This document shows positions 1-64,000 of a DNA stretch of 64,000 nucleotides, piece after piece. Both the position numbers and the translations under genes were made by a program. Position 1 is the first letter of the stretch; every line of letters begins with the position of its first letter. The notes under the pieces were generated by a model. That model ran no database searches. It saw only the letters and a list, made by a program, of their open reading frames with translations, and was not told the DNA's origin. The stretch lies in assembly GCA_903850425.1 (NCBI GenBank), contig CAINLR010000083.1, positions 28,444 to 92,443 on the forward strand, read 5' to 3'. This stretch comes from an uncultured Verrucomicrobia subdivision 3 bacterium. Lineage in GTDB: Bacteria > Verrucomicrobiota > Verrucomicrobiia > Limisphaerales > UBA11358.

Positions 1-1919
1 AGATTGACCTGGGCCGGGACGTTGGTGGCATTCAGTTGCAGCGCCTGCTCGAAACGAATCCGGGCCGCCGGCCAGCGGCCTTGTTGCTGTAGTTCAACGC
101 CCCAACTGTTGAGCGCGAGCGAATACCATCCCGCCAGCAGGCGGTCCTGAGAAAGTGGTGCCGGGGTGAAGCCGAGGCGCTCAATTTTTTTGCGCCAGCC
201 CGTCGGCCGCCCAGTGGGAGCGGGCACGAGCGCGGCCAGTTCTCTTTGCCACGCAGCGGTCCAGAAAGTTTCCGTCGCTTCCGTTACGGCGGCAGGCAAT
301 GGCGGATGCTCGGGAGAATTTCTTTCCCATAATTTCATTTCATAAATAGCGCCGGTGGGTTCCAGGTAAAACCGTTCGAAAAAGTCTCCATAGCCGTAAT
401 GGAGATAGCACAAGCGGTTGGTGCGGGCGATTTGCACCAACAGCCGCAACATTTCCGCCCGCGTGAGTTCGTGCCGGGTTTCATCGGTCAGCCAGCCCAG
501 GGGCCGCTGGCGCTCCAATTCGGCACGGTAGGCCACCGTCGGCAGAGCGTGGGTGTCCACGGCCAGCCAGTCCACCCGGTTGCGGTGTTGTGCGAGGGCC
601 GCCTGAAAAACCTGCAGTTTCGCCGGTTGCTCACTCAGCATCACGCCGCGACCGACGGGCAAGGATGCCACCGCCAGTTCGCCGAAGCATTGCAGCGGAT
701 ACAAATTCAGGCGCAGAATGGCCGGAGCGTTTCTCGCAACCAGAGCAATGCTGATGAGGACAAGACCAGTGGCCGCAGTGGGGACGGCCAATTGCTGCCA
801 CAGTCTGCCGACTCGCGAACGACGCCTCTGATCAACGTGGCCCAATGAAATCAACAAGAGATTACCCGCCAGAAAAGCGGCGCCAAGCGCATTCAAATAA
901 TCAAAGGTCAGGAGCCGCAGCGAATCGCCGAACTGATGTTGAATGATCTGCCGCAGCCCAGCGGTGGGGTCAAATGCCAGCCAAAGACAAGCCAGCAGCA
1001 GCACCGCTCGCAGACTGCGGTAAAGCCAGTTCTGGAAACGGTCCACCTGGGATTTGTTTTTGTTGCCCTCGTCCCGCAACCGCACGAGCAAAGATAGTGT
1101 GGGCACCAAAAAATACAGCGCCACCGCCACCGCAAACAGCCGGTGTGCCACCCAGAGTCGGTAAACCTGCGCGATCTGGCCTTTGGTCTGTTTCAAACTG
1201 ACGAGCCAGGCCTGGCCGAGGCTCCACGGGGAGTGCGAAGCCAAACCATTGACCAGCGGCAGCAGAGCGTAAATTGAAAATCCCACCAACCCCAACCCGG
1301 CCAGTCGCAGACAAGATTTCACTTTGAAGAAACGGAACCCTTGCAGCCAAATCACGCCGCCGATAAACAGCGGCAGCGCCAGCAGCATCAGCCAGTTGTC
1401 GGCCATGCCAAGCCCCCAGACCAACGTCGCCGCATTGAGCCAGCGCGATTCCCGCCGGACGCGATATTCAAGCAGCAGCCACAGCGCCGCCGCCAGCAAA
1501 AATAAATCCAGCATTTCGCCGGTGGCGGCGGTCGCCTCCTGCCAGAAACTAAATTCCATTCCGCACAAGGTGCAGGCGAGCAAGACCGGCAGTGTGCCGA
1601 CGCGACGGGGCAAATTTTCCAACGGCTGGTCCCATGGCAGCAACTGGACTGTGCGAGCCAGCAAAGCCAGCGTCAGAGCGGCGAGGGCGGCAGAAAAAAC
1701 ATTCAGACCCAACGGCACCCAAGCGGCGGGGAACAAATGCAGCGGCAGGGTGAGCAGCCAAAGCAACGGCTGACCCACCATCGGTGTCGAATCCCAACCA
1801 CAAACTTTCGCCGTGAGCGACAAACTGCTCATCGTCACGCCGCGACTTAGAGTGACCGCATATACCACCAATGCACCAAGTGCGACCAAGACGGGAATTT
1901 TTCGGAGACAATTTGCCAT
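1..1919 (-). CDS. DUF2723-like (GT-C fold, TMEM260-related) multi-pass membrane protein with C-terminal TPR; 3' end lies outside the window
   Basis: Translated by hand from ATG at 1919: MANCLRKIPVLVALGALVVYAVTLSRGVTMSSLSLTAKVCGWDSTPMVGQPLLWLLTLP...FWQEATAATGEMLDLFLLA... with many TM helices, ending ...ARIRFEQALQLNATNVPAQVN at the window edge (TPR-like). The frame is open to position 1 and is missing from the ORF track. Confidence 0.7.
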   Translation of the reverse strand, partial: MANCLRKIPVLVALGALVVYAVTLSRGVTMSSLSLTAKVCGWDSTPMVGQPLLWLLTLPLHLFPAAWVPLGLNVFSAALAALTLALLARTVQLLPWDQPLENLPRRVGTLPVLLACTLCGMEFSFWQEATAATGEMLDLFLLAAALWLLLEYRVRRESRWLNAATLVWGLGMADNWLMLLALPLFIGGVIWLQGFRFFKVKSCLRLAGLGLVGFSIYALLPLVNGLASHSPWSLGQAWLVSLKQTKGQIAQVYRLWVAHRLFAVAVALYFLVPTLSLLVRLRDEGNKNKSQVDRFQNWLYRSLRAVLLLACLWLAFDPTAGLRQIIQHQFGDSLRLLTFDYLNALGAAFLAGNLLLISLGHVDQRRRSRVGRLWQQLAVPTAATGLVLISIALVARNAPAILRLNLYPLQCFGELAVASLPVGRGVMLSEQPAKLQVFQAALAQHRNRVDWLAVDTHALPTVAYRAELERQRPLGWLTDETRHELTRAEMLRLLVQIARTNRLCYLHYGYGDFFERFYLEPTGAIYEMKLWERNSPEHPPLPAAVTEATETFWTAAWQRELAALVPAPTGRPTGWRKKIERLGFTPAPLSQDRLLAGWYSLALNSWGVELQQQGRWPAARIRFEQALQLNATNVPAQVN

Positions 1920-2050
1920 TCAACGAATGAATTGTTAGCGACTCATGTATGCCATAAAAATGGATGCGGAGGGTTTCCGCATCCAAGTGTGTCCATTCGA
2001 TCTGGCATTGATGAAAGGCTAATCAAAGGCTTACCCGATAATCGAGCCAA

Positions 2051-2090
2051 AGAAAAACCTCATTCTGTGGAATCACCAACAGAATGAGGT
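2051..2090 (-). terminator. Probable intrinsic terminator downstream of the PEP-CTERM gene
   Basis: Perfect 12-bp inverted repeat ACCTCATTCTGT (2057-2068) / ACAGAATGAGGT (2079-2090), followed on the minus strand by a T-rich tract. Confidence 0.6.
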
Positions 2091-2120
2091 CATGCTTCCT
2101 ACCGGAAAATTCGGTGGCAA

Positions 2121-2759
2121 TCAGCGTTTATTTCGCAACCGCAAGAGAAAAGGCAGCGAGGCCAAACTCAGCAATCCAAACTGAATCGCACTCGGTTCCG
2201 GCACAACGTCCGATCGAAAACTCACGGTAAGGGGAGCCGCCACATCACCGACAAACTGGGCCGGCAAGAATGCATTGACCGATTGGAAATAGCCACTTTC
2301 AGTAATCGAAATACCGCCAAAAAGCGCGCCCAAGGCAGGTGTCCCGCTCAAGTTGTCACTTCTGAAAGAAAAATTGATGGTCATGTTATTTGGGTCGAGG
2401 ACGGTCGGCTGCCGGCCGCTCAGAACAATGCTCAATGTATCACTAAGTCCGCCGCCTTCGTAGGCCGGATCAAAAATGTTAAAATTGAAGACCTGCACCT
2501 GGCCATTGGCAAAGGGGGTGGTTGCGATCCATTCGCCGAAAACATCGGCGCTCCCGAATGCCGTGGCGGTTTCATTGGCGACAGTAGCAGAAAAGTTGTT
2601 CGTGGCAAACCCAAGCGCCCTGACCGCCAAAGCGTTGGCCTCTTCATTCAGCTGATTCGTGGGGAAGAGAAAATTATACTCATCAACCTGAATGGACTGA
2701 GCAAATGCGCCACTTGAACTAAGGAAACCGGCGGTAAGCATGACTGCGGATAAGCGCAC
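2121..2759 (-). CDS. PEP-CTERM sorting-domain protein (exosortase substrate)
   Basis: N-terminal signal peptide (...SSSGAFA|Q). C-terminal VPEPS + hydrophobic helix + basic tail (RLRNKR). Start codon is ambiguous (see findings). Confidence 0.9.
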   Translation of the reverse strand: MRLSAVMLTAGFLSSSGAFAQSIQVDEYNFLFPTNQLNEEANALAVRALGFATNNFSATVANETATAFGSADVFGEWIATTPFANGQVQVFNFNIFDPAYEGGGLSDTLSIVLSGRQPTVLDPNNMTINFSFRSDNLSGTPALGALFGGISITESGYFQSVNAFLPAQFVGDVAAPLTVSFRSDVVPEPSAIQFGLLSLASLPFLLRLRNKR

Positions 2760-2959
2760 AAATTTATTTTACATAGCTGGTTTTTAATTGGGTTTTTAGC
2801 TTCGCTTTTGAGACTGACTATTTCTAGCAAAAAACAGGGCGTTGAGGCAACCAAAATCTTCATAAATCTCTAAGAATAATCGGAGCAGCACTCCGCCCCA
2901 TGGTAAGCGGCACCGGTTTACCAACAAGCTGAGCGCGCTGTTGGCGGGACCGCACGGAC

Positions 2960-2990
2960 AAAAAAAGAGCCCGGACACTACTCCGGGCTC
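2960..2990 (-). terminator. Intrinsic terminator downstream of coaE and the long minus-strand gene run
   Basis: GAGCCCGGA/TCCGGGCTC 9-bp stem followed by T7 on the minus strand. Confidence 0.75.
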
Positions 2991-3108
2991 CTAAAACAAC
3001 ACTTAAATTCTTGCGTTGAGGTTGCACTGCCCTCAACGCAATCAGATTAACACATCGGGCGATTCTGGCTTGTCACCAGTTGTGGTTACAAAATGGGGAC
3101 AAGCTCGC

Positions 3109-3693
3109 TCAAATACGTTGGAGGACCTTTTCGATCTGGCGCTCGTGAATCTCCGGGTTGCCTTCGGTCCAGATCACATAATCAGCGCGGGAAATTTTTT
3201 TCTCGACCGCCCATTGGGCAGCGATGCGCTGCTGGATTTGCTCCCGGCTCCAACCGCGGCCAGCCAGTCGCTCACGCTGGGCGGCGGGAGAACAGGCCAC
3301 ACAAATGATTCTCTCAAAATACGCCGCCGCCTGCGTTTCAAACAGCAGCGGAATGACCACGCAGCCGAGCGGACAATTTTCCGCGCGCCACGCGGCCACT
3401 TGCGCGAGCCAACCGGCTTGGATGCGCGGATGAAGAATGGCTTCGAGTTGCTGGCGGGCGACCGGGTCGGCAAAGACGCGACTGGCCAGGGCGGCGCGGT
3501 TCAATTCGCCGGCGGTAAGAATCATTTCAGCGCCGAAGGTGTTGGCGATTTCCGTCAACGCCGGCTGGCCGGGTTGGACAAGTCGCCGGGCGAGGTCATC
3601 CGTATCCACCACCCGCACTCCGTGAGACAAAAGAAAACCGGCGGCGGTGGATTTGCCCATCCCCACGCCGCCGGTCAAACCGCAGAGTTTCAT
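3109..3693 (-). CDS. coaE: Dephospho-CoA kinase
   Basis: MKLCGLTGGVGMGKST P-loop, DTDDLAR, R..L...VF.D...R..LE.ILHP.I, IPLLFE motifs. Start moved to ATG 3693. Confidence 0.95.
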   Translation of the reverse strand: MKLCGLTGGVGMGKSTAAGFLLSHGVRVVDTDDLARRLVQPGQPALTEIANTFGAEMILTAGELNRAALASRVFADPVARQQLEAILHPRIQAGWLAQVAAWRAENCPLGCVVIPLLFETQAAAYFERIICVACSPAAQRERLAGRGWSREQIQQRIAAQWAVEKKISRADYVIWTEGNPEIHERQIEKVLQRI

Positions 3694-3698
3694 TCCGT

Positions 3699-6185
3699 TC
3701 ACGGACCAACCAAAGTCCGATAAAACCGCATTGGGAAGTTGGTGGAGTCGTAGCTGGTGAACGTGAATGGAATCAAATTCGTGGCGACCGGAACCCAAGG
3801 GCCGGTGACGAGATTGGTGGACGCCTGAACGATGGCGGATTGGCCCGCAGCACCCGTCACCGCCAACTGAAACGCGTGCGTGGCGGGATTATAGCTGGGC
3901 GTCAACGTCGGCGGCGTGATGATGCTGGAAACCAGCAGCGTGGCGATGCCATTATCATCATCCGGGTTCGGGTCACTGGTGGTGGCAGCAACACTCGCGT
4001 CATTGGTGAAGGTGCCGATGGCGTTGGCCAGAAAACTCAACGTCAGTTTCGCGCCGGTATTGATGGACAGATTACCCACCGACCAAGTCAGCACCGAACC
4101 GCTGATGGTGACGGAGCCAGCCGTGGCGTTAGAGGAAACCAGCGTCAGACCGGTGGGGGGCAGATTATCGCTGACCAGCACGTTGGTGGTGGAAGAAGGG
4201 CCGTAGTTGGTAACGGCCAGACTGACCGTCCAAAAGGTATTCGTGGCAATGGACGCACTGGCCGGCGTGACATAAAGCTGGTTGTCCGCCGCATAGCCCA
4301 CGGGATTGGCCGTGGTGAGATTGAGGAACCAGCCGTTGGAGATAATACCTGTATTGATGGCTGAATCATCTTGCACAAACAAGAACCAAGGACCATTGGG
4401 GTTGCCGCCATTCAAGGTGGCGAGCGTGGTGCCGTAAGGCGGACGGGGAGCCGAAACAACGACGACCGGCGGGACCGGGAGTGTGAGGTAGTTAATCAAA
4501 TTGGTGCCTTTGGGCGAGCCAAGACCAGTGGCAAGGTCATAACCCGGGACGGCAAAATAGTTGGTCGGACTGCCCGGCCAGGTATTGTCGCCGAGAACCA
4601 CATCGTTGAAAACAGTCGTGTAATTGGCGCTCCTGGCGAGATTGTAAATCGCCGGATTCAAAAATCCAATCGGCGGCCGGTTGCTGATGGCGGCCTGCTG
4701 GTTCACCAGCGCCATGAAGCCTGCCCAGAGCGGCGCGGCTGCACTAGTGCCGCCGCTCGCACCCGCCTGACCGTTTTCGGAAATGAGATATATTTCCGTG
4801 GCAGGCATGGCCACATCTGGAAAATTGCGACCAGTGGCGAATCCGTGGTTGGTAGTGGTTGCGAAGCCCTGCTGCCAAGCCGGCGCACCATAGATAAAGC
4901 TGACGCCGCCGCCACTGCCCCAGTCACCGCCTTGGCCGTTGTTGGGCGTGCGATCGTTCCAGACGGATTCCGAAACGAAATTCCCCGCCGAGTCCGTGGT
5001 CAACTTGGTGCCACCAACACTGGTAAGGTAAGCGTTAGCGCAAATGGCAAAGCCGCTATTTGGGCTGTCTGGTTGTCCTACCAACATAGCGTCGCTGTCT
5101 CCGGATGATTGGAAGAAACTCTGACCTTGCACAGCCATCTGCTGCAAAAGCTGGTTGATCGTCGCACTTGGCGCCCCCAAACTCCAAGAGCAACTCACTT
5201 GTTTGGCGGCATTGTCCGACGCAATCTGGCTCAGCACGACAACCGCGCGAAAAAAGGCTGGGTTTTCCTCATAGACGAGCAATTGGCTCAATCCAGGCGC
5301 CATTGAATTAGCCATTTCGATGTCCAGTTCAACTTCGCCTTCGCCACCAGTCATCGTCGGATTGCCATCAAATCCATCCAGCAAAATGTTGGTGATCGAA
5401 AGCGTGGGCAAGCCGGCCAACTGCTCATACGCCGCAATGTCGCTGGGAAAATAGCCGTCAAACTGGACCAAGGCGATCTTCTGGCCCGTGCCAGTCAGCG
5501 TCGTCCCGGGCACATAGGCTTTGCGAAAATCATAACCAATGAAACTGCCATCCGGAGCCGAACCCCCGACAAACGATTTTCCAGCCGGGGACTGCGCAGT
5601 CTTGGAACTCGGCTTGATAAAGGAATGCGGCTGAAAATAACTGCTCAAACCGCTGATATCCTGCACCGGCAAGCCCATCGGCACAGAAGGCTCGGTGTCC
5701 GGCGAGAAAAACAGGCGGCTCTCAGTGGGATGTTGATAGTTCTTTAGCGTAATCCCGAACGCGCGTTCCACGTCGGAAACCGCCCCGGTGATTTCAACCA
5801 CCATCCGGTTGGCGTGCGTGCGTGTCACGGTCAGTCCGTTTGCATTCGCAAAGTTGATCACCGCCTGTAGGTCGTTGGTCGTTGGCCCAAACTGTTCGGT
5901 GAACTGTTCGGTCGTCAGATATTGCCGGTAATTCGGACTGGCTGGATCAGTGATCTGCGACATGAGCAAATCCAGCCCTGCCTGGTTGCGCGTCGGCAAG
6001 CCGATGGCTAGGTGCAGGGCAGTCGCCGGGTCCAACGGACTGGTGGCGGTCAAAGTGCTCACCACCGCCGGCACATGTCCCGACAAGGTGGTGCGGCCAA
6101 CGACGGCCGCTGCCGAGCGACTGGCGAAGCCAGCCACCGCGATCAATCCGACGCCAACTAGCAATAAAGTCTTCCTCATATTCAT
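3699..6185 (-). CDS. Secreted S53 (sedolisin/kumamolisin) peptidase: signal peptide, pro-kumamolisin domain, catalytic domain, C-terminal half of a P-domain, DUF11-like domain, 'RFYR' tail domain
   Basis: Prodomain (L.L.I.L..RN...L......DP.SPNY.QYLT.EQF...FGPT), E-xxx-D (EGEVELD), SGD oxyanion motif, GGTSAAAPLWAG nucleophile, GYDLATGLGSP Ca site. Confidence 0.9.
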   Translation of the reverse strand: MNMRKTLLLVGVGLIAVAGFASRSAAAVVGRTTLSGHVPAVVSTLTATSPLDPATALHLAIGLPTRNQAGLDLLMSQITDPASPNYRQYLTTEQFTEQFGPTTNDLQAVINFANANGLTVTRTHANRMVVEITGAVSDVERAFGITLKNYQHPTESRLFFSPDTEPSVPMGLPVQDISGLSSYFQPHSFIKPSSKTAQSPAGKSFVGGSAPDGSFIGYDFRKAYVPGTTLTGTGQKIALVQFDGYFPSDIAAYEQLAGLPTLSITNILLDGFDGNPTMTGGEGEVELDIEMANSMAPGLSQLLVYEENPAFFRAVVVLSQIASDNAAKQVSCSWSLGAPSATINQLLQQMAVQGQSFFQSSGDSDAMLVGQPDSPNSGFAICANAYLTSVGGTKLTTDSAGNFVSESVWNDRTPNNGQGGDWGSGGGVSFIYGAPAWQQGFATTTNHGFATGRNFPDVAMPATEIYLISENGQAGASGGTSAAAPLWAGFMALVNQQAAISNRPPIGFLNPAIYNLARSANYTTVFNDVVLGDNTWPGSPTNYFAVPGYDLATGLGSPKGTNLINYLTLPVPPVVVVSAPRPPYGTTLATLNGGNPNGPWFLFVQDDSAINTGIISNGWFLNLTTANPVGYAADNQLYVTPASASIATNTFWTVSLAVTNYGPSSTTNVLVSDNLPPTGLTLVSSNATAGSVTISGSVLTWSVGNLSINTGAKLTLSFLANAIGTFTNDASVAATTSDPNPDDDNGIATLLVSSIITPPTLTPSYNPATHAFQLAVTGAAGQSAIVQASTNLVTGPWVPVATNLIPFTFTSYDSTNFPMRFYRTLVGP

Positions 6186-6202
6186 CTCTCAATTTTTTGT
6201 CA

Positions 6203-9200
6203 TCACGGGAAACTCTTGACCGGCAGATTTCCGGATGGCTTGTTCGTGCCGCTAATAATCTGGCCCGCCGTCGGCAGATTGGTCGCCGCCGCATCGTCAA
6301 AGGTCAAAGTGACATGGCTGACGGTGAACGTGCCGCCGGCATTGGCCATGATCAAGGTGTTTGATCCGTTCGGACCCACCACGAGTGCGCCAATATCCGC
6401 CGGCGCCGTGTGCGATAGGTTGGTCAGCGTGACCGTGGCCTTGACCAGGGAGCCGCCCACGCCACTCACATTGATCAGCGCCGGATACGGCGTGGCGTTG
6501 GTGTTGTCGTTGATGATAATCGCATTGGTGTTGGCAAATTTCTTCGTCCAAGTGCCGAGCGTGAAACCAAAGATCGCCGTGCCAATGTTGTTCGCGCCGT
6601 CCTGCAGCTTGAAGGTGGCGGCGATCTGCTGGTTGTTGGTGCCGCTGGCGGTAAAGGTGAAGGGACGGGAAACGGAGTGGCCTGCATACACCAGCGTGCC
6701 ATAATTCGCCGTCACCGGGTTGATCGGCGTCACGCCGTTGGTGGCCAGCAACGTGGCGTTAAGATTGTTGACATTCGTGCCGCCCGCGTCGCGCAGGCCG
6801 AACAGGACGGTCACCGTCTCGTTGGGATCAATGATGCCATTGGCCGCACCGGCATTGGTCTCGGAGAGTAATTGCGCCCCGGCGGCAATCACATAGCTGC
6901 CTGTATTGTCGTGGATGGTCAGCTTGGCCGCCGACGGCGAGAGCAGGACGCCATTCACGGCGTTGTTCAATTCCAGCAACACGGTCAGGTCCGGCTGCAC
7001 GGTGGTGGTGGCAATGATTGGCACACTGAAGGTGGCCACGGTCTGGCCGTTGGTGAAGACCAGCGTGCCGTTGGTCGCCACAAAGTTAAGCCCGCTGATC
7101 GCCGTGCCATTGGTGGCGACGAAATCCACCGTGGAGGTCGTGTTGGTGAAATCGGAGCGATAGACGGAGATCAACGCCGCGCCGCCGGTCTTGAGGACCG
7201 TGTAATTCGCGCCGGAGAAGCGGATGCCAGAATTGCTGTCAATGATCGTCACCGTCTGCACCGTGGGCGGGACGAGCCGGCCCGTGCCCGTTGGGTTGGA
7301 GAGACTGACGGTGAAGACATGGTTGCCACTCACGGCGCCGTTATTGATGATGGGCACGGTGAACGTCTGGGTGCTCACGCCATTGCTGAAGATCAAGGTG
7401 CCGCTGGTGGTGACATAGTCCGCACCGGCCGTGGCATGATTGGTCGCTGCGCCGTCGGCGGTGTTGTAGGTGACGGCGACCGGCTCGACGTTGGTGTTGG
7501 AACAAACCACGGTGACCACCAAGTTACCCGCGTTCTTAAGCACGGAAACACTGTTGGTAGTGAAGCTCAAACCCGCATCGTTGTCCTGCAAAATCACGGT
7601 GGTGATGCTCGGATTGCCCAATTGCACGCCGGGGGTGGGATTGGACAGGCCGACGGTGAACTGCAAATCGCCCGTCGCATTGGTGCTGTAAAGCAGCGGC
7701 ACCAGGATAACGGACTGGGAAGCCCCGTCGTTGAAGGTCAACGTCCCGCTGCTGGCGACGAAGTTGACGCCGGCCACCGCCGAACCATTGGTGGTGGAAT
7801 AGTTGATGGTGGTGGTGCCCACCGTGTTGTTGTAACGCAGCACATTGAGGGTGGCAAAGGGCAGCGTTTCATTGAAGGTATTGGTCGCCAAGGAGAACAC
7901 GATGCCGACGTTGGTGTTCAGAATCGTCACCGTGGCGTTGGACGGATTGAAGATCGAGGTGCCCAGCGATGCGTTGGTCAACTGCACAAAGAAGTAGGAG
8001 GTGGGTTCCACGGTGGCAGTGTTCAGCACTTGAACCTGGAAGGTCTTGACCATTTCCCCGTCCGCGAAGGACAACACGCCGTTGGTGGAAAAGTATTTCG
8101 CTCCGGCGACGGCTGTGCCATTGGCCGTGGCATAACCCACCGACACGATGCCCGCCGCGCCGTTGGTGCGCAGCACGGTCACCGTGAGGTTGGTCGAGCC
8201 GATGCCGCCCCCTTCGCTCACCACATAGTTCGTGGCCGAGAGTTCAAATGATCCCTTGGACTGCGTGCGATCCAGAATGGTCAGCAGCGCATTGGACGGG
8301 TTATTCATCATGGACCCGGTGGCATTGGTCAACTGGAGGGAGACCGTGCGGTCACCGTCGGAGATGCCATTGATGATGGGGACCATCACCGTCTGCACCG
8401 CCGAACCCGGCGCGAACGTGATCACTCCGTTGGTCACCGGCTGATAGTCCACGCCAACGACCGCCGTGCCATTGGAAGTGGTGTTGAACACCACCGTCGA
8501 AGTGCCATAGGTGGCCCCCGAGCGATTGATCGTGATCGGCGCATAGCCGTCCGGCACATTCGCCCCATACTTGGTGACCAAATAAGTGGCCGCCGAGAAA
8601 CTGATCGCGCTGTCAACATTGGTGATGGTCAGCAACGCCGTGGGTTGGTTGCCTCGCTCGCCCGGGGCCACTGGCGTCAAGGCCAGATTCACCGTCAAAT
8701 CGCCGTTGACGACCAAGTCATCCTGCACCGGGATGACAATGGTCCGCTGCACCTCGCCGGCGGCAAACACCAAGTTGGTCAGGACCGTGAAGTAGTTGGT
8801 CACGCTGGCGTGATCCGTATCCGCCTTGGCGGTGCCATCCGTGGTGGCGAAGGCGACATAGATATTACCCAAGCCGTTCGCGTTCGTGCCGCTGGTGCCG
8901 CCGGTGCGGTTCACCGTGATGAGGGCGTTGGTGCCATTCTCATTCGCGCCATAGTTGGCCGAAGAAAATTCAAACTCCCCGGAACCGCCGATGGAGCCGC
9001 CGTAGATGCGGGCCAGGTGCTCGTGCGACTCGCCGAAGTAGTGGGTAAAGCCGCCGCCAATGATGATCTTCTCGTTCGGCACATTGGTGGGATAACCCGT
9101 GATGGTGGCTTCTTGCACCACTACTGCGCCCACAAAGCTATCCGCGCCCACGCCGAAGTTAATCGTCGGGTCCACCGTGCCATCAGGATTCAAACGCGTG

Positions 9201-12200
9201 ATCCGGTTGCGGGTGACGCCGCTACAATGGGTGAACAACCCGCCCACTACTATCCGGCTGTCCGTCTGCACCGCAATGCTCAACACGGCGGCATCGGCAC
9301 CCAAGCCAGGATTAAAGGTGGTATCCGTCGAGCCATTCGCACTGTTCAAGCGGGCGATATGATTGAAGTAGGGGTTGCCATTGACACTGGTGAAGAGACC
9401 GCCGAGCAAAATCTGGCCGTCCAATTGGATTGTAATGGCGCGGACGGAATCATTGGCCGTCGCGTTGGTGAAGGTCAGGTCCACGGAACCATTCGCATTC
9501 AACCGCGCCACATGGTTGGCCGGAATGCCGTTCACCGCCGTAAAGTCGCCGCCGATCAGCAGCTTGCCGTCGCTTTGAACGGCCAGCGCATAGACCGTGC
9601 TGTTGGCACCCAGGCCACCGACATTGAACGTGGTGTCGGGCGTGCCGTCGTCATTCAAGCGGCCGATGCCGTTGACAATTTCGCCGTTGAGCAACGTGAA
9701 GTCGCCCGCAGCCAGAATCTTTCGATCGCTGCCAACAAAGGTTTCCGCCACGGCATACACCGGGTTGTCCGCGCCGGAACCCGGATTAAACAAACTGTCG
9801 AGTGAACCGTCATGATTCAGGCGGGCGATGCGGTTCATCACCACGCTGTTCAGGTTGGTGAAGTAGCCGCCCACGAGAATGCGCCCATCCGACTGGATGG
9901 CGATGGCCCGCACGGAACCATCCGCGCCCATGGTCGTAATCGGCAGGGAGAACGCCGCATCCAGCCCGCCATTCGCGTCCAGGCGCGCGAGGTGTTGACG
10001 GCGGACCCCGTTGGCCATCGTGAAATCACCACCCACCAACAACTGGTTGTCCGGCTGCAAGGCCAGGGCAAACACGGCGTCGTTGAAACCGGCAAAGTCA
10101 TTGTAAGTGACATCGGGCGAACCGGGCGTTTCATTCACGCCCTGCGGATCGCTCAACGTGGTATTGATAATGTTGAGCACGGCATTGCTCGGATTGCCCT
10201 GCGCATTCCACGGCGTGGCATTGCCCACGACCACGGCGTTGCTCAAAGAGAGATTCAAGGCGACCAGGCCATTGCTCGCTCCGGCCGCGATCGGCACGTT
10301 GAAATACTTGGTGACTTCCCCGTTGGTGAAGGTAAGCAAACCGGCGCTCGTGGTGTAGTTGACACCCGCCAGGGCCGTGTTGTCCACCGTGGTATAATTC
10401 ACCGCCACCGTGCCGGCATTACCACCGGAGCGCACGACCGGGATCAGTGCGAATCCGCCGTATTTCTTCACCGAGTAGGCCGCGCTGCTAAATTCCACCG
10501 TGCCGGGGAAGTCCGCGTTGACGATGTTCAAAACCGTATTGGTGCCGCCAAAGCCCAGCACCACGGCATTATTCGTGACTGAATTCAATACTCCGTTGGT
10601 CAGGCGCAGGTTCACAGTCAGATCCGGCGTGAACACGCCATCGTGCTTGACGGGGATGGACACGAACTTGGTGACGACTTCCCCGTTGGCCCAACTGATA
10701 TTAGTAGAGGTGCCGACATAGTTCAGTCCATTGGTGGCCGTGCCGTCGCTGGTGATCACCGTCACGCTCAGACTGCCTTGAGCCTGGCCGAGGCGGCTGA
10801 TGCCAATCAGCGCCGTCCCGTCGGTTTCATTGACGTTGTTGGTGCCTGACACGAAGCCAAGGTGGCCGTTTTTCCCATTGTTGTTGACGATGGTCAGCAC
10901 CGCATTGGTCAGGCCGAGCGTAGCTCCGCCCGCTGGTGTATAGATCCACAGATTGACCGTCTTGTCCGGCTGGGCGGTTGTGCCTTTGATTATCGGAATG
11001 GTAAACGTCTTGATGCTGTCGCTGTTCTGGAACGTCAGCGTGCCAGTCGCGTTGGTGTAGTCTATGCCATTAGTGGCGGAACCGTTGACGGTCACATAAC
11101 TCACCTGCACCACGCCGCCGGTGAAGTTGGTGCGAGTGATGGTGATGGTGGCGACGCCGCCATTCTGATTCACCACATACGTCGGCGCACTAAAGCTGAG
11201 GACACCCGGCTTGTAATTGTCGTCAATGATCGTCATCGCCGATGCATCCTGCCAGCCCAGCGCCGGTTCCAAGGGAATCTTTTCACCGCCGAGCAAGAAG
11301 CTCGATCCATCCGGTTTCGACACCGCCAGATTGGCGTTCTTATTGCCAGAGATATTGGTGGTGTTATTTATGTTAAGGTAAACATAAGGACTATTATTTG
11401 GCGGTAACCTGGTCGGAAGGGTCCGGTAGTTCGGACCATCGAAGGCCGGACTTATCATCCATTCATAGGACGGGCTTGCAGACCATAGAGTCGGCCAGAT
11501 CGGCGCCGTATAAACCGGCTGAATTGCGAAGTCATCCCCAGTGGCGATGCCTGGTCCGGGAGCCGCCGTGTTTGTGGAGAAAGTAACTGAAGCCGGCCCC
11601 AAGTTACCGTTGGTGCGCACCAGCGACACAAACAAGGTGCCGGCACTCTTGTCCACCGTGTATTTGTTGTAGGAAAGCGACATGTTGCCGGGGCCAGGCG
11701 TGCCGCCGCCGATCAGCCGCGCCACGTTGCTGCGCGGATGAATGTCTTTACGCGTAGACCCGCCGCCCACCCGGAGGAAGCCCCCGCCAATGATCACGTT
11801 CGTGGTGCCCGGTTCCACCGCAATGGCGTTCACAAAATTGCGGTGATTGCCTTGCGGATACAGCGCGGTATTCACCGCGTCCGGATTGTGATAGTGCGGA
11901 ATCAAGCCAGCAAACTGGTTATAGTAAGTATCCATGAAGCTGGTGTCCAAACTGCCATAGTCGAACAACCGCGCAATGCCCAGACGCCGGGTCTGGTTGT
12001 AAGTCGTGAAGTCGCCACCGATCAGTATCGTGCCATCCGGTTGCAAGGTGATGGCGGTGACCGAATCCGCTACAAACGTCACCGGATTGAAAGTGCCGGT
12101 GCCCGGATTGAAACTCGGATCCACCGAGCCATCTGCATTCAGGCGCAGGAGGCCGTTGTAACTGGCCAGTTCATAATAAGAAATCGCACCGCCGATGAGC

Positions 12201-15200
12201 AGTTTTCCATCATCCTGTAAAGCCATTGCAAAGATCGGATCCGTGAACCCGGTGTCCGCGTTGTAAGTGCCGATGCCGGGGTCAAACGCCGGGTCCACCG
12301 TGCCATCCACATTCAACCGCGCCACGCCGCCGCGCAATATGCCGGCCACATGCTCAAATTCGCCGCCAATGTTGACCCGGCCCAGCGGATCCACCACCAC
12401 AGAGTTCACGGTCGCCGCCACCACTTTTCCGTCCACTACTTTCGTGGGCCCAACGCCTGGATTGAAACTCAGATCCAGCGAACCGTCCGCATTCAACCGC
12501 GCGATGGAGTTGCAATTAGTCCCGTTGACCGACGTGAAATAGCCTGCGATGACCACCTGGCCATTGGTCTGGAGCGACATGGACCAGACCATCGCATTCG
12601 TGCCGCGCACGCCCAGGCCCGTGCCCAGCGTGCCATTCATGAAGGTGCCGTCCACCGAGCCATCCGTATTCAAGCGGGCCACGTGGTAGCGATTCGCCCC
12701 GTTGAAGGAGGTGAATTTACCAGCAATGAGAATTTTTCCATCCGGCTGCACCGCCAGGGCCGCGATGAAATCATTGGCCCCGCTGTTAGGTGCCGCCAGG
12801 AAAGTGGTGTCCTGATAACCATTCGCCAACAGCCGCACAATGCGGTTGTAGGGATTGGAATCAAAGGAGATGAAGCTGCCGGCCACAATGGCTTTGCCAT
12901 CGGGCTGTTCCGCCACGGCATACACCGTGCCACCATTACCCGTCGAACTGCCGCTGACACCGCCATCGGTGCCGGGGTAATTTAAGAAGGGCGGCACTGA
13001 TTCCGACACGACATCCTTGTTCCAGCAACGATCCACCGCGCCAGCAGGCTGCTGGGTGCAGGTGCGATCATCAAATAGTTCCGTCAGGGTGGCATAGTTG
13101 AGCAGACCAACTTCAACTCCGGGCGTCGTTCCACTCGGTTTAGGGAGGGGATTGAACAACTGAATCCACATGTCCGCATTATTCTCGACTAATCCGTTGT
13201 TTAATATCGGAATCGTAATGGATTTTGGATTGTAATCGTAGGCTCCCCACGACAAGGTGCCGGAAACCGGCGTGTAATCGCTATTGGGGTTGGCATAATC
13301 CGACCCAGCCTGCAGCGGGAAGGTGTTGGCCGGTCCAAAACCACCAGTGAACGTCGAAGGTGGATCCCCACCGCCATTCAAGCCCGGAGTTGGGTCCATA
13401 ACATAGTCCACCGTCACTGACGCAGTTGGATCGCCACCGATGCGATAGACACTGATGATCGCGACGCCGCCAGACTCATCCTTGTCCACCCGGAAGGTCG
13501 AACGTTCAAAACAGAACGTGCCGACCGATGCTGGTTGTTTATATGCGGAAGAACTCCCACTATACTGTGAAGCATAGGCGTTGATGCGGCTACTGTGGTC
13601 GCCGCTGATGGTGGGCGTGATCAAATCGGGGGTTTCCAAGTCATCCAACCGAATGTTCTGGAGTTTCACCGTGATCACGCTGGAGATGTAAGGCAGCACG
13701 TTGCCATCGGGGCTACGCACCTGACTCACCGGCACCAAGACGTCTTTACTCATTTCATAGTCATCAAAGAACAACGTATTGGAGACGACGCCGAAGGCAC
13801 CCGAAGCCGGGATGATCTGAAGCACCGGAACCGGGAGATAGCGGTAAACACTGGAAGCGGTAATGGTAATATTGCTGTTGGCATCCACCGAGTTGGTCAC
13901 ACCGAGCGAGAAGGTGCCAATGGGCGGCAGGTTAGTGGGCACTGGATCGAGGATGCCCAAGCCGGAACTAAAGCTGTTGTAGTTGGCGGCGTTGTTGCTG
14001 CTGGACCAGACAAAGTTGGTGCGGCCCAGCGACGACGTCGTGTAGAGTAATTGGTTCGTGATCAGCGCGCCGTTGGTGTAATACGAATTGGTGAGATTCA
14101 GAAAACTCACCACGAAGTTGGTCCGAAAGTAATTGGTGTAAAGCTGCGCCCCACCCAGGAGAAGCGAGGAGATGAAGGTATTGGAGCCGTAAAAATTAGT
14201 CACCGCTTCATGCACCCACAGATTGGTATAGTTACCATAAACGACTGAGTTATTGGTAAAACTCGTGCCGTTCCCACCCCCCGATCCGTATATATCATTC
14301 GTGGTCGCGTAGCTAAAGATGTTGTTGAGCGTGATATTGGTCGCGACCCCCGCAATCCGGTTCGTGACTCCGGTGAAATAATTGGTGAACGCCGGGAACT
14401 TGGTCGGGATCGGCGTGAGCGCGCCTTGCACCAAAGGAAAGGTCGTTCCGTAGAGCGTGTTGGAGGATATCTGGCCGTAGATAGTGGTAACAAAATTGGT
14501 GAGTGCCCCCCACACAGGATAGGTGACGTAGTTGCCATAAATAAACGACTGGAAATAGTTAGTATAGACGATGAAGTTCTCCGAAGTATTGGTCGTGGAA
14601 GTCACTCCGTTCGTGTCGGTAAAGGTAATGGACACATTCGTGCCATAGTAATTGGTCAGAAAGGTGTTGGTATAGGTCTCATTGACGGTATAGAAATCCA
14701 CCAGCACCCGGCCGCTGGACCCATTCGTGCGCGTGACCGTTACCCGCGCCCCGAGCACACTTTGACTGACAGTGCCCCCGTCCTGACTGATCGGCGCGCT
14801 GGAATCCAAATCGCTGACATAATAGGCGGCCGAAGTGAAGGTAAAGTCGCCCGAACGGATCGTCGGTGGGACAACTGTAGCCATGGTCCAATTCAGCAAA
14901 AAGTTACCGGTCGGAGGCGTCGCCCCCGCCCAACCTTCCACACAAAAATAATAGGTTGTGCCGGCGACCGCCGTGAACGTCAAAACACTCTGCGGTGCAT
15001 TGCCACCCGCAATGTCATCATCATTGACAGCCAAATTGGTCAAACTCCCACCACACAGGCCATTGGTGGTGGTCCAAACCGACAGCACCGTGTCAAAATC
15101 GCTACCCAGAGTATCCAAGGTTACGGTGCCGCTATCCGTGGCGGTCCAAGCATACCAGACGGAATTGGTGACGGAATCTGGTCCGTAGGTCGGATCTATC

Positions 15201-15433
15201 AGACTATTGGTCTCGCACGGCGCTTCCAAGGTGGAGCCCACGTTGCTGCCATTGGTCGTTCCCGACGCGCCAGTGATGATCGTGGCGCTGGCAAAGTTAT
15301 CGTTGACCGGCTGCGCCTGGGCGAGGCTGGCCACCAGTCCGATGCCCGCCACCAAGGCCAGCTTCACGCTGCCGGCAGTGAACACACGCCCGGCCAACGG
15401 CAGGCTCGCAAGTATATTTAGAATCGTTTTCAC
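6203..15433 (-). CDS. Giant (3076 aa) secreted adhesin-like protein: PPC-like N-terminal domain, about 12 Calx-beta repeats, two delta-60 (beta-propeller) repeat clusters, ending in half a P-domain
   Basis: Signal peptide ...SLAQA|QPVNDNF. Repeated F....Y.V...G...V.V.R..G..G...V.Y.T..GTA..G..Y....GTL.F..GE units. Repeated A.A.QPDGKILI.G.F...NG......ARLN.DGS.D..F units. Confidence 0.9.
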   Translation of the reverse strand: MKTILNILASLPLAGRVFTAGSVKLALVAGIGLVASLAQAQPVNDNFASATIITGASGTTNGSNVGSTLEAPCETNSLIDPTYGPDSVTNSVWYAWTATDSGTVTLDTLGSDFDTVLSVWTTTNGLCGGSLTNLAVNDDDIAGGNAPQSVLTFTAVAGTTYYFCVEGWAGATPPTGNFLLNWTMATVVPPTIRSGDFTFTSAAYYVSDLDSSAPISQDGGTVSQSVLGARVTVTRTNGSSGRVLVDFYTVNETYTNTFLTNYYGTNVSITFTDTNGVTSTTNTSENFIVYTNYFQSFIYGNYVTYPVWGALTNFVTTIYGQISSNTLYGTTFPLVQGALTPIPTKFPAFTNYFTGVTNRIAGVATNITLNNIFSYATTNDIYGSGGGNGTSFTNNSVVYGNYTNLWVHEAVTNFYGSNTFISSLLLGGAQLYTNYFRTNFVVSFLNLTNSYYTNGALITNQLLYTTSSLGRTNFVWSSSNNAANYNSFSSGLGILDPVPTNLPPIGTFSLGVTNSVDANSNITITASSVYRYLPVPVLQIIPASGAFGVVSNTLFFDDYEMSKDVLVPVSQVRSPDGNVLPYISSVITVKLQNIRLDDLETPDLITPTISGDHSSRINAYASQYSGSSSAYKQPASVGTFCFERSTFRVDKDESGGVAIISVYRIGGDPTASVTVDYVMDPTPGLNGGGDPPSTFTGGFGPANTFPLQAGSDYANPNSDYTPVSGTLSWGAYDYNPKSITIPILNNGLVENNADMWIQLFNPLPKPSGTTPGVEVGLLNYATLTELFDDRTCTQQPAGAVDRCWNKDVVSESVPPFLNYPGTDGGVSGSSTGNGGTVYAVAEQPDGKAIVAGSFISFDSNPYNRIVRLLANGYQDTTFLAAPNSGANDFIAALAVQPDGKILIAGKFTSFNGANRYHVARLNTDGSVDGTFMNGTLGTGLGVRGTNAMVWSMSLQTNGQVVIAGYFTSVNGTNCNSIARLNADGSLDLSFNPGVGPTKVVDGKVVAATVNSVVVDPLGRVNIGGEFEHVAGILRGGVARLNVDGTVDPAFDPGIGTYNADTGFTDPIFAMALQDDGKLLIGGAISYYELASYNGLLRLNADGSVDPSFNPGTGTFNPVTFVADSVTAITLQPDGTILIGGDFTTYNQTRRLGIARLFDYGSLDTSFMDTYYNQFAGLIPHYHNPDAVNTALYPQGNHRNFVNAIAVEPGTTNVIIGGGFLRVGGGSTRKDIHPRSNVARLIGGGTPGPGNMSLSYNKYTVDKSAGTLFVSLVRTNGNLGPASVTFSTNTAAPGPGIATGDDFAIQPVYTAPIWPTLWSASPSYEWMISPAFDGPNYRTLPTRLPPNNSPYVYLNINNTTNISGNKNANLAVSKPDGSSFLLGGEKIPLEPALGWQDASAMTIIDDNYKPGVLSFSAPTYVVNQNGGVATITITRTNFTGGVVQVSYVTVNGSATNGIDYTNATGTLTFQNSDSIKTFTIPIIKGTTAQPDKTVNLWIYTPAGGATLGLTNAVLTIVNNNGKNGHLGFVSGTNNVNETDGTALIGISRLGQAQGSLSVTVITSDGTATNGLNYVGTSTNISWANGEVVTKFVSIPVKHDGVFTPDLTVNLRLTNGVLNSVTNNAVVLGFGGTNTVLNIVNADFPGTVEFSSAAYSVKKYGGFALIPVVRSGGNAGTVAVNYTTVDNTALAGVNYTTSAGLLTFTNGEVTKYFNVPIAAGASNGLVALNLSLSNAVVVGNATPWNAQGNPSNAVLNIINTTLSDPQGVNETPGSPDVTYNDFAGFNDAVFALALQPDNQLLVGGDFTMANGVRRQHLARLDANGGLDAAFSLPITTMGADGSVRAIAIQSDGRILVGGYFTNLNSVVMNRIARLNHDGSLDSLFNPGSGADNPVYAVAETFVGSDRKILAAGDFTLLNGEIVNGIGRLNDDGTPDTTFNVGGLGANSTVYALAVQSDGKLLIGGDFTAVNGIPANHVARLNANGSVDLTFTNATANDSVRAITIQLDGQILLGGLFTSVNGNPYFNHIARLNSANGSTDTTFNPGLGADAAVLSIAVQTDSRIVVGGLFTHCSGVTRNRITRLNPDGTVDPTINFGVGADSFVGAVVVQEATITGYPTNVPNEKIIIGGGFTHYFGESHEHLARIYGGSIGGSGEFEFSSANYGANENGTNALITVNRTGGTSGTNANGLGNIYVAFATTDGTAKADTDHASVTNYFTVLTNLVFAAGEVQRTIVIPVQDDLVVNGDLTVNLALTPVAPGERGNQPTALLTITNVDSAISFSAATYLVTKYGANVPDGYAPITINRSGATYGTSTVVFNTTSNGTAVVGVDYQPVTNGVITFAPGSAVQTVMVPIINGISDGDRTVSLQLTNATGSMMNNPSNALLTILDRTQSKGSFELSATNYVVSEGGGIGSTNLTVTVLRTNGAAGIVSVGYATANGTAVAGAKYFSTNGVLSFADGEMVKTFQVQVLNTATVEPTSYFFVQLTNASLGTSIFNPSNATVTILNTNVGIVFSLATNTFNETLPFATLNVLRYNNTVGTTTINYSTTNGSAVAGVNFVASSGTLTFNDGASQSVILVPLLYSTNATGDLQFTVGLSNPTPGVQLGNPSITTVILQDNDAGLSFTTNSVSVLKNAGNLVVTVVCSNTNVEPVAVTYNTADGAATNHATAGADYVTTSGTLIFSNGVSTQTFTVPIINNGAVSGNHVFTVSLSNPTGTGRLVPPTVQTVTIIDSNSGIRFSGANYTVLKTGGAALISVYRSDFTNTTSTVDFVATNGTAISGLNFVATNGTLVFTNGQTVATFSVPIIATTTVQPDLTVLLELNNAVNGVLLSPSAAKLTIHDNTGSYVIAAGAQLLSETNAGAANGIIDPNETVTVLFGLRDAGGTNVNNLNATLLATNGVTPINPVTANYGTLVYAGHSVSRPFTFTASGTNNQQIAATFKLQDGANNIGTAIFGFTLGTWTKKFANTNAIIINDNTNATPYPALINVSGVGGSLVKATVTLTNLSHTAPADIGALVVGPNGSNTLIMANAGGTFTVSHVTLTFDDAAATNLPTAGQIISGTNKPSGNLPVKSFP

Positions 15434-15501
15434 AACATTTCTCCAGTTGCCCGCAACGTCACGCTGACGCAGGCTTTTGTTTCAAAAAATCTCATAACGG
15501 C

Positions 15502-18500
15502 TTAGAAGGGATACGTCAACCAGGGCACCACACTCACCCGGTAAAAGCGCTGGCCCGTAAAACTCACCGGGTCAGAAAAGGTCACCGCCGCGGGCGCCGA
15601 CGGATACGGCAGCAGCGAAGGAAAGTTCGTCAACACGGTCCAACTCGACGACAGCAGGTTGGTCTTGAACCAGACATAGTTGGTCGCGTTGGGAATCGTG
15701 GTCCATTGCAGTTGGGCCGTCAGCGGCGGCACCTTGGTAAAGGTCAGCGAAAATGCAATCTGACTCTGCAGGAAGAAGGGTGAGCTGGTGTCTTCCGAGT
15801 TCACGATGCCGTCGCCATCCGAGTCAATGTCGGAGCTTTGCGCCAGGGCGGCATTGACGGTGATGGTCTCACCCGACGGATAAGTGATGTTGGTGGAGCT
15901 ATAAGTGCCGGCATAAGTGGACACCCAGCGAAGATGGTCGTTATTACCATGGTTCAGCTTCTCTGCGATACTCGATCCATTCATCATGGCCTGCGCATAG
16001 TAGATCACCAGATTGTTGCTGAAGATCAGGGAGGTAGGATTGAATTGGTTGGCCAGGGTGCCGTTGGTGGCGTTATCCAAAAGCTGGAGATTATCCACAT
16101 AAATGGCATTGGTCACGCCCGCGCCGCCGGTGCCGGCAAAGTAGAAGCCCGTGTGCGGGGCCGGTCCCTGCGCGTCCAACAGCAACTGGCCGATGGCCGC
16201 GTTGTTGGTGAAACCTTGGGGGGAGTAGCCGCGATCCTGCCCGGCCCAGGTATGGGTGATCAGCGTGCCGCTGGGAGCGACAGAATAAATCGTGGTGTTG
16301 AGCAAATCGCCTTTGACGGGCTTGATGGGCAAGACCAATCCGGCCGCCGAGGTGAAACCGCCACCGCTGCCCGCCGTGGCGGAACCGAGGCTCCAAAAGT
16401 TGCCACTGAAAAAGTCCTGGTTGGGCCAGCCGAAGTTGAACGTGAACGGCATGTGATCGGTTAGCAGATTCGTGGCGTTGAGCGTGATAGATTTGCCCAC
16501 CGACAACGAGGTGGCCGCGATCGTGATCTTGTCGCTGGTGCTGCTAAACGCACCATTGGCACTGATGGTGCCGCCCGACAAGGTCGCGGTCTGTCCGGCC
16601 AGCGTGAAGGAACCGCCGCCGGAATAGAAGCTGCCGCTGTTCTCGAAATTATTGGCCACAATCGCGGTGCCGTTCCCGTTGATGATCGAGCCGGTGTTCA
16701 CGAAGGACAGGTAAGGCAAGGCCGCGCTGCCGAATTTGGTTAGGTTCATCGTGCTGATGGCGCCATCGTTGGTGAGGCAGCGCACCTTCGGCACACAGGT
16801 CGCCCAGAACATATTTGCCGTGAGCAGATTCAAGGTGCCCGACGGCGAGAGCGCGCCTTCACCGTTGGCGGTAATGGTCAGGTTGGTGCAGTTCAATGAA
16901 AGTGTATGGTAAACACTCAACGCATCGCTGATGACCACATTATTCGTCGCGTAGAGCACCACATCCTGCTGATACGACGGGGTCGTGGGTTCAAGCTGAC
17001 TCCCCACAATGACCACCCGGTAATCCAGCGTGATGCCGGAGTTGGTATCTGTATAAAACCAGCGGGTATTCCAAGCCTGCACTTCGCCGTTCCAGAACGG
17101 AGTGGACGATAGCAATAGATTGGTCAGCGTCATGCTCTGGTTGGTTTTGCCGAGATAGAGGTCGGCATAGGGCGCGGTAATTTCGGATTGGCCGTCGTAA
17201 TCAAAATTATTGGTGCTCTTGAGCAACACATAGTTCATGCCCGACATGCGGGTGAGCGTAAGGTTCAACTCTTTGTTCGCCGTGAACTCAAACCTTCCGG
17301 GAATGTTCGTCAAGGCGATGGCGTTGGTGGTAATGGTGGTGGCAATCAACTGGGCATCCATGTAGGAATAGATGTTGGTGTTGACGGGAAAATTTGCCGG
17401 AAAGGGCTGACCTGAATTAAAAATTGCCGGAAAGCTGCTCGGGACAGGCGTGCCCAAAGCGAGCGGCGAGGCGGTTTCCTGGAAAGTATAGTTGTTCGGC
17501 ACCCCCGAAACATATTTCAAAATGTTGGTGCTGGAACCTTGGATATAGTCGTTCGAAAGATAGAGATAGTTCGTGGCCATCGACCCGGTCACCGGATCAA
17601 GATAAGCGCCAATCCATTCAATCGTGGTAAATCCATTAAGACCCAGTCCACCACCACCCGTGTTATGATAGACATTGTAAGGCACATTGGTATTGCTGTT
17701 CTGGATGAACACCATGCGAATGACCCAGTTCGTCGGGTTACTCTTATCATCGACTGAAAAATACGACTTCGAGTTGTAAAGGGACAACTGAAAGAGGTTG
17801 CCCTTCATGATGCCGGACGTGGCTGTAGTGGCCGTCAGATCCTGATCCGGATACCAGTTGTTCGTGCTCGTGCCCGTCTCGCCAACGGCATAGATGTTGA
17901 CGGTGTTGGTCTGCCCTATGAAATTCACGAAGGAATTCTGCATCGAAAAATTGCCGGTGGTGAAATCCAGGTTTTCACCAATGAACCGCCCCAGACCATC
18001 CGAGCCGACGGTAATGGTGCCGGTATTGACGATGTTGGTGGCGTTGACATAAATGCCGCCGTAACCGCCGTAATAGACGCCGTTGATCAAACCCAGTTGT
18101 TGGTTGAGGAAAATGGAATTGAGGCCGCTGCCACAATTGATGTTGGCCGTGTTGTAAAAATTGCCCGCCTCGGCATGACCGCTGGTCTGCGTGTCAAACC
18201 GGAAGCCGGTGGAACTGAGCATCTCGCCATTGTTGGTGAAGTTCCGGGTATAGTGCCAGCCCGAGTAGAGACTGTTAATCCAACTTTGTGAAAGCACACC
18301 AGAAAAGTCCCAGCTAAAGGTGCCGCCGGCATCGTTGACAAAGTTGGTGGCGTTGATCGGCTGGAGCGTGTTCACCGGCAAGGTGGTGGTGTCCAGAAAG
18401 TCGCTGTTGTAAAAGGTGTCGTCAACGGCTTGGGCCGGCCCGGCGCACAAACACATCACGGCGGCGAGCGGCACGAACTTCAGCCACCGGCTCGGGCGAT

Positions 18501-18525
18501 TCAATGAGGGGAAAAGTGAGTCCAT
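15502..18525 (-). CDS. Large secreted Thr/Asn-rich protein of unknown function with a DSDGDG Ca-binding loop and an 'RFYR' C-terminal domain
   Basis: Signal peptide ...AGPAQA|V, DIDSDGDGIVNSED motif, C-terminus ...KTNLLSSSWTVLTN...VTFSDP...QRFYRV. Confidence 0.75.
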   Translation of the reverse strand: MDSLFPSLNRPSRWLKFVPLAAVMCLCAGPAQAVDDTFYNSDFLDTTTLPVNTLQPINATNFVNDAGGTFSWDFSGVLSQSWINSLYSGWHYTRNFTNNGEMLSSTGFRFDTQTSGHAEAGNFYNTANINCGSGLNSIFLNQQLGLINGVYYGGYGGIYVNATNIVNTGTITVGSDGLGRFIGENLDFTTGNFSMQNSFVNFIGQTNTVNIYAVGETGTSTNNWYPDQDLTATTATSGIMKGNLFQLSLYNSKSYFSVDDKSNPTNWVIRMVFIQNSNTNVPYNVYHNTGGGGLGLNGFTTIEWIGAYLDPVTGSMATNYLYLSNDYIQGSSTNILKYVSGVPNNYTFQETASPLALGTPVPSSFPAIFNSGQPFPANFPVNTNIYSYMDAQLIATTITTNAIALTNIPGRFEFTANKELNLTLTRMSGMNYVLLKSTNNFDYDGQSEITAPYADLYLGKTNQSMTLTNLLLSSTPFWNGEVQAWNTRWFYTDTNSGITLDYRVVIVGSQLEPTTPSYQQDVVLYATNNVVISDALSVYHTLSLNCTNLTITANGEGALSPSGTLNLLTANMFWATCVPKVRCLTNDGAISTMNLTKFGSAALPYLSFVNTGSIINGNGTAIVANNFENSGSFYSGGGSFTLAGQTATLSGGTISANGAFSSTSDKITIAATSLSVGKSITLNATNLLTDHMPFTFNFGWPNQDFFSGNFWSLGSATAGSGGGFTSAAGLVLPIKPVKGDLLNTTIYSVAPSGTLITHTWAGQDRGYSPQGFTNNAAIGQLLLDAQGPAPHTGFYFAGTGGAGVTNAIYVDNLQLLDNATNGTLANQFNPTSLIFSNNLVIYYAQAMMNGSSIAEKLNHGNNDHLRWVSTYAGTYSSTNITYPSGETITVNAALAQSSDIDSDGDGIVNSEDTSSPFFLQSQIAFSLTFTKVPPLTAQLQWTTIPNATNYVWFKTNLLSSSWTVLTNFPSLLPYPSAPAAVTFSDPVSFTGQRFYRVSVVPWLTYPF

Positions 18526-18529
18526 AACT

Positions 18530-21500
18530 TCAGTGGATGATTAGCGAGTAGTTCAAGTTGACGGCCCGGTTGGCACTGTCCGTAACCTGCAGGGATAAGG
18601 TGAACGTGCCGGCCACCGAGGGCGTCCCCGACAACGTCGCCGTGTTGGTGTTAAAGTTCAAGCCCGGCACCAAGGTGGAGATACCCGGCATGGCCCAAGT
18701 GTAGGGCGACTGACCGCCCGTGGCGGTAAAGGTCACCGCGCCATACGGAGCGCCAACATAGCCGTCCGCGACCGCCGCCGGCGTGACTTGAATGAACAAC
18801 TGGTTCACCATATTCGCCAGGCTGGTGCCGTTGGGATACACGACTGGGTCATTCGTGGACCCGTCAAAGGAACCCCAAGCCCAGACCGGTATCTGGGTGC
18901 TCTCATTCAAGAATGAGTTGGTCGTCAGGGTAAACTGATTCAAGCTGCCATTCTCATAAACGGTGCCCACTTTATCATAAGTGAAAACCGTGCGGGGAAT
19001 GATTGTCCCCGGCCCGGAAAGACCCGGTCCGGCAGTGCTCGTGTCGAACTGGATGCCGCGCCCAACGCCGCCGGCACCAATTTGTGGACTGTTGGGGGAT
19101 GCCGTATCCCGCGCTTGCAGCAAAATGTCCGGCGCAGTGACGATCCGCTGATAATACTCCGTGATCGGCTGGCTGTTCGTGATCTTGACCATGGCGTAGG
19201 TATTCGTGATGGGCACGAAGAACTGACCCAGCAAGGAGTCAAAATTCGCCCGGACAAACTCGACGTGCTCAATGCCCTGACGCAAGGCCGAGGGCGCGGC
19301 CACCGTGTCGCAGGTGGCCAGTTGCACGACAAAGGTGGTGTTGGTGTCGCGATAGGTCGAGGTCTCGGAGTAGTTCTGCCCCAAATTGACTACGCCGGCC
19401 AGATTGGTAGAACTAAAGGTGTTGGTGGTGGTGACCACTGAGACCACCTGGGTGGACAAGATGCGAAAGTCGCAGAATGCCGGCGGCACCACATAGAATT
19501 CCCCGCCGATATGCGCGGGATAGACGTTGGTGGAAACAATGTTGGTCAGCGTGCCCACCAAGCCGTTGGTCCAGATGGCCAGATTGGTGGTGACCACGGT
19601 GATCGGGGCATTCGTGTAGTATTGATTAATAACGATTCCGCCAAAGTTGTAAGTATATTGCGAGACGATGTTGGTGGTGTAGTTGGTGCTAAAGGCCAGA
19701 GCCGGCTCGCAAACGCCCGGGCGAAGCGAGTAGAGATAATTGGTGTAAGACAAATACCAGAGATAAGAGAATTGCAAATTCTGATTGCCGGGCGCATTAA
19801 CGAAGTTGTTGGTGAATACGATATTGGTCGGGTAGATATAATTCGTCAGGAGCGGCGTAATCTGATAGCCGCACCAAGTGCTGGGAACGATGTAGAAGTC
19901 GCCACTGGGCAGGTTGGTGTAGAACTGTGTCTGCGTAACGTTGGTGGTCAGTGCCTCCGGCGAACCGCCCGGCGTGGCAAAGATGTTCGTGGCGAAGGAA
20001 GTCACCAAGGAGTTGCTGTAATAGTGATTGGTGACGACATTTAAGAACTCGTAGTCGTATTTTCGAACAATATTCGTTTCGTAATTGTTCGCAAAATAAA
20101 TCACCGGTTCGCAAATTCCGGGATAAACCGCGTAGTTGTAATTGGTATAGATGTCGTAGGTGTTCTGCGACAAGCCGTAGGCGTTGCCGCCCGTGAGATT
20201 GTTGGTTCCCGTGACACCATTGGTATTATATCCAGGGTAAATGATGACGTTGGTCAAGCCGGTCAGATATGGTGGTGACCCCAACGGTAGCGCCCTGATC
20301 AGATCAAAACCGCACCAGTTGGTGGGAATCAGGAAAAAGTCGCCAGAAATCATGTTGGTCTTGTAAGTAACCGTGTTGGTTCTGGCGACGAATGGACTGC
20401 CGTAGGGGGCACCGATCAGGTTGGTGATCCAGATGCTTTGCACCGTGACGAATCGGTTGGTGTAAAAGTGGTTGGTAAACACGTTTCCAAAGGTGTATTT
20501 CCAGGTGGTGACCCATTGAGGCTGGTAGGAATCTACTACGGTAACCAGTTTGGGGGCTCCTTGATAAGGAGCTCCAGTCAGGTTGGTCAGATAGCTGATA
20601 TAGTTGGTCACCCAAATGTAATCAACAGAAGTGTTCGTCCGAAGAATTTGAAGACCCGGATAAAACGCCAGCAAGGTGGCCGGATCGTTGGTCCGCGCCC
20701 GATCCACAAAGGTGGCCAAGTCCAAAGTCGAGATGAACGTGGGCGGCTGAGTAGTATCGTAGTTGATCACGGTCGGCCCCGGCTGGTTGGTGAAGAAATA
20801 AATGTTCGTTAGATAAGTGACTTGTGGCAGGCTGCCGGAAATGAGATTGGAATATACCGGCAACACCGATAGGTTGGTATAATAAGGAACCACATTGGTG
20901 GTGATTTCGACCGCAAGGAAATTGGTCTTCACCGGGCCCAGCATCAACCCCGGATAGAACCCAATGAGAGTGGCGGGATCTATGTAGGGAGCAAACACCA
21001 GCAACGGGGTCAGCGGGAAGGTGGAGAGCACGTTAGGCGGGTCGCCATATTGAACGGGGGACCAGTTCGTGAACGGCACAATACCATTGCTCGCATAGAC
21101 CGTTGCACCGTTGGCATAGGGAGGCAGAGTATTGGTGTAAGGTCCGGGCAAATTCGTAAAGTAGGCCGTGATGTTCGTGAACACGCGGTTGACGTAGTTC
21201 GTCGCCACCGAATTGATGGTCAGGCCGGGATAATTGGTCTGCAAGGTTGCCGGGTCGTTCGTTACGGATTGCGACAACAACAGGGCGATCGGCAGCGTCG
21301 TGAACAGCGACGGGGCCTGCACGTTGGTGGTCACCAGCAAGGAACCGGACGGCGCGGTCGCCTCGAAATTGATGTTGTTGGAGTTCAGCAAAAACCTCAA
21401 GCCGCCCACATCATCCCGCGTCAACCCGGTGTAAAAACCACCCGGCAGCACCGCGGCATTGGCGACGGCCGTAAAGGTGCTCGCAAACGGGTCCGGCGAG

Positions 21501-22159
21501 AAGGGCACGGTGACGGCCTGGGGCGGAATAGGGGTATTGCAACCTTCAGTAATGGAAAACGTGTAGAGCGTGCCGTTGATATACGGTGAATACTGAACTT
21601 GGGTTAACGGAGAGTCCTGAATGTCGTAATTCCGCTGAACCACCAGATAAAGGACATCGTCCGGACATTTTGCGCCGGGAAATGGCGTGGTCCAGCGGTC
21701 ATGCAAAGTCCAAACGTAACGGTCTGGCTCGGCCAGCCCCATCTGTTCAACCAGCAGGCCCAGCGTGGTTGATTTCAAATCGGTCAGGCCCAAAGCCGCG
21801 GCGGTATAATTGAACTGTTGGGACTCATAAGGAAATTCGGACAAATCCTTGCTGTAACTGGAAACCTTGCCAATGCTGTTCATGACGGCGAAAGCCGAGT
21901 CAATGTTCGTCATGCCGGCCAGGCCGAAGTAACCCAGAAAGGTGGAATCAGCGGCGTAATACATCACCGGCGTCACCCGGCGATACTCTTCGCTGATATT
22001 TTTGGGGGCCATGATGTCGCCCGGGAGGTTGTAACCGATGGTCGTGACTTGCCATCCGTCACCGCCAATGCTCGGGCCGCCAGTTGAATATCCCCAAGCG
22101 GTTGGGAGCGTCAATAGCAACGCGCCGACCCCGAAAAATGTTTTAATCAGTTTCCGCAT
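18530..22159 (-). CDS. Large secreted TN-rich protein: degenerate matrixin-like N-domain, internal repeats, C-terminal putative-Ig (He_PIG-like) domain
   Basis: Start moved to ATG 22159 (MRKLIKTFFGVGALLLTLPTAWG|). C-terminal ATGGQSPYTW...PGLNFNT.TATLSGTPSVAGTF is typical of putative-Ig domains. Confidence 0.75.
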   Translation of the reverse strand: MRKLIKTFFGVGALLLTLPTAWGYSTGGPSIGGDGWQVTTIGYNLPGDIMAPKNISEEYRRVTPVMYYAADSTFLGYFGLAGMTNIDSAFAVMNSIGKVSSYSKDLSEFPYESQQFNYTAAALGLTDLKSTTLGLLVEQMGLAEPDRYVWTLHDRWTTPFPGAKCPDDVLYLVVQRNYDIQDSPLTQVQYSPYINGTLYTFSITEGCNTPIPPQAVTVPFSPDPFASTFTAVANAAVLPGGFYTGLTRDDVGGLRFLLNSNNINFEATAPSGSLLVTTNVQAPSLFTTLPIALLLSQSVTNDPATLQTNYPGLTINSVATNYVNRVFTNITAYFTNLPGPYTNTLPPYANGATVYASNGIVPFTNWSPVQYGDPPNVLSTFPLTPLLVFAPYIDPATLIGFYPGLMLGPVKTNFLAVEITTNVVPYYTNLSVLPVYSNLISGSLPQVTYLTNIYFFTNQPGPTVINYDTTQPPTFISTLDLATFVDRARTNDPATLLAFYPGLQILRTNTSVDYIWVTNYISYLTNLTGAPYQGAPKLVTVVDSYQPQWVTTWKYTFGNVFTNHFYTNRFVTVQSIWITNLIGAPYGSPFVARTNTVTYKTNMISGDFFLIPTNWCGFDLIRALPLGSPPYLTGLTNVIIYPGYNTNGVTGTNNLTGGNAYGLSQNTYDIYTNYNYAVYPGICEPVIYFANNYETNIVRKYDYEFLNVVTNHYYSNSLVTSFATNIFATPGGSPEALTTNVTQTQFYTNLPSGDFYIVPSTWCGYQITPLLTNYIYPTNIVFTNNFVNAPGNQNLQFSYLWYLSYTNYLYSLRPGVCEPALAFSTNYTTNIVSQYTYNFGGIVINQYYTNAPITVVTTNLAIWTNGLVGTLTNIVSTNVYPAHIGGEFYVVPPAFCDFRILSTQVVSVVTTTNTFSSTNLAGVVNLGQNYSETSTYRDTNTTFVVQLATCDTVAAPSALRQGIEHVEFVRANFDSLLGQFFVPITNTYAMVKITNSQPITEYYQRIVTAPDILLQARDTASPNSPQIGAGGVGRGIQFDTSTAGPGLSGPGTIIPRTVFTYDKVGTVYENGSLNQFTLTTNSFLNESTQIPVWAWGSFDGSTNDPVVYPNGTSLANMVNQLFIQVTPAAVADGYVGAPYGAVTFTATGGQSPYTWAMPGISTLVPGLNFNTNTATLSGTPSVAGTFTLSLQVTDSANRAVNLNYSLIIH

Positions 22160-22169
22160 ACAAAATTTA

Positions 22170-24254
22170 TTAACGTAAGAGCTGCACTCGGTAGAGACCG
22201 ACGGCACTGCCACCCACATAGATTGAATCCGTAGTGCCCGCCGCATAGCGCGGCGAACCCAGATTGCTCCACCCGCCCAAACTCGTCATCACCTGCAACT
22301 GATAGATGGCACCCGGTTGGGTATTCCAACTCAGGAACAAGCCCTGGGCCGTCCTGGATAATTGCATCTTCAACCACGTGCTGGCATCCAGCGGGTTGCC
22401 GCCGCTTACAAAAACGTTCAGCAAGGTGGCCGAATTACCGGCCTGCAGCGGCGTGCTGGCGGACGGCCAGTAAGCGGTGTTGTAACTGCCATTGTAATAA
22501 CCGCCGAAGAACTGGGCCATCCATTCATAGGGAATCCCGCCCCAGTTGGGTCCACGCCAAGTGGTCCAACTGGTGGCCGGGGAAATTGGCGCGCGCCGGC
22601 CATCGGTCAACAGATAGTCCACTTGAAACGAATGGGTGCTGTTTGTGGTAAGGCCCTGGGCGGCGGTCATCGTCCATTGATTGCTCGCCGTCAAACCGGT
22701 CGGCACCGCCGCGCCGTCCACATAGACTTCGTAATTGGAGATCGAAAGGCCGAGGACCGGCGCCCAGGTGACGACGAGCCGGGGCTGATAGACATTGCTG
22801 ACCATAACAAACGGAGCCCACACCGAGGGTGCCGGCATCGCCTGCAAAATTGCGGAGGCGTTGACATAGCGCTGGGCGAGCACGTCAAAATTGTTGGGCA
22901 GACCGGTGAAGCTGGACCAGAATACCAAAAACTGATTGGCCCCGTCGGAAGCGACCACGGGTTGCATCTGCTGGCTGATGGTGGTGGTGTTGACCCGCAG
23001 TTCACTGCCGACCAGCGCGCCGTTGTTATGCACAAACTGGGCATAGACGCCTTCCCGCGATCCATCCTGCGCGAGACTGGTCCAAGTCACTAAATAGTCC
23101 AGAGCCAACGCACTGATGCGCGGGGCATATTGATCGCCATAGGTATGCGTGTTTACCAGAAACACCGTCCCGCCCGTCCCGCCGCTGCTGTAGGCACGCC
23201 CATAAACATCCAGGCTGTTGGTGCCGTTGTCCGTGTCCCGCGCGGTCCAGACAAAGCAATAACTGCCATCAGTCGCCACCGCCACGGCGGGCAGCGAACT
23301 CGGCTTGTTGTTCGCACTTACTAAAAACTCTGCAGCGGCCGCCGTCCCACTCGCGGTGAAGGTCCGGGCATAAATGTCCACGCTCGGAGCGAGCACGCTC
23401 GCGGAATTGACGATAACGCCGTTGGTCCCCGCCAATTGGCGCTGCTGTTCGGACACCCAGCCGACCACAAAACCACCGTTGGCCAGCGGCGCAATCGTCG
23501 GCGTGCGCTGATTGAATTTGGTGAATTGGTTCACCAAAAATTCGCCGCCGATTTTCTGGCCGGCCGGCGAGAGGATCTGCGCGTAAACATCCTGCATTGA
23601 ATTAGACCCCGCTTGATTATTGCTGGACCAGACGACGACCAGATTGCTGTTATTCAAAACGCACACCGCCGGGTTGATCTGAAAGCTATTCGTCGCGGTG
23701 CTCACGAGGATATCCGCCGTGAGAAACGTGTTGGTCGGCGTCAGCAAACGGGCGAAGATATGCTGGTAGCCGAGCTGGCCACCCTGCCAGACGAAAGCCG
23801 CACCACCATTTTTCAACAGCGCCACGCGGGCATTTTCCTGACTGCCCGCTCCTTGTTGATTCACCCGGAACGGGCTCAAGGTGCCGGACAAAGTGCTGTC
23901 CAACCGGCGGGCGCTCACGCCCCAATTGGTGCCGTCGGTGATGTTGTCCTGCCACACCACGAAACCGCCGGTGGTCGAGATCGCCGCATCGGGCAGCATT
24001 TGATCGCCAGGCAGCGAGCCGATGACGGCGTATTCGGTGCCGTTGGGGTTGTAGTAATTGGTCTGCGCGACGACAACGGAAGACAATCCGGCCAGCACCG
24101 AGCCAGCAAGGGCGATAGATTTTGAAACGCGCGCGGTGTTGAGCATCATTGGACGACGATATGGTAAACCAGCGCGGCGGCTTTGTCCAAAATTCACTTT
24201 GGTAAAACCAGCCGTCGCCATGTTGTTAATCCAGCTTCGCAAATTCATTTTCAA
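22170..24254 (-). CDS. Secreted protein with 'F.VN.......Q..P.VA.L..GGFVVVW' repeats, an FN3-like domain and an 'LYRV' C-terminal domain
   Basis: About 5 repeats (e.g. EFLVNQFTKFNQRTPTIAPLANGGFVVGW). LVVTW......SNYEVYVDG is FN3-like. Start uncertain (TTG 24254, ATG 24248 or later). Confidence 0.75.
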   Translation of the reverse strand: MKMNLRSWINNMATAGFTKVNFGQSRRAGLPYRRPMMLNTARVSKSIALAGSVLAGLSSVVVAQTNYYNPNGTEYAVIGSLPGDQMLPDAAISTTGGFVVWQDNITDGTNWGVSARRLDSTLSGTLSPFRVNQQGAGSQENARVALLKNGGAAFVWQGGQLGYQHIFARLLTPTNTFLTADILVSTATNSFQINPAVCVLNNSNLVVVWSSNNQAGSNSMQDVYAQILSPAGQKIGGEFLVNQFTKFNQRTPTIAPLANGGFVVGWVSEQQRQLAGTNGVIVNSASVLAPSVDIYARTFTASGTAAAAEFLVSANNKPSSLPAVAVATDGSYCFVWTARDTDNGTNSLDVYGRAYSSGGTGGTVFLVNTHTYGDQYAPRISALALDYLVTWTSLAQDGSREGVYAQFVHNNGALVGSELRVNTTTISQQMQPVVASDGANQFLVFWSSFTGLPNNFDVLAQRYVNASAILQAMPAPSVWAPFVMVSNVYQPRLVVTWAPVLGLSISNYEVYVDGAAVPTGLTASNQWTMTAAQGLTTNSTHSFQVDYLLTDGRRAPISPATSWTTWRGPNWGGIPYEWMAQFFGGYYNGSYNTAYWPSASTPLQAGNSATLLNVFVSGGNPLDASTWLKMQLSRTAQGLFLSWNTQPGAIYQLQVMTSLGGWSNLGSPRYAAGTTDSIYVGGSAVGLYRVQLLR

Positions 24255-25132
24255 ATCAACTCCGACTGCCGCTCACGGCATTGTTCTTCCAGCGCCGCCG
24301 CCAGACCTTTGAAACCCCAGCCGGCAAACAGGCCGCGCAATATATTTCGGTCCGGCGACTTCGGTTTCAGTTTCTCCGGCACCCATTCACAGGGCACTTC
24401 GTGCAGTCGCACGAGGGCCAGATTCCGACGCACATTCTCCGCCGCGCCGAGCAAGGCCGTCCGCAAGCGTTCGGATTTCACTTCAGCCAGCCGCGCCAAC
24501 AAAATTTCCACAGAACCAAACTGGTTCAACAATTCAGCCGCCGTCTTGGGCCCGATGCCGGCCACGCCGGGGATGTTATCCACCGCGTCACCCATCAACG
24601 CCAGCCAGTCGGCCACCTGCTCGGGCTCAACCCCCGCTTTCGCGTGGACTTGTGCGCGCGTCCAAACCGCGCCTGTCTTGTCGTTCGGATTCAACAAACC
24701 AATTTGATCCGAAACCAACTGCATAAAATCTTTATCCGCACTGGCAATGACCACCGGCCAGCCGTCTGCCGCCGCGCGCCGCGCCAGACAGGCGATGTAA
24801 TCATCCGCCTCGATCCCGTCGCCGCAAAATTCGGCCATACCCGCCGCCGCCAGATACTTTCCGATCTCGTCAAACTGCGGCCGCAAGTCGTCCGGCATTT
24901 CCGGCCGCTGCGCCTTGTAGGCCGGCAAAGCGGCCATCCGGGCCGCGCTCAAACCGCCATCCCAAACCACGATCAGGTGCGTCGGCTCCAAGGCCGCGCG
25001 CATTTTCTCGAGCATTTTTACAAAACCAAATATGGCATTCGTCGGCTGGCCGGAAGGCGAACGCAACTCGCGGATGGCGTGAAAGGCACGGTAGGCGTAG
25101 GCGTGTCCGTCAACAATCAGCAGCCGGTTCAC
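24251..25132 (-). CDS. Stand-alone 5'-3' exonuclease / flap endonuclease (PolA N-terminal-like)
   Basis: LLIVDGHAYAYRAF, TNAIFGF, YKAQR..MPDDL, EADD.I..LA, SADKDF.QL, GDAVDNIPGV.GIGPKTA (H3TH). No polymerase domain follows. Confidence 0.92.
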   Translation of the reverse strand: MNRLLIVDGHAYAYRAFHAIRELRSPSGQPTNAIFGFVKMLEKMRAALEPTHLIVVWDGGLSAARMAALPAYKAQRPEMPDDLRPQFDEIGKYLAAAGMAEFCGDGIEADDYIACLARRAAADGWPVVIASADKDFMQLVSDQIGLLNPNDKTGAVWTRAQVHAKAGVEPEQVADWLALMGDAVDNIPGVAGIGPKTAAELLNQFGSVEILLARLAEVKSERLRTALLGAAENVRRNLALVRLHEVPCEWVPEKLKPKSPDRNILRGLFAGWGFKGLAAALEEQCRERQSELI

Positions 25133-25797
25133 GGCTTCACTGCCAGGGCCGCCGCGCTGACTTTCTGCGAACCAACTTCCTTCACCACGCCATTGCCTTC
25201 CGACTGCTCGGGCGTGGTGGACTGCGCAAACGGCATTTCGTCGGGGGAATGCACGCGGTTGCCGGCCGGATCCACAATCGTCGCCGTGACAAAGATCATC
25301 AGGTTTTTCTTGACCGCGTGCTTGCTCTGGCTGCGGAACAAACCGCCCACCAACGGAAGATCACCCAAGACCGGCACCTTGTCCTTGGTGCTTTGCTGTT
25401 GCGAGGAAATCAACCCGCCAATCACCACGGTCTGGCCGTCCCAGACGTTCACCGTGGTCACGACCTGCCGCACTGTGAAGTTCGGCAGAATCGTCGGCAA
25501 CTGCACGACGTTCAGATTGCCGGTGACATTGGGGATATTCGGTGGCGCATCGTAGCCATTAAAATCGGTCATGGACGGAATGAGCGCCATGTTGATGGTG
25601 AATCCGTCGGACAAAACATACGGCACCACATCCAGAATCGGCCCGGTTTCCACGGATTGCGTGGTGGGCGTGATCGCGGAAGTTCCGGGATTGATCTGTT
25701 GGACTTGCGCCTGTAGCGACGGCGCCGCGACCAGACCACCGAGCGCCAGCGCGACGACTGCCGTTAGCCGAAGTTGATTTGCAGAATTGATTTTCAT
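25129..25797 (-). CDS. Secretin, C-terminal part, encoded as a separate gene with its own signal peptide
   Basis: GAGG RBS, then MKINSANQLRLTAVVALALGGLVAAPSLQA|Q, then secretin core strands TQSVETGPILDVVP...DGQTVVIGGL...KVPVLGDLPLVGGLFRS...LMIFVTATIVD. Confidence 0.88.
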   Translation of the reverse strand: MKINSANQLRLTAVVALALGGLVAAPSLQAQVQQINPGTSAITPTTQSVETGPILDVVPYVLSDGFTINMALIPSMTDFNGYDAPPNIPNVTGNLNVVQLPTILPNFTVRQVVTTVNVWDGQTVVIGGLISSQQQSTKDKVPVLGDLPLVGGLFRSQSKHAVKKNLMIFVTATIVDPAGNRVHSPDEMPFAQSTTPEQSEGNGVVKEVGSQKVSAAALAVKP

Positions 25798-25816
25798 GTT
25801 GCCTCGTTTCAAGAAA

Positions 25817-28147
25817 TTATTGGCCGGCACCATTGCCACCGCCATTGACATTGCCCGTTTGTGCCGAACTGCCCTGCTGGAAGTTCAAGCCCGTGATGAT
25901 GGTCACGACCTGAGACGCCCGCATTTGGGTCTGGCGTCCGCTCGTGGTGGTGACTTCAGGTTCCGCCAAGGTTTCAAACCCGGTGCGTTGTTCAAGCGCG
26001 TGCAAGGTCACCTGGAAATTCGGGTCCGTCAAAATGCCCGTGATCGTGCCCAGCGCTGGCGCGGAATTACGCAGACCGCCTGTGAGCAACTGGTCGCCCG
26101 CGGAACCAGGGATTAGATTGGCGGCGGTATTGCCGGGAAACGCCCCCAGCGGATTGGCGGCCGAAGTGGGCACGTTAAGCGAGGGTGAACTGCCACCGGT
26201 GCCGACCACCTGGCCACCCATGTTAAACTGCCCCATGGACCAGTTGAAACCCAAAGCCTTGTCATCGGTTTGTTGCACTTCAATGAAGCGTGACTTGATA
26301 TGGACCTGTGGCGCGACTTCGTTCAACATCGCAATGGCCCGCTCAATGGTGTCCAAATCCTGCTCCGTTGCTTTGACGAGGAGTTTGCCCAACCGGTCAT
26401 TAAAGAAAACAGACTTGCCGGGCGGGTTTTGCAAATTCACACCCAGCGCGGTGAAGAACGACCGAGCCAACTCACTGGGCGTCGCGGCCGAGGTCTGCGT
26501 GGTAATATAATTTATTCCACCTTGGTTTTGACCTTGACCACCTTGACCACCGCCACCACCGGTTCCACCACCAACTCCCCCCGCAGCACCGCCGTTCAAG
26601 ATGCTGCCGCCACCTTGCCCGCCACTACCGCCGCCGCCGCCGCCGCCGCCGCTTTGGCCTTGGTTACGAAGCTGTCCGCCACCGGCAAAGGGATTCACCA
26701 CCCCAACCACGGCGCCGCTGCTTTGACCGTTTTGACCACCGCCACCGCCACCGCCACCGCCGCCGCCACCGCCACCGCCACCGCCGCCATTTTGGGAGGA
26801 GCCACCGAAGCTGGTCGCCCCGACACTCTCAAGGCCGGAATAGAACGTGTTCGGATCAACCTTAAATATGCGGGTGAAAAGCTGGGGGGATTCCTCAGCT
26901 TTGGCGGAAAAGACAACGGCAAATTCTTGCACCGAGTATTTGAGCGGGTGATCCGCCACCAGCGTGATGGCATCGAGCACGTCGGCAAGCCGCACATCGG
27001 TCAGGGTGAGCTTGATTTGGACGGCAGCCACATCCACCGCTTCCGGAGCGCTGGCACCTGCGCCGGGCCCAGCGGCCGGCAACCCGGTGGCAGGATCAAT
27101 GGCGGGTGCCGGTGCGCCCCGACCTTCGGTCGCTCCTGGAAAGCCACCGCCCGCACCAAACTGGCCAACCGGTGCGGCCACTGGCTGCCCTGACTTGTCG
27201 GCATTTGGATTGATGATAAAATTAATGCCCTTGCGATCCACATCCCGCAGTTTGGATTGCTCGGTCAAATTGCGGAGCACTTCGGAGAGCGGCAGGCCTT
27301 CGTAGGCAATATTGTCCAGATGAATGCGGTCCAACTTGGCGATGATCGCCTGCCGGCCGGGCCCGGTCCAAACCTGATTGTTGGTGGCGTAGGGGTTGTT
27401 GAACTTGGGCAAATTAGCCCCGGAAACAGGCGCAATCCACTGCTTTTCAACATTCGCCATGCGATCCTGCGTGTCCACGGTATGCTGGGAGGTTTCCCGG
27501 ACAAATTTGGCCTGCTTGATGAGGTTGAGATAATAATAGGCACCGGTATTGTCGGGATCCAAGCGAATGGCTTGGGCCAGTTTGGCCTCGGCTTCTTCAA
27601 GCTTGCCCATTTCATAAAACAGTTTGCCGTCCTGCACGAGCGTCCCGGCTTCCGTTTTTTGCGCGTTAATTTGCGGCACCTGTTCCACGACCGCGAGACT
27701 GGGATACCGGCCCTTGTTGACAGCCAGCATCTGATCATTCTGCGCCTTGAAGGCGAGGGCAGCCGGATTTTTCGGGTCTGCTTTGAGCACCTGCGCGACT
27801 TGGGTGTTGGCTTCGCGCAAATCACCCCGGCTCTGGGCGTCGCGGGCTAGCGCCAAGCGGGTGGCGGCCAAACCGGCTTTGGCCTGCGCGGTCTCCACCG
27901 CGATGCCGGAGCCGATCTGTTCGGCTAACGCGCAGCATTCCTGGTAAAGTTTGGCGGCGGCGACCGTGTCGCCTTTCTGCGCGGCGGCTTGCGCCTCGGC
28001 CAGTTTTCCGCGGAGCACGACCGTGTAGGATTGGCGCAACACGGCTTCGTTGACCGCCAGCGCGGCAGAATTATCTTGCGCAGTCAGGATGCTGGGCGAC
28101 ACCAGCACGGCGGCAAGTCCGAGTGAAAAGAGAGCGGCTTTGGTCAT
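25817..28147 (-). CDS. Secretin (PilQ/GspD, Amuc_1098-like), N-terminal part: signal peptide, TPR, N-domains with a Gly-rich loop, first half of the secretin core
   Basis: TPR (GKLFYEMGKLEEAEAKLAQAIRLDPDN), N3 domain (FNDRLGKLLVKATEQDLDTIE), PQVHIKSRFIEV, TLAEPEVTTTSGRQ. Stops before the GxxLxVxP strand. Confidence 0.88.
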   Translation of the reverse strand: MTKAALFSLGLAAVLVSPSILTAQDNSAALAVNEAVLRQSYTVVLRGKLAEAQAAAQKGDTVAAAKLYQECCALAEQIGSGIAVETAQAKAGLAATRLALARDAQSRGDLREANTQVAQVLKADPKNPAALAFKAQNDQMLAVNKGRYPSLAVVEQVPQINAQKTEAGTLVQDGKLFYEMGKLEEAEAKLAQAIRLDPDNTGAYYYLNLIKQAKFVRETSQHTVDTQDRMANVEKQWIAPVSGANLPKFNNPYATNNQVWTGPGRQAIIAKLDRIHLDNIAYEGLPLSEVLRNLTEQSKLRDVDRKGINFIINPNADKSGQPVAAPVGQFGAGGGFPGATEGRGAPAPAIDPATGLPAAGPGAGASAPEAVDVAAVQIKLTLTDVRLADVLDAITLVADHPLKYSVQEFAVVFSAKAEESPQLFTRIFKVDPNTFYSGLESVGATSFGGSSQNGGGGGGGGGGGGGGGGGGQNGQSSGAVVGVVNPFAGGGQLRNQGQSGGGGGGGGSGGQGGGSILNGGAAGGVGGGTGGGGGQGGQGQNQGGINYITTQTSAATPSELARSFFTALGVNLQNPPGKSVFFNDRLGKLLVKATEQDLDTIERAIAMLNEVAPQVHIKSRFIEVQQTDDKALGFNWSMGQFNMGGQVVGTGGSSPSLNVPTSAANPLGAFPGNTAANLIPGSAGDQLLTGGLRNSAPALGTITGILTDPNFQVTLHALEQRTGFETLAEPEVTTTSGRQTQMRASQVVTIITGLNFQQGSSAQTGNVNGGGNGAGQ
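26540..26790. repeat. Low-complexity (GGC/GGT)n tracts encoding poly-Gly in the secretin
   Basis: Long CCGCCA/CCGCCG triplet runs translating to GGGGGGGGGGGGGGGG and GGQG motifs. Confidence 0.85.
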
Positions 28148-28201
28148 GGCAAATTCAGGTTCGTCTGGAATGGGCGCGGTTCAATTTAAAGATGTTAGCG
28201 T

Positions 28202-28996
28202 TCAGGGTGTAAATGGCAAAGGAGTTTTTTTCTGATTCGACTGATCGGCCAGAATTAATTCATTCTGGCTGACCTCCGCAACGATGTAGTCGGTCCCGTA
28301 AAAGGCAACCTTATCACCCGCCCGCCGGGCATGGAAAACTCTTTTTTCCGGATCGTAACGAAAATCCGCCGTGTAAGCATCCACCCGGCGATAGGGTCTT
28401 TCTTTCGACACCGTCGCCTTCTCGCCCGTGTCCACCAGTTTGACCACCAAGGCATCGGGATTATCCGGCGGACCTTTGATTTCGACCAGCGCGAAGGTGT
28501 CATTCGGTTTGTCGCCCGCCGAAACAAAGCGTTGCTGCTTGTGACGTTTGGCGGGTGTTTTTTCCGCCTGCTTCTCGACGCCAAAAACATAGCGTGCCCC
28601 CAGCTCGTTGGTGGTTACGTTGTCCAGCGTCAGGATCAAATAAAGCGGCGTGATGTTGGTGACCACCACGGCCTTGACACCAACCGCGTTGCCACTGTGC
28701 AGTTTGATCGGACCGTCCGGACCCTTTTGCCATTCCACCGGATTGAAGACTTTGTTGCCGGTTTCCAGATCCAAGGTGTAGCCGGACTTCAGCCGGGCGA
28801 TGGCGCTGCTCGGCACGCTCAAATCAAGATTGGTCAAGGGCTGAACGTGGGGATTATTGATATACTGGTCCCGCAGATCTTTCATCTTCTGGCTTTCCGA
28901 CGCGATGAAGAACGGCAGGAACACCAGGGCACCAACCAACCCCGCCAGCACCAGGCCGAGCAAGATCTTTTCGTAATGTTTTTTGAGAAAGTCCAT
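28202..28996 (-). CDS. Amuc_1099-like pilus-cluster protein with an N-terminal membrane anchor
   Basis: MDFLKKHYEKILLGLVLAGL N-terminus. Lies between the PilO-like gene and the secretin, as in the Akkermansia Amuc_1098-1101 cluster. Confidence 0.6.
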   Translation of the reverse strand: MDFLKKHYEKILLGLVLAGLVGALVFLPFFIASESQKMKDLRDQYINNPHVQPLTNLDLSVPSSAIARLKSGYTLDLETGNKVFNPVEWQKGPDGPIKLHSGNAVGVKAVVVTNITPLYLILTLDNVTTNELGARYVFGVEKQAEKTPAKRHKQQRFVSAGDKPNDTFALVEIKGPPDNPDALVVKLVDTGEKATVSKERPYRRVDAYTADFRYDPEKRVFHARRAGDKVAFYGTDYIVAEVSQNELILADQSNQKKTPLPFTP

Positions 28997-28997
28997 C

Positions 28998-29951
28998 TTA
29001 GCTTTTCGGCGACAGTTTCACGAACTCCACTTCCAGCGTGACCCGGAGCAATTGCTCCTTCAAAATTGTCTGCAATCCCCCCTTGCTGGAGGCGGGCGGC
29101 GCAACCTGGGCGGCTGGCGGCGGAAATTCGCCACGCCCGTAACGGTCGGGTATCCCCGTTCGCATGGGCGGCATGGCCACGGGAGACTCGTCGGTCGGCA
29201 GCGCGCCGGCGGCACCGGCGGGCTGGACATTGATGGACTTCACAATAAACGCATGGGGGGCGGTGGCAAAACCCGTCAGCACGCGCGCGAGTTCCGGCGT
29301 GAAGCAACGCAGCGTGATAACGTAAGGGGTCACTACCGCCAGATCATTCGTGATCGGATGGGTGTCCAGATAATCCGTGGCCGGCCCGGTGGCGTCGTCG
29401 TCTGAAACGCGCACGCGCTGAATGCTGTCGAGCGAGTTGATCCGGGAGGCAAAGAGAATTTCGTTGATGGCGTTGACTTCACCCAACTGAATGGCCAACG
29501 GCTCCAGACTGCCGCCGGCAAATTTCATCAACGTTCTCTGGGCGGTGAAGGAAAAATCATACTTCGGTGGCAAGACCACCCCGGCGCTCTCAGCCGCATG
29601 TTGCAAATGATCCACCGTCACCCGCAAGGCACCGGCATACGCCGCACTCGTTACCGGCCCATTGGCGGGAATCGCCGGAATCGGCTTGAAATGTTCGCCC
29701 GCTTGCTGAATCCACGCGCTCACCTGCTTTTCCTGATCCTTGGCAATCTGGGTGTTATTGATCTTGTCATTGCCCGGGGCCGGCTTCCGCCCCGCGATAT
29801 CTTTTAGGGTGGTGTAATATTCATTCAGCTTGTCGAACGCCACAGAGTTGCGCGTCCAGCCCTTGAAAATATAGAAGCCTGCCCCGCCCAGCAGCGCGAG
29901 CGCCAGCGCCCCGCCGACGACAAAGAATAAATTGCGTTTGATCCAGGCCAT
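28998..29951 (-). CDS. Amuc_1100-like (PilO-like) pilus assembly protein
   Basis: N-terminal TM helix and coiled coil; F.FSF...R; I..I.R.; C-terminal F..AP.AFIVK...V...L.V.L.VEFV; synteny with pilM. Confidence 0.7.
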   Translation of the reverse strand: MAWIKRNLFFVVGGALALALLGGAGFYIFKGWTRNSVAFDKLNEYYTTLKDIAGRKPAPGNDKINNTQIAKDQEKQVSAWIQQAGEHFKPIPAIPANGPVTSAAYAGALRVTVDHLQHAAESAGVVLPPKYDFSFTAQRTLMKFAGGSLEPLAIQLGEVNAINEILFASRINSLDSIQRVRVSDDDATGPATDYLDTHPITNDLAVVTPYVITLRCFTPELARVLTGFATAPHAFIVKSINVQPAGAAGALPTDESPVAMPPMRTGIPDRYGRGEFPPPAAQVAPPASSKGGLQTILKEQLLRVTLEVEFVKLSPKS

Positions 29952-29952
29952 A

Positions 29953-31827
29953 TCAAAAACTGGGCAGGTTGGTCGGTGCCACGTTCAACGTGAAGGTGAA
30001 AGTGCCGGTGGCGTCATCAGCCACAATGCTGCCAACCAGCGACGTGGCTTTGGGGTCAACGAACGGCGAGTTTTTGATTTCACTTTCCACGGCGAACGCG
30101 ATGGCGCTATTGGCGGCCGCATCCACGCTCGTGAGACTCACGGCGCGGCAAATCATCGTAATCATATTGGTGTTCCCCTCCTGCCCGGGAGTCGCCGCCG
30201 CCGTTTCCACTGGCGGCGGAGGAGGACTTTCACCCCGACCGTAACGGTTCGGAACGTCACCGCGACCCCGCATGCCGGGCGGAAATTCACCCATTACGGT
30301 GGGGGCCGGTGTTAATGCAGTTGCAACGGATGCCCCACCCAAGCTTGCATTGGCGATCATCTGTTCAATCCAGATGCCCGCCTCGACGTTCGGTTTTTGG
30401 GCCGAGAGTTTCTTCTTGATGCCGTCTTCGGAGCGCAGCAGCGCGCGGCGCATGTCTGCGACAAAATCGCCCCAATAAAATCGCTGCTGCATCCAGACGG
30501 TAATCAGGTCCGCGTCCTTCCGCGCTTTCTGCAATTTGGCGTAGGCCTTCTTGAAATTTTCGGATTTGTTATTGGCGGCCTGCACCAGCGGGTCCAGGTT
30601 GGCCACTTCCTGCTCCTTGTTGACCGCCAGTTTCTGGAACAAAAAACCGATCGCAAACAGCACCAGCACCAGACTGAAAACGGTCGCCACCAAGTAAGGT
30701 TTCTTCTGGTTGAAGGACTGCCAGCGCAACGTGCTCTCCGGCATCAAATTCATTTCCACCGGGCAGTTCGCCAAGTTGCGCAGGCCGAGGCCGACGACTT
30801 CGCCCAAGCCGTGCGCCACGCGCGACAATTCTTCCAGATTCACCGACGGATCAATCTGCACGTTGCGGAACGGATTGAAATATTCCACCGGCACCTGGAG
30901 TTTTTCCGCAAAAAACTGCGCCGTATAAGGCATGATGGACGCGCCGCCGGAAAGAAACAGGCGTTGCGGGGCCGAACCGCCCTGCTGGCCGCGATAAAAC
31001 TGCATCGTCTGGTTGACCTGGATGTGCAGCTTGGTCATGAACTGGCGCGCGATCTTGGAAATCGCCGCCTGATGCACGTTGTCCGGCTCTTCATACGCGC
31101 CGCCGAGACTCACAAAACCCTCGGCAATCTTGATCTTCTCCGCGTCGTCAAATTTCAATTTCGCCTCGTTCGCAAAATCCTGCGTGATGGCGTTGGCGCC
31201 CAGATTAATGCTGCGCGAAAAAACTTTTCCCTTTTCAAAGAACAGCAGGTTGCTCGTCTTGGCGCCGATGTCCAGCAGCATGGTGCAGTCAGCCTCGAGA
31301 TCGCCATAATTATATTTAAAGGCATTGCACAACGCGGCGGGCGAGGCGTCGCACAATTGCAGCTTCAGCTTCGCCTGATCGGCCATGCGGAACAGCCCCT
31401 CGACGATTTCCGACTTGATGGCGACGAGCAGCACTTCCAGTTCGCCGCTGGCGGCGGAACCGAGAATCTGATAATCCCACACGACTTCCGACAGCGGGAA
31501 CGGCACGTTTTGCTGCGCCTCGTATTGGATGATCTGGCCGACCTTGGCGGCATCCACCGGCGGGAGTTTGACAAACTTGGAAAAAACGTGGAAGCCCGGA
31601 GCGCAGACATTGACGCTGGTGGCCTTGAATTTTTTTTCGGCGAGAATTTCCTGCAGCGCGGCCAGAATGGTTTTTTCCCGCGTCGCCTCCTGCGCACCCT
31701 CCAGGCCGAGCGACTTGATGACAAAGTTCTTGAGCAACAATCCGCCCGCCTCATTGATTTCAAACTCGGCGAGCTTGAGGCTGCCAGCTCCGAAATCAAT
31801 GGTCAGAAATGACTTGGTGTTCAACAT
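29953..31827 (-). CDS. pilM: Type IV pilus assembly PilM (actin-like) fused to a PilN-like domain (Amuc_1101-like)
   Basis: IDFGAGSLKLAEF, EAQQNVPFPLSEVVWDY, LLDIGAKTSN, LSGGAS, C-terminal EMNLMP motif, then a TM helix and PilN-like region. Confidence 0.9.
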   Translation of the reverse strand: MLNTKSFLTIDFGAGSLKLAEFEINEAGGLLLKNFVIKSLGLEGAQEATREKTILAALQEILAEKKFKATSVNVCAPGFHVFSKFVKLPPVDAAKVGQIIQYEAQQNVPFPLSEVVWDYQILGSAASGELEVLLVAIKSEIVEGLFRMADQAKLKLQLCDASPAALCNAFKYNYGDLEADCTMLLDIGAKTSNLLFFEKGKVFSRSINLGANAITQDFANEAKLKFDDAEKIKIAEGFVSLGGAYEEPDNVHQAAISKIARQFMTKLHIQVNQTMQFYRGQQGGSAPQRLFLSGGASIMPYTAQFFAEKLQVPVEYFNPFRNVQIDPSVNLEELSRVAHGLGEVVGLGLRNLANCPVEMNLMPESTLRWQSFNQKKPYLVATVFSLVLVLFAIGFLFQKLAVNKEQEVANLDPLVQAANNKSENFKKAYAKLQKARKDADLITVWMQQRFYWGDFVADMRRALLRSEDGIKKKLSAQKPNVEAGIWIEQMIANASLGGASVATALTPAPTVMGEFPPGMRGRGDVPNRYGRGESPPPPPVETAAATPGQEGNTNMITMICRAVSLTSVDAAANSAIAFAVESEIKNSPFVDPKATSLVGSIVADDATGTFTFTLNVAPTNLPSF

Positions 31828-31991
31828 GCGATTTACTTCTTGCCGCCCGCACAGCCGATTTTTTCAAATCTGGCAAAGGGCAGGGCTTTGATTAAGGCAA
31901 ATCTTCGCACGGGTCAAACACAAATCAAAAAAATAATGCGTCGCGCGTCAAAAAACTTGCGTCGCGTCGAGCCCTTTGGCTTCATCCTGCC

Positions 31992-32291
31992 GTGCCGACT
32001 CCTGCCTCCCCCACCGCCCGCTGCCGGATGACCGTGCTCTATGCCGGCCGTGTGCAGGGCGTCGGCTTTCGCTACACCACCAAAACCGTCGCCACCGGTT
32101 TTGAACTCACCGGCACCGTCCGCAATCTGCCCGACGGCCGGGTCGAATTAATCGCCGAAGGCCTGCGCACGGAGCTTGACGCGTTTCGCGCCGCCCTCCA
32201 CGATGCAGGTCTTGCTGGATTTATCCGCGACGAGCAGATAAGTTGGGGCAACGCAAAAAACGAATTTCGCGGTTTTGAAATCGTTCGCTAG
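31992..32291 (+). CDS. acyP: Acylphosphatase
   Basis: GRVQGVGFRY...A....LTGTVRNLPDGRVE signature. Start may be ATG 32028. Confidence 0.93.
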   Translation: MPTPASPTARCRMTVLYAGRVQGVGFRYTTKTVATGFELTGTVRNLPDGRVELIAEGLRTELDAFRAALHDAGLAGFIRDEQISWGNAKNEFRGFEIVR

Positions 32292-32295
32292 TGAA

Positions 32296-33018
32296 ATGAA
32301 ATACGCCATCATCGCCGACATACACGGAAACTTGGAAGCCTTCCAAGTTGTCCTCGAGGACATCCGCACGCAGCGCGCCGACCAGATCGTGTGCCTGGGC
32401 GACGTCGTCGGTTACAACGCCAACCCCAAAGAGTGTCTCCAGATCGTGCGCGACCTGAACCTGCCCTGCGTGAAGGGCAACCACGATGAATACTGTTCCA
32501 GCGAAGACCATCTCGAAGGCTTCAACCCGCACGCGGCCGACGCCGTCCACTGGACCCGCAACCAGCTCAACGCCGAAGAAAAACAGTGGCTGCGCGACCT
32601 GAAATACTCCCGCCTGGTGGGCAACTTCACCATCGTTCACGCCACCCTCGACGCGCCCGACCGCTGGGGCTATGTTTTTGACAAGCTCGCCGCCGCCGCC
32701 AGTTTTCCGTATCAGAACACGCAGGTTTGTTTTTTCGGCCACACCCATGTGCCCGTGGCGTTCATGCGCGACACCGTGGTGCGCGGCGGCACTTATTCCA
32801 AATTCAAAGTGGACGCCTCGAAAAAATATTTCATCAACGTCGGGGCCGTCGGCCAGCCGCGCGACAACAATCCCAAGTGCGGCTACGTCATTTATGACAC
32901 GACCGCCGCGACGATTGAAATCCGGCGCCTGGAATACGACATCGCGGCCGCGCAGCGAAAAATCCTGGCCGCCGGCCTCCCGGAACGGCTCGCCGAACGG
33001 CTGGCTTACGGAAGATAA
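32296..33018 (+). CDS. Metallophosphoesterase (calcineurin-like)
   Basis: DIHGN, GDVVGY, GNHD, GHTHVP, NVGAVGQPRD motifs. Confidence 0.92.
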   Translation: MKYAIIADIHGNLEAFQVVLEDIRTQRADQIVCLGDVVGYNANPKECLQIVRDLNLPCVKGNHDEYCSSEDHLEGFNPHAADAVHWTRNQLNAEEKQWLRDLKYSRLVGNFTIVHATLDAPDRWGYVFDKLAAAASFPYQNTQVCFFGHTHVPVAFMRDTVVRGGTYSKFKVDASKKYFINVGAVGQPRDNNPKCGYVIYDTTAATIEIRRLEYDIAAAQRKILAAGLPERLAERLAYGR

Positions 33019-33110
33019 AATGATGAAGGTTGAATGCTGAAGGATGAATTCCCGAAGTAGCGCGCTTTTCCGGCCAGCTTTCATCCTGCTTAATTCAGCC
33101 GTCATCATTT
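33018..33110. repeat. Imperfect 31-bp inverted repeat built from GATGAA-type units, filling the intergenic space
   Basis: Left arm 33018-33048 versus reverse complement of 33080-33110: 25/31 matches by manual alignment. Confidence 0.65.
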
Positions 33111-34122
33111 GAAAATTCTCATCCTCAAACCCAGTTCGCTCGGCGACGTGATCCAAGCGTTGCCCGTGCTGCGTTTGTTGAAACTGCATTATCCCGGTAG
33201 CGAAATTTTCTGGTGGATTGATTCGGCGCTGGCCCCGCTGCTGACCGGTGATCCCGACCTCGCGGGCGTCGTCCTTTTTGAGCGCAAACGCTGGGGCAAA
33301 CCACGGCACTGGCCGGAGATGTTTCGCAGCCTCCACTGGCTGCGCGCCCAAGAATTCGATCTGGTCATTGATCTCCAATGCCTCGCGCGCAGTGCGCTGT
33401 TCGCCTGGCTGGCGCGCGGAAAGTTTCTCGCCGGCCTCGACGAAGTCCGCGAAGGCGCGCGCGGTTTTTATGATTTTGCCGCGCCGCGCAAAACTTATCA
33501 CACCCACGCCGTGGACTGGTATCTCTCCGTCCTGCCGCCGCTCGGCGTGCCGGTGCATCACCATTTCGCCTGGCTGCCCGAACGGCCCAAAATCGCCGCC
33601 GCCGTGAACGCCAAATGGCCGGTGAAGTCCTCCCGCTGGATTGCGCTCCAACCCGGGGCCCGCTGGCTCAATAAACGGTGGCCGGTGGAACATTTTTCCG
33701 AACTCGTCCGCCAACTCGGCAAACGATTTCCAACCGCGCGCGTTGCCATCGTCGGCGGCCAGGACGACGCGTTGCTGGGCGACATCATTTCGAGCGCCGA
33801 CCCGGCGCGGTGTTTGAACCTGTGCGGCCGGACGTCATTGCTGGAGATGGTTGAGTGGCTCCGTGGTTGCGAAGTGCTGGTTACGAATGACACCGGCCCG
33901 ATGCACGTCGCCGCCGCGCTCGGCAAACCAGTGGTCGCCCTGTTCGGCCCGACCGAGCCGCGCCGCACGGGGCCGTATGGTCAGTTGGAAAATGTTTTAC
34001 GGCTGCCCCTGCCCTGCGCCCCCTGCCTGAAATCGGTATGTCACGTCCCCGACATGGAGGAATGCCTGCGCGCCATTTCGCCGGCGACCGTGGTGGACCG
34101 GGTGGCGCAAAGATTTTCCTAA
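33109..34122 (+). CDS. GT9 family glycosyltransferase (LPS heptosyltransferase-like)
   Basis: KILILKPSSLGDV, PGARWLNKRWP, NDTGPMHVAAALG...VALFGPT. Confidence 0.9.
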   Translation: MKILILKPSSLGDVIQALPVLRLLKLHYPGSEIFWWIDSALAPLLTGDPDLAGVVLFERKRWGKPRHWPEMFRSLHWLRAQEFDLVIDLQCLARSALFAWLARGKFLAGLDEVREGARGFYDFAAPRKTYHTHAVDWYLSVLPPLGVPVHHHFAWLPERPKIAAAVNAKWPVKSSRWIALQPGARWLNKRWPVEHFSELVRQLGKRFPTARVAIVGGQDDALLGDIISSADPARCLNLCGRTSLLEMVEWLRGCEVLVTNDTGPMHVAAALGKPVVALFGPTEPRRTGPYGQLENVLRLPLPCAPCLKSVCHVPDMEECLRAISPATVVDRVAQRFS

Positions 34123-34248
34123 AGCGTTCGGCGGGATGACCGAAGGTAAGGGGAAATGATCTCGTCAGCGGCCAACGATTGTTGTGAGCTACCTTCCACC
34201 GGGAAGGCGGGCTTTACTTGCCACACCGCCTCGACCGTCAGCCCCGCC

Positions 34249-35472
34249 ATGACCCAACCGCCGGCCGCCAAGACCCGAATCTTGTTCGTGGATGATGAGG
34301 CCTCGATGCTGCGCGTGCTGAAGATGGGCATGCGGCCGATGGCGAATGAATGGGATCTGCAATTTGCCGAAAGCGGCGAGGAAGCGCTGGCGTTCTGCGA
34401 CCAGCAGCCCTTCGATGTCGTGGTCACCGACATGCGCATGGGCGGCATGAACGGCGCGCAATTATTGAATCAGGTCATGCGCCGGCATCCGCAAACCGTG
34501 CGCATTGTCCTTTCGGGCTACGCGGACTTGAGCGAGGTGGTCAGTTGCGTGGGCTTGACGCACCAATTTCTCACCAAGCCGTGCAGTTTGGAGGATTTGA
34601 AGAACTGCCTGAAACGCGTCACCGGCATCAAACATCAGCTCGGCCATGAAAAATTGCGCGAATTGACCGGCGGCCTCGTCAATCTGCCCAGCCTGCCGAA
34701 ACTGTATCTGGAAATCGCCGACGCGCTCCAGTCACCCCTGGCCTCGACCGAACGCATCGCTGAGATTGCCTCCAAAGACCCCGCGCTCTCGGCCAAGCTG
34801 CTGCAACTCTCCAACTCCGCTTTTTTTGGCTTCAGCCGACGCGTCTTCTCCGTGGCCGAGGCTGTGCAACTCCTCGGCTCAGGCGTGATCCAATCGCTCG
34901 CCCTGACCGTGCCGCTCTTCAGCGCGTTCGATCCGCAAAAATGCCCCGGTTTTCAACTGGAAGAAATTTGGGAGCACTCTGCCGCCACGGGGGCACTCGC
35001 CTGCCGCATTTACAGCCATCACCTGGACGATTCACACCTCGCCGAACAAGCGTTCGCCGCCGGCGTGCTGCACGATATCGGCAAATTGATCCTCGCCGAC
35101 AAGTTATCTGGCCAATACGCGGACATCCTCGCGGAAGCCCACGCGACCCGGCGGCCGCTGCGTGAAGTGGAGCGCCAACACCTCGGGACTTCCCACGCCG
35201 AAGTCGGCGCGTATCTGCTCGCCTTGTGGGGGTTGCCCGTGCCACTCGTCGAAGCGGTCGCCTGCCATCATCATCCGCGCCGCTGCGGCAACCCCAGCCT
35301 CTGCCTCTCCGGCGTCATTCACATCGCCGATGCCCTGCAGCATTCCCTCGGCACCCAACCCGATGCCATTCCCAGCCCCGTGGATGTTGACTATCTTAAA
35401 TTCATCGGCATGGAGGCCGACTACGAAATCTGGCGGCACGAACATCTGCAGAAATTCCACGAATCCGTTTGA
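34249..35472 (+). CDS. Response regulator with receiver and HDOD domains
   Basis: ILFVDDE...DVVVTDMRM receiver; LPSLP...DPALSAKLLQLSNS...LHDIGKLIL HDOD. Start moved to ATG 34249. Confidence 0.9.
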   Translation: MTQPPAAKTRILFVDDEASMLRVLKMGMRPMANEWDLQFAESGEEALAFCDQQPFDVVVTDMRMGGMNGAQLLNQVMRRHPQTVRIVLSGYADLSEVVSCVGLTHQFLTKPCSLEDLKNCLKRVTGIKHQLGHEKLRELTGGLVNLPSLPKLYLEIADALQSPLASTERIAEIASKDPALSAKLLQLSNSAFFGFSRRVFSVAEAVQLLGSGVIQSLALTVPLFSAFDPQKCPGFQLEEIWEHSAATGALACRIYSHHLDDSHLAEQAFAAGVLHDIGKLILADKLSGQYADILAEAHATRRPLREVERQHLGTSHAEVGAYLLALWGLPVPLVEAVACHHHPRRCGNPSLCLSGVIHIADALQHSLGTQPDAIPSPVDVDYLKFIGMEADYEIWRHEHLQKFHESV

Positions 35473-35503
35473 CGCCCGTCCCGCCGCGCCGCACTTTTCA
35501 AAA

Positions 35504-36202
35504 ATGAAATTTGCCGCCGCCTGCTTTATTAAACTCCTTCTTTGCGCCGGACTGCTTGGCCCGGCGCTGGCTTCGGTTGGCATGGCCCAGGAAGATGCTA
35601 CCGCTTATCCGCCCCCGCATTCCCGCGAACTGTCCGTGCCGCTGTTCAACGGCCGGGATTTTTCCGGCTTCACCTTTTGCACGAAGGACAATGCCGACCC
35701 CTTGAAAACCTGGAGCGTCACCAACGGCGTCATTCACTGCACCGGCACGCCCATCGGCTACCTCCGCACTACGTCGAGCTACAGCAATTATTTTCTCACC
35801 GTCGAATGGCGTTTCGTCAAGGTCACGCCCAAGGCCGACAACAGCGGCATCCTCGTCCACCTGCAATTGCCCGATAAAGTCTGGCCGCAATGCGTGCAAG
35901 TCCAAGGCAAGCACACGCGGCAGGGCGATTTGTTTTTGATGGCCGGGGCCGAGTCAAAGGAGCATGAAGGCAAGGACGCCAACACGCCGATTCCGCTGCG
36001 CGGCGAATCCATGGAGAAACCCGTCGGCGAATGGAACAAGGCGGAAACCATCTGCATCCACAACCAAGTCGAGTCTTTCATCAACGGCAAGTTCGTCAAC
36101 GAAGTGACCGAATGCACGCTCAACGACGGCTTCATCGGCATCCAGAGCGAAGGCGGCGAAATTGAAATTCGCGCGATCTACTACTCGCCGCTGAAATATT
36201 GA
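35504..36202 (+). CDS. DUF1080 (3-keto-disaccharide hydrolase-like) secreted protein
   Basis: Signal peptide; LFNGRDFSGF, W.V.NGVI, Y.NY.L.VEW, NSGI, GEWN, GFIGIQSEG. Confidence 0.88.
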   Translation: MKFAAACFIKLLLCAGLLGPALASVGMAQEDATAYPPPHSRELSVPLFNGRDFSGFTFCTKDNADPLKTWSVTNGVIHCTGTPIGYLRTTSSYSNYFLTVEWRFVKVTPKADNSGILVHLQLPDKVWPQCVQVQGKHTRQGDLFLMAGAESKEHEGKDANTPIPLRGESMEKPVGEWNKAETICIHNQVESFINGKFVNEVTECTLNDGFIGIQSEGGEIEIRAIYYSPLKY

Positions 36203-36206
36203 TTGA

Positions 36207-36275
36207 TAGCCGCCGACATGAGGAGGCTCATATTTTTCCCACTATTTGAAGTGAGTCTCCTCACGTCGGCTGCCA
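36207..36275. repeat. REP-like inverted repeat between convergent genes (possible bidirectional terminator)
   Basis: TAGCCGCCGACATGAGGAGGCTCA (36207-36230) versus TGAGTCTCCTCACGTCGGCTGCCA (36252-36275): 20/24 complementary. Confidence 0.7.
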
Positions 36276-36283
36276 TAAAGCGC

Positions 36284-37693
36284 TCACCTCGCCAGCCTTT
36301 TTTCCACCCACGCCTTCGCCTCGTCCGGCGTTGTTAATTCATCCGCCAGTTGCAACTCGCGGATTTCCGCCAGCAACGCGCCGAGTTCCCTGCCCGGCTT
36401 CAGGCCGAGCTGGATCAAATCAGTGCCGGTCAGCAGCGGCGGACGGATGCTCGGCTGCTGTTCCAACTCCGCCGCCTGCTCGATCAAAAAATGGTAATGC
36501 GCCAGATCACAGAAGGAGCCAAGGCAGTCGAGCCGGTGCAGTGCCATTTCTAGGGAAAATGTTTCCCGCATCAGCAGGCGCCGCAGCGTCGCCTTGCGCA
36601 TCTGCTTCACGTCCTTGAACTGCATGTGATGCCGCACCGCCGCCACGATTTCTTCCATCTGTTTGTTGGGAAAACGCAGCCGCTGCAAAATATTTTCCGC
36701 CATGTCCGCGCCCACTTTTTCGTGACCGTAAAAATGGATCTTGCCCGTCGCCGGATCGCGCTCCGCCGTCACCGGCTTGGCGATATCGTGCAACAACACC
36801 GCCCACGGCAACGACTCGCTGGCACCCGCCGGCATTTTTTCCAGCATCAGGCGAATGTGATTGAACACGCTGCCTTCGGGGTGAAAATCCGGCGACTGCT
36901 CGCACCCGATCGTGGCCGAGAGTTCGGGCAAGACGTGCGCCATCAGTCCGCTGTCGCGCAATAGCACCAAGCCACGCGCGGCCGGCGAATAATTTGCCGG
37001 TGGGTCCGCCTTCACCCCAACCCTCTCTCCGGGAGAGAGGGCCGGGGTGAGGACGGACGTTCCACTCAACGGCGGACTGAATAATTTTATCAACTCATCC
37101 CGCACGCGCTCGGCGCTGATAAGCTTGATTTTCGGCGCGAGCTTCTGAACCGCAGCGAACGTTGCCGGTTCGATTTCAAAATTCAACTGCGCCGCGAAAC
37201 GCACCGCCCGCAGCATCCGCAGATGATCTTCGCCAAACCGTTCCTCCGGCGTGCCGATGGTGCGGATGATTTTCGCGCGCAGGTCTTTTTCGCCGCCCAC
37301 CCAGTCGTGGATTTCTTGCGTGAGCGGATCGTAAAAAAGTCCGTTCACCGTGAAATCGCGGCGCGATGCATCCGCCTCGGCGTTGGCGAAAATAATTTTT
37401 TCCGGGCGACGGCCATCCTGGTAATCCGCCTCGGCGCGGAACGTGGCCACCTGGAATTGCTGGCTGCCTTCGACCACAATGATGACGCCGAATTTTTTGC
37501 CGACGGGAATGGTTTTGCGGAATAGCTTTTCGACCTGATCCGGCTTGGCGTCGGTGGCGATGTCATAATCCAGCGGTTCGCGGCCCAGCAAGAAATCGCG
37601 CACGCAGCCACCCACCCAAAACGCGGCGAAGCCCGCCGCTTGCAGGCGCGCGACAATGTCCCTGGCGATGGCTCTGGGCACAGCGGGCGGCAT
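36284..37693 (-). CDS. CCA tRNA nucleotidyltransferase / poly(A) polymerase family with HD domain
   Basis: VGGCVRD.LLG..P.DYDIAT, DA.RRDFTVN, EDHLRMLRAVRF, LLHDIAKP, F.GHE..GA. Confidence 0.93.
   Translation of the reverse strand: MPPAVPRAIARDIVARLQAAGFAAFWVGGCVRDFLLGREPLDYDIATDAKPDQVEKLFRKTIPVGKKFGVIIVVEGSQQFQVATFRAEADYQDGRRPEKIIFANAEADASRRDFTVNGLFYDPLTQEIHDWVGGEKDLRAKIIRTIGTPEERFGEDHLRMLRAVRFAAQLNFEIEPATFAAVQKLAPKIKLISAERVRDELIKLFSPPLSGTSVLTPALSPGERVGVKADPPANYSPAARGLVLLRDSGLMAHVLPELSATIGCEQSPDFHPEGSVFNHIRLMLEKMPAGASESLPWAVLLHDIAKPVTAERDPATGKIHFYGHEKVGADMAENILQRLRFPNKQMEEIVAAVRHHMQFKDVKQMRKATLRRLLMRETFSLEMALHRLDCLGSFCDLAHYHFLIEQAAELEQQPSIRPPLLTGTDLIQLGLKPGRELGALLAEIRELQLADELTTPDEAKAWVEKRLAR
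37012..37050. repeat. Palindromic CCCTCTC...GAGAGGG element inserted in frame in the nucleotidyltransferase gene
   Basis: TCACCCC-AA-CCCTCTCTCC-G-GGAGAGAGGG-CC-GGGGTGA hairpin, read in frame as LTPALSPGERVGVK. Confidence 0.75.
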
Positions 37694-37724
37694 CTTCGAT
37701 TCAACCTTTATTCATTGGGATTAT

Positions 37725-37755
37725 TTGGAGCGGGCGAAGGGAATCGAACCCTCGT
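37725..37755 (-). repeat. att duplication: 3' 31 bp of tRNA-Gly
   Basis: TTGGAGCGGGCGAAGGGAATCGAACCCTCGT is identical to 54021-54051. Confidence 0.95.
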
Positions 37756-37828
37756 TTCCATTCCGGCAGGCGAACACCCATAAAACCCTTTATTATCAGC
37801 ACATAAGAACCTTGTTGACATAGCCTAC

Positions 37829-37851
37829 TGTTAGCATTATTGTTAGCAGTG
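37829..37851 (+). promoter_or_regulatory. Probable integrase arm-type binding sites (left end)
   Basis: Tandem TGTTAGCA (37829-37836) and TTGTTAGCAGTG (37840-37851); the 12-mer recurs at 53936-53947. Confidence 0.6.
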
Positions 37852-37853
37852 TT

Positions 37854-38990
37854 ATGGCAAGCGTTCATAAACGACCGGCTTCAAAATACTGGCACGCGGC
37901 TTTCCGCACTTCCGATGGCCGACTGGTTCTCCGCTCCACCAAATGCCAGGACCGTTCCAAGGCGCTCGCCGCCGCGTTTGAATACGAGCGCGCCGCCAAG
38001 CTCGCGGGGGCGGGCAATCTCGTCGAGGCGCAGGCGCGCAAAATCGTGGCGGACATCATGGAACGGGCTGGCGGAGAAGAAACGCTTCGCGCGCCGACCA
38101 TCAAATACTACTTCGATCAATGGCTGGCGACGAAAAAAGTCCGCAAAGCCGTTTCCACCAATGCTCGTTATGATGGCGCGGTGCAGAACTTCTACGCCTC
38201 GCTGGGCGAACGGGTAAACAAGCCACTCACCTCGTTGACGTCGCACGACGTGGAGCGCTTCATGACAGCCCGGACGGATGAGAACCTCTCCTCATCAACC
38301 GTGGTTTTGAGCGTCAAAGTCATTCGCACCGCTCTGAATCACGCGCGGCGGCAAGGCATGATTCCGACGAATCCGGCCGAAGCCGTGGAACTCCCCAAAG
38401 TGAAGAGTGTTGAGCGCGGCACGTTCACGCCGGAAGAAGTGAAGATTCTCGTGGATACTGCGAAGGACGATTGGAAAACGCTGATACTGCTTGCCTATTA
38501 CACAGGCGCGCGACTTTCCGACTGTTGTCGGATGGCTTGGGCGGATGCGAGTTTGAGCGGCGGAACACTTACCTACACGCAAGCAAAGACAGGCGAGAAA
38601 ATCACCGTGCCACTGCATAGCGAATTGCTGGCGCACTTGGAAGCACTGGCCGGCACCGATAAGCCGGAAGTGTTCATCATGCCACGCATGGCTGGATTGA
38701 AGCCCGGCGGGCGCAATGGACTTTCGCAGACCTTCAAACGCCTCATGCGGAAGGCGGGTCTGGATTTACAGGCGGTGAAAAGCGCGGGCGTGCGACAACT
38801 CTCGCGGCGCACGTTTCATGCGTTACGGCACAGCTTCACCAGCGCGCTGGCGAACCAAGGTGTCAGTGCGGAAGTGCGGATGAAACTCACGGGCCACAAA
38901 ACGGAATCCATCCACCGCGGCTACACCCATCATGAGCTGGAAAAACTCCGCGCCGCCGTGGAGAAACTTCCATCCCTCAATTCAAAATGA
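37854..38990 (+). CDS. Tyrosine recombinase/integrase
   Basis: Catalytic set intact: YTGARLSD (R), TFHALRHSF (HxxR), LTGHK (H), GYTH (Y); N-terminal arm-binding and core-binding regions. Confidence 0.95.
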   Translation: MASVHKRPASKYWHAAFRTSDGRLVLRSTKCQDRSKALAAAFEYERAAKLAGAGNLVEAQARKIVADIMERAGGEETLRAPTIKYYFDQWLATKKVRKAVSTNARYDGAVQNFYASLGERVNKPLTSLTSHDVERFMTARTDENLSSSTVVLSVKVIRTALNHARRQGMIPTNPAEAVELPKVKSVERGTFTPEEVKILVDTAKDDWKTLILLAYYTGARLSDCCRMAWADASLSGGTLTYTQAKTGEKITVPLHSELLAHLEALAGTDKPEVFIMPRMAGLKPGGRNGLSQTFKRLMRKAGLDLQAVKSAGVRQLSRRTFHALRHSFTSALANQGVSAEVRMKLTGHKTESIHRGYTHHELEKLRAAVEKLPSLNSK

Positions 38991-39607
38991 AAAGAAACCC
39001 GCTCGCAGAAGCTTTGTCAGGCATCTGCCCTCCTATTCAACCCGATAGCTGCCCAAAGGTTGAACAACTTACTATGATCGCCGCAACCTTGGTGAGGAAT
39101 ACAAAAGAGGAAACGCCAGATGAATTGGCTGATCGGGCGATGAAACTATGGTTGGCAGCGCGGAAACGAATTTATATTGCAGATAAGGAAGCCGAATTAA
39201 GAAAGCAAGATAACGATTTGCGATTAAGTTCTTTTCGTTGGCCCGCAGAAGCCGACACATTCTTTCCGACCGATGACTATCCAGTAACACGCGACATGTT
39301 TTTGCGGAGAATGCTACCGAAATACAAGAGCCGCACCTGGGACTTGGCGCGGCTTGCAAAATCCTTTGTGCGAGATGTTCTATGCGAAAAGAATGAAGTG
39401 CAGCCATCAAAGGACGAGATTGACGAGCTTTACGGCGGTTGGGCTCCTTGCAAAAATGCGGATCGTGTTGCTGGCGGTCACGGGCATGTCTCCGGCCGTG
39501 CTCACCGAGACCGTTTGGGGTCTATCGCATCCGAAGGCTGGCAGCGACGACGAACCAATCATTCCGCACCGCATCGTTGTGGTAACCACCACCGTCGGGC
39601 GGCGTGA
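38987..39607 (+). CDS. Hypothetical protein coupled to the integrase; C-terminus probably lost (reads into the next gene out of frame)
   Basis: ATGA-type overlap with the integrase stop. The last ~50 codons overlap the CARF gene and are its alternate frame. Confidence 0.45.
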   Translation: MKRNPLAEALSGICPPIQPDSCPKVEQLTMIAATLVRNTKEETPDELADRAMKLWLAARKRIYIADKEAELRKQDNDLRLSSFRWPAEADTFFPTDDYPVTRDMFLRRMLPKYKSRTWDLARLAKSFVRDVLCEKNEVQPSKDEIDELYGGWAPCKNADRVAGGHGHVSGRAHRDRLGSIASEGWQRRRTNHSAPHRCGNHHRRAA

Positions 39608-40619
39608 AATTGAGGGCAGCTTATTCGCGCCACGTCCAGATTTTGCCGGGCTTTCCGCATGGGCTGCGCTGCGGGCGGCACTGGCTGCCGAAGGTCACGA
39701 TCTGAACGGCCGCCTTCGTTTCGGCACCACGCCAGATGACGTGCGCGTGTTCACCACCACGGATCGCGCCACGGGGCGCACGGCCGAGATGGATGACATC
39801 CGCACGCCCGCCGACAACGAAGCAGCGGCCACGTTCATCCTGGAACAGGTGCGCGGCTTGGTTGAGGATCCCGACAAGACGGTCATTGCCTCACTGGCCG
39901 GCGGTCGGAAAACTATGGGGGCATTGCTTTACGCCTGCTTCACCCTGCTCGGCCGGGATACCGACCGGCTCACCCATGTGCTGGTGACCGAACCATTCGA
40001 CCAGTGCCGTGACTTCTTTTTCCCCACGCAGCCGGGCGGAGCGCTGACGCACCGCGATGGTTCCACGCGGCAACCAACCGACGCTGCCATCGTATTGGCA
40101 GATGTTCCGTTCGTGCCGCTGCGTAATCTTTTCCGCCGCGAACTCGGACGTTCGGCCGGCGGCTTTCTGCGACTCATCGAATCCTGTCGTGCCGGCGTGC
40201 GGGAGCGCGTCAGTGATTCCATGCGTTTGACCATAGAGCGGGGGCGACCAGAAATCGAAATCAACGGCTCCCGACTCCGAATGGCCCCCCGCGAACACCT
40301 GTTGCTGCTGTTCTTGGCCAATCGAACCAAGAATGGCGAACCCCCTTTTGCCATGCAGAAAGACGCCCTGGATGCGCTCAATGACTTTCGAGAATCTCTG
40401 CGGGCCGAGGCCCCGACCCGTGATTGGTCGGATTGGCGCCTCACCGACAGCTTGAAATCTCCGATCGCGGACGATCAGGACATCCGCCGCGCCCTCTCCA
40501 GCCTGCGCGAAAAGATTCTTGCGCTCGGCGGTGACGCAGCGGCACTGGCGGCTTGCCTCCCGGAACGCGGGCGGTTCTCTCTGGATCTGCCTGCTCCACT
40601 CCTTTTCCTCAAGCCCTGA
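39456..40619 (+). CDS. CRISPR-associated CARF protein of the NE0113 family with a C-terminal wHTH-like domain
   Basis: RIVLLAVTGMSPAVLTETVWGL, DIRT..DNE, SLAGGRKTMG, DRLTHVLV.EPF are NE0113-family motifs. Start moved to ATG 39456. Confidence 0.85.
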   Translation: MRIVLLAVTGMSPAVLTETVWGLSHPKAGSDDEPIIPHRIVVVTTTVGRREIEGSLFAPRPDFAGLSAWAALRAALAAEGHDLNGRLRFGTTPDDVRVFTTTDRATGRTAEMDDIRTPADNEAAATFILEQVRGLVEDPDKTVIASLAGGRKTMGALLYACFTLLGRDTDRLTHVLVTEPFDQCRDFFFPTQPGGALTHRDGSTRQPTDAAIVLADVPFVPLRNLFRRELGRSAGGFLRLIESCRAGVRERVSDSMRLTIERGRPEIEINGSRLRMAPREHLLLLFLANRTKNGEPPFAMQKDALDALNDFRESLRAEAPTRDWSDWRLTDSLKSPIADDQDIRRALSSLREKILALGGDAAALAACLPERGRFSLDLPAPLLFLKP

Positions 40620-40722
40620 CCCACGTCACTGGACGTCCGAGTTACTACGCGACGAAGCGCCGGCGGCTAGACTGTGCTCGTGAATAGAATACGAGTTACA
40701 AATTGAAAGACGAAAACACGCC

Positions 40723-41754
40723 ATGCCCACCGCCTGCATCAATCAACCCGACTGCCGCGTTCACCTCAAGAGCGAGCGGCTTGAAATTTTCGGCCGTAAC
40801 GAGCAGACGCAGCGCGAGGGCGTGTTGCGTGAGATTCCGTTGCGCGACCTGGAGCGGCTCATCGTCACCGAGTCGGTGCAGATCACGTCCGCCGCGATGG
40901 CCGCCCTGTTGCGGGCCAATATCCCCGTATGTTATCTCGGCTGGAATGGCCGGTTCCTCGGCGGCTTTCTCCCCGCCACCAATCAGCATGGGCTGGCTCG
41001 CCTGCATCAGTATGAGCGCACGCGCGACTCGGCGTTTGGCCTGACCATCGCCGGACGCATCATCGCCGCCAAGCTCTACAACCAACGCCGCATCCTCCAA
41101 CGCCTGCAAGCCAGCCGCCGGAACGAGGAAACTGAGGTGGCCAGGACGCCAATCCAAGGCGCGCTGGACTGGCTCGATGCCTTGTTCGCCCCGTTGAGCC
41201 GTAGCGCTGGGCTAGACGAGTTGCGCGGTTACGAGGGCGCGGCCACCGCCCGGTATTTTCAAGCCTGGGCCAGCTTTCTACCCGCGGACTTCCCTTTCGA
41301 ACGCCGCAGCACGCGCCCGCCGCTAAACCCGGTAAACGCCTGCATCTCTTTTGGAGCCACGTTAATCTACCACGAAACCGTCGCCTTCTGCCACGCTCAC
41401 GGACTGGACCCCGCCCTCGGTTTGCTGCACGCCACCGAAGATGGCCGCTGGTCTCTAGCGCTGGACCTGATGGAACCTTTCCGCCCCGTTCTGGTCGAGG
41501 CGCTGGCGCTGGATCTATTCAGTCACCAAATCCTGAAAGCCGAGTCTTTCGAGGCGCGTGAAGGCGGTGTTTATCTCAGCGAACCCGGCCGCAAAAAGTT
41601 TTTTCTCCAATACGAGCGACGGATGGAACGGCAGTTTCTCTCGGAAGCCGCGGCGCATCGCACCACCTTGCGCCAGCAGTTGGAACAGCAAGCTGTATTG
41701 TTCAAGGCGGCCCTGGAGCAATCAGATCGGTTCCAACCTTTCCTGATGAACTGA
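40723..41754 (+). CDS. cas1: CRISPR-associated endonuclease Cas1
   Basis: LRGYEG.A...YF, R..RPP..PVNA..SFG, GLDP..G.LH, SLALDLMEPFRP. Confidence 0.96.
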   Translation: MPTACINQPDCRVHLKSERLEIFGRNEQTQREGVLREIPLRDLERLIVTESVQITSAAMAALLRANIPVCYLGWNGRFLGGFLPATNQHGLARLHQYERTRDSAFGLTIAGRIIAAKLYNQRRILQRLQASRRNEETEVARTPIQGALDWLDALFAPLSRSAGLDELRGYEGAATARYFQAWASFLPADFPFERRSTRPPLNPVNACISFGATLIYHETVAFCHAHGLDPALGLLHATEDGRWSLALDLMEPFRPVLVEALALDLFSHQILKAESFEAREGGVYLSEPGRKKFFLQYERRMERQFLSEAAAHRTTLRQQLEQQAVLFKAALEQSDRFQPFLMN

Positions 41755-41757
41755 CTT

Positions 41758-42102
41758 ATGGATGATTGGTGGCAACAAGCCTTCCCGCTGGTGCCCTATC
41801 AAAAGAAACCGCCCGGAGAAACCGAGATGTTAATACTGGTGGCCTACGACATTGCCGATCCAAAGCGCCTGGCCCGGGTGGCCAGTATTTGCGAGGACTA
41901 TGGCGTAAGGGTGCAATACAGCATCTTCGAGTGCCGGCTGGACGAGGATCACTTCACTGACTTTTGGCTCAAACTGCTCGAGGAAATCGAGGTGCAGGAG
42001 GATCGGGTGGTAGCCTATAAGATTGACGCACGATCCGCCAAGGAAACGTTGACCGCGGGCACGATGGTCTGCTCAGAGAAAGTCCTGTGCTATCTGGTAT
42101 GA
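41758..42102 (+). CDS. cas2: CRISPR-associated protein Cas2
   Basis: LVAYDIAD.KRL.RV...C..YG.RVQYSIFEC. Confidence 0.96.
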   Translation: MDDWWQQAFPLVPYQKKPPGETEMLILVAYDIADPKRLARVASICEDYGVRVQYSIFECRLDEDHFTDFWLKLLEEIEVQEDRVVAYKIDARSAKETLTAGTMVCSEKVLCYLV

Positions 42103-42321
42103 AGCGCCATTCTTCCAGCTGCCATCGTGTCAGGTCGGGAACCCAGCGACCGCAAAAAGTCGGGTCTGCTGACCTGAAACGAAACTGGCGTATCGACAGA
42201 CGCTTTGGCATTACTTTGGTTGCGTCGGGAAGCGCTGATCCGCGCCATTCGTGGCCGGAGGAGGTGGTCCCGACCTGGAAGTCCCTTAAAGCTTTGACTG
42301 GCAATCAGTTTAGGAGCCAGC
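42103..42321 (+). promoter_or_regulatory. CRISPR leader
   Basis: Non-coding segment between cas2 and the first repeat. Confidence 0.65.
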
Positions 42322-42736
42322 GCAGCCGATGGGCTGAATGCCGAAAGGCAATGGAGACCTTGTCGCTGGCGCTATTGATCGCGCGCAACACCAAAGGCAG
42401 CCGATGGGCTGAATGCCGAAAGGCAATGGAGACACGGTCGCGGAAAGTTTGACGGCAGCTTGCTTGATAGCGCAGCCGATGGGCTGAATGCCGAAAGGCA
42501 ATGGAGACGGTGGGCCTGCAATCGCCATAGTCGAGCCTCGTGGTTGGCAGCCGATGGGCTGAATGCCGAAAGGCAATGGAGACATGCCCATCGTGAGTTC
42601 TGGAGCGAACAAGCGAGCGAACAGGCAGCCGATGGGCTGAATGCCGAAAGGCAATGGAGACAAAGCCAGCCGCTTTCAAATCAACGAAAGCGCGAGCTTG
42701 CAGCCGATGGGCTGAATGCCGAAAGGCAATGGAGAC
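42322..42736 (+). CRISPR. CRISPR array: 6 identical 37-bp repeats, 5 complete spacers (38, 38, 38, 41, 38 bp) and a truncated 6th spacer
   Basis: Repeat GCAGCCGATGGGCTGAATGCCGAAAGGCAATGGAGAC starts at 42322, 42397, 42472, 42547, 42625 and 42700. Orientation inferred from the leader position and the ...ATGGAGAC 3' end. Confidence 0.97.
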
Positions 42737-42767
42737 TCCGGCACAAGCCAGAATCCCGGCACACGGT

Positions 42768-42956
42768 AAGCGCCTTGCCGATGAGCGCGTCCGCGTGGCC
42801 CTGCACCTTAAGCCAGGCGCGCAAATACTTTGGTTCGATGTTGCGGTTGCCTTCGCGCACTTCCCAGTTGCCGAGATAACCGTAGCCCAGCGTCTCGCGG
42901 AACAGCTTCACCACCCGCTGCTGCGTCTTGCGTTCTTTTTGGCCTATATTGTCCAT
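42768..42956 (-). pseudogene. hsdR: Type I restriction subunit HsdR, 5' stub (~63 codons) truncated against the CRISPR array
   Basis: MDNIGQKERKTQQRVVKLFRETLGYGYLGNWEVREGNRNIE..LRAWL..QGHADALIGKAL resembles an HsdR N-terminus; the frame then reads antisense CRISPR spacer/repeat. Confidence 0.8.
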
Positions 42957-42957
42957 A

Positions 42958-43512
42958 TTATCTTTGGGTCGCCATTTTTCCCATGATTGGCGCACAGGCT
43001 TTTGCAAAGTCCAGAAGTTGTTGTGAAACCTCATCAAGAAACTCGTCATCCTTGTGCATTCGCCACAGCACCTTAGGCTCACGCCAATCAGCAGCAGGCG
43101 AGTGCATTTCCACCATCGCCTCCCACCATGCCATTGAACGGGCGGATGGAAAGCGCTCCTGAACAGCGGCCAATAATTCCGGGTAAAACTCTCTTTTCCT
43201 GATCATATCCTCGTCCCGCCACAACCCAAAAACCATCTTCTGGCCATATTTTACGCACTCCAAACTGACGGAATACCCTTCCGGCCAACTTGGTTTCCAC
43301 ACGAAGAATTTACCATATGCATCAGTGAAAAAAGTGTTATAAGGCTCAAGCTGCCACCCCTTTAATTTCTTACCCATTTCCGCACCTAGCCTATCCAGGA
43401 AGGCTGAGACAATTTGTCCTCTAACTATCGGCCACGCCTCGCCGACGGCGCCGGCGATACCTAGGTTGCGCTCATTCTTTAGGATGTAATCGTGAATGGA
43501 TTCACTTTTCAT
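42958..43512 (-). CDS. Hypothetical protein, probable partner or C-terminal domain of the upstream PD-(D/E)XK nuclease
   Basis: Overlaps the upstream gene's stop; aromatic-rich W.P.W and WWE motifs; no catalytic motif seen. Confidence 0.55.
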   Translation of the reverse strand: MKSESIHDYILKNERNLGIAGAVGEAWPIVRGQIVSAFLDRLGAEMGKKLKGWQLEPYNTFFTDAYGKFFVWKPSWPEGYSVSLECVKYGQKMVFGLWRDEDMIRKREFYPELLAAVQERFPSARSMAWWEAMVEMHSPAADWREPKVLWRMHKDDEFLDEVSQQLLDFAKACAPIMGKMATQR

Positions 43513-44332
43513 AATCTTTAGTCTCCGAGCTGTAAATTGGTTCGCGCTGATATTCGGCTTCGATATACGCCATGAGGTCGGACAGGAAAGCGTTAATCCT
43601 TTGCGCAGCGCACTGTTGGCGGCAACTATCTAGCCACTGCCGCAGTTCGTCATGGTAGCTCCAACAGTGCAGCTTGCCACTGGCCGTGAGCGTTGCTATT
43701 TCCGACTGACTGACGGACTCCGGCGGTCGGCCATTCGGTGACAAGTAAATCAATGCCGCCTGGATGGAACCGCTTCGCGTGCAATGGTGAAGGTGTTCCA
43801 AATAATCTTTCACCTGATCCAGTTGTTCGGCGGAATCAATTTTGTTTTCGATGGCCAGCACCGTCCCGGCCTCGACCAAAATGTCCATGCGGCGGCGGCT
43901 ATTGAGGATTCTGTCCGTCGAAGCCTCACGCCGCACGCTGGCGTGCCGGGTTTGCTGCCCGGTCGCCTCCAGACCCAGTTGAATCAACATCAGGCGCAGG
44001 AACAAGTTGCCCTGACCGTGGGTGCCCTTCGGGTTGAGCAAGAAGGCCAGCACGTCAGACAGCCGGTTTTCGTCCGGCTCGATGAAATGAAAGACGTTGA
44101 AGCCGCTGGCCAGCTTTTTGTCGAGGCGGAGCCGTGACTTTTCAGACGCGGCGAGGCTGTGGCCGACGACACGGAAAAAGCTATCCAGTTGAATCCGGTT
44201 GACAGCATCGGCGGGGGCTTGCTCAACTCGATCCAGGCGGGAGCTGACATCGGCGAAGAACTGTTCCAGCGCGGCCCGGTTCACGGTTTGGGGCGGCGAG
44301 CCACGAGTGACTTTGCCGTTGGTGGTCCTCAA
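43502..44332 (-). CDS. PD-(D/E)XK nuclease (PDDEXK_4-like)
   Basis: ENRLSDVLAFLLNP.GTHGQG.LFL..., RRMDILV...IENKI.S.EQ.DQ..DY. Start probably TTG 44332, overlapping the DUF1643 stop. Confidence 0.82.
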   Translation of the reverse strand: MRTTNGKVTRGSPPQTVNRAALEQFFADVSSRLDRVEQAPADAVNRIQLDSFFRVVGHSLAASEKSRLRLDKKLASGFNVFHFIEPDENRLSDVLAFLLNPKGTHGQGNLFLRLMLIQLGLEATGQQTRHASVRREASTDRILNSRRRMDILVEAGTVLAIENKIDSAEQLDQVKDYLEHLHHCTRSGSIQAALIYLSPNGRPPESVSQSEIATLTASGKLHCWSYHDELRQWLDSCRQQCAAQRINAFLSDLMAYIEAEYQREPIYSSETKDYEK

Positions 44333-44883
44333 CGCCGTGCTCCTTTGTAGGGTTTCGGAAGAAGGTCGCCCGGTAGGTAGAGCGGGTGAACTGGCGTGAT
44401 GCCGTCTTTGGCTAATCTCAGGCAGCACAGCCCACCGTGATGATGTAGTGCGTTGGCAACGGCTTGGCCGCGCTCTTTCAGTTGTTTCGGGGGTGCGCCA
44501 TAAGCAAGCACAACGGTTTTGGCTCGACGCGCCATGCTCTCAATAGATTTGTCATTCTCTGGCCCGACGGGGTCATCAACGCCCAGTAGTCTGGTTTTGT
44601 CCGTGGCGCGGTAGGCGTGGACATTCCCGATCAGTTGGCCGCCGTAGCCCCAGGCGCGGGCAAAATTTCCGGTTTTACGCAACGTGGGATCACTGTAATC
44701 CAAACAGGCCACGCTGGGATTCATGAGAATCCACAGGACCAGCGGCTTGCTCTGATCCCAAATCTCGGCCAACTCGTAACGGTATTGGCCGCATTCTGAA
44801 AATCGGGCTGTGACGACGGAATCGGCGGGCCAAGCGGGGCGAGATTTACCACCAGGATCGTGTTTCGCGCTGGATGTGCTCAT
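44329..44883 (-). CDS. DUF1643 family protein
   Basis: A.FS.CG.YRY.L...W, LMNPS.A....DPT.RK...FAR.WGYG.....N..AYRATD, HPLYLP. An upstream in-frame ATG at 44982 adds a degenerate hsdS-tail sequence. Confidence 0.88.
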   Translation of the reverse strand: MSTSSAKHDPGGKSRPAWPADSVVTARFSECGQYRYELAEIWDQSKPLVLWILMNPSVACLDYSDPTLRKTGNFARAWGYGGQLIGNVHAYRATDKTRLLGVDDPVGPENDKSIESMARRAKTVVLAYGAPPKQLKERGQAVANALHHHGGLCCLRLAKDGITPVHPLYLPGDLLPKPYKGARR

Positions 44884-44920
44884 GGATTGGTGCATTGGGG
44901 TCTGGCCGACCGCGTCCATG

Positions 44921-44970
44921 CCCGCCAGCAATTCCTGCATGAAGCCCGGCGTGCGGGTGTGCGGCTTGGC
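44921..44970 (-). repeat. Degenerate 4th copy of the hsdS 3' end
   Basis: Reads RAAKPHTRTPGFMQELLAG versus HsdS RRAKTRALKQGMMQELLTG; includes the identical 15-mer ATGCAGGAATTGCTG. Confidence 0.65.
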
Positions 44971-44978
44971 GGCTCTGC

Positions 44979-46370
44979 TCATACGGTTTTGCTCCGGCTT
45001 GCGATTACCTTCAGCCTGGTTTTCCCCACAACGGTCAGGCGATATTGCTGGAGACGGCTGCTGGGTTTTTCCGGCAAGGTCATTTCAACCAAGCCTCCTT
45101 CGAGGGCCGGACGCAGATAGTTGGCCCGGAATGTTGGACGGTGTTTCAGCCCCAGCCGCTTCTGAATTTCGGACGGGGCCAATGACCGACCACCCACCAC
45201 GATGATCAGCATCTCGACTGGGTCGGCGACTGGGTCGGCGACTGGGTCGGTTGGCGTGCCCTTCGGGACCGCCGGATAGGCGAACTCCACCCACAGCCCG
45301 GCTGGCTCGTAGCGCAGCACGGGCACTGGCGTCCCGGCGGCGCGACACGCCTCCATGATCCGTTCGATCCCGCGTCCCCATGACTCGATCATGCCCGCCC
45401 GGAAGAAGGCGTTGGCCACATCGGGGTTGAACGGGTGCGAAGGATGTTTGCCCTTCAATTTGGCCACGGTCCAGGCAGGCGGCAGCTCCCCCGGATTCCA
45501 CAGCATCAGCTTGTCCGCATAGACGCTGATCTGGATGGGTGCCCCGGCGGAATAATCCTTGTGGATGACGGCGTTGAGCAGCGCCTCGCGCAGCGCGGCC
45601 TCGGGCACCGGGAACGTCTCAAACCGCTGGAGTCCCTGATAGGTCAACCCCGCCTTGAGATACTTCGTCAGCAGCAGGTCCATCGTCTTTTCCACCTGCG
45701 CGAAGAGGTCGCCATGAATCTCGTCGTGATACAGCAAATCCGTGTTCGTGCGGAAGAAGCCAATCTTCACAAACGCCGCCGTGACGAACCGCTCGGGATC
45801 GGGATGAAACAGCAGCACCGCCGCGCGCTTGAGGTGGGCGGCATCCCGCAGCCGCAGCTTTTCAATCAGGCCGGGCGCGGATTCCCGGAGGATCGCGGAA
45901 TCCAGCCGCTGACTCTGCCGCGCCAGTTTGCGGAAGCGGTCAATGGCCGCTTTGGACAAATCCTTGACCGCCACCTGTGGCACCGGCACGCCGTCCCAGT
46001 GCTTGCCCTGTTTGCGCAGGAGAAACTTGTCCAGCGCCGCGCCCTTCAACTCCTGCTTGGTGCTGCCGCTGCGGAGATGATACTCGCCCTTGTAGCTCAC
46101 GGGATACGGATAAGGCTCCACCACGATTTCCAGATATTCCTTGCCGGCTTCCTCGCGCAAGTTCACGCCCACCATGATGCCGAGAATGTCTCGCACCTTG
46201 TTGGGAATATCTTCCATGAGCCGCGCCGAGTCCGGCACGCCGACGACCACGCCCCGGTCGTTCCGGCCAATGTGCAGGACGCCGCCCTCGGCATTGGCAA
46301 AGCCGCAAATCCAGCGCAGATACTCGTCGCGCCACGACTCCTTCCACTCGATCTGTTGGTTCTCTTTCAT
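44979..46370 (-). CDS. Schlafen/AlbA_2 DNA-binding domain + HATPase_c_4 + C-terminal wHTH protein
   Basis: ENQQIEWKESW...ICGFANAEGG.L.IG.ND.G.VVG; ALREALLNAV.HKDY; NP.VANAF...G.IE.WG.G; C-terminal PS...Q.YRLT. Confidence 0.88.
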   Translation of the reverse strand: MKENQQIEWKESWRDEYLRWICGFANAEGGVLHIGRNDRGVVVGVPDSARLMEDIPNKVRDILGIMVGVNLREEAGKEYLEIVVEPYPYPVSYKGEYHLRSGSTKQELKGAALDKFLLRKQGKHWDGVPVPQVAVKDLSKAAIDRFRKLARQSQRLDSAILRESAPGLIEKLRLRDAAHLKRAAVLLFHPDPERFVTAAFVKIGFFRTNTDLLYHDEIHGDLFAQVEKTMDLLLTKYLKAGLTYQGLQRFETFPVPEAALREALLNAVIHKDYSAGAPIQISVYADKLMLWNPGELPPAWTVAKLKGKHPSHPFNPDVANAFFRAGMIESWGRGIERIMEACRAAGTPVPVLRYEPAGLWVEFAYPAVPKGTPTDPVADPVADPVEMLIIVVGGRSLAPSEIQKRLGLKHRPTFRANYLRPALEGGLVEMTLPEKPSSRLQQYRLTVVGKTRLKVIASRSKTV

Positions 46371-46402
46371 ACGAGGCGGGTTCGCCCGGTCAGCAATTCC
46401 TG
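46367..46402 (-). repeat. 3rd copy of the hsdS 3' end (QELLTGRTRLV*)
   Basis: CAGGAATTGCTGACCGGGCGAACCCGCCTCGTATGA; its TGA overlaps the ATG of the AlbA_2 gene. Confidence 0.88.
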
Positions 46403-47113
46403 TTATTTCACCGGCGACCTAAAGGCAAGTGCCACGAGTATCTTCACATTGTTCGATTGCGGCACCGGTAACAATGGCACCACAGCATCAATATATGGGT
46501 TTACGAAACCCGCGAAATGGTCGGCAATCTCGTTTTTGAACAACTCCTCATGGCGATATATCCGTTTTCTCTGCTTCAGATATTCGTGGATTTTTTCATA
46601 CTGGTTCTCGATTTCATAGTCCACGTCATCTTCCAAATCATCCTCGTAGGTTTGATAGACGACGGACCGTGCGTGCGCTATTCCGTTGCGAAAATTAAAA
46701 AGAAGCCTTACACCGTCAATCAACGGTTTGTTATCTAACGCTTCTTCAAGTGGCCTTCCAAGCGTCAAAGTAAACAATTCAGGAAAATCTTTGAATGTCG
46801 CCCTTGAAACCTTTTTAAGAAAAGCGTGGTCTAATCTGCCCTCGAACGTGTCGTGAGGGGCAAATCTACTTCCAATGATAAATGAATTGAGGCACTCCAC
46901 TAGAAAACCTTCAAGACATGCAGCGGAAAGCAGAACTATGGTTGCGTTGATGCCGCGATTTCTTTCATGGAACTCGATCCGTTCGGCCTGAGTTTTTACC
47001 TTGTTGCGATCCTGTTGCAACCATTTGACCATTGAAGGAAAGGTCGTCCAAATGGCTGTCTCGTTATAAGAGGTTACTTTCTTATGTGAGGCGTCTGGCT
47101 TTTTTGCGGTCAT
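46403..47113 (-). CDS. HEPN-like protein (putative RNase toxin/defence effector), AT-rich
   Basis: Helical A.I.L.SAA.LEGF... region and an R-x4-H motif (FRNGIAH). Confidence 0.6.
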   Translation of the reverse strand: MTAKKPDASHKKVTSYNETAIWTTFPSMVKWLQQDRNKVKTQAERIEFHERNRGINATIVLLSAACLEGFLVECLNSFIIGSRFAPHDTFEGRLDHAFLKKVSRATFKDFPELFTLTLGRPLEEALDNKPLIDGVRLLFNFRNGIAHARSVVYQTYEDDLEDDVDYEIENQYEKIHEYLKQRKRIYRHEELFKNEIADHFAGFVNPYIDAVVPLLPVPQSNNVKILVALAFRSPVK

Positions 47114-47116
47114 AAT

Positions 47117-47221
47117 TTAGATCAACCGTGTTCTTCCAGTCAGCAATTCCTGCATCATGCTCTGCTTGAGGGCGCGGGTCTTGGCGCGGCGCTGCTCCAA
47201 CGCCGCCAGCTCCATCCCCAT
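47117..47221 (-). CDS. 34-aa mini-ORF formed by the 2nd copy of the hsdS 3' end (MGMELAALEQRRAKTRALKQSMMQELLTGRTRLI)
   Basis: 47139-47213 is 74/75 identical to 47963-48037 in hsdS. ATG at 47221/47215; stop 3 nt before the HEPN ATG. Confidence 0.6.
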   Translation of the reverse strand: MGMELAALEQRRAKTRALKQSMMQELLTGRTRLI

Positions 47222-47269
47222 ATACAAACTTTGTTTTGTTTTAGAATAAAAGATGTGCATGGCAAGTAA

Positions 47270-47944
47270 TCATAAATGCGAAAGTTTGTTTCGATAGGCG
47301 TCCAAGTTGGGGATTTTTGCTGGAGTATGCTTTTGCAAATTCTCTAACGTGGTCAGCACGAAAAGCACAACAAAATGGGTGTCTAAATCGTTCGTTGTCT
47401 GATTTAGTTCGCCAGTCGTTGCCAGCATGGCTCCGTGGGTAAAATTGCAATATGTCCGATAAACTACTTCATAAAGCGGTAACATCTTCGCTTCTATGGC
47501 TGCATCTCGGGTAGTTACCTTCTTCTCCTGAAACGGGTAATTTGGATCAAAACTTAGAAATAACTGCCTGTAATCGCTAAGAGCTTTAGCTACGTCCGCT
47601 GGCATTGTTGGTTGGAGGCGGGGAAGTTTCTTCTCCTCCATCAATTCCGAGTAAAGTTTGCGGAACAGGAATCCTTGCTTTTGCATCACGGCACAGGCCG
47701 AGAGCAGCGCTTCCAAGATCGGGCGCACTAAAAGCTTCGAAGCCTCGATCATCTTCGATCGTCGCAGGACTATGAAACCGCCAGCCGCCTGGTTTACCGA
47801 GACAGCGGCCCACACCAAATACCTAGCCTCAAGGGTTTTTACGGATTTGATTTCAACAGAATTGATTGCGTCCGAGAGGATGCTTTGAAGCTCGCATAGC
47901 AATTCCAAAAATTTCATTTCCTTCGAGGAGTTTATTGTGCTCAT
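47270..47944 (-). CDS. Hypothetical AT-rich protein, DUF5677-like
   Basis: A..L.R...E and Y..VY...C..THG patterns; ATG overlaps the hsdS stop (ATGA). Confidence 0.5.
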   Translation of the reverse strand: MSTINSSKEMKFLELLCELQSILSDAINSVEIKSVKTLEARYLVWAAVSVNQAAGGFIVLRRSKMIEASKLLVRPILEALLSACAVMQKQGFLFRKLYSELMEEKKLPRLQPTMPADVAKALSDYRQLFLSFDPNYPFQEKKVTTRDAAIEAKMLPLYEVVYRTYCNFTHGAMLATTGELNQTTNDLDTHFVVLFVLTTLENLQKHTPAKIPNLDAYRNKLSHL

Positions 47945-49098
47945 ACCAGTCTGATCCTCCCGGTCAGCAATTCCTGCATCATGCCCTGCTTGAGGGCGCG
48001 GGTCTTGGCGCGGCGCTGCTCCAACGCCGCCAGCTCCGCGTCCATGTCCGTCAGCACCTCGGCGATGGCGGTTTGTTCGGCGATGGTAGCCCAGCTAATC
48101 TTGAGAGGCATTAAATCAACGGCGTGAATATGCGGCTGCGCTCCGCCAGTTTGAGCCTTGTAAATCTTTTCTTGGTTTAGCAGAAGCTGGAAATAAACAA
48201 ACTCGACGGAGTAACCGCTACCCTCGCTGATCGTTGAGCAATCCGAAGCGAAGATGGGTGTATCAAAGAACGCTACATAACCTGCGCTCGCACCAGACGC
48301 ACTCACCGTGATCGTCTTTCCAGTGCGATTCGGCTTATTGTGGAAGTAGGCCGGTTTCATACCGCCAGCAATTACAGGAACAGGCCCGTCAATCGCGTCC
48401 TTTTCTGTGATGAGCTGTCCTTTCGTGATCTTAACCACGTCGCCCAGCCGCTTCGACTCCCACTCGCCGTGGAAGCCGGGGAGGCGGGTTTGGCCGGTGA
48501 GGAGCTGCTGCATGGCGGCCTGTTTGAGGTCGCGCTTCTTGGCGATGAGCTGGTCCAGCGCGCCGAGCAGCGCATCCACATCGCTCAACGCCCCCGCGAT
48601 GGCGCGTTGTTCTGGAAGCGGCGGCAATGGAAGTTCCAGCGCCTTGAAGAAAGGAAGCCCAATCGTCTTTATCGTATTACCGACCCCAATGCGCTCGAAC
48701 TCGGTTTTCTGTGACTGAAGCCAGTAATAGAGGAAGTGATTGCTCAAGCGCGGGCCACATTGCCAAGCTATGAAGTGTTGGCTCACCGCCATCACATCTC
48801 CTGTGATCGCGCTTTTTCCGAGTCTTGAGCCATCCCGTGATAAAACCACGGTCCCGGCTGGATATTCGACCGTCGAAGAATTTGCAACCCCAGCCGGTGT
48901 TATGTGTTCCGAAGTATCTGAAATAAAGAGATTATCAAGATCGTCTGAATCCTTCAAAGAGAGCCACTTGATTTGGCCGTTCCAATAATTAGGATTAGCC
49001 TTATCTGGTGTGTGGCCGCTGCCTCGCTTTGCCACGGAGTCCAGTAAAGCAGCATTCCACGCTGGGTGGGCTGCATCCGCGTTCGCCTTATCCCTCAT
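47941..49098 (-). CDS. hsdS: Type I R-M specificity subunit
   Basis: Two TRDs separated by PLPPLPEQRAIA..LSDVDALL..LDQLIAKKRDLKQAAMQQLLTG; C-terminal EQTAIAEVL.DMD.EL..LE....K...LKQGMMQELLTG. ATGA overlap with hsdM. Confidence 0.95.
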   Translation of the reverse strand: MRDKANADAAHPAWNAALLDSVAKRGSGHTPDKANPNYWNGQIKWLSLKDSDDLDNLFISDTSEHITPAGVANSSTVEYPAGTVVLSRDGSRLGKSAITGDVMAVSQHFIAWQCGPRLSNHFLYYWLQSQKTEFERIGVGNTIKTIGLPFFKALELPLPPLPEQRAIAGALSDVDALLGALDQLIAKKRDLKQAAMQQLLTGQTRLPGFHGEWESKRLGDVVKITKGQLITEKDAIDGPVPVIAGGMKPAYFHNKPNRTGKTITVSASGASAGYVAFFDTPIFASDCSTISEGSGYSVEFVYFQLLLNQEKIYKAQTGGAQPHIHAVDLMPLKISWATIAEQTAIAEVLTDMDAELAALEQRRAKTRALKQGMMQELLTGRIRLV

Positions 49099-51554
49099 CT
49101 CCATAACGCTCCCATTTTCTTGAGGTGTTCGTCCACGCGGGCGGCGAGCGTCGCCGCTTCGCCGGTGAACTGCGGCAGAGGGGTGGCATAGCGTTCGGCC
49201 AGTTGGCGGATGCGCCCGGTAAGCGTCTGCGACACGCGATCCAGTTCGCCCTGCACGGCGGCGGCAATCGTGGCCAGCCATTTATCATCCACCACGAGCG
49301 TCTTGATGTCGTCCTCGGTCAGCTTGCCATACTGCGCCGCGACCTTGAGCAGCAACGCTTCCTGCGCGTCGTTGACCTTCGCGCTGGTCGCGGCTGCTTT
49401 TTCGGCGAGGGCGAGGTAGTCGTTCAGCACCTTGCGCTCGTCCGCCGCGTCGGCGTCGCCCTTGATGTCTTTCAGCCGCGCCGCGACGGATGCCTTGGTG
49501 AGCTTGTCTTTGTCGTTCTTGGCCGCTTCCAGCAAGGCGTCCTCGCCGCCGTGTTCTTCGGCCATCTCTTCCAATGCCTGCTCGCTGGCTGCAACTTCGG
49601 CTTCCAGTTTCTCAATGGCTGCCTGCTCGGCGGCAAAGTAGCGCGCGATGACCAGCGCGGTCGGGATCAACTCGGCTTTATACTTCATTTTGCCGACGGT
49701 GAAATCGGGCTTCTCCTTCGTTTTCTTTTCCTTGTCCTCGATGATGAGCCGGGGCTTGGCGGCTTCGCGCCAGCCGTCGCTGACGATCATGTAAACGTCG
49801 TCCTGCATGGTTTCGGCCCAGTAGTCCATGAGGTGTTGATACACGTCGTAGGCGTCGAGTAGCCGGGCTTTCTCAAACGTGGCCAGCAAATCTTCGGAGA
49901 GTGTTTCGATGAGCGCCTTGGGCTTGCCGCCTTTGGCTATGCCTTTCAAACGCGGGACGTTGGCGGCTTTCCATTTCGCAAACAGTTTCGTGGCGGACTC
50001 GTTGTAAGCGGTGAACTCGGCATGTCCGAAGATGGCGGCTTTGACTTCGCCGATGGGCACGCGGAGCTGGGTGTAGCCGGGGCGGTCGGCTTTTTTGAAC
50101 AGCGTGGCGCGCACGGCGGGGAACACCTGCCAGAAGTTTTCCAACGCATCAATGTCGCGGTTCGGGATGCCGCCGCGCAGGTGGCCGTCAATGTCCTGCA
50201 AATCCTCCGGCTCGGTGCTGTCAATGTAGCGCGGGAGGTTGAGGTTGAAATCGTTCTTCGCGTCGCTGATTTCCGTGAGCGACACCATGCGCGAGTAGCG
50301 GGGGATTTCCGCCAGCCGCGTGAAGGCGTCCACGATCTTGTGAATGTCCTGCGCGCGGAGGCGGTTCTTGTTGCCGTCTTTGATGAACGCCTTGGAGGCA
50401 TCAACCATGAAGATGCCCTTGCGGGCGCTGGCGTTTTCCTTGTCCAGCACGATGATGCACGCCGGGATGCCCGTGCCGTAAAACAGATTCGCCGGCAGGC
50501 CGATGATGGCCTTGATGTAACCGCGCGACACGATCTCGCGGCGGATGGCCGCCTCCGCGCCGCCCCGGAACAGCACGCCATGCGGCAGAATGACCGCACC
50601 TTTGCCGCTGCTTTTGAGAGAGGCGAGGATGTGCAGCAGGAAAGCGTAGTCGCCATTCTTCTGCGGCGGGATGCCAAAGGCGAAGCGTTTGAACAGGTCG
50701 TTGGCCGGGTCGAAGCCGTTGCTCCACGCCTTGGTGGAAAATGGCGGATTGGCGACGGCGAAATCGAACGTCTTGAGCGCGCCGGTCTTGGCGTCCTTGA
50801 AGTGCGGCGTGGACAGCGTGTTGTCCTGCCAGATTTCCGCCGTGGGGCAATCGTGCAGGATCATGTTCATCCGCGCGAGCGCCTTGGTGGCGTTGTCCAT
50901 TTCCTGCCCGTAAAGCGCGAGGTCGTGGCCGGTCGCGCCCTTGGCTTCGTCGTGCGCCTTGAGCAGCAGCGAGCCGGAGCCGCACGTCGGATCGTAAATG
51001 GTCTGGCCCGCGCTGGTCGCGCTGCCGATGCCGATGACGCGCGCCATGATGCGCGAGACTTCCGCCGGGGTGTAAAACTGGCCTTTGCTCTTGCCGGACT
51101 CGGTGGCGAAGTGCCGCATCAGATATTCGTAGGCGTCGCCCAGCAGGTCGTCGCCCTCGGCGCGATTCTGGCCGAAGTCCAATTCCTGAAAGATGCTGAC
51201 CAGTTTGGTCAACCGCGCCACCATGTCCTGACCCTTGCCGAGCTTGTCGGCGTCGTTGAAGTCGGCCACGTCAATCACACCCTTGAGGTCGTTTGCCTCG
51301 GCGAGCCGGGCGATGATCTTGTTGATCTTGTCGCCAATCTCCTTGTCGCCCTTGAGCGCCACCATGTCCGCAAAACTTCCGCCCGTGGGCACGTCGAGCA
51401 GATAACCCTTCTGGCTCGCGGCCTTGTCCGACACATATTTCATGAACAGCAGGACGAGGACGTAATCCTTGTATTGCGAGGCGTCCATGCCGCCGCGCAG
51501 TTCGTCGCACGATTGCCAGAGGGAGGAATACAATTCTGATTTTTTGATGGGCAT
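49095..51554 (-). CDS. hsdM: Type I R-M methyltransferase subunit (long form)
   Basis: LW.SCDELRGGMDASQYKDY, GQFYTP.EVS, DPTCGSGSLL, ANPPF, GVLFRG. Confidence 0.97.
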   Translation of the reverse strand: MPIKKSELYSSLWQSCDELRGGMDASQYKDYVLVLLFMKYVSDKAASQKGYLLDVPTGGSFADMVALKGDKEIGDKINKIIARLAEANDLKGVIDVADFNDADKLGKGQDMVARLTKLVSIFQELDFGQNRAEGDDLLGDAYEYLMRHFATESGKSKGQFYTPAEVSRIMARVIGIGSATSAGQTIYDPTCGSGSLLLKAHDEAKGATGHDLALYGQEMDNATKALARMNMILHDCPTAEIWQDNTLSTPHFKDAKTGALKTFDFAVANPPFSTKAWSNGFDPANDLFKRFAFGIPPQKNGDYAFLLHILASLKSSGKGAVILPHGVLFRGGAEAAIRREIVSRGYIKAIIGLPANLFYGTGIPACIIVLDKENASARKGIFMVDASKAFIKDGNKNRLRAQDIHKIVDAFTRLAEIPRYSRMVSLTEISDAKNDFNLNLPRYIDSTEPEDLQDIDGHLRGGIPNRDIDALENFWQVFPAVRATLFKKADRPGYTQLRVPIGEVKAAIFGHAEFTAYNESATKLFAKWKAANVPRLKGIAKGGKPKALIETLSEDLLATFEKARLLDAYDVYQHLMDYWAETMQDDVYMIVSDGWREAAKPRLIIEDKEKKTKEKPDFTVGKMKYKAELIPTALVIARYFAAEQAAIEKLEAEVAASEQALEEMAEEHGGEDALLEAAKNDKDKLTKASVAARLKDIKGDADAADERKVLNDYLALAEKAAATSAKVNDAQEALLLKVAAQYGKLTEDDIKTLVVDDKWLATIAAAVQGELDRVSQTLTGRIRQLAERYATPLPQFTGEAATLAARVDEHLKKMGALWR

Positions 51555-51557
51555 GGG

Positions 51558-52514
51558 TCAGGATAAATTTGGCCAGAGTTGATGCAGGCGATGATTCAAT
51601 TGAGCGTCGCGCAACAGCGTAAGATTGGACTTCGGGCGTAGCAAGGCTGCGGCGTGGCCCAATGTCTTGCGCACCTGTGGGAGCGTTTTTCGGCGAAGCA
51701 CCTTGGGCGTTTCCAAGAAGATGATGGAACTGCGGTTGCCCTTACTGCTCGTGTAGTTCTTGATGTAAAGCACGCGCTCCGGCGGCGAGACCATGAAGCG
51801 ACGGGGCGTTTCCTTTAGCACCTGCACCACGAGGTCGCCAGATTTCACCCGACGGGCAAAGACCGCGCCCGTCCATGAGAAATTCTCGACCTCGAAACGC
51901 CGTGGCGATAAAAGCCGACGACGGGCAATCGGCCGGCCCTGATGCTCGGCGAACGCAGCCTCTATGTCTCGTTCGCTCCTGGAAAGTTGCACAACCCAAG
52001 TTCGCGCGTGACCTGGGGCGAGCTTTGCGGCCTTACGGGTCTTACGAGCGCCGCCAACGATCTTTGGCGGACGGTAAATCTTCGCCATCTGCTGCGCATA
52101 TTCCAGGGTGACGTGTTCTCCCAGCAGTGATTCAACAAACTTGGCCGACTGCCGCGCCAGCGCCGGGTGGGTGCCATGCACGACCGCCTCGACCAACGTG
52201 TTGGCGGAGGATTGGGAGACATTGGTGGAGCCAACAAAGACGGATGCACCAACGACAAACACTTTGGCGTGCAAATTAGTGACCGAGTGGACTTCGACCC
52301 CGCGCCGCAGCAGCACCAGCACCTCGCTGGGGCAAACGTGCCCCGCCTGCACTGAGCCTTCGCTAAAATCAATCACCAGCACGCTGCCAGCGCGCAGCGG
52401 CAGGAGTTTGCTGGCCGACCGCCCGAAGTAAGCGACCGCGACGCGACATTTGCCCGGCGATTTCCGCACGGCGCGCGTGATGGCTTTCCAAGGTTCGTCG
52501 GTCAGCAGTTTCAT
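51558..52514 (-). CDS. Phospholipase-D-family (HKD) nuclease-like protein
   Basis: VAVAYFG, NLHAKVFV......VGSTNVS motif; located 3 nt upstream of hsdM. Confidence 0.75.
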   Translation of the reverse strand: MKLLTDEPWKAITRAVRKSPGKCRVAVAYFGRSASKLLPLRAGSVLVIDFSEGSVQAGHVCPSEVLVLLRRGVEVHSVTNLHAKVFVVGASVFVGSTNVSQSSANTLVEAVVHGTHPALARQSAKFVESLLGEHVTLEYAQQMAKIYRPPKIVGGARKTRKAAKLAPGHARTWVVQLSRSERDIEAAFAEHQGRPIARRRLLSPRRFEVENFSWTGAVFARRVKSGDLVVQVLKETPRRFMVSPPERVLYIKNYTSSKGNRSSIIFLETPKVLRRKTLPQVRKTLGHAAALLRPKSNLTLLRDAQLNHRLHQLWPNLS

Positions 52515-52515
52515 G

Positions 52516-53430
52516 CTATGGCAAGCTGTGCTGTTTGAAAAATTTCACGATGCTCGCCGCCGCACCGGCGGGGAATAGGTGCGGGCCGGGATGGATGAGC
52601 GTGACCACGGGGGCATCCAGTTTTGACGGATACAGCGTGCAATACTTCTCGCCCTCCCACGGCTGTCCATCGCCGCATTGATTCAGTTTCCTCAACGCGG
52701 CCATCGTCTGCTGCTGCCACTCGAATTTGACCAGCGTGTCGTTCGTGCCGGCAACATGCAGGACGGGTTTGGCGCTGAGTTGCGACCGGGTTCTGGCGGC
52801 GGCCGCCGCAGAAGGAGCGAACGCAGCGAACAGTTTGCCACGCGCCGCCCAGAGCAAATAAGTGAAGCCGCCACCGTTGGAATGGCCGGTGGCGTAAATC
52901 CGGTTGGCGTCCACCTTGTAATCCTGGTGAAGGCTGGCGAGGACCGCGTCGAAAAACTTTAGATCGCGGTCGCCCTGGTTGCCGACATCGGACTGCCAGC
53001 CCGGTTTCTTGCCGTCGGGATCAGTGAGGCGGCCAGGCGTGTTGAGTCCCTGCATGTAAACGACAATCGCCTCCGGCCAGTGGGTATGAAAGCTGAACAT
53101 GCGCGCGGCGTTCTGCATGGAGCCGCCATGCCCGTGAAAGGCGAACACCACCGGCGCGGCATTTGTGCGGGCCGAGGGCGGGGCGTAAACGAGCGCCTCG
53201 CGGACGACGCCATCCACGGTCCACTGCCGGCGCGCGAGCATATCGGCGGCGCGCGCGGCGCCGACGGTCAACAGGGCGACGAGGCAAAAGCAGATCAGGC
53301 GGATGGCGGGCCTGGAGTTTTTTTGGAAGTTGCGGCCAGAGTTGGCGCGGGACTGGGCGGCCACAGCGCAGCAGCTTTTTTCAAGCGCGGCATTGTCGGC
53401 GCATGGTTCCATTGGAGCGACCCAGAGCAT
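52516..53430 (-). CDS. Secreted alpha/beta-hydrolase (PHB-depolymerase/LpqC-like esterase); start uncertain
   Basis: R.ALVYAP...PVVFAFHG.GG, D..FFDA.L, YATGHSNGG nucleophile motif, HVAG..D..V. Confidence 0.85.
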   Translation of the reverse strand: MLWVAPMEPCADNAALEKSCCAVAAQSRANSGRNFQKNSRPAIRLICFCLVALLTVGAARAADMLARRQWTVDGVVREALVYAPPSARTNAAPVVFAFHGHGGSMQNAARMFSFHTHWPEAIVVYMQGLNTPGRLTDPDGKKPGWQSDVGNQGDRDLKFFDAVLASLHQDYKVDANRIYATGHSNGGGFTYLLWAARGKLFAAFAPSAAAAARTRSQLSAKPVLHVAGTNDTLVKFEWQQQTMAALRKLNQCGDGQPWEGEKYCTLYPSKLDAPVVTLIHPGPHLFPAGAAASIVKFFKQHSLP

Positions 53431-53935
53431 AATTAATTATTCCCGTGTGCTGTGCGCGGAAGATTATTTCAAATTGTTCCAAACGCAAATACGAAAGAGG
53501 CTGCCTGCTCGATGGACGCGCGGCGGCATCTGAAGGGCGCACGGGAAAAGGCGGCGGATGGACTTGCAAACATTTCTGAGTCGCCGCATGGTGTTCGTGT
53601 GAACTGGAAGCCGGGTTTGTTGGGCTCCAAATCCCAAACGGAAGCGCGGCATCCAATTGCAGGCGACACGACGAACAAGAATGAAAACCGACTACCCGCC
53701 AACTGGTCCGCGCCGCCGCAGTGAATATTTTGCCGATGGCAGTGCCCTGGTAGCGGTCGAAGGGGGAGGCATCCTGTTGATTGAGAGCCAGCCCCAATAC
53801 AAAACTCCCCAACTAAAAGGCAAACGAGTGAAGCCAAATCGCCGAAACCAGCCGCACGTGCTGGCCGCGCGGAACAATAAATTTTCTCAAAATCCCCATA
53901 AACAACAGCCGTAAACGTAGCCGAAATAAGTGGAC

Positions 53936-53960
53936 TTGTTAGCAGTGGACGTTAGCAGTG
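53936..53960 (+). promoter_or_regulatory. Probable integrase arm-type binding sites (right end)
   Basis: TTGTTAGCAGTG (53936-53947) and GTTAGCAGTG (53951-53960) match the left-end motifs. Confidence 0.6.
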
Positions 53961-54021
53961 AGGCGTTTTGAATCCGACTAAAACCGTTAACGACCTTGTT
54001 ACCATTGTCTAAAAACGATAT

Positions 54022-54095
54022 TGGAGCGGGCGAAGGGAATCGAACCCTCGTGTGCAGTTTGGAAAACTGCCGTTCTACCATTGAACTACGCCCGC
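54022..54095 (-). tRNA. tRNA-Gly(TCC)
   Basis: GCGGGCGTAGTTCAATGGTAGAACGGCAGTTTTCCAAACTGCACACGAGGGTTCGATTCCCTTCGCCCGCTCCA: cloverleaf with anticodon TCC and encoded CCA. Confidence 0.97.
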
Positions 54096-54129
54096 CTCAC
54101 GCGGTGGCGCGCTGGCTTGTAGCAGGCAA

Positions 54130-54157
54130 ATCATAACGTCCGCCCTTGTCTTGTCAA
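54130..54157 (-). promoter_or_regulatory. Sigma70-type promoter for tRNA-Gly
   Basis: TTGACA-N16-TATGAT on the minus strand, ~35 nt upstream of the tRNA. Confidence 0.7.
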
Positions 54158-54227
54158 CCCGCCGGCGATAATCCAACGGATAAAAAACATTAACCTCAGG
54201 CCCGGGCGGTGCGTCTCACCGCCTGAT

Positions 54228-54980
54228 ATGAGCGGCCCAAAAAACACCTCCGGTCGTCCGCCTCGGGCGTTCACCTTGATTGAACTGCTGGTGGTCATTG
54301 CCATCATCGCCATTCTGGCGGCGATGTTGCTGCCGGCTTTGGCCAAGGCCAAGGAAACCGCCAAACGCATTGCTTGCAACAACAACCTGCGCCAGCTCGG
54401 CATGGCCATGCGGATGTATGTGGATGACAACCAGGGCACCTTGCCGCCGCACACCACCGCCGCCCGCTGGCCGAACAAGTTTTATGATTATTACGGGAAA
54501 AACGTGAAAGTCCTGCTCTGTCCGACCGAAATCACCAACACCCCCTCCACGATTGGCCCGTCGAACAATGTGGCGGACGCTGCGTGGCGCAGCTATTTCA
54601 TCAACGGCTGGAACGACTATTTTTACGACAAGCTCGGCGAGGCGGATTTCATCAGCCTTTATATGACCGGGCAATGCCAGACCGGCCTCAAGGAAAACGC
54701 GATCGTGCATCCCAGCGACACGATTTTGCTGGGCGAAAAAATTTCAGAACGCGGGGACTTTTACATGGATATGAGGGCGAGAGCTGGTTTTGGCGATGAC
54801 TTTTCCGCCTACGCCCAAGACCGGCACTCCAGCCGTGGCGAAGGCTCCGGCTCTGGCGGCGCTAATAATACCTACGCCGACGGCAGCACGCGCTACAGTA
54901 AATATGGCAAGTGTTTGGACCCGCTAAACCTCTGGGCCGTCAGCGACGCAAACCGGATCGGCTACGCCTTCCAATACTGA
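54228..54980 (+). CDS. Prepilin-type N-terminal cleavage/methylation protein (DUF1559 / H-X-DG type)
   Basis: [30 protein letters not shown]...C.NNLRQLG; C-terminal RH......GGAN..YADG. Confidence 0.9.
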
Positions 54981-55020
54981 CGCACTTGCGCCAGTCCGCC
55001 GCTGTGGCTAAACTCGCGCG

Positions 55021-56397
55021 ATGAATTCGCTGCTGCTCGCCGGCGGTCACGTGGTTGATCCCGCCAATCATTTTGATGCCATTGCCGATGTGCTCATCGT
55101 GGATGGAAAAATCTCCGCCATCGGGTCCAACCTTTCCGCTCCCGTCGGGCTCGAACGCTGGGACGCAACCGGAAAAATTGTCTGCCCGGGCTTGATTGAT
55201 CTGCACGTCCACTTCCGCGAACCCGGCCAGACCGCCAAGGAAAATATCGCCAGCGGCACGGCGGCGGCGGCGCGCGGTGGCTTCACATCTGTCGTGTGCA
55301 TGCCCAACACGGCGCCGGCCATTGACAGCGCGGGCACTGTGGCGCTGATTCACGAACGCGCCCGGGAACAGGGCATCGTGAATGTCTTTGTCACCGGCGC
55401 GATCACCAAAAATATTGCCGGTGAAGAACTCGCGCCCATTGGTTCGCTCAAGAAGGCGGGGGTCGTGGCCATTACGGACGACGGCCATTGCGTGCAGAAC
55501 CACGACCTCATGCGCCGGGCGTGCGAATACGCCAAGATGTTTGACCTGCCCATTTTCGATCACTGCCAGGATTATTCCCTCGTGACGGACGGCGTGATGC
55601 ACGAAGGCTATTGGAATCTGGCGCTCGGTTTGCGTGGCTGGCCCGCTGCTGGCGAGGAGATGATTGTGGCGCGGAATATTTTGCTGGCAGAGCTGACCGG
55701 TGCAAAAATCCACTGCCAGCACTTGAGCGCGGCGGGCAGCGTCGCCCTGCTCCGCGAGGCGAAGAAGCGGGGGGTGTCCATTTCCGGCGAGGCGTGTCCG
55801 CATCATTTCACGTTGACGGACGCGGCCATTGCCGGCAGCGAGAAATTCTGGAAGGCCGATGGCCAAATGCTCCCCACGGCGCAGGCGGACGATCGCCCGG
55901 CTTGGCCAAATTATGACACGAATTTCAAAATGAATCCGCCGCTGCGTTCCGCCAAAGATCGCGAGGCGATTCTCGAGGGTCTGACCGATGGCACCATTGA
56001 CATTTTGTGCAGCGACCACGCGCCGCACTGCGATTACGAGAAGGAAGTTGAGTTCGACTACGCGCCGTTCGGCATCACCGGTCTCGAAACCGAACTGGCG
56101 CTCTCGCTGATGCAGCTCGTCCACACGAAACGGATTTCGCTCGCGGACCTGCTTGCGAAATTCACCGTCAACCCGGCGCGTTTGCTGAACTTAAATAAAG
56201 GCACCTTGAGCGTCGGCGCTGACGCGGACGTGACGGTCTTTGATCCGGCCGAGGAATGGATTTTCAACCGCGAGGATTCCGCGAGCAAATCAAAGAACAA
56301 TCCATTCTTCGGCTGGAAACTCCAAGGCAAGGTGGCGGCCACGATTGTCGGCGGTAAAAAAGTCTGGTCTGAACAAAATGAACTGGTTAGCGTCTAA
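55021..56397 (+). CDS. pyrC: Dihydroorotase (multifunctional-complex type)
   Basis: PGLIDLHVHFREPG, AAARGGFT.V..MPNT, KMNPPLR, SDHAPH, APFGI.GLET. Confidence 0.93.
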   Translation: MNSLLLAGGHVVDPANHFDAIADVLIVDGKISAIGSNLSAPVGLERWDATGKIVCPGLIDLHVHFREPGQTAKENIASGTAAAARGGFTSVVCMPNTAPAIDSAGTVALIHERAREQGIVNVFVTGAITKNIAGEELAPIGSLKKAGVVAITDDGHCVQNHDLMRRACEYAKMFDLPIFDHCQDYSLVTDGVMHEGYWNLALGLRGWPAAGEEMIVARNILLAELTGAKIHCQHLSAAGSVALLREAKKRGVSISGEACPHHFTLTDAAIAGSEKFWKADGQMLPTAQADDRPAWPNYDTNFKMNPPLRSAKDREAILEGLTDGTIDILCSDHAPHCDYEKEVEFDYAPFGITGLETELALSLMQLVHTKRISLADLLAKFTVNPARLLNLNKGTLSVGADADVTVFDPAEEWIFNREDSASKSKNNPFFGWKLQGKVAATIVGGKKVWSEQNELVSV

Positions 56398-56419
56398 ATT
56401 CTGCTCGAACAAATACATT

Positions 56420-56863
56420 ATGAAGAAAACATTGATAACCTTACTGGCTGCCACGCTGTTTTGGCAGGTGAACGCGGCGGAATCCATCTGGCTCACGGAC
56501 CTGCCCAAGGCCGAGGCCCTGGCGAAGGCCGAAAACAAAATCGTGCTGCTGGATTTCACCGGCTCCGACTGGTGCGGCTGGTGCATCAAGTTCAAAAAGG
56601 AAGCCCTCGACACCGCCGAGTTTCAAGCCTACGCCGCGAAGAATGTCGTGCTGGTGGAACTGGATTATCCTCGCAAAATAGCCCAGAGCGCCGATTTAAA
56701 GCAGGCCAACGCCGCGCTGAAAGCCAAATATAAAATTGAGGGCTTCCCCACGCTCGTCGTGCTGGACAAAAACGGCAAGGAAATCGGGCGGCAAGGCGGC
56801 TACGAGGAAGGTGGCGCCAAGGCGTTCATCGCCAAGCTGGAAAAATTCAAGAACGCGAAATAA
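56420..56863 (+). CDS. Secreted thioredoxin-family protein
   Basis: Signal peptide, LLDFTGSDWCGWC, GFPT.VVLD..GKEI. Start moved to ATG 56420. Confidence 0.9.
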   Translation: MKKTLITLLAATLFWQVNAAESIWLTDLPKAEALAKAENKIVLLDFTGSDWCGWCIKFKKEALDTAEFQAYAAKNVVLVELDYPRKIAQSADLKQANAALKAKYKIEGFPTLVVLDKNGKEIGRQGGYEEGGAKAFIAKLEKFKNAK

Positions 56864-57019
56864 GCGACCGTGGCGGGGCGTGCGATTGATAGCCCGCCGT
56901 GCGCCTAGCAAACATCCCACCGCCTGACACAGCGTCCGGCGGTGGCTTGCTGCCAGCGCGAACTGCCGACTGCGCTCCAAGCCCACTGTTTTGCGGCCAC
57001 GGCACAGTCGCGCAAACAA

Positions 57020-57358
57020 TCAGGCCTTCTTCACGAAACAGGCTTTCAGCGCGATCGCCATGCCGTCCATCTTGCAGTCAATCTCGTGGTCGCCATCCAC
57101 CAGGCGAATGGGTTTGGATTTCGAGCCGCCTTTGAGCACCTGCGACCCGCCGCCCAATTTCAAATCCTTGATCAAGACCACGCAATCGCCGTCTGCCAGC
57201 ACATTGCCGTGGGCGTCCTTGACGACGCGCGGGCCGGCGGGCGCCTCCGCTTCGGGGGCGCGTTCCCACTCGTGGCCGCAGGTGACGCATTCATAGCGTT
57301 CGGCGTGTTCCAGAATCTCGGGCATTTCGCACATCGGACAAGCGGCAGGTTTGCTCAT
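57020..57358 (-). CDS. phnA: PhnA/YjdM zinc-ribbon protein
   Basis: CP.C........Y.C..CGHEW, VKDA.GN.L.DGD.V.LIKDLK. Confidence 0.9.
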   Translation of the reverse strand: MSKPAACPMCEMPEILEHAERYECVTCGHEWERAPEAEAPAGPRVVKDAHGNVLADGDCVVLIKDLKLGGGSQVLKGGSKSKPIRLVDGDHEIDCKMDGMAIALKACFVKKA

Positions 57359-57529
57359 AAAGCGACAGCTTAACCCTTTTCTATGACGTGAATCAACCGC
57401 GCACTTGGGGTCGGGAAAGCGGATCGCGTCATCGCACCGGCGCAGTCACGGAAGCATTGCGAGGCCGTAGCGGTCAGAAGAATAAAATCGCTGCTCGCGC
57501 GCCGGACATTCAACTGACAAGCTACAAAC

Positions 57530-57676
57530 ATGCAAAAACCAAATTATCAGTTTGAGAAACGGCGCAAGGAAATGGACAAAAAAGCCAAGAAGGAAGAGAA
57601 GCGCCGGTTAAAGCTCGCGTCCGCCCTGTCAACCGCTGCCATTGCGGAGCCGTCCGCTCCGGTTGAGTCCAACTGA
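57530..57676 (+). CDS. Small basic protein (48 aa), not in the ORF track
   Basis: MQKPNYQFEKRRKEMDKKAKKEEKRRLK...; resembles the small 'PNY.FEKR..E..KK.KKEEK' family. Confidence 0.65.
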   Translation: MQKPNYQFEKRRKEMDKKAKKEEKRRLKLASALSTAAIAEPSAPVESN

Positions 57677-57721
57677 AGCCAGACGCTCGCAGGCATGGTC
57701 TCGCGAGTTTTAACCTCGCTT

Positions 57722-58504
57722 TCAGATTTGTGAGGCACCGGTGCGCTTGAGCATGACTTTGATCATGCCGATCATGTTGTCTTTGTATTGCGGGTCCGCC
57801 TGCAATTGTTTCCAGATTGGCGCGGCCCCGAAGCCGGACCAGTGTTTCTTGTGCTCATCCGCAGTTTCGCCGCACGTCATATAAGTGAGGCAAGGCATAT
57901 TGGCACCGATCAAGGTGCGGCCATAAAACACCGGGGCCAGCCCGACTTCCTTCATCACCGTGATTTCACCGCTCTCGAACATTTTGATCTTGTTCAAGCC
58001 CACGCCTTCGCTCGGGCTTTTGTAAGTGCGCAGTTCAAAAATAGTCGCCTGCTGGCCGGGCGCCACGAGGTGCTTCATGCCGTCAAACGCCACGAGGAAG
58101 GAGCTTTCGATGCGGTCGTAAGCGGGATTCGATTTCGGCGCGCTCAGGAATTCGGCGGCGGCTTTTTGGTAATCCGCGTCGGCCGCGAGCTTCGCCGGAA
58201 TCGCGGCGAAAACCTCCACCGAGTCGCACGGGATGAGCACATAGACTTTGTTCGTCGCGGAAGCCTCCATTTCGGTAAAGACGCCGACGGGTTTAATGCC
58301 CATGCGGTTGTAGGCCGGAACCGCCGCGTTCTGCCAATAGTCATTGATACGCTGCTGCTGCGCTTCCGATTGGGTGGTGTAAACCCGCAGTTCATAATAT
58401 TGGGGTTTGGCGGCGTCGGCCGCCGCGCTGCGGGTTGGCGTGCCCAGCACGGCGGTCAGGGCGGCGAGGACAACCAGGCAATGGGTAAAGATGCGGGGAA
58501 TCAT
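57722..58504 (-). CDS. NIPSNAP family protein (two domains) with signal peptide
   Basis: YYELRVY...; IFELRTY.S......KIKMF..GEI......GL.PVFYG....G..MP.LTYM. Confidence 0.85.
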   Translation of the reverse strand: MIPRIFTHCLVVLAALTAVLGTPTRSAAADAAKPQYYELRVYTTQSEAQQQRINDYWQNAAVPAYNRMGIKPVGVFTEMEASATNKVYVLIPCDSVEVFAAIPAKLAADADYQKAAAEFLSAPKSNPAYDRIESSFLVAFDGMKHLVAPGQQATIFELRTYKSPSEGVGLNKIKMFESGEITVMKEVGLAPVFYGRTLIGANMPCLTYMTCGETADEHKKHWSGFGAAPIWKQLQADPQYKDNMIGMIKVMLKRTGASQI

Positions 58505-58576
58505 AAAGGTGTTGGATGTGAATTCAGATGTGGTTCAATTTTTGAGGTTACACCCATCGGCGACACGGGGTCACGT

Positions 58577-59098
58577 TTATATTCCGCGCTGACGGGGCGC
58601 CGCAGCCGGTGGCGCACTGCCCGCGCGCCGGGCGAGCAATCGCTGAAAACGGGCGCGGTTGTAGCGCAGCGCAAGGATGCAGGGAAAATTTACCGCCAGC
58701 GCCACGGCGGCGTTCACCAGCACGCCCCACCACGGATTCCAGAGGCAGAACAGTGGCAACGTGAACAGCGCGAGCCAGTGGACGACTTCGCCGCGCCAGG
58801 TTTCGCGCAGAAATCGCTCCAAATAATCCGGCGAAGCGTCGTGCAGCCGGGCCTTCGCAAAGCCGCCGCGAAACAGGCGGGAGGCATCCGGCAGCCGATC
58901 TTTCCAATGCTTGATGCCGCAGACGCGCTCGTAGAACCGCCCGCCGCGCTCCCATTTTTTTGGGCGCGCGAAAGCGCTGTGATAATTGAACCGGCGCGCC
59001 GCGAGTTGCGTGAACGACCACGCCAGTCCGAACTGGATCACCAGCCAGGCGATGAAGTTGAGCGCAATGACCCACGCGATGGACAGTTCAATCAGCAC
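58577..59098 (-). CDS. crtO: Glycosyl-4,4'-diaponeurosporenoate acyltransferase (CrtO-like)
   Basis: WE..G..Y.....IK.WKD.LPD, F..ET.RGE..HW, N.P.I...RYNR.R. Confidence 0.85.
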   Translation of the reverse strand: MLIELSIAWVIALNFIAWLVIQFGLAWSFTQLAARRFNYHSAFARPKKWERGGRFYERVCGIKHWKDRLPDASRLFRGGFAKARLHDASPDYLERFLRETWRGEVVHWLALFTLPLFCLWNPWWGVLVNAAVALAVNFPCILALRYNRARFQRLLARRAGSAPPAAAPRQRGI

Positions 59099-60173
59099 GA
59101 ATGTCGCGTCCTTTCCAACTCACCGTTTTGCCCGAGCGAAAAACGGAACGGGTGAACACGGCAAAGAAAAACAAAATCAGCGCGGGATAAAAAATGGCGA
59201 TGCTCCAATGGAACGTCCCCGCGCGCCGCAGCAGCCAGGCCAATTGCGCGATGCAAAGTCCGTAGAGCGTCAACCATTGCAGGGGAGCGCCGCCGATCAC
59301 CACTCCGATGGGCGCAAAAAAAAGTCCGCCCAGCCACGCAATAATGAGCAGCAACAGGAGCAGTGGCGTCTGACCGGCGCCGGAAGCGAAGCCTTTCGTC
59401 CAGCCTTCAACGAGTTGACGCCAGCCGGCCGGATACATGCGAAACGAAAACACTCCGCGCCCGCTGCGGCAATGCAGCGGCACGTTCGCGGTGCGCAACT
59501 GTTTCGCAAGCCAGAAGTTTTCGAGGATGCGGCCTTTCACGGCTTCATGGCCGCCGACCCGCTGGTAGGCCACGCGTTCAATCAGTAGAAACTGGCCGAG
59601 CAGCCCCCGCTGCGGATACCGGTCGCCGAGCAGCGTAAACGCGCCCGTGCCGGCCAGCATCACCAAGTTGAAGACCGCAGAGAACTGCTCGTGAAAAGCG
59701 CGGACGACATGATACGGCGCGACGGAGAGCGTGCCGCCGCCAGCAGCTTGGAACTCGGCGAGCACGCGGGCCAGTCCCTCCGGCTCGAACCAAGTGTCGG
59801 CATCGAGGAATAATAATTGTTGCCCGGTTGCGGCCTGCGCGCCTTGCTGGCAAGCCCAGGTCTTGCCGCGCCAATCTTTGGGCAGCGGTTGCGAACGGAT
59901 AACGCGCGCGCCGTTTTCGCGCGCGACCGCGGCGGTGCGATCCGTGGAGGCGTCGTCCACGACGATGATTTCCTGCGGCCGCAGAGATTGGGTCGCGAGC
60001 GAGCGCAACAGTTTGGGCAGATTGGCTTCCTCGTTCCGCGCGGGAATGATAATGGTAAGGTTTTCGGCGGAGACAGATTCACCCACCGCCGCAGGGACAC
60101 ATTGACGGAGACGGCCCAGAACCAGGAAGCCGGCCGACCATTGCGCGAGCGTGACCAGAAGCAAAATCATCAC
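59088..60173 (-). CDS. crtQ: GT2 glycosyltransferase (CrtQ-like carotenoid glycosyltransferase)
   Basis: IIIPARNEE.NL, VVDD.S.D.T, W.GK..AC..GA, LLFLDAD, FRMYP.G...L.EGWTK; carotenoid-cluster context. Confidence 0.8.
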   Translation of the reverse strand: MMILLLVTLAQWSAGFLVLGRLRQCVPAAVGESVSAENLTIIIPARNEEANLPKLLRSLATQSLRPQEIIVVDDASTDRTAAVARENGARVIRSQPLPKDWRGKTWACQQGAQAATGQQLLFLDADTWFEPEGLARVLAEFQAAGGGTLSVAPYHVVRAFHEQFSAVFNLVMLAGTGAFTLLGDRYPQRGLLGQFLLIERVAYQRVGGHEAVKGRILENFWLAKQLRTANVPLHCRSGRGVFSFRMYPAGWRQLVEGWTKGFASGAGQTPLLLLLLIIAWLGGLFFAPIGVVIGGAPLQWLTLYGLCIAQLAWLLRRAGTFHWSIAIFYPALILFFFAVFTRSVFRSGKTVSWKGRDIRAD

Positions 60174-61648
60174 CGGTCCCACGCCACGATTTTTTTGGCG
60201 ACGTTCTGCCCGCACAACACGACCATCGGCATGCCGCCGCCGGGATTCACCGAGCCGCCGACGAAGAACAGGTTCGGGTAGAGCGTGCTTTGCTTCGGCG
60301 CTTTGAATGCGAGATTTTTCCAGCGGTCGCTGATGACGCCGTAGATGGAACCTTTGTTGGAGTTGTATTGCTTGCGGATGTCCAGCGGCGTCCAGACGTG
60401 CTCGAAGACGACGTGTTTCCGCAAATCTTTCAACCCCATCCGTTCCAACTTGTCGAGAATGCGCTCTTTGAGTTTCAAATAATCTTCGCGGGTCAGCGGA
60501 TGCGCGTCGTCAATGTAAGGAATGTGCGGGAGAATTTTGAGACAGTCGCAGCCCGCCGGCGCAACGGTCGGGTCGGTCTTGGACGCGGCGACGAGATAAA
60601 TGGTCGGGTCGTCGGGCAATTCATGTTTCTCAAAGACCTTGGCAAAATGTTCTTTCTGGTGGCCGCTAAAAAAAAAGTTGTGATGCGCCAGTTGCGGATA
60701 TTGACAGTCAAGGCCGAGGTCAATCACCAACCCAGAGCAGGCAGGTTCGAGTTTCTTTTCCAGCGACGCGATGAACTTTTTGTCCTCGCGCAGCAGCTTC
60801 TCGTAAGCGGGAATCACTTCCATGTTCGACACGATGATGTCGGCGGCGTGAAAGATTCCGTTCGCCACGAGGCCGGTGACGCGCCCGTTCTCCCGGCGGA
60901 CGTCGCTGACCTCGGCATTGAGGTTGACCTTGATGCCGAGTTCGTCCATGAGCCGCTTCAAGCCGCGCGCGATGTGGTAAAGCCCGCCGTCCACATACCA
61001 GAGGTCGTAGCGGAACTGGATGGTGGGCATGGCGTTCATGAACGCCGGCGCGCGATACGCGGACGAGCCGACGTATTTGATGAAGAAGTCAAAGATGTCG
61101 CGGAAGTAGCGCGTCTCCAGATGCGCCGCCACGCCTTGGTGCATCGTGCGAAACAGGTCGAACTGGAAAAACTTCCAGAGTCCGTAGTGCTTGGCGAAAC
61201 CGCGCCAGTTGTCCAAGCCCTGTTCAAAGTAGCCGTCGTTCGTGAGGTCGTAGAGCTTGGCGGAATATTTAAGAAACCGTTCGATGTTTTCCGGTGGTTC
61301 ACCGACCTTGCGCGCTTCGGCGGCCATTTTGTCCGGTTCGGGATACAAATCCAGCCGGACACCGTCCTCGAAAAAATTCCGCCAGTGCGGGCGCAGCGGG
61401 CGGATGGAAAAATAATCGGACATTTTCTTCCCGCTGCGCTCAAACAAGCGCTCGAAGATGTGCGGCAGCGTGAGGATGGACGGACCGAGGTCAAACGTGT
61501 AACCCTGATCCTTCAGCACGTTGAGCTTGCCGCCGATCTGCGCGTTCTTCTCAAAGATCTCGACGTCGTAGCCGGCTTGCTTCAGCGAGATGGCGGCGGA
61601 CAATCCGCCCAAGCCCGCGCCGATGACGATGATTTTTTTGCTGCTCAT
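60170..61648 (-). CDS. crtP: 4,4'-diapolycopene oxygenase (CrtP/CrtNb, phytoene desaturase family)
   Basis: IGAGLGGLSAAISL, FDLGPSILTLPHIF, HWRNFFEDG, FIKYVGSS, YPQLAHHNFF, GGSVNPGGGMPMV resemble Methylomonas CrtNb as I recall it. Confidence 0.8.
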   Translation of the reverse strand: MSSKKIIVIGAGLGGLSAAISLKQAGYDVEIFEKNAQIGGKLNVLKDQGYTFDLGPSILTLPHIFERLFERSGKKMSDYFSIRPLRPHWRNFFEDGVRLDLYPEPDKMAAEARKVGEPPENIERFLKYSAKLYDLTNDGYFEQGLDNWRGFAKHYGLWKFFQFDLFRTMHQGVAAHLETRYFRDIFDFFIKYVGSSAYRAPAFMNAMPTIQFRYDLWYVDGGLYHIARGLKRLMDELGIKVNLNAEVSDVRRENGRVTGLVANGIFHAADIIVSNMEVIPAYEKLLREDKKFIASLEKKLEPACSGLVIDLGLDCQYPQLAHHNFFFSGHQKEHFAKVFEKHELPDDPTIYLVAASKTDPTVAPAGCDCLKILPHIPYIDDAHPLTREDYLKLKERILDKLERMGLKDLRKHVVFEHVWTPLDIRKQYNSNKGSIYGVISDRWKNLAFKAPKQSTLYPNLFFVGGSVNPGGGMPMVVLCGQNVAKKIVAWDR

Positions 61649-62421
61649 TTTTCTTTTTTGGTGACGCGCTGGAGACCGACCTGCGCCAGCCCGTCTTGCG
61701 GGTGCATGGCCAGCGCCTTGCGGAAATAAACTTCCGCCTCCGCCCGCTGCCCCAGTTTTTCGTAGGAGGAACCGATGAAGGTCAGGCAACTGTCGTGGCC
61801 CCAGCGCGGTTCCAGCGCGGCCGCCGGTGTTTTGGCTTCGGCCTCAAAAAGCTTTTCCGCCGCGAGCAGGTTCGTCAGCGCCTCGCGCCGGGACGCATTT
61901 CGCAACGCGGTGTAAAACTGGCTCATGCCCAGCAGATATTGCACCCGGGGATTGTTGGCGCCAGTGGCCAGCGCCAGCTTGAGTTCCCGTTGCACGCGGG
62001 GACCGAGCCAGGCCGCGCGCAGAACATTGTCGCTGATCTTCATGCCATAAAGTGTGCCCAGCAAGGCGTGGCTTTCCGCATGGCTGCCGTCCAGTTTTAC
62101 CGCCTGCGTGAAGGCGTCCACCGCTGCGTCGAGCGCGGCCTTGCTAGCGGGTTTGTTCGTGGGGCTCGCCGGACGTCCGAGCAATTCCAGCAACCGGTGA
62201 AACTCGGCTGTGCCCAGCCAATAATAATTCGTCACCGTGGCTGAAGAGTTGGTGCAGGCGCGCTGAAAAAGGTTCACCGCCGTGGTAAAGCGGGCACCAT
62301 CCCAGTCTCGATAGGCGTTGGTGAATTCCACGATGCCCGTCCCGGTGAGTTTGTCCGCGTCCGAATTCGCGTGCACTCTGGGCGAGGCCAGCACCAGCAG
62401 GATGGCTAAAACACGAATCAT
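61645..62421 (-). CDS. Secreted TPR-containing protein
   Basis: Signal peptide (...SPRVHA|), TPR-like helices (AESHALLGTLYG, AEVYFRKALAMHP). Start moved to ~62421. Confidence 0.7.
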   Translation of the reverse strand: MIRVLAILLVLASPRVHANSDADKLTGTGIVEFTNAYRDWDGARFTTAVNLFQRACTNSSATVTNYYWLGTAEFHRLLELLGRPASPTNKPASKAALDAAVDAFTQAVKLDGSHAESHALLGTLYGMKISDNVLRAAWLGPRVQRELKLALATGANNPRVQYLLGMSQFYTALRNASRREALTNLLAAEKLFEAEAKTPAAALEPRWGHDSCLTFIGSSYEKLGQRAEAEVYFRKALAMHPQDGLAQVGLQRVTKKEK

Positions 62422-62467
62422 CACTTGACGAAGTATTGACAGGCAGGACAACGTAGCCAAGTCATTT

Positions 62468-63853
62468 ATGATTTCAGCGGACACCGTTCATCGCCAGCGC
62501 GCCTTTTTTGAAACGGGCGCGACGGGTGCGCTGGACTTCCGTCGGGCGCAACTCCAAAAATTTTCCGCCGCGCTGGAGCGGCATGAAGCCAGTTTGCTGG
62601 CCGCGCTGCAAGCCGACCTGCACAAATCTCCGTGCCAAGGTTACACGACGGAACTCGGCCTGGTGCAGGCGGAACTCCGCCACGCCCTGAAAAATCTCCG
62701 GCGCTGGACCGCCATCACGCGCCGGGCAACGCCCTGGTTTGTCGCGCCGGCGCGCGGCTGGACACAGTCCGAACCGTTCGGCGTGGCGCTCGTCCTCGGC
62801 CCGTGGAATTATCCGGTGCAACTGCTGCTCACGCCGCTGGTGAGCGCCCTCGCGGCGGGCAATTGCGCCGTGCTCAAACCGTCCGAACTCGCGCCGCGCA
62901 CGGCCGAAGCGATCACCGCGATGGTGGCGGAAACGTTCGCGCCGGAGTTGATTTCCGTGGTGAACGGCGGCGCGGATGCGGCGACGGCGTTGCTGAACGA
63001 GCGGTTTGATAAAATTTTTTTCACCGGCAGCACGCGCGTGGGCCGGGTGGTGATGGCGGCGGCGGCCAACCATCTGACGCCGGTGACGCTGGAACTGGGC
63101 GGCAAATGTCCGGCCATCGTGTGTGCCGACGCGGCCATCGAGCAGGCGGCGAGGCGCATCGCCTGGGGGAAATTCATGAACGCCGGGCAGACGTGCGTCG
63201 CGCCGGATTTCGTGTTGGTGGAACGCGGAGTGCGCGCGGCATTCGTGGCGGCGTTGAAAAAGTCATTGCGCGAATTTTACGCCGAGGACCCGAGCCGCAG
63301 CCCGGATTACGGACGTATCGTGAACGCGCGGCATTTTGACCGGCTCGTGAATTACTTGCGCGACGGCAAAATCATTCACGGCGGCGAACACGATGCGAAC
63401 GATTTGTTTCTCGCGCCGACCATTCTGACGGACGTGTCGCCGGAGTCGCCGGTGATGCAGGAGGAAATTTTCGGGCCAATCCTGCCCGTGTTGGAGTATG
63501 ACCGGCTGGACGATGCGCTCGCACTTCTTTTGTGCGGACGACCGGTGCCGTTGGCCTTGTATGTGTTCACGAACGATCGCGCGACGGAAGCAAAAGTGCT
63601 GGCCGAGGCGCGTTCCGGCGGCGTGTGCGTGAACGACGTGGTGGCGCACATGATCGGCACCGGGCTGCCGTTCGGCGGCTTGGGCGAGAGCGGCCTGGGC
63701 GCATATCACGGTCGCGCGGGGTTCGAGGCGTTCTCGCATCAACGGGCCGTGTTGCGCCGGGCGACGTGGCTGGACACGCCGTTCCGCTATCCGCCGCAAA
63801 CGCTTTCGCTGGCTGGTTTGAAGCGCGCGTTGAACTTTCTGCTGCGCGGCTGA
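62468..63853 (+). CDS. Aldehyde dehydrogenase (probable 4,4'-diapolycopenedial oxidase, Ald/CrtNc-like)
   Basis: PWNYP, KPSE.AP, FFTGS..VG, LELGGK.P, NAGQTCVAPD, EEIFGPILP, PFGG.G.SG.G.YHG; lies between crt genes. Confidence 0.9.
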   Translation: MISADTVHRQRAFFETGATGALDFRRAQLQKFSAALERHEASLLAALQADLHKSPCQGYTTELGLVQAELRHALKNLRRWTAITRRATPWFVAPARGWTQSEPFGVALVLGPWNYPVQLLLTPLVSALAAGNCAVLKPSELAPRTAEAITAMVAETFAPELISVVNGGADAATALLNERFDKIFFTGSTRVGRVVMAAAANHLTPVTLELGGKCPAIVCADAAIEQAARRIAWGKFMNAGQTCVAPDFVLVERGVRAAFVAALKKSLREFYAEDPSRSPDYGRIVNARHFDRLVNYLRDGKIIHGGEHDANDLFLAPTILTDVSPESPVMQEEIFGPILPVLEYDRLDDALALLLCGRPVPLALYVFTNDRATEAKVLAEARSGGVCVNDVVAHMIGTGLPFGGLGESGLGAYHGRAGFEAFSHQRAVLRRATWLDTPFRYPPQTLSLAGLKRALNFLLRG

Positions 63854-63890
63854 ACTTGCCGTGGCTGTGGATTTCAACTAATAAATGGAG

Positions 63891-64000
63891 ATGTCGCGTC
63901 GCGTAATTATCATCGGAGCCGGGCCGGGCGGTTTGGCCTCGGCCATGTTGCTAGCCAAGGCGGGGGCGGAGGTCACCATTCTGGAAAAGCAACCGCGCGT
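63891..64000 (+). CDS. crtN: Phytoene desaturase family protein (probable CrtN), 5' part only
   Basis: MSRRVIIIGAGPGGLASAMLLAKAGAEVTILEKQPR: FAD-binding GxGxGG motif; runs off the window. Confidence 0.7.
   Translation, partial: MSRRVIIIGAGPGGLASAMLLAKAGAEVTILEKQPR

What the first reader, a model, noticed from the sequence alone, without database searches (positions are those of the whole stretch)
3109..31827. ~29-kb secretin/PilMNO locus carrying its own set of very large secreted proteins
Seen: 12 consecutive minus-strand genes with overlaps or gaps of 70 nt or less, ending at a terminator near 2960. They comprise PilM-N, Amuc_1100-like, Amuc_1099-like, the split secretin and five signal-peptide proteins of ~700-3076 aa. 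No pilin, PilB/PilT ATPase or PilC platform gene is in the run. Established: the Amuc_1098-1101 cluster of Akkermansia is a pilus-like outer-membrane assembly. Inference: this may be a Verrucomicrobia-specific T2SS/T4P-like export machine whose substrates or surface-layer/tip components are encoded in cis.
Basis: partly seen in the sequence, partly recalled or inferred. Interest (0 to 1): 0.65.

Follow-up and report, generated by a model that had tools for sequence, protein, structure and literature searches.

The report
Secretin operon with conserved surface-protein cassette
A pilus-type outer-membrane pore operon found across Verrucomicrobia has, in one large soil and freshwater order, picked up a fixed set of three big exported proteins plus a variable giant one, which makes them good but unproven candidates for cargo or surface partners of that pore.

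Summary
The 12-gene minus-strand run (3109-31827) is real. It is tightly packed and ends at a strong terminator (2992-2965).

It has four layers:
- **Core module:** a phylum-wide Amuc_1101/1100/1099/1098-type set (PilM-N fusion, two bitopic proteins, TPR-secretin). Here the secretin is split into two genes.
- **Conserved cassette:** g07 (beta-propeller, FN3 domain and a shared C-terminal domain, the CTD), g08 (Thr/Asn-rich repeat stalk) and g09 (likely beta-helix plus CTD).
- **Variable slot:** here a 3076-aa Calx-beta/propeller giant and an S53 protease.

Synteny is very strong. In 151 Limisphaerales genomes, g07 lies 4.6-8.8 kb downstream of PilMN in all 113 cases where both sit on one contig. 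No full-length g07 occurs outside the order.

In an Akkermansia-type genome the secretin is followed directly by coaE, so the cassette most likely entered an older operon.

Pilins, ATPases and platform genes are encoded elsewhere in the genome, as is normal for pilMNOPQ operons.

A functional link between cassette and secretin rests on synteny alone. The equally conserved housekeeping passengers, and about 110 CTD proteins scattered across the genome, weaken it. No RNA data could be examined.

The parts
31828..32274 (.). Divergent intergenic region; presumed promoter of the run
   Evidence: The next gene (metallophosphoesterase, 32275-33018) is on the + strand. No convincing sigma-70 match was found. 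The promoter is inferred only.
29953..31827 (-). g01: PilM fused to a bitopic PilN-like C-terminal part (Amuc_1101 type), 624 aa
   Evidence: PF11104 PilM_2, E 8e-37. NF045709 Amuc_1101_fam, E 1e-140, 470 bits, below the 650-bit equivalog cut-off. Present in 222 of 251 genomes of the phylum. The PilN-like part is read from a transmembrane segment seen in the sequence; no PilN family matched.
28998..29951 (-). g02: Amuc_1100-family bitopic protein, 317 aa
   Evidence: NF038287, E 6e-17, full length but below cut-off. hhalign against the position-2 proteins of distant Verrucomicrobia, including an Akkermansia-type genome: 99.9 %, E 6e-31.
28202..28996 (-). g03: Amuc_1099-position protein, 264 aa
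   Evidence: No library hit. hhalign against the position-3 proteins: 98.9 %, E 1.8e-17 over 243 columns.
25817..28147 (-). g04 SecN: signal peptide, TPR repeats, Gly-rich linkers, N-domain and the first strands of the secretin domain, 776 aa
   Evidence: TPR_11 and Amuc_1098_fam (positions 19-380), GspD/PilQ N-domain matches. It ends at a T/G-rich loop.
25129..25797 (-). g05 SecC: its own GAGG ribosome-binding site and signal peptide, then the rest of the secretin domain (Pfam positions 38-169)
   Evidence: PF00263, E 1.5e-30. ATG at 25797, 19 nt after the SecN stop. The split is kept in 8 of the 11 same-genus loci fetched (9 of 12 with the window), in three different relative frames. Among 46 scorable close loci, 37 are split and 9 fused. 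All other families examined are fused.
24251..25132 (-). g06: 5'-3' exonuclease / flap endonuclease (housekeeping passenger)
   Evidence: PF02739, E 3e-48, and PF01367. It is the only such domain found in the assembly by tblastn. It overlaps SecC's stop by 4 nt. It is absent from this position in 3 of 20 order loci, where g07 follows the secretin directly.
22170..24254 (-). g07: conserved cassette protein 1; beta-propeller, FN3-like domain and a C-terminal '...YRV' domain (CTD), 694 aa
   Evidence: AlphaFold2 model with pLDDT 83, pTM 0.79. Foldseek finds only generic propellers (sialidase-like, CylK), TM 0.45 or less. Present in 143 of 151 order genomes, mostly single copy, and always 4.6-8.8 kb downstream of PilMN when on the same contig.
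18530..22159 (-). g08: conserved cassette protein 2; novel N-domain, variable number of Thr/Asn-rich repeats, conserved C-domain and a cadherin/He_PIG-like Ig domain
   Evidence: Alignment A2. Model of a 741-aa orthologue: pLDDT 76, with long antiparallel strands in the repeat region. Only the Ig domain matches solved folds (SraP adhesin, cadherins, Rib). No Pfam hit.
15502..18525 (-). g09: conserved cassette protein 3; N/G/T-rich region that looks beta-helical, a thrombospondin-3-like DSDGDG motif, then the CTD; 1007 aa
   Evidence: Sequence read. Weak PDB hit to phage spike gp138 (E 0.02). CTD HMM hit. Orthologues at 26-46 % identity in 18 of 20 order loci. The beta-helix reading is by eye; no model was made.
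6203..15433 (-). g10: variable-slot giant protein, 3076 aa
   Evidence: Calx-beta x9 (E 4e-140) and DUF5122 propeller repeats x12. The slot after g09 is empty or holds unrelated 1200-1900-aa proteins in other families.
3699..6185 (-). g11: sedolisin (S53) protease with pro-kumamolisin activation domain, DUF11 and CTD, 828 aa; variable slot
   Evidence: PF09286, E 2e-29, and PF01345. At least seven paralogues lie elsewhere in the genome. CTD HMM hit.
3109..3693 (-). g12: coaE, dephospho-CoA kinase (housekeeping passenger; ancestral last gene of the operon)
   Evidence: PF01121, E 1.6e-48. Single copy in the assembly. The likely ATG at 3693 is 5 nt after the g11 stop. coaE directly follows the secretin in the Akkermansia-type locus L121 and lies within 1-3 genes of it in L122, L123, L125, L131 and L139.
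2965..2992 (-). Intrinsic terminator closing the run
   Evidence: AGGAGCCCGGAGTAGTGTCCGGGCTCTT followed by TTTTTTG; 11 pairs, 7 of them G-C.

Best explanation
The region is one long operon with four layers.

(1) The core is the phylum-wide envelope-spanning module known from Akkermansia as Amuc_1101-1098. It comprises a cytoplasmic PilM fused to a bitopic PilN-like part, two further bitopic proteins in the PilO and PilP positions, and a TPR-bearing secretin.

(2) Two housekeeping passengers ride in it: a 5'-3' exonuclease and coaE. coaE is probably the ancestral last gene.

(3) In Limisphaerales a cassette of three Sec-exported proteins was inserted between exo and coaE and then fixed: g07 (propeller), g08 (repeat stalk with an Ig tip) and g09 (likely beta-helix).

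(4) A hypervariable slot after g09 holds lineage-specific giant adhesin-like genes, here g10 and the S53 protease g11.

Proposed working: the run is transcribed from the divergent region at 31.8-32.3 kb through to the terminator at 2.97 kb. Transcription must be at least weakly constitutive, because single-copy coaE abuts the preceding gene. The cassette proteins enter the periplasm through Sec and end up on or outside the cell surface as adhesin- or glycan-binding-type proteins. They are made together with the secretin module and probably depend on it to cross, or be held at, the outer membrane. The ATPase, platform and pilins would be supplied in trans, for example from the PilB-PilT-PilC-pilin cluster on contig C178.

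Shown: gene content, order, homologies, order-wide synteny and the predicted folds. Inferred: co-transcription, surface location, the direction of the insertion, and any dependence on the secretin.
For: - **Core module and order:**. PilMN is in 222 of 251 genomes of the phylum.
- **Ancestral layout:** the Akkermansia-type locus L121 reads PilMN(612)-317-337-907 aa secretin-coaE. Exo or coaE follow the secretin in several other classes.
- **Cassette synteny:** 19 of 20 loci across 10 families. 57 of 58 close loci. g07 in 143 and PilMN in 146 of 151 genomes at least 90 % complete; all 113 same-contig pairs are adjacent and co-oriented.
- **No full-length g07 outside the order:**
- **Tight junctions in other families:** overlaps or gaps of a few nucleotides in L026, L028, L029, L033, L038 and L039.
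- **Exo not needed as a spacer:** where exo is missing, g07 directly follows the secretin (L033, L036, L037).
- **Lost as a block:** two lineages (L030 from G008, and L099) read secretin-exo-coaE on intact contigs. G008 lacks g07 and the g08 core domains genome-wide. This pattern fits an accessory that needs the machine rather than the reverse.
- **Protein character:** all five large proteins have N-terminal signal-peptide-like segments and a T/N/S/G-rich, K/E-poor composition. Folds are adhesin-like.
- **No internal terminator:**
Against: - Synteny is the only link. The exonuclease and coaE, with no conceivable role in export, are just as conserved in the run, and coaE is conserved phylum-wide. 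Conservation of position here therefore does not imply shared function.
- The module exists without the cassette in the rest of the phylum and in G008 and L099.
- g07, g09 and g11 carry a CTD shared with about 110 other ORFs scattered over the genome. By inference, about 8 of the 29 phylum genomes that lack an Amuc_1101-type PilMN still have CTD hits. If the CTD is the export signal, it is not tied to this secretin.
- The genome has other secretins, two of them with their own ATPase nearby (C183, C59), that could export these proteins.
- No pilin-like, PilY1-like or known T2SS-substrate feature was found.
Confidence: 0.5

Rival explanations
1. Hitch-hiking. The cassette and the giant genes are ordinary Sec-exported surface proteins that landed in a strongly and constitutively expressed operon. 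They stay there for expression or by inertia. They reach the surface by another route, such as a CTD-dependent pathway or one of the other secretin systems, and have no mechanistic link to this secretin.
For: - Exo and coaE are equally conserved passengers, and coaE follows the secretin even in the Akkermansia-type genome.
- 112 CTD ORFs are dispersed genome-wide, 105 with the domain at the extreme C-terminus.
- CTD proteins occur in phylum genomes that lack the Amuc_1101-type PilMN.
- A g08 paralogue with a CTD stands alone on C56.
- Other secretin, ATPase and platform sets exist.
- From my own knowledge, not tested here: Pseudomonas pilMNOPQ-aroK-aroB and pilBCD-coaE are precedents for housekeeping genes conserved next to pilus genes.
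Against: All 113 same-contig cases across more than 100 GTDB families keep g07 directly behind the secretin or exo, although cassette proteins have diverged to 26-45 % identity. Unlinked genes rarely keep position that long. The cassette stays adjacent when exo is lost. g07 is near-universal and mostly single copy, unlike typical variable adhesins.
Confidence: 0.33
2. Fibre or tip complex. g07-g09 are structural parts of the appendage built by the module. They would form a non-pilin fibre or a PilY1/minor-pilin-like priming and tip complex, with g08 as a length-variable stalk, g07 as the propeller head and g09 as a beta-helical shaft.
For: - PilY1-type tip adhesins also combine a signal peptide with a beta-propeller (my own knowledge).
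- The number of g08 repeats varies, giving proteins of 458-1238 aa, around conserved end domains. The model shows long-strand sheets suited to a stalk.
- The three genes keep a fixed order and are near-universal, as expected of parts of one assembly.
Against: No class-III (prepilin) signal peptide, no pilin fold, no match to the PilY1/PilC family and no vWA domain. The CTD on g07 and g09 is shared with about 110 unrelated proteins. The module works without these proteins in the rest of the phylum.
Confidence: 0.1
3. Capture for uptake. The module is a retractile pilus-type machine used for import of polymers (or DNA), and g07-g09 are surface capture or binding proteins that feed it.
For: - g07's propeller most resembles sialidase- and glycoside-hydrolase- or lyase-type propellers, though weakly.
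- The secretin Amuc_1098 is the most abundant outer-membrane protein of A. muciniphila (PMC4960237, read), which suggests a bulk transport or structural role.
- From my own knowledge, not checked here: pilus-like genes were reported as needed for mucin glycan uptake in Akkermansia.
Against: No catalytic or sugar-binding residues were examined. No transporter, TonB-dependent receptor or glycan-use genes lie in the run. The idea is speculative.
Confidence: 0.07

Closest known systems
Akkermansia muciniphila Amuc_1098-Amuc_1102 'type IV pili-like' cluster (Ottman et al., PMC4960237, PMC5332112; review PMC10688800)
   Same: Same four core genes in the same order: PilM-N fusion, Amuc_1100 family, Amuc_1099-position protein, TPR-secretin. 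coaE lies downstream in both.
   Different: All four score below NCBIfam's equivalog cut-offs, so they are distant members. No Amuc_1102-like gene lies upstream (a divergent gene sits there instead; no homology search was run). The secretin is split in two. An exonuclease plus about 21 kb of large secreted-protein genes lie between the secretin and coaE.
Proteobacterial type IVa pilus pilMNOPQ operon (for example Pseudomonas aeruginosa), with the housekeeping neighbours aroK-aroB, and pilBCD-coaE (own knowledge)
   Same: An alignment sub-complex plus secretin encoded apart from the pilin, ATPase and platform genes. Housekeeping genes, including coaE, are conserved next to pilus genes.
   Different: PilM and PilN are fused. 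The PilO and PilP positions are filled by unrelated-looking families. TPR repeats sit at the secretin N-terminus. A conserved cassette of large secreted proteins lies inside the operon.
Type II secretion operons with a substrate encoded in cis (Klebsiella pulA-pul genes; E. coli sslE/yghJ next to the T2SS-beta genes; own knowledge)
   Same: Large Sec-dependent exoproteins encoded beside the secretin genes.
   Different: No GspE, GspF or pseudopilin genes in the run. There are three conserved 'substrates' plus a variable slot. No experimental link exists.
PilY1/PilC pilus-tip adhesins
   Same: Signal peptide plus beta-propeller; encoded with pilus biogenesis genes.
   Different: g07 does not match that family or fold specifically. 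No minor pilins are adjacent.
C-terminal sorting domains of other phyla (T9SS CTD, PEP-CTERM)
   Same: A roughly 90-aa beta-sandwich domain at the extreme C-terminus of about 105 large secreted proteins, three of them in this run. A PEP-CTERM-type tail is also visible by eye just downstream, at 2121-2759.
   Different: No match to the T9SS or PEP-CTERM models. The processing machinery is unknown. There is no demonstrated connection to this secretin.

Membership tests
Amuc_1098-1101 pilus-like cluster (Verrucomicrobiota) | PilM-like protein of the Amuc_1101 family (PilM fused to a membrane-spanning C-terminal part) | tested here: met
   NF045709, E 1e-140, positions 1-461 of 608, 470 bits (equivalog cut-off 650 not reached). 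PF11104, E 8e-37.
Amuc_1098-1101 pilus-like cluster (Verrucomicrobiota) | Amuc_1100-family protein in second position | tested here: met
   NF038287, E 6e-17, full length, 62 bits (cut-off 180). hhalign 99.9 %, E 6e-31 against position-2 proteins including the Akkermansia-type one. Pairwise BLAST is not significant.
Amuc_1098-1101 pilus-like cluster (Verrucomicrobiota) | Amuc_1099-type protein in third position | tested here: met
   hhalign 98.9 %, E 1.8e-17 over 243 columns. Pairwise BLAST shows only the N-terminal K-x-Y-E/D-KILL motif.
Amuc_1098-1101 pilus-like cluster (Verrucomicrobiota) | TPR-bearing secretin of the Amuc_1098 family as a single polypeptide | tested here: inconclusive
   NF042912 hits both halves (positions 19-380 and 643-804), and TPR and PF00263 are present. 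The protein is encoded by two genes here; it is a single gene in the other families and in the Akkermansia-type genome.
Type IVa pilus system (complete) | Pilin, prepilin peptidase, PilB/PilT ATPases and PilC platform | tested here: inconclusive
   None is in the run. The genome has 14 T2SSE hits, five T2SSF loci and about 70 prepilin-motif ORFs. These include a PilB-PilT-PilB-PilC set followed by four pilin-like genes on C178 that has no secretin of its own. Which set, if any, serves this module cannot be told. The prepilin peptidase was not searched for.
Type II secretion system with cis-encoded substrate | GspE/F/G-K genes in the cluster, and a substrate shown to need them | tested here: not met
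   No T2SSE, T2SSF or pseudopilin gene lies in or beside the run. Substrate dependence cannot be tested with these tools.
PilY1/PilC tip adhesin | Neisseria_PilC-type propeller, usually with an N-terminal vWA domain, encoded with minor pilins | tested here: not met
   No such Pfam or NCBIfam hit. Foldseek returns generic propellers only. No pilin genes are adjacent.
Single co-transcribed operon | One transcript spanning 31.8 kb to 3.0 kb | not testable with these tools
   Short or overlapping junctions and a single strong terminator are consistent with it.

The most novel reading that the evidence does not exclude
g07, g08 and g09 are dedicated extracellular partners of the phylum-wide Amuc-type PilMN/secretin module. 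Together they would form an order-specific surface organelle or a secretin-dependent display pathway that needs no pilin of its own. Its cargo is encoded inside the machine's operon, and a plug-in slot takes lineage-specific giant adhesins.
Probability: 0.15. Interest if true: 0.8.

Novelty: new variant of a known kind. Interest (0 to 1): 0.5.

Why it matters
The Amuc_1098-1101 module is nearly universal in Verrucomicrobiota. Its secretin is the most abundant outer-membrane protein of Akkermansia (PMC4960237), yet what the machine does is unknown.

Limisphaerales are abundant in soils, peat and lakes. They offer a natural clue: three unknown, near-universal secreted proteins locked into the same operon. 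If these depend on the secretin, they would be the first identified clients or partners of this machine, and a handle on its function across the phylum.

If they do not, the locus is a clear case of very long-lived synteny among functionally unrelated genes: exonuclease, coaE and surface proteins riding in a pilus operon. That is a useful warning for guilt-by-association annotation.

Tried and rejected
- **PDB sequence searches** with g07, g08 and g09 gave nothing usable (best E 0.02-0.8).
- **Fold searches** gave only generic propellers for g07, and only Ig/cadherin-type hits to the last domain for g08. No link to pilus or secretion proteins emerged.
The PilMN alignment was used instead.
- **Self-BLAST of g07-g09** showed no internal repeats at E 1e-3, although g08's repeats are visible by eye and in alignment A2.
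- **The 700-aa genes after exo in other classes** (L127, L128, L139) were considered as distant g07 homologues and rejected. The g07 HMM does not hit them, and by eye they look like membrane proteins with a helical-repeat tail.
- **The second Amuc_1098-like secretin domain on C74** was considered as a paralogous system with its own large proteins and rejected. By eye its N-terminus is a membrane-sensor type, it follows an ECF-sigma-like gene, and its neighbours are unrelated.
- **CTD as the export signal for this particular secretin** was considered. It is weakened by CTD hits in phylum genomes without the PilMN type.
- **Literature searches** found no paper on this locus in Limisphaerales or Pedosphaera. 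A search for the Akkermansia transposon-mutant study returned nothing usable.
Full report
**Observation**

The window (contig C83 of a 6.9-Mb, 197-contig assembly) carries 12 consecutive minus-strand ORFs from 31827 down to 3109. With starts refined against relatives, neighbouring genes overlap by 4 nt or lie 1-68 nt apart.

One strong terminator-like hairpin follows the last gene at 2992-2965. No comparable site lies inside the run; site counts there equal those of shuffled sequence. Genes upstream of 32275 are on the other strand: a metallophosphoesterase, a heptosyltransferase and an HDOD response regulator. The run therefore starts at a divergent intergenic region.

**Gene content**

| Gene | Coordinates | Size | Identity |
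|---|---|---|---|
| g01 | 29953-31827 | 624 aa | PilM (PF11104) fused to a membrane-spanning C-terminal part; Amuc_1101 family, E 1e-140 |
| g02 | 28998-29951 | 317 aa | Amuc_1100 family, E 6e-17 |
| g03 | 28202-28996 | 264 aa | No library hit; Amuc_1099 position |
| g04 + g05 | 25129-28147 | 776 + about 222 aa | TPR-secretin of the Amuc_1098 family, encoded as two genes |
| g06 | 24251-25132 | 293 aa | 5'-3' exonuclease / flap endonuclease |
| g07 | 22170-24254 | 694 aa | No family |
| g08 | 18530-22159 | about 1210 aa | No family |
| g09 | 15502-18525 | 1007 aa | No family |
| g10 | 6203-15433 | 3076 aa | Nine Calx-beta domains, twelve DUF5122 propeller repeats |
| g11 | 3699-6185 | 828 aa | S53 sedolisin with DUF11 |
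| g12 | 3109-3798 | 229-aa ORF | coaE |

Profile-profile comparison with the proteins at positions 2 and 3 of the cluster in distant Verrucomicrobia, including an Akkermansia-type genome, gives 99.9 % (E 6e-31) for g02 and 98.9 % (E 1.8e-17) for g03. The labels 'Amuc_1100-like' and 'Amuc_1099-like' therefore hold, although pairwise BLAST sees almost nothing.

One of them separates the secretin from the large genes.

**Taxon**

Record titles of 80 related loci name Verrucomicrobia subdivision 3, Limisphaerales. All are MAGs from lakes, bogs and soils.

- I fetched 20 kb downstream of PilMN in 20 genomes: 11 of the same genus and 9 of other families. In 19 of them the order is PilMN, 1100, 1099, secretin, [exo], g07, g08, g09, [variable], coaE.
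- The exception (L030, from G008) reads secretin-exo-coaE on an intact contig.
- In three families exo is missing and g07 follows the secretin directly.
- Among 80 closer loci, 57 of the 58 with at least 8 kb downstream have g07 and g08. The exception, L099, again reads secretin-exo-coaE.
- In an even sample of 151 Limisphaerales genomes at least 90 % complete, spanning more than 100 GTDB families, g07 is present in 143 and PilMN in 146.
- In all 113 genomes where both lie on one contig, g07 is on the same strand 4.6-8.8 kb (median 5.7 kb) downstream of PilMN.
- The other 27 genomes have the two genes on different contigs, mostly near contig ends. That fits assembly breaks, plausibly in the Gly-rich secretin linker.
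- Junctions are overlapping or a few nucleotides long in other families too.

The large genes g07-g09 are thus syntenic with the secretin genes across the whole order.

**Limits of that synteny**

In an even sample of 250 other genomes of the phylum, the Amuc_1101-type PilMN is present in 221 (222 of 251 with the window's genome). No full-length g07 is found there; hits cover only the C-terminal domain or a few propeller blades.

I fetched 20 of those distant loci.

- The Akkermansia-type genome reads PilMN (612 aa), 317 aa, 337 aa, a 907-aa secretin (the length published for Amuc_1098 in PMC4960237), then coaE.
- coaE lies within one to three genes of the secretin in five further families.
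- The exonuclease directly follows the secretin in three.

The simplest history is an old operon PilMN-1100-1099-secretin-[exo]-coaE, into which the Limisphaerales ancestor took up g07-g09. This direction is inferred from the distribution.

The slot between g09 and coaE is variable. It is empty in some genomes and filled with unrelated 1200-1900-aa proteins or g10-like giants in others. g10 and g11 are therefore not conserved partners. g11 has at least seven paralogues elsewhere in the genome.

**What the cassette proteins are**

All five large proteins begin with signal-peptide-like segments. They are rich in Thr, Asn, Ser and Gly and poor in Lys and Glu.

- **g07:** A 17-sequence alignment gave a confident model (pLDDT 83, pTM 0.79). 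It shows a multi-bladed beta-propeller, an FN3-like domain and a small C-terminal beta-sandwich. Solved structures match only as generic propellers such as sialidases, glycoside hydrolases, lyases and CylK, with TM 0.45 or less.
- **g08:** It has a conserved N-domain after a signal peptide ending A-x-A/F-S-L-L-G-P. A variable number of Thr/Asn-rich, Cys-pair-containing repeats follows, giving proteins of 458 to 1238 aa. Then come a conserved C-domain and an Ig domain. In the model of a 741-aa orthologue (pLDDT 76) the repeat region forms long antiparallel strands. Only the Ig domain matches known folds (SraP adhesin, cadherins, Rib).
- **g09:** It looks beta-helical by sequence and carries a DSDGDG calcium-type motif before the C-terminal domain.

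These are adhesin- or surface-protein-like architectures. None has a prepilin signal, a pilin fold, or a PilY1-type or known T2SS-substrate signature.

**The shared C-terminal domain**

g07, g09 and g11 end in a roughly 90-aa domain ('...W..L......F/YYRV'). An HMM built from it finds 112 ORFs in this genome. In 105 the domain is at the extreme C-terminus, the median ORF length is 833 aa, and 48 exceed 1000 aa. A g08 paralogue on contig C56 also carries it.

The domain is phylum-wide. Comparing, roughly 8 of the 29 phylum genomes without an Amuc_1101-type PilMN still have such hits. That count relies on genomes missing from the listed part's table. The domain may be a sorting signal, but nothing ties it to this secretin in particular.

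**'Missing' components**

The genome holds the following elsewhere:

- 14 T2SSE-family ATPases
- platform genes at five loci
- five secretin-domain genes (C183, C59, C109, C83, C74)
- about 70 ORFs with a prepilin-type N-terminus

Contig C178 carries PilB, PilT, a second PilB, PilC and four pilin-like genes with no secretin or PilM. It could serve this module or the second PilM-secretin cluster on C109.

Encoding the PilM-Q part apart from the pilin and motor genes is the normal layout in type IVa pilus systems (my own knowledge). Their absence here is no sign of an unusual machine.

**The split secretin**

The first gene ends in a T/G-rich loop just after the first strands of the secretin domain. 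Nineteen nucleotides later, after GAGG, a second gene starts with its own signal peptide (MKINSANQLRLTAVVALALGGLVAAPSLQAQ) and supplies Pfam positions 38-169.

The same two-gene form, with divergent but intact second signal peptides and all three relative reading frames, occurs in 8 of the 11 other same-genus loci first examined. It occurs in 37 of 46 scorable close loci. The remaining close loci and all other families have one gene with a low-complexity loop at that point.

It is therefore an evolutionarily maintained split, not a sequencing error.

**Interpretation**

The layered-operon description is well supported. The functional claim, that g07-g09 are cargo or surface partners of the secretin module, rests on synteny, tight coupling, the block-wise loss in two lineages that keep the module, and the exported, adhesin-like nature of the proteins.

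Against it stand the equally conserved housekeeping passengers, the scattered CTD family, and the presence of other export systems.

| Reading | Probability |
|---|---|
| Cassette proteins functionally tied to the secretin module (cargo or surface partners) | about 0.5 |
| Hitch-hiking with no mechanistic link | about 0.33 |
| Structural fibre or tip complex | about 0.1 |
| Capture proteins for an uptake machine | about 0.07 |

Because single-copy coaE and the only 5'-3' exonuclease domain found in the assembly sit in the run and abut their upstream neighbours, the operon is probably transcribed constitutively. That fits the very high abundance of Amuc_1098 in Akkermansia (PMC4960237).

**Novelty**

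The core cluster is known from Akkermansia (PMC4960237, PMC5332112, PMC10688800). I found no paper on the Limisphaerales arrangement. Three things appear undescribed:

- an order-wide, position-locked cassette of three unknown secreted proteins inside this operon
- the variable giant-gene slot
- the phylum-wide secretin-coaE linkage

They are a new variant of a known kind of system, and their mechanism is unproven.

Noticed in passing
window 25129-28147: The secretin is encoded by two genes, and the second half has its own ribosome-binding site and signal peptide. The split is kept in 37 of 46 close relatives, in all three relative frames. It is fused in 9 close relatives (including the closest, L041) and in all other families, where a low-complexity loop occupies the break point.
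   Followed up: yes
L121 (Akkermansia-type genome G118) and L122, L123, L125, L131, L139: coaE follows the Amuc_1098-type secretin directly, or within 1-3 genes, in several classes of the phylum. The 5'-3' exonuclease follows it in L127, L128 and L139. This is a phylum-wide link between housekeeping genes and the pilus-like operon, and recalls pilBCD-coaE in proteobacteria (own knowledge).
   Followed up: partly
L124, L134, L135, L137, L138: Other classes and families of the phylum carry two tandem paralogous secretin genes (about 800-900 aa each) after the PilMN-x-x genes. This is a different route to a two-polypeptide secretin.
   Followed up: no
whole genome (G000); window 3699-6185, 15502-18525, 22170-24254: A roughly 90-aa C-terminal domain ending in F/YYRV is found on 112 ORFs, 105 of them at the extreme C-terminus and 48 longer than 1000 aa. 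Hits occur across the phylum, including in genomes without the Amuc_1101-type PilMN.
   Followed up: partly
window 24251-25132: This stand-alone 5'-3' exonuclease is the only such domain that tblastn finds in the assembly. The genome's DNA polymerase I probably lacks that domain, or is missing from the assembly.
   Followed up: partly
G000 contig C56:55860-57383: A 507-aa paralogue of g08 has the same A-F-S-L-I-G-P start and the same N- and C-domains, but ends in the CTD instead of the Ig domain. It stands alone among unrelated genes.
   Followed up: no
G000 contig C74:31417-34809: An 1130-aa ORF has a C-terminal half 40-45 % identical to this secretin. By eye its N-terminus looks like a membrane sensor (BlaR1/anti-sigma type). 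It sits directly after an ECF-sigma-like gene.
   Followed up: no
G026 contigs C37 and C2: One MAG (4 % contamination) holds two divergent copies of the arrangement, each with PilMN and g07 in the usual spacing. The C2 copy (L040) runs through to a g10-like gene. This is either a duplication of the unit or two organisms in one bin.
   Followed up: no
window 24149-24254: An N-terminal extension of g07 (MNLxxW...FGQS.R..L) lies ahead of the hydrophobic signal segment. It is conserved in same-genus relatives and does not overlap another gene. It may be an extended signal peptide.
   Followed up: no
window 2121-2759 and 3-1919: Just past the terminator lie a 212-aa protein with a PEP-CTERM-like tail (VPEPS...LRLRNKR, by eye) and a TMEM260-like O-mannosyltransferase-type membrane protein with a helical-repeat C-terminus.
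   Followed up: no
window 26550-26800 (inside g04): Long poly-Gly and Gly/Gln/Ser linkers, including a run of more than 20 Gly. In 27 of 140 order genomes PilMN and g07 lie on different contigs, mostly near contig ends. This linker is a likely assembly-break hot spot.
   Followed up: no

What the first reader, a model, noticed from the sequence alone, without database searches (positions are those of the whole stretch)
3699..6545. P-domain split between the giant adhesin and an S53 protease: the protease carries the adhesin's missing C-terminus
Seen: the 3076-aa protein ends with the first half of a proprotein-convertase P-like domain (FANTNAIIIND...PYPALINVSG...VTLTNLSHT.P.DI..LVVGP.G...TLTFDDAAA..LP....ISGTNKPSGNLPVKSFP*). 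The next gene, 17 nt on, has signal peptide, prodomain and S53 catalytic domain. It then continues with the missing second half (APRPPYGTTLATLNGGNPNGPWFLFVQDD...G.IS.GW.LNL), a DUF11-like domain and the RFYR tail. Both junctions encode LPV (CTGCCGGTC at 6218-6226; CTCCCGGTC at 4473-4481; 8/9 identical). Established: this domain is normally contiguous (...KPT....FP.PAP..PYGT.L..FNG.NPNG.W.L.V.DD). Inference: a protease cassette inserted into the adhesin's P-domain. The halves may re-associate in trans by beta-strand complementation, tethering the protease to the adhesin and lending it the tail domain.
Basis: partly seen in the sequence, partly recalled or inferred. Interest (0 to 1): 0.8.

Follow-up and report, generated by a model that had tools for sequence, protein, structure and literature searches.

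The report
P-domain split between adhesin and protease
In a clade of freshwater Verrucomicrobia, one small beta-sandwich domain is encoded in two pieces, the first two thirds ending a 3076-residue surface protein and the last third sitting inside the next gene's protease, and conservation plus structure prediction suggest the pieces snap together to dock the protease and its sorting tail onto the giant protein.

Summary
The giant Calx-beta/delta-60 protein (6203-15433, minus strand) stops at ...KPSGNLPVKSFP*, inside a P-domain-like beta-sandwich. After 17 nt comes a complete S53 sedolisin gene (3699-6185). Behind its catalytic domain it carries the missing last strands, then a DUF11/CLIPPER domain and an RFYR tail.

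This is not a local accident.
- 97 of 120 giant orthologues end at exactly ...FP*.
- All 120 S53 orthologues carry the C-terminal piece, which is their best-conserved segment.
- Every pair locus examined (about 20) has the same adjacency.
- Orthologous giants in sister lineages have the domain in one piece, followed by DUF11 and a tail.
- In a tree, the 33 split giants form one clade (100/98), so there was a single old fission.

AlphaFold2 models the S53 piece as disordered in S53 alone (pLDDT 35-47). It becomes ordered (68-84) when the giant's piece is in the same chain.

Best reading: an S53 cassette was inserted into a P-domain loop, and the two halves now re-associate in trans as a docking module. 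The insertion is well supported; the docking is inferred and has not been shown biochemically. The 'LPV' repeat at both junctions is real but coincidental. I found no published description. Interest is moderately high.

The parts
6203..15433 (-). Giant secreted Calx-beta / delta-60 (DUF5122) repeat protein, 3076 aa. It has a signal peptide and a PPC-like N-terminal domain, and lacks a C-terminal tail domain.
   Evidence: ORF. Pfam Calx-beta x9 (459 bits) and DUF5122 x12 (446 bits).
6206..6553 (-). N-terminal two thirds of a P-domain-like beta-sandwich (giant residues about 2961-3076), ending ...KPSGNLPVKSFP.
   Evidence: Aligns to the first 111 columns of contiguous P-domains, with invariant D12, P57, F81, D83 and F111. 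97 of 120 orthologues end at the same FP. AF2 models strands at 21-23, 34-38, 44-57, 63-68, 74-79, 87-95 and 111-114 in the orthologue.
6186..6205 (-). Split site: the giant's TGA stop, then a second in-frame TGA that begins the 17-nt spacer (6186-6202). The S53 start lies in another frame.
   Evidence: Sequence. In 18 orthologous loci the relative frame is 0, 1 or 2 in 6, 5 and 7 loci, and the stop is TGA in 17. The junction is identical in independent metagenome contigs.
3699..6185 (-). S53 (sedolisin) pre-pro-peptidase gene, 828 aa, carrying the rest of the split domain.
   Evidence: An orthologue model matches pro-kumamolisin 1t1e at E 1.4e-38, TM 0.85.
6105..6185 (-). Sec-type signal peptide of S53 (residues 1 to about 27, ...SRSAAA|VVG).
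   Evidence: Read from the sequence. Modelled as a low-confidence helix. The cleavage site is inferred.
5667..6047 (-). Pro-kumamolisin activation (pro) domain, residues 47-173.
   Evidence: Pfam PF09286, 102.9 bits.
4500..5588 (-). S53 catalytic domain (about residues 200-562), with the E-x3-D, SGD and GTS(A)AAP motifs intact.
   Evidence: Invariant E283, D287, D363 and S481 in 74 orthologues. Fold match to kumamolisin and TPP1.
4455..4499 (-). Variable Pro/Val/Gly-rich linker (residues 563-577), containing the second LPV at 4473-4481.
   Evidence: Mean identity 0.32, with length variation among orthologues. LPV coordinates verified.
4296..4454 (-). C-terminal third of the split P-domain (residues 578-630): SAPRPPYG...NPNGPWFLFVQDD...NGWFLNLTTANPVG.
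   Evidence: Present in 120 of 120 orthologues and the best-conserved region of S53 at 0.67 identity. It carries the family-invariant N132, G133, W135, L137, D141, G148, I150 and W154. pLDDT is 35-47 alone and 68-84 with the N-half.
3939..4268 (-). DUF11 / CLIPPER domain (residues 640-749).
   Evidence: Pfam PF01345, 64.1 bits. Renamed CLIPPER and described as a CnaA-like isopeptide domain in PMC12617251.
3702..3923 (-). C-terminal tail domain of about 75 aa ending ...FPMRFYRTLVGP, a candidate sorting or anchoring module.
   Evidence: An HMM of this tail finds about 65 ORFs in the genome, 61 with the match within 12 residues (mostly 0-6) of the C-terminus. Modelled as a beta-sandwich with pLDDT around 80-89.

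Best explanation
An ancestral giant surface protein ended with [P-domain]-[DUF11/CLIPPER]-[RFYR tail]. In one lineage of Limisphaerales (Verrucomicrobia subdivision 3), a cassette landed in the Pro-rich loop between the sixth and seventh strands of that P-domain. The cassette comprised a stop codon, a start, a signal peptide, a pro-domain and an S53 catalytic domain. The result is two Sec-exported proteins. The giant ends in an incomplete beta-sandwich of seven strands. The sedolisin, after a flexible linker, carries the two or three missing strands plus the CLIPPER domain and tail.

After export, the S53 strands are proposed to complete the giant's sandwich in trans by strand complementation. 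That would give a non-covalent heterodimer that places the protease at the giant's C-terminal end. It would also supply the giant with the CLIPPER-plus-tail module that about 60 other secreted proteins of this genome carry as their C-terminus.

Shown: the anatomy, the single ancient origin, the strict pairing, strong purifying selection on both halves, and the predicted order of the C-half only when the N-half is present. Inferred: physical association, where it happens, and what the protease does there (processing, release or display).
For: - Contiguous state in sister giants, and a precise break between FP and SAP with no residues lost.
- Contiguous relatives are genuine P_proprotein members, with the match spanning the break.
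- Split giants are monophyletic at 100/98, with contiguous giants as outgroups.
- The S53 C-half plus DUF11 is closest to the C-termini of the same sister giants.
- 97 of 120 giants end ...FP* and 120 of 120 S53s have the C-half.
- The giant-S53 adjacency holds in every pair locus examined, about 20, usually followed by coaE.
- Mean identity to the window is 0.67 for the C-half, 0.60 for the catalytic domain and 0.32 for the linker. The N-half stands at 0.58 with almost no gaps.
- The residues invariant in contiguous P-domains (W135, L137, D141, W154 and others) are the ones invariant in the S53 C-halves.
- AF2 of S53 alone gives the C-half pLDDT 35-47. AF2 of a natural in-frame read-through chain containing the N-half gives 68-84, with 8-9-residue strands, while the rest of S53 is unchanged.
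- The tail is a C-terminal module on about 60 ORFs.
- The relative reading frame varies as 6/5/7, so no recoding makes a single chain.
Against: - There is no biochemical evidence.
- I could not see coordinates or PAE for the model, so contact between the halves is inferred from the confidence shift, not observed.
- The chain modelled is artificial: TGA read as Trp and the signal peptide retained. AF2 may also assemble any recognisable fold.
- C-half confidence is moderate (68-84), not high.
- Pfam does not call the window's halves, even when joined (18 bits against a cut-off of 21).
- A profile search found no solved structure related by sequence.
- No N-half-alone control could be run.
- No RNA data exist for this organism.
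- The function of the tail as a sorting signal is itself only inferred.
Confidence: 0.62

Rival explanations
1. Evolutionary scar without re-association. The insertion split the domain, but the two pieces no longer interact. The giant's piece is a tolerated stub or folds on its own. The S53 piece is merely a spacer before its own CLIPPER and tail, and the genes stay adjacent only because they are co-transcribed.
For: Pfam sees no domain in either half. AF2 models the N-half with fair confidence (70-90), but I have no N-half-alone control. Association was never observed directly.
Against: A spacer would not be the best-conserved segment of the protein: 0.67 identity against 0.32 for the true linker, with no indels. 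Nor would it keep exactly the core residues of contiguous P-domains. The end point ...FP* would not be held fixed in 97 of 120 diverged orthologues. The C-half is predicted to be disordered unless the N-half is present.
Confidence: 0.2
2. Conditional folding or activation device rather than a tether. As in kexin/furin, where the P-domain is needed for the catalytic domain to fold and work, the sedolisin becomes stable or active only once its P-domain is completed by the giant's C-terminus. Proteolysis would then be confined to the giant protein, for its maturation or release, as LapG does for LapA.
For: The C-half directly follows the catalytic domain, the position the P-domain holds in proprotein convertases (established knowledge). 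Giants and S53 domains are linked again and again: P0144 and P0138 carry a second S53 fused to the giant's N-terminus. The catalytic residues are intact and invariant.
Against: AF2 models the catalytic and pro domains at pLDDT above 90 without the N-half. S53 peptidases in general need no P-domain; kumamolisin and sedolisin lack one (one search hits). Nothing here bears on activity.
Confidence: 0.13
3. Artefact or decay: an assembly or sequencing error, a pseudogene, or one protein made by stop-codon read-through or frameshifting.
For: The giant's stop is TGA in 17 of 18 loci, and in 6 of 18 the S53 frame is the same as the giant's.
Against: The junction is identical in independent metagenome contigs. 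The arrangement recurs in more than 100 diverged orthologues. Relative frames are spread evenly at 6/5/7 and spacing varies from overlap to 25 nt, so no conserved recoding is possible. S53 has its own signal peptide in all orthologues.
Confidence: 0.02

Closest known systems
P-domain of kexin/furin-type proprotein convertases and bacterial secreted subtilases (Pfam PF01483)
   Same: Same domain family. Contiguous relatives pass the Pfam cut-off, and the hallmark motifs ...TFDD..., G.W.L.V.D and GW.L.L are kept. The domain sits directly behind a subtilase-clan catalytic domain.
   Different: Here the domain is encoded by two genes, and the protease carries only its last two or three strands. 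The protease is an S53 sedolisin, not an S8 enzyme. This subfamily has an extra insert of about 12 residues at the site where the break lies.
Donor-strand complementation in chaperone-usher and type V pili
   Same: An incomplete beta-sandwich in one secreted protein is completed by strands from another polypeptide in the periplasm or at the surface.
   Different: In pili one strand is exchanged between like subunits to build a polymer, with a dedicated chaperone and usher, or with a protease step in type V pili. Here two or three strands of a once-contiguous domain would join two unlike proteins one to one. Pfam finds no chaperone or usher among the neighbouring genes scanned.
Naturally split proteins that reassemble, such as split inteins (DnaE) and 'fractured genes' (PMC2677866)
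   Same: Gene fission inside a single structural domain, with both fragments conserved and presumed to re-associate with high specificity.
   Different: There is no Hint/intein domain and no splicing chemistry. The intervening piece is a functional protease that stays attached to one fragment, and both fragments are exported separately by Sec.
Giant adhesin with a dedicated protease (LapA/LapG of Pseudomonas)
   Same: A multi-thousand-residue repeat adhesin is genetically and functionally paired with one specific protease that could control its surface retention.
   Different: LapG is a periplasmic cysteine protease that recognises a retention module at the N-terminus of LapA and shares no domain with it. 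There is no homology to the proteins here.
Kumamolisin / sedolisin / TPP1 (MEROPS S53)
   Same: The pro-domain plus catalytic fold matches 1t1e at E 1.4e-38 and TM 0.85. The Glu, Asp, Asp and Ser catalytic residues are conserved.
   Different: The characterised S53 enzymes have no C-terminal P-domain fragment, CLIPPER domain or sorting tail, and are not paired with an adhesin.

Membership tests
Pfam P_proprotein (PF01483) P-domain | HMM score at or above the gathering cut-off (21 bits) | tested here: inconclusive
   The window's halves give no hit alone and 18 bits when joined artificially. Contiguous orthologues and paralogues aligned with them at 48-59% identity score 31-36 bits, and canonical copies in the same proteins score 54 bits.
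Pfam P_proprotein (PF01483) P-domain | Eight-stranded jelly-roll beta-sandwich | tested here: inconclusive
   AF2 models seven strands in the N-half and two or three in the C-half. I could not inspect coordinates or superpose on furin or kexin. Sequence-profile search of the PDB found nothing.
Pfam P_proprotein (PF01483) P-domain | Required for folding or activity of the preceding catalytic domain | not testable with these tools
   Needs enzymology.
MEROPS S53 sedolisins | Pro-kumamolisin activation domain at the N-terminus | tested here: met
   PF09286, 102.9 bits, residues 47-173.
MEROPS S53 sedolisins | Ser-Glu-Asp triad plus oxyanion Asp | tested here: met
   E283, D287, D363 and S481 are invariant in 74 orthologues. 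The motifs GEVELDIEM, SGDSD and GGTSAAAP are in the window protein.
MEROPS S53 sedolisins | Sedolisin fold | tested here: met
   Foldseek hits: 1t1e at E 1.4e-38 and TMt 0.85; TPP1 3ee6 at E 1.3e-29.
CLIPPER / DUF11 (PF01345) | HMM score at or above the cut-off (24.6 bits) | tested here: met
   64.1 bits, residues 640-749. Presence of an isopeptide bond was not examined.
Chaperone-usher donor-strand systems | Periplasmic chaperone and outer-membrane usher genes in the locus | tested here: not met
   Pfam scans of the neighbouring genes I scanned show none: coaE, a TMEM260-like protein, unknown proteins, a 5'-3' exonuclease, and a PilQ-type secretin with PilM further upstream.
Split inteins | Hint-domain halves flanking the break | tested here: not met
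   No intein or Hint hits in either protein. The downstream fragment starts with a signal peptide.

The most novel reading that the evidence does not exclude
The split P-domain is a mutual checkpoint. The giant protein can be sorted or anchored only after it has captured the protease's strands and, with them, the CLIPPER-plus-tail address tag. The protease is positioned, and perhaps stabilised or activated, only on the giant's C-terminus. That would make it a natural two-protein 'split-tag' docking system for surface display, working in a verrucomicrobial export pathway that has not been characterised. The interface might also be locked covalently, as in the neighbouring isopeptide-forming CLIPPER fold.
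Probability: 0.2. Interest if true: 0.85.

Novelty: new variant of a known kind. Interest (0 to 1): 0.68.

Why it matters
Fission inside a single small beta-sandwich, with both fragments kept under selection in two separately exported proteins, is rare. If the halves do reassemble, three things follow.

- It would be a natural counterpart of engineered split-domain tags such as the SpyCatcher type or split GFP. The roughly 50-residue piece and its roughly 115-residue partner would offer a new orthogonal pair for protein docking.
- It would show how a tail-less 3000-residue adhesin of abundant but uncultured freshwater Verrucomicrobia acquires a sorting or anchor module and a dedicated protease.
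- It would give a concrete handle on the function of the widespread ...RFYR C-terminal domain and of the secretin-linked surface-protein locus in this phylum.

The phylogeny also gives a clean, datable example of a functional domain being inserted as a whole gene start into a loop of another domain.

Tried and rejected
- Pfam and NCBIfam on the isolated halves gave nothing significant.
- A profile of joined and contiguous domains against PDB sequences gave no true hit, only spurious L18 at E about 0.06.
- Foldseek on the read-through model returns only the sedolisin part and cannot report on the discontinuous domain.
- Model coordinates and PAE are not available to me, so contacts could not be measured directly.
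- LPV microhomology as a target-site relic is rejected. LPV occurs in 2 of 103 S53 linkers. The S53 side instead has a conserved P-(I/V)-I-S-A-P.
- Read-through or frameshift fusion is rejected on frame statistics.
- Assembly artefact is rejected.
- No RNA runs exist for this organism, so co-transcription could not be tested.
- Literature searches for a described split P-domain, or for a sedolisin-adhesin pair in Verrucomicrobia, found nothing relevant.
- Coevolution (DCA) between the halves was not attempted, because only about 30 secure pairs were in hand.
- A first MAFFT run for regional conservation timed out and was redone on the existing alignment.
Full report
**What is in the window.** On the minus strand, a 3076-aa ORF (6203-15433) encodes a signal-peptide protein with nine Calx-beta domains and twelve DUF5122 (delta-60) repeats. 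It ends ...TLTFDDAAATNLPTAGQIISGTNKPSGNLPVKSFP, followed by TGA TGA. Seventeen nucleotides later, in a different frame, an 828-aa ORF (3699-6185) begins. It has a signal peptide, a pro-kumamolisin activation domain (103 bits) and an S53 catalytic domain. A Pro/Val linker follows, then SAPRPPYGTTLATLNGGNPNGPWFLFVQDDSAINTGIISNGWFLNLTTANPVG. Last come a DUF11 domain (64 bits) and a tail of about 75 aa ending PMRFYRTLVGP. DUF11 has been renamed CLIPPER and is a CnaA-like isopeptide domain (PMC12617251). Downstream is coaE, a housekeeping gene. Upstream are three further large secreted proteins. Beyond a 5'-3' exonuclease gene lies a PilQ-type secretin and PilM cluster.

**Do the two pieces belong to one domain?** Neither piece is recognised by Pfam alone, and joined artificially they reach only 18 bits on P_proprotein, below the cut-off of 21. 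The joined sequence nevertheless aligns end to end with contiguous domains in the same genome and in many relatives.

Protein searches found giant orthologues in which the domain is unbroken. In P0227 (3132 aa, same Calx-beta/DUF5122 architecture) it reads ...SGTNKPTTYTPVATFPSPAPAAPYATNLATFAGSNPNGVWSLYVIDDSPGNMGIISNGWVLNITSANVV, followed by two DUF11 domains and a tail. The same holds in giants from four other families of the order (L031, L033, L034, L035).

These contiguous copies pass Pfam's P_proprotein threshold at 31-36 bits, and in P0227 the match runs across the break. An alignment of joined halves, contiguous copies and canonical P-domains shows that the break falls exactly between ...FP and SAP.... 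This lies inside a Pro-rich insert of about 12 residues between the F of the canonical L..F.G motif and the G.W.L.V.D strand. No residue is lost.

**How widespread and how old is the split?**
- Of the 120 best giant hits, 97 end at the same position: 95 with ...FP* and 2 with ...FY*.
- All 120 S53 orthologues (50-65% identical overall) have the C-terminal piece right after the catalytic domain.
- Seventeen separately fetched genome and MAG loci, plus two from other families or species and the P0144 metagenome locus, show the same arrangement. The giant ends ...FP* (once FH) and S53 starts between an overlap and 25 nt later. coaE usually follows.
- The organisms are Limisphaerales / Verrucomicrobia subdivision 3 MAGs from lakes and bogs.
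- In a sample of 151 genomes from 107 genera of the order, the S53-attached form occurs in the window's genus and in one other family. The contiguous P-domain-DUF11 module, in giant ORFs, is in 84 genomes.
- A maximum-likelihood tree of the 420 residues before the break puts all 33 split giants in one clade (100/98). The contiguous giants branch outside it in the order P0227+L031, then L035, then L033+L034.
- The S53 C-half plus DUF11 has its best non-S53 matches in the same order: L031 at 55%, then L035 at 47%.

Both sides of the break thus trace to one ancestral contiguous gene, and the split happened once. The simplest event is insertion of a unit made of stop, start, signal peptide, pro-domain and S53 catalytic domain into the loop.

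**Is it one protein after all?** No. Among 18 loci the S53 frame relative to the giant is 0, 1 or 2 in 6, 5 and 7 cases, and the spacing varies. Every S53 also has its own signal peptide. Independent metagenome contigs reproduce the window's junction exactly.

**Are both halves still used?** The C-half is the best-conserved part of S53. Mean identity to the window protein is 0.67, against 0.60 for the catalytic domain, 0.54 for DUF11 and 0.32 for the true linker, with virtually no indels. The N-half is as conserved as the neighbouring domains of the giant, at 0.58. The residues invariant across contiguous P-domains (N132, G133, W135, L137, D141, G148, I150, W154) are the ones invariant among S53 orthologues. 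A stretch of about 53 residues that forms the last strands of a sandwich cannot bury those tryptophans by itself.

**Structure prediction.** In three MAG loci (L009-L011) the S53 gene happens to be in frame with the giant, separated by a single TGA. Reading that TGA as Trp gave a letter-for-letter chain from L009 of 959 residues: the N-half, then S53, then the C-half and the rest. This served as a stand-in for a two-chain prediction.
- With an alignment of 109 rows, AF2 gave mean pLDDT 84. The N-half scored 71-90. The C-half scored 68, 78, 82, 74, 84 and 66 per ten residues, with strands of 9, 3 and 8 residues.
- In the control, the same S53 with the same S53 alignment but without the N-half, every other region kept its confidence. 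The C-half fell to 43, 47, 43, 46, 38 and 35, with only two 4-residue strands.

The model therefore orders the S53 piece only when the giant's piece is present. Coordinates and PAE were not available to me, so direct contact is inferred, not seen. The chain is artificial, which I state as a limitation. The rest of the model is a standard sedolisin: pro-kumamolisin 1t1e at E 1.4e-38 and TM 0.85, with the catalytic Glu, Asp, Asp and Ser invariant.

**The tail.** An HMM of the S53 tail finds about 65 ORFs in this genome. In 61 the match lies within 12 residues of the C-terminus, mostly within 0-6. This is the pattern of a sorting or anchoring domain. An earlier first-reader note on this genome (e1-5254151) and follow-up notes on other genomes (e1-2146642, e1-2342839) suggested the same. 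They also reported the same five-gene locus downstream of a PilQ-type secretin cluster in other Verrucomicrobia. Those notes are leads only, and none mentions the split. The giant protein has no such tail, whereas its unsplit relatives do.

**Most likely mechanism.** Both proteins are exported by Sec. The S53 strands complete the giant's sandwich, giving a heterodimer that places the protease, the CLIPPER domain and the tail at the giant's C-terminus. I put this at about 0.6. A variant in which completing the P-domain mainly controls protease stability or activity, by analogy with kexin and furin, gets about 0.13. A non-interacting scar gets about 0.2, and an artefact about 0.02. What the protease cleaves is unknown.

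**The LPV repeat.** CTGCCGGTC (6218-6226) and CTCCCGGTC (4473-4481) are real. LPV is a conserved motif at the giants' ends (45 of 97) but occurs in only 2 of 103 S53 linkers, which instead share P-(I/V)-I-S-A-P. For an event this old, the match in this one genome is best read as coincidence.

**Novelty.** I found no description of a split P-domain, or of this sedolisin-adhesin pair, in the searchable literature. The principles are known: gene fission with reassembly, and completion of an incomplete beta-sandwich by strands from another protein. The specific case is new. It is a single beta-sandwich divided between a giant adhesin and a protease by insertion of the protease gene's front end, and it is conserved across a diverse clade. 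I therefore rate it a new variant of a known kind.

Noticed in passing
L028 316-12360 (P0144); also P0138: Some giants of the split clade carry a second S53 unit (signal peptide, pro-domain, catalytic domain) fused to their N-terminus, in front of the PPC-like domain. They still end ...FP* and are still followed by the 830-aa S53 with the C-half and by coaE.
   Followed up: partly
whole genome G000; window 3702-3923: The tail of about 75 aa ending ...RFYRxxxxP is the extreme C-terminus of about 60 large ORFs in this genome. Neither Pfam nor NCBIfam matches it. It looks like an uncharacterised sorting or anchor domain.
   Followed up: partly
window 6203-6205 and the orthologous loci L001-L030: The giant gene's stop codon is TGA in 17 of 18 loci (one TAA), although frame and spacing to S53 vary. 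This may simply reflect codon usage; it was not compared with the genome-wide stop-codon frequency.
   Followed up: no
L004 1440-4035 (G018:C8): In this genome the S53 gene is broken into two overlapping frames (397 aa and 534 aa). This is either a frameshift pseudogene or a sequencing error in the MAG.
   Followed up: no
window 25129-28147: The 240-aa ORF at 25129-25851 holds only the C-terminal part of the Secretin domain (profile positions 38-169 of 169). Pfam sees only TPR repeats in the 776-aa ORF just before it. This fits another first-reader note that the secretin is split into two genes.
   Followed up: no
window 15100-15330 (giant residues ~40-150): The giant's N-terminal domain (NDNF...VWYAWTA...FDTVLSVW) looks like a pre-peptidase C-terminal (PPC) type domain, which usually follows secreted proteases. 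In P0144 it does follow an S53 domain.
   Followed up: no
L027 15487-21399: The unsplit giant P0227 is followed not by an S53 but by a 2386-aa M36 (fungalysin) peptidase carrying its own P-domain, DUF11 and tail modules. Giants in this order seem to be regularly paired with a protease gene.
   Followed up: partly

What the first reader, a model, noticed from the sequence alone, without database searches (positions are those of the whole stretch)
25129..28147. Secretin split into two genes at the gate loop, with the C-terminal half given its own RBS and signal peptide
Seen: the 776-aa gene ends ...RASQVVTIITGLNFQQGSSAQTGNVNGGGNGAGQ*. After 19 nt containing GAGG, a new ORF in a different frame begins MKINSANQLRLTAVVALALGGLVAAPSLQA|QVQQINPGTSAITPTTQSVETGPILDVVP and supplies the rest of the secretin core. 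Established: in GspD/PilQ structures the segment between the 'AP.I.T....A.I.VG..VP' strand and the 'G..L.V.P' strand forms a central-gate hairpin. Inference: the barrel would assemble from two separately exported chains, with free termini at the gate tip. That could alter gating or allow passage of very large substrates such as the neighbouring 3076-aa protein. A dedicated signal peptide argues for selection rather than decay.
Basis: partly seen in the sequence, partly recalled or inferred. Interest (0 to 1): 0.85.

Follow-up and report, generated by a model that had tools for sequence, protein, structure and literature searches.

The report
Pilus secretin split at its gate

Summary
A 776-aa ORF (25817..28147, minus strand) ends in TAA. 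After 19 nt containing GAGG, a 222-aa ORF (25129..25797) begins in another frame with a Sec-type signal peptide. Together the two cover one secretin core: Pfam Secretin positions 1-44 and 38-169.

It is not an error or a pseudogene:
- About 107 of 135 species genomes of the same family have the same break. A second Verrucomicrobial clade has it too.
- The frame offset (0, +1, +2) and the spacer (mostly 6-38 nt) vary between species. The stop, start and signal-peptide features are kept.
- Both halves are under purifying selection (dN/dS 0.12-0.14).
- One-piece orthologs read straight through. The split equals a roughly 100-nt insert of stop, spacer, ATG and signal peptide, and nothing of the mature protein is lost.

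The cut lies between the two pivot positions that bound the Gate 1 loop, at the tip of a predicted hairpin.

The best reading is a two-chain protomer assembled by strand complementation. This is not shown by experiment.

The link to the 3076-aa neighbour has no support. The gene belongs to a PilM/Amuc_1100-type cluster.

The nearest published precedent, rhizobial RhcC1/RhcC2, keeps the whole core in one chain. I rate this a new variant of a known kind.

The parts
25817..28147 (-). Secretin N-half gene (776 aa plus TAA). It holds its own signal peptide (MTKAALFSLGLAAVLVSPSILTA|QDN), a TPR region, Gly-rich linkers, an N3-like domain and the first part of the secretin core.
   Evidence: ORF. TPR and weak Secretin/Secretin_N Pfam matches. 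NF042912, GspD and PilQ NCBIfam matches. dN/dS of the last 245 codons is 0.14.
25820..25915 (-). N-side of the Gate 1 loop. These are residues 745-776, from the pivot-1 position (S745, aligned to the G of VGQ in PulD) to the free C-terminus ...GNGAGQ.
   Evidence: HMMER alignment to PulD 6HCG. Pivot definition: PMC8563730 and PMC10550240. In 88 database N-halves the chain ends 41-50 residues after the EPE motif.
25817..25819 (-). TAA stop of the N-half
25798..25816 (-). 19-nt spacer with the Shine-Dalgarno-like GAGG (25802-25805). GC dips locally to 0.38.
   Evidence: Sequence. GC profile. Spacer is 6-38 nt in 61 of 65 split relatives. No promoter-like or terminator-like site lies between the halves.
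25708..25797 (-). Signal peptide of the C-half (residues 1-30: MK.. n-region, hydrophobic core, SLQA|Q cleavage-type site)
   Evidence: Heuristic features are conserved in 14 of 14 relatives. They are also present in 107 of 115 database C-halves. AlphaFold2 helix 6-28. dN/dS about 0.6, so the sequence drifts while the character is kept.
25642..25707 (-). C-side of the Gate 1 loop. These are mature residues Q31 to G52, ending at the invariant pivot-2 glycine of VETGP.
   Evidence: G52 is invariant. One-piece orthologs run ...GGGGTT-INNPGPSAIT..VETGP without a break.
25129..25797 (-). Secretin C-half gene (222 aa plus TGA). It holds the rest of the inner barrel, Gate 2, the last outer-barrel strands and the C-terminal tail. 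Its stop overlaps the GTG start of the next gene (GTGA).
   Evidence: Pfam Secretin 38-169, E 1.3e-30. dN/dS of the mature part is 0.12.
28202..31827 (-). Upstream genes of the same cluster: a PilM-like protein (29953..31827, Amuc_1101 family), an Amuc_1100-family protein (28998..29951) and a 264-aa protein (28202..28996).
   Evidence: All three are single-copy in the genome. The same gene order is found in relatives.

Best explanation
This is a natural gene fission of a type IV pilus-like (Amuc_1098/PilQ-type) secretin. The operon makes two polypeptides, and each is exported by Sec through its own cleavable signal peptide.

The N-half supplies the TPR region, the N3-like domain, the first two outer-barrel strands and the ascending Gate 1 strand. 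The mature C-half supplies the descending Gate 1 strand, the rest of the inner barrel, Gate 2 and the last two outer-barrel strands.

The two chains pair by beta-strand complementation into one protomer, and protomers multimerise into the usual double-walled barrel. The only covalent difference from a one-piece secretin is a break at the flexible, low-complexity tip of the Gate 1 hairpin, at the pore centre.

Shown here: the break, its position in the fold, its conservation, the signal-peptide character and purifying selection on both halves. Inferred: export of both chains, signal-peptide cleavage, co-assembly and function.

Whether the break is adaptive or merely tolerated is open. The alternation of split and fused forms suggests both work.
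For: 1. Same break in relatives.
- The same-locus ortholog is split in 12 of 24 genomes labelled 'same genus' first sampled.
- It is split in about 107 of 135 family genomes with an ortholog, against 24 whole.
- It is split in 66 of 80 best species-representative loci, all Verrucomicrobiota / 'Limisphaerales' MAGs.

2. The module is conserved, not its sequence.
- Frame offsets are 0, +1 and +2 in 22, 11 and 32 loci. The median spacer is 21 nt.
- Signal peptides are 23-32 aa with a positive n-region, a hydrophobic core and an AxA-type site.

3. Nothing is missing. One-piece orthologs read ...T/G-rich tail directly into INNPG.SAIT..VETGP.

4. Selection. dN/dS is 0.14 for the N-half end, 0.12 for the mature C-half and 0.60 for the signal peptide.

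5. Position in the fold.
- S745 aligns to the pivot glycine of PulD VGQ. G52 of VETGP is invariant.
- Gate 1 is defined as the loop between two conserved glycine pivots (PMC8563730, PMC10550240).
- AlphaFold2 of a one-piece ortholog gives strand 200-211, a low-confidence loop 212-232 and strand 233-253. The break point falls at residues 225/226.
- The top 40 Foldseek matches to that model are all secretins.

6. Context.
- The gene sits in a PilM/Amuc_1100-type operon whose other genes are single-copy.
- No promoter-like or terminator-like site lies between the halves.

7. A second clade has the same layout, for example a 1.04-Mb contig with PilM / Amuc_1100 / 265 aa / 818-aa N-half / 33 nt / 194-aa C-half.

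8. The C-half folded alone is modelled poorly (pLDDT 52.7) apart from the signal-peptide helix. The same strands score 70-85 in the one-piece context. This is weak evidence.
Against: - There are no protein-level data. No RNA run holds the stretch and there is no proteomics.
- No multimer modelling was possible.
- Signal-peptide calls are heuristic; no SignalP was available.
- The AlphaFold2 model of the ortholog is only moderate (pLDDT 58.5, TM 0.30-0.36 to solved secretins).
- All carriers seen are uncultured MAGs.
- An unsplit paralog exists in the same genome on contig C74. It could in principle serve the machine instead.
- The pivot-1 glycine is S/T in this whole family, so gate mechanics may already differ from model secretins.
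Confidence: 0.8

Rival explanations
1. The halves have become independent proteins. The N-half works as a periplasmic TPR or pilotin-like factor. The C-half either forms a reduced pore alone or is a remnant. No joint barrel is made.
For: Public annotation calls the N-halves 'TPR repeat protein' or 'hypothetical', with no Secretin domain detected. The N-half match to Pfam Secretin is weak (E 0.014).
Against: The last 245 codons of the N-half (N3-like domain, outer-barrel strands, ascending gate strand) are as constrained as the C-half, with dN/dS 0.14 against 0.12. N-halves always end within a 10-residue window of the Gate 1 loop. The C-half lacks two of four outer-barrel strands and one of four inner-barrel strands and is modelled poorly alone. 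The two genes stay adjacent with a median 21-nt spacer.
Confidence: 0.08
2. One chain is still made by recoding. Stop read-through or a ribosomal frameshift at the junction rejoins the halves.
For: In 22 of 65 relatives the halves are in the same frame, separated only by stops.
Against: In the window and in 43 of 65 relatives the frames differ, by +1 or +2. No conserved slippery or stimulatory sequence is present, and the spacer sequence and length vary. A joined product would carry a hydrophobic signal peptide inside the gate loop. A start codon, an SD-like motif and signal-peptide features are conserved instead.
Confidence: 0.02
3. The gene is a pseudogene in decay, or the break is an assembly or sequencing error.
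For: A stop and a frame change inside a conserved domain is the usual signature of both. A few relatives do show probable indel errors at this locus (L053; G004).
Against: The same architecture is present in more than 100 species from many studies and sequencing platforms. Both halves are under purifying selection. There are no further stops. Per-run contigs of four runs match the junction exactly.
Confidence: 0.02

Closest known systems
Amuc_1098 ('PilQ') of Akkermansia muciniphila and the Amuc_1098-1101 pili-like cluster (NCBIfam NF042912, NF038287, NF045709; PMC4960237, PMC5332112)
   Same: The locus has the same gene order: PilM-like, Amuc_1100-like, a small protein, then a TPR-bearing secretin. 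Both halves match the NF042912 profile, N-half from position 19 on and C-half at 643-804.
   Different: The Akkermansia family model is one chain of 805 positions. Here the chain is cut in the Gate 1 loop. Scores (218 and 132 bits) are far below the equivalog cut-off of 750, so this is a distant relative and not an equivalog.
One-piece TPR-secretins of sister Verrucomicrobiota at the same locus (for example loci L098, L066, L109; proteins P0130-P0233, 943-990 aa)
   Same: They are orthologous, with the same flanking genes and 60-75% identity. The Gate 1 loop has similar total length and is T/G/N-rich.
   Different: They lack the roughly 100-nt stop/spacer/ATG/signal-peptide module. On the gene tree they nest inside split clades. 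Counting gains and losses equally gives 4 changes (one gain and three losses), against 9 if the split could only be gained.
Rhizobial and Pseudomonas syringae Rhc-type T3SS 'split secretin' RhcC1 (NolW) / RhcC2 (PMC3574062, PMC3973906)
   Same: It is the published precedent for a secretin encoded by two or more genes. Its functional significance is also unknown.
   Different: On pNGR234a, RhcC2 is a 475-aa ORF holding the whole Pfam Secretin profile 1-169, and NolW is a 234-aa N-domain protein. That split lies ahead of the Pfam Secretin (gate and barrel) region, not inside it. Those genes are kilobases apart, in different transcription units, in a T3SS.
Model secretins with solved structures: GspD/PulD/XcpD, PilQ, InvG, f1 pIV (for example 6HCG, 5WLN, 6VE2, 7OFH)
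   Same: The core is homologous. Gate 1 is a hairpin between two pivot positions, and its tip is the most variable and disordered part at the pore centre (PMC8563730, PMC10550240).
   Different: All of these are single chains with a Gate 1 of about 30 residues and glycine at pivot 1. Here Gate 1 is about 55 residues, pivot 1 is S/T, and the tip carries free chain ends.

Membership tests
Secretin superfamily (Pfam PF00263) | The complete C-terminal secretin core domain is present | tested here: met
   It is met only by the two ORFs together: N-half at profile 1-44 (15.4 bits, below the cut-off) and C-half at 38-169 (106.6 bits, cut-off 27.5). Solved secretins are the only significant sequence matches and, for the ortholog model, the only significant fold matches.
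Secretin superfamily (Pfam PF00263) | The core is carried on one polypeptide that multimerises into a double-walled barrel | tested here: not met
   The single-chain part fails: a stop, a 19-nt spacer and a new start lie inside the domain. Multimerisation is not testable with these tools.
Amuc_1098 family type IV pilus outer membrane protein (NCBIfam NF042912, equivalog) | The whole-protein score reaches the curated cut-off of 750 bits | tested here: not met
   The scores are 218.5 bits (N-half) and 132.1 bits (C-half). This is the best-matching family but not an equivalog.
Amuc_1098 family type IV pilus outer membrane protein (NCBIfam NF042912, equivalog) | Genomic context with Amuc_1101-like PilM and Amuc_1100-like genes | tested here: met
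   NF045709 matches at E 1.3e-140 and NF038287 at E 6.3e-17 on the upstream genes. Both are below their equivalog cut-offs.
Type IVa pilus secretin PilQ (TIGR02515) / T2SS GspD (TIGR02517) | The score reaches the family cut-off | tested here: not met
   PilQ scores 47 and 71 bits against a cut-off of 284. GspD scores 51 and 91 bits against 351.
Type IVa pilus secretin PilQ (TIGR02515) / T2SS GspD (TIGR02517) | Pilin, extension ATPase and platform genes act with it | tested here: inconclusive
   None was found next to the cluster. Upstream neighbours are a heptosyltransferase, a response regulator with HDOD and a CCA/poly(A) polymerase-type enzyme. The rest of the genome was not searched for them.
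Rhc-type split T3SS secretin (RhcC1/RhcC2) | T3SS context, with the split between the N-domain protein and a protein holding the whole core | tested here: not met
   pNGR234a RhcC2 holds PF00263 1-169 in one ORF, and NolW is 234 aa. Here the cut is inside the core and the context is pilus-like.
Sec (SPase I) signal peptide on the C-half | A positive n-region, a hydrophobic h-region of 10 or more residues, and small residues at -3/-1 | tested here: met
   In the window the net charge is +2, the best 10-residue hydrophobicity window is 2.68 and the site is SLQA|Q. The features are seen in 14 of 14 relatives, 107 of 115 database C-halves and 51 of 53 of the second clade. These are heuristic scores; no SignalP was run and cleavage has not been shown.

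The most novel reading that the evidence does not exclude
The break is used, not just tolerated. There are two possible uses.

1. A pore whose central-gate hairpins all end in free chain termini gates differently. It might open more easily or more widely for the Amuc_1100-type filament or another cargo.
2. Splitting the barrel acts as an assembly safeguard. No pore can form until two separately exported chains meet at the outer membrane.

The repeated switching between two-piece and one-piece alleles, and a probable second origin at the same loop in another clade, would then reflect selection in different niches.
Probability: 0.22. Interest if true: 0.8.

Novelty: new variant of a known kind. 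Interest (0 to 1): 0.6.

Why it matters
Secretins are always studied as single chains. How their very large barrels fold, insert without BAM and gate is still worked out on a handful of model proteins.

A natural secretin built from two chains, conserved across more than 100 species, shows that covalent continuity of the central gate hairpin is dispensable. It also shows that the barrel core can be completed in trans.

It offers a ready-made system of paired split and fused orthologs for testing what Gate 1 continuity contributes to sealing and opening. It gives a design rule for splitting or inserting into secretins at the gate tip.

It also corrects annotation. The N-halves are filed in public databases as 'TPR repeat protein' or 'hypothetical', and the C-halves as short 'GspD'. 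Surveys will therefore score pilus or secretion machinery in these abundant peat, soil and lake Verrucomicrobiota as incomplete.

Tried and rejected
- Origin of the signal peptide. I asked whether the C-half signal peptide is a copy of the N-half's own. Same-genome pairs are no more alike than different-genome pairs (local score 22.4 against 23.0; shuffled 18.1). There is no evidence for this.
- Mixed alignment A2. I aligned N-fragments, C-halves and whole proteins together as AlphaFold2 input. MAFFT misaligned the fragments. I discarded it and used whole proteins only (A3).
- Gate-region probe. A short probe against PDB sequences was by mistake a chimera of the window and G012 sequence. It gave only a weak Neisseria PilQ match (E 0.23). 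I use it only as a loose illustration.
- pNGR234a. My first guess at the coordinates of the T3SS region missed. A Pfam search of the record solved it.
- Expression evidence. No RNA run holds the stretch.
- Nicked secretins. I looked for an experimental precedent in the PulD trypsin-resistant core. The key paper (Chami 2005) is not held, and PMC4604470 gives no cleavage sites. No claim is made.
- Outgroups. G012 and G009 (1849-aa and 1689-aa open frames) proved to be members of a paralog clade with the window genome's C74 copy, not orthologs.
- G027's family holds only that genome, so conservation of the second clade could not be tested that way. A protein database search tested it instead.
- Literature searches for split, bipartite or two-gene secretins found only the Rhc T3SS case.


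Full report
**1. Observation**

On the minus strand a 776-aa ORF (25817..28147) ends ...GLNFQQGSSAQTGNVNGGGNGAGQ-TAA. A 19-nt spacer follows (25798-25816, tttcttgaaacGAGGcaac). ATG at 25797 then opens a 222-aa ORF in another frame. It begins MKINSANQLRLTAVVALALGGLVAAPSLQA|QVQQINPGTSAITPTTQSVETGPILDVVP.

- Pfam Secretin (169 positions) matches the first ORF weakly at positions 1-44 and the second strongly at 38-169.
- NCBIfam's Amuc_1098-family model (805 positions) is matched by the first ORF from position 19 on and by the second at 643-804.
- The first ORF also has its own signal peptide, TPR repeats and a weak Secretin_N match.

The finding is accurate as described. The ATG at 25851 that the ORF listing offers is not conserved as a start in relatives.

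**2. Not an error and not decay**

*Relatives.* A six-frame search of 40 related genomes found the same locus everywhere: pilus-cluster genes, then the secretin, then a 5'-3' exonuclease. Of the 24 genomes labelled 'same genus', 12 have the secretin in two ORFs broken at the same place and 5 have it in one piece. Two more (G012, G009) gave only a very large one-piece gene, later shown to be a paralog. The other five gave partial or weaker matches and were not classified. One genome from another family (G027) is also split.

*Census.* In 151 species genomes of the family, 135 had an ortholog. About 107 of these are split and 24 are whole (my count from the open-frame lengths).

*Species representatives.* Among 453 matching loci in one-genome-per-species contigs, the best 80 are all MAGs. 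Most are labelled Verrucomicrobiota, Verrucomicrobiia/-ae, subdivision 3 or Limisphaerales; some carry generic or evidently wrong labels. Those with informative isolate names (SPRUCE, bog, palsa) point to peat. Of the 80, 66 are split, 5 are whole, 1 carries a probable indel artefact and 8 were not parsed.

*Databases.* Protein databases hold thousands of such halves.
- 2648 short proteins match the C-half at E <= 1e-10, and the top 120 are all 202-236 aa.
- N-halves of 724-799 aa have no detectable Secretin domain. They are named 'TPR repeat protein' or 'hypothetical'. They sit beside whole proteins of 943-990 aa.

*What is conserved is the module, not its letters.*
- The frame offset is 0, +1 or +2 in 22, 11 and 32 loci. 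The spacer has a median of 21 nt and is 6-38 nt in 61 of 65 loci.
- The signal peptides diverge freely (dN/dS 0.60). They keep a positive n-region, a hydrophobic core and an AxA-type site followed by Q.
- The mature C-half and the last 245 codons of the N-half are strongly constrained, with dN/dS 0.12 and 0.14 pooled over 20 pairs.
- N-halves stop in a narrow window, 41-50 residues after the EPE.TT.SGRQ motif.

*Reads.* Per-run contigs from four lake-water metagenomes match the junction without a single difference. This is weak and possibly non-independent evidence, but consistent.

**3. What the split removes: nothing**

One-piece orthologs read ...VVTGFSFQSPPASTSTGGGGTT-INNPGPSAITVDDQQVETGPLLDVVP. 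Split ones read ...T/G-rich tail, stop, spacer, Met plus signal peptide, AxA|Q(V/N)N..PG.SAIT..VETGP.

After signal-peptide cleavage the two chains add up to the one-piece protein. The difference is an insert of about 100 nt. In the window this insert is a local GC trough (0.38 against about 0.6). No promoter-like or terminator-like site lies between the halves.

**4. Where the cut lies in the fold**

Published structures define the central gate (Gate 1) as the loop between two conserved glycine pivots.
- In XcpD the gate is residues 466-496, between strands beta21 and beta22, with a poorly defined tip (PMC10550240).

In the HMMER alignment to PulD (6HCG), the window's RAS745Q aligns with NVGQ. 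This is the pivot-1 position, which is S/T in this whole family. The invariant G52 of VETGP in the C-half is the pivot-2 glycine of the Pfam consensus. The chain break lies 31 residues after pivot 1 and 22 residues before pivot 2, in the middle of an unusually long Gate 1 of about 55 residues.

AlphaFold2 of a one-piece ortholog (L098, 409 aa, 27-sequence alignment) is only moderately confident (pLDDT 58.5). It gives strand 200-211, a loop 212-232 (pLDDT < 50 at 218-229) and strand 233-253, with the break point at residues 225/226. The 40 best Foldseek matches are all secretins (E 1e-17 to 1e-9; TM only 0.30-0.36).

By that model the N-half contributes the N3-like domain, two outer-barrel strands and one inner strand. 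The C-half contributes three inner strands, Gate 2 and two outer strands.

The C-half folded alone is poorly modelled except for a helix at residues 6-28, the signal peptide. That fits a fragment that cannot fold alone, but it is weak evidence.

**5. Context**

Upstream lie a PilM-like gene (Amuc_1101 family, E 1e-140), an Amuc_1100-family gene and a 264-aa gene. All three are single-copy in the genome.

No pilin, ATPase or platform gene is adjacent. An unsplit, distantly related paralog lies on contig C74.

The 3076-aa gene (6203..15433) is about 10 kb downstream, beyond the conserved exonuclease and three other large genes. Nothing links it to the secretin.

**6. Evolution**

On a gene tree of 86 sequences, with the trait's own columns left out, a clade of 20 one-piece sequences and two single one-piece sequences nest inside split clades.
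- Starred branches force at least four changes.
- Equal-cost parsimony gives one gain and three losses.
- A gains-only history needs nine gains.

A loss needs only one in-frame deletion. A gain needs a stop, a start and a signal peptide. Fission followed by repeated re-fusion is therefore the simpler history within the family.

The split secretin of G027, from another family, lies inside a 100/100-supported clade of six one-piece orthologs from other families. Its type is itself widespread: 1544 short proteins match, and the top 120 are 192-220 aa. Of the 53 in which my pattern found the anchor motif, 51 have signal-peptide features. The same operon sits on a 1.04-Mb contig. So either the same loop was cut twice independently, or the split is older with many re-fusions. 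These are gene trees, and recombination between alleles is not excluded.

**7. Mechanism**

The best reading is a two-chain protomer completed by strand complementation after separate Sec export (confidence about 0.8). The steps from export onwards are inferred.

The rivals are weak:
- Independent functions of the halves, about 0.08.
- Recoding into one chain, about 0.02.
- Pseudogene or error, about 0.02.

Whether the break is adaptive is open. That split and fused forms interconvert argues that both work.

**8. Comparison with what is known**

The only published 'split secretin' I found is the Rhc-type T3SS RhcC1/RhcC2 (PMC3574062, PMC3973906). On pNGR234a, RhcC2 is a 475-aa ORF that holds the whole Pfam Secretin profile, and NolW is a 234-aa N-domain protein. 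That split does not cut the gate or the Pfam Secretin core, and the two genes are far apart. Literature searches found no description of a break inside the secretin core.

Earlier notes of this same scan report the same split in other genomes. They agree with this reading but are not independent evidence.

**Verdict**

This is a real, conserved, previously unpublished variant of a well-known protein family. Interest is moderately high. The proposed link to giant substrates is unsupported.

Noticed in passing
window 26530-26800 (minus strand, N-half residues about 450-545): There are long poly-glycine tracts (runs of about 15-17 G) and G/Q/N-rich low-complexity linkers between the middle domain and the N3-like domain of the secretin N-half. 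Relatives have them too.
   Followed up: no
window 25129-25132: The C-half stop codon overlaps the GTG start of the 5'-3' exonuclease gene (GTGA). That unrelated gene follows the secretin in all family relatives examined.
   Followed up: partly
G000 contig C74:33000-34800 (locus L138): The same genome has an unsplit paralog secretin (open frame 1138 aa, 45% identity over the C-half). It groups with very large versions in relatives, with open frames of 1641-1849 aa in G009, G012, G006, G081 and G099.
   Followed up: partly
L053 (CAVXLF010000012.1), match at 4001-4612: In this long-read MAG the N-half tail is frameshifted, so it reads through the spacer into the signal peptide (..AAVASRHRHSINQSIFCNRKMKNHKPNW..). 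This is probably an indel error; its close relative L070 has the normal stop.
   Followed up: partly
G004:C7:35140-35761; G160 (two places): In G004 the C-half is itself broken into two overlapping frames. G160 carries two split copies, with 6% contamination reported.
   Followed up: no
proteins P0214 (1247 aa) and P0235 (1315 aa): These one-piece relatives carry an added PF05569 (BlaR1/M56 peptidase-type) region fused to the TPR-secretin.
   Followed up: no
public annotation of P0121-P0240: N-halves are named 'tetratricopeptide (TPR) repeat protein' or 'hypothetical protein', with no Secretin domain. C-halves are named 'general secretion pathway protein D'. The pairing is not recorded anywhere I could see.
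   Followed up: yes
window 15502-24254 (minus strand): Three large ORFs without Pfam domains or with very few (694, 1238 and 1007 aa) lie between the exonuclease gene and the 3076-aa gene.
   Followed up: no
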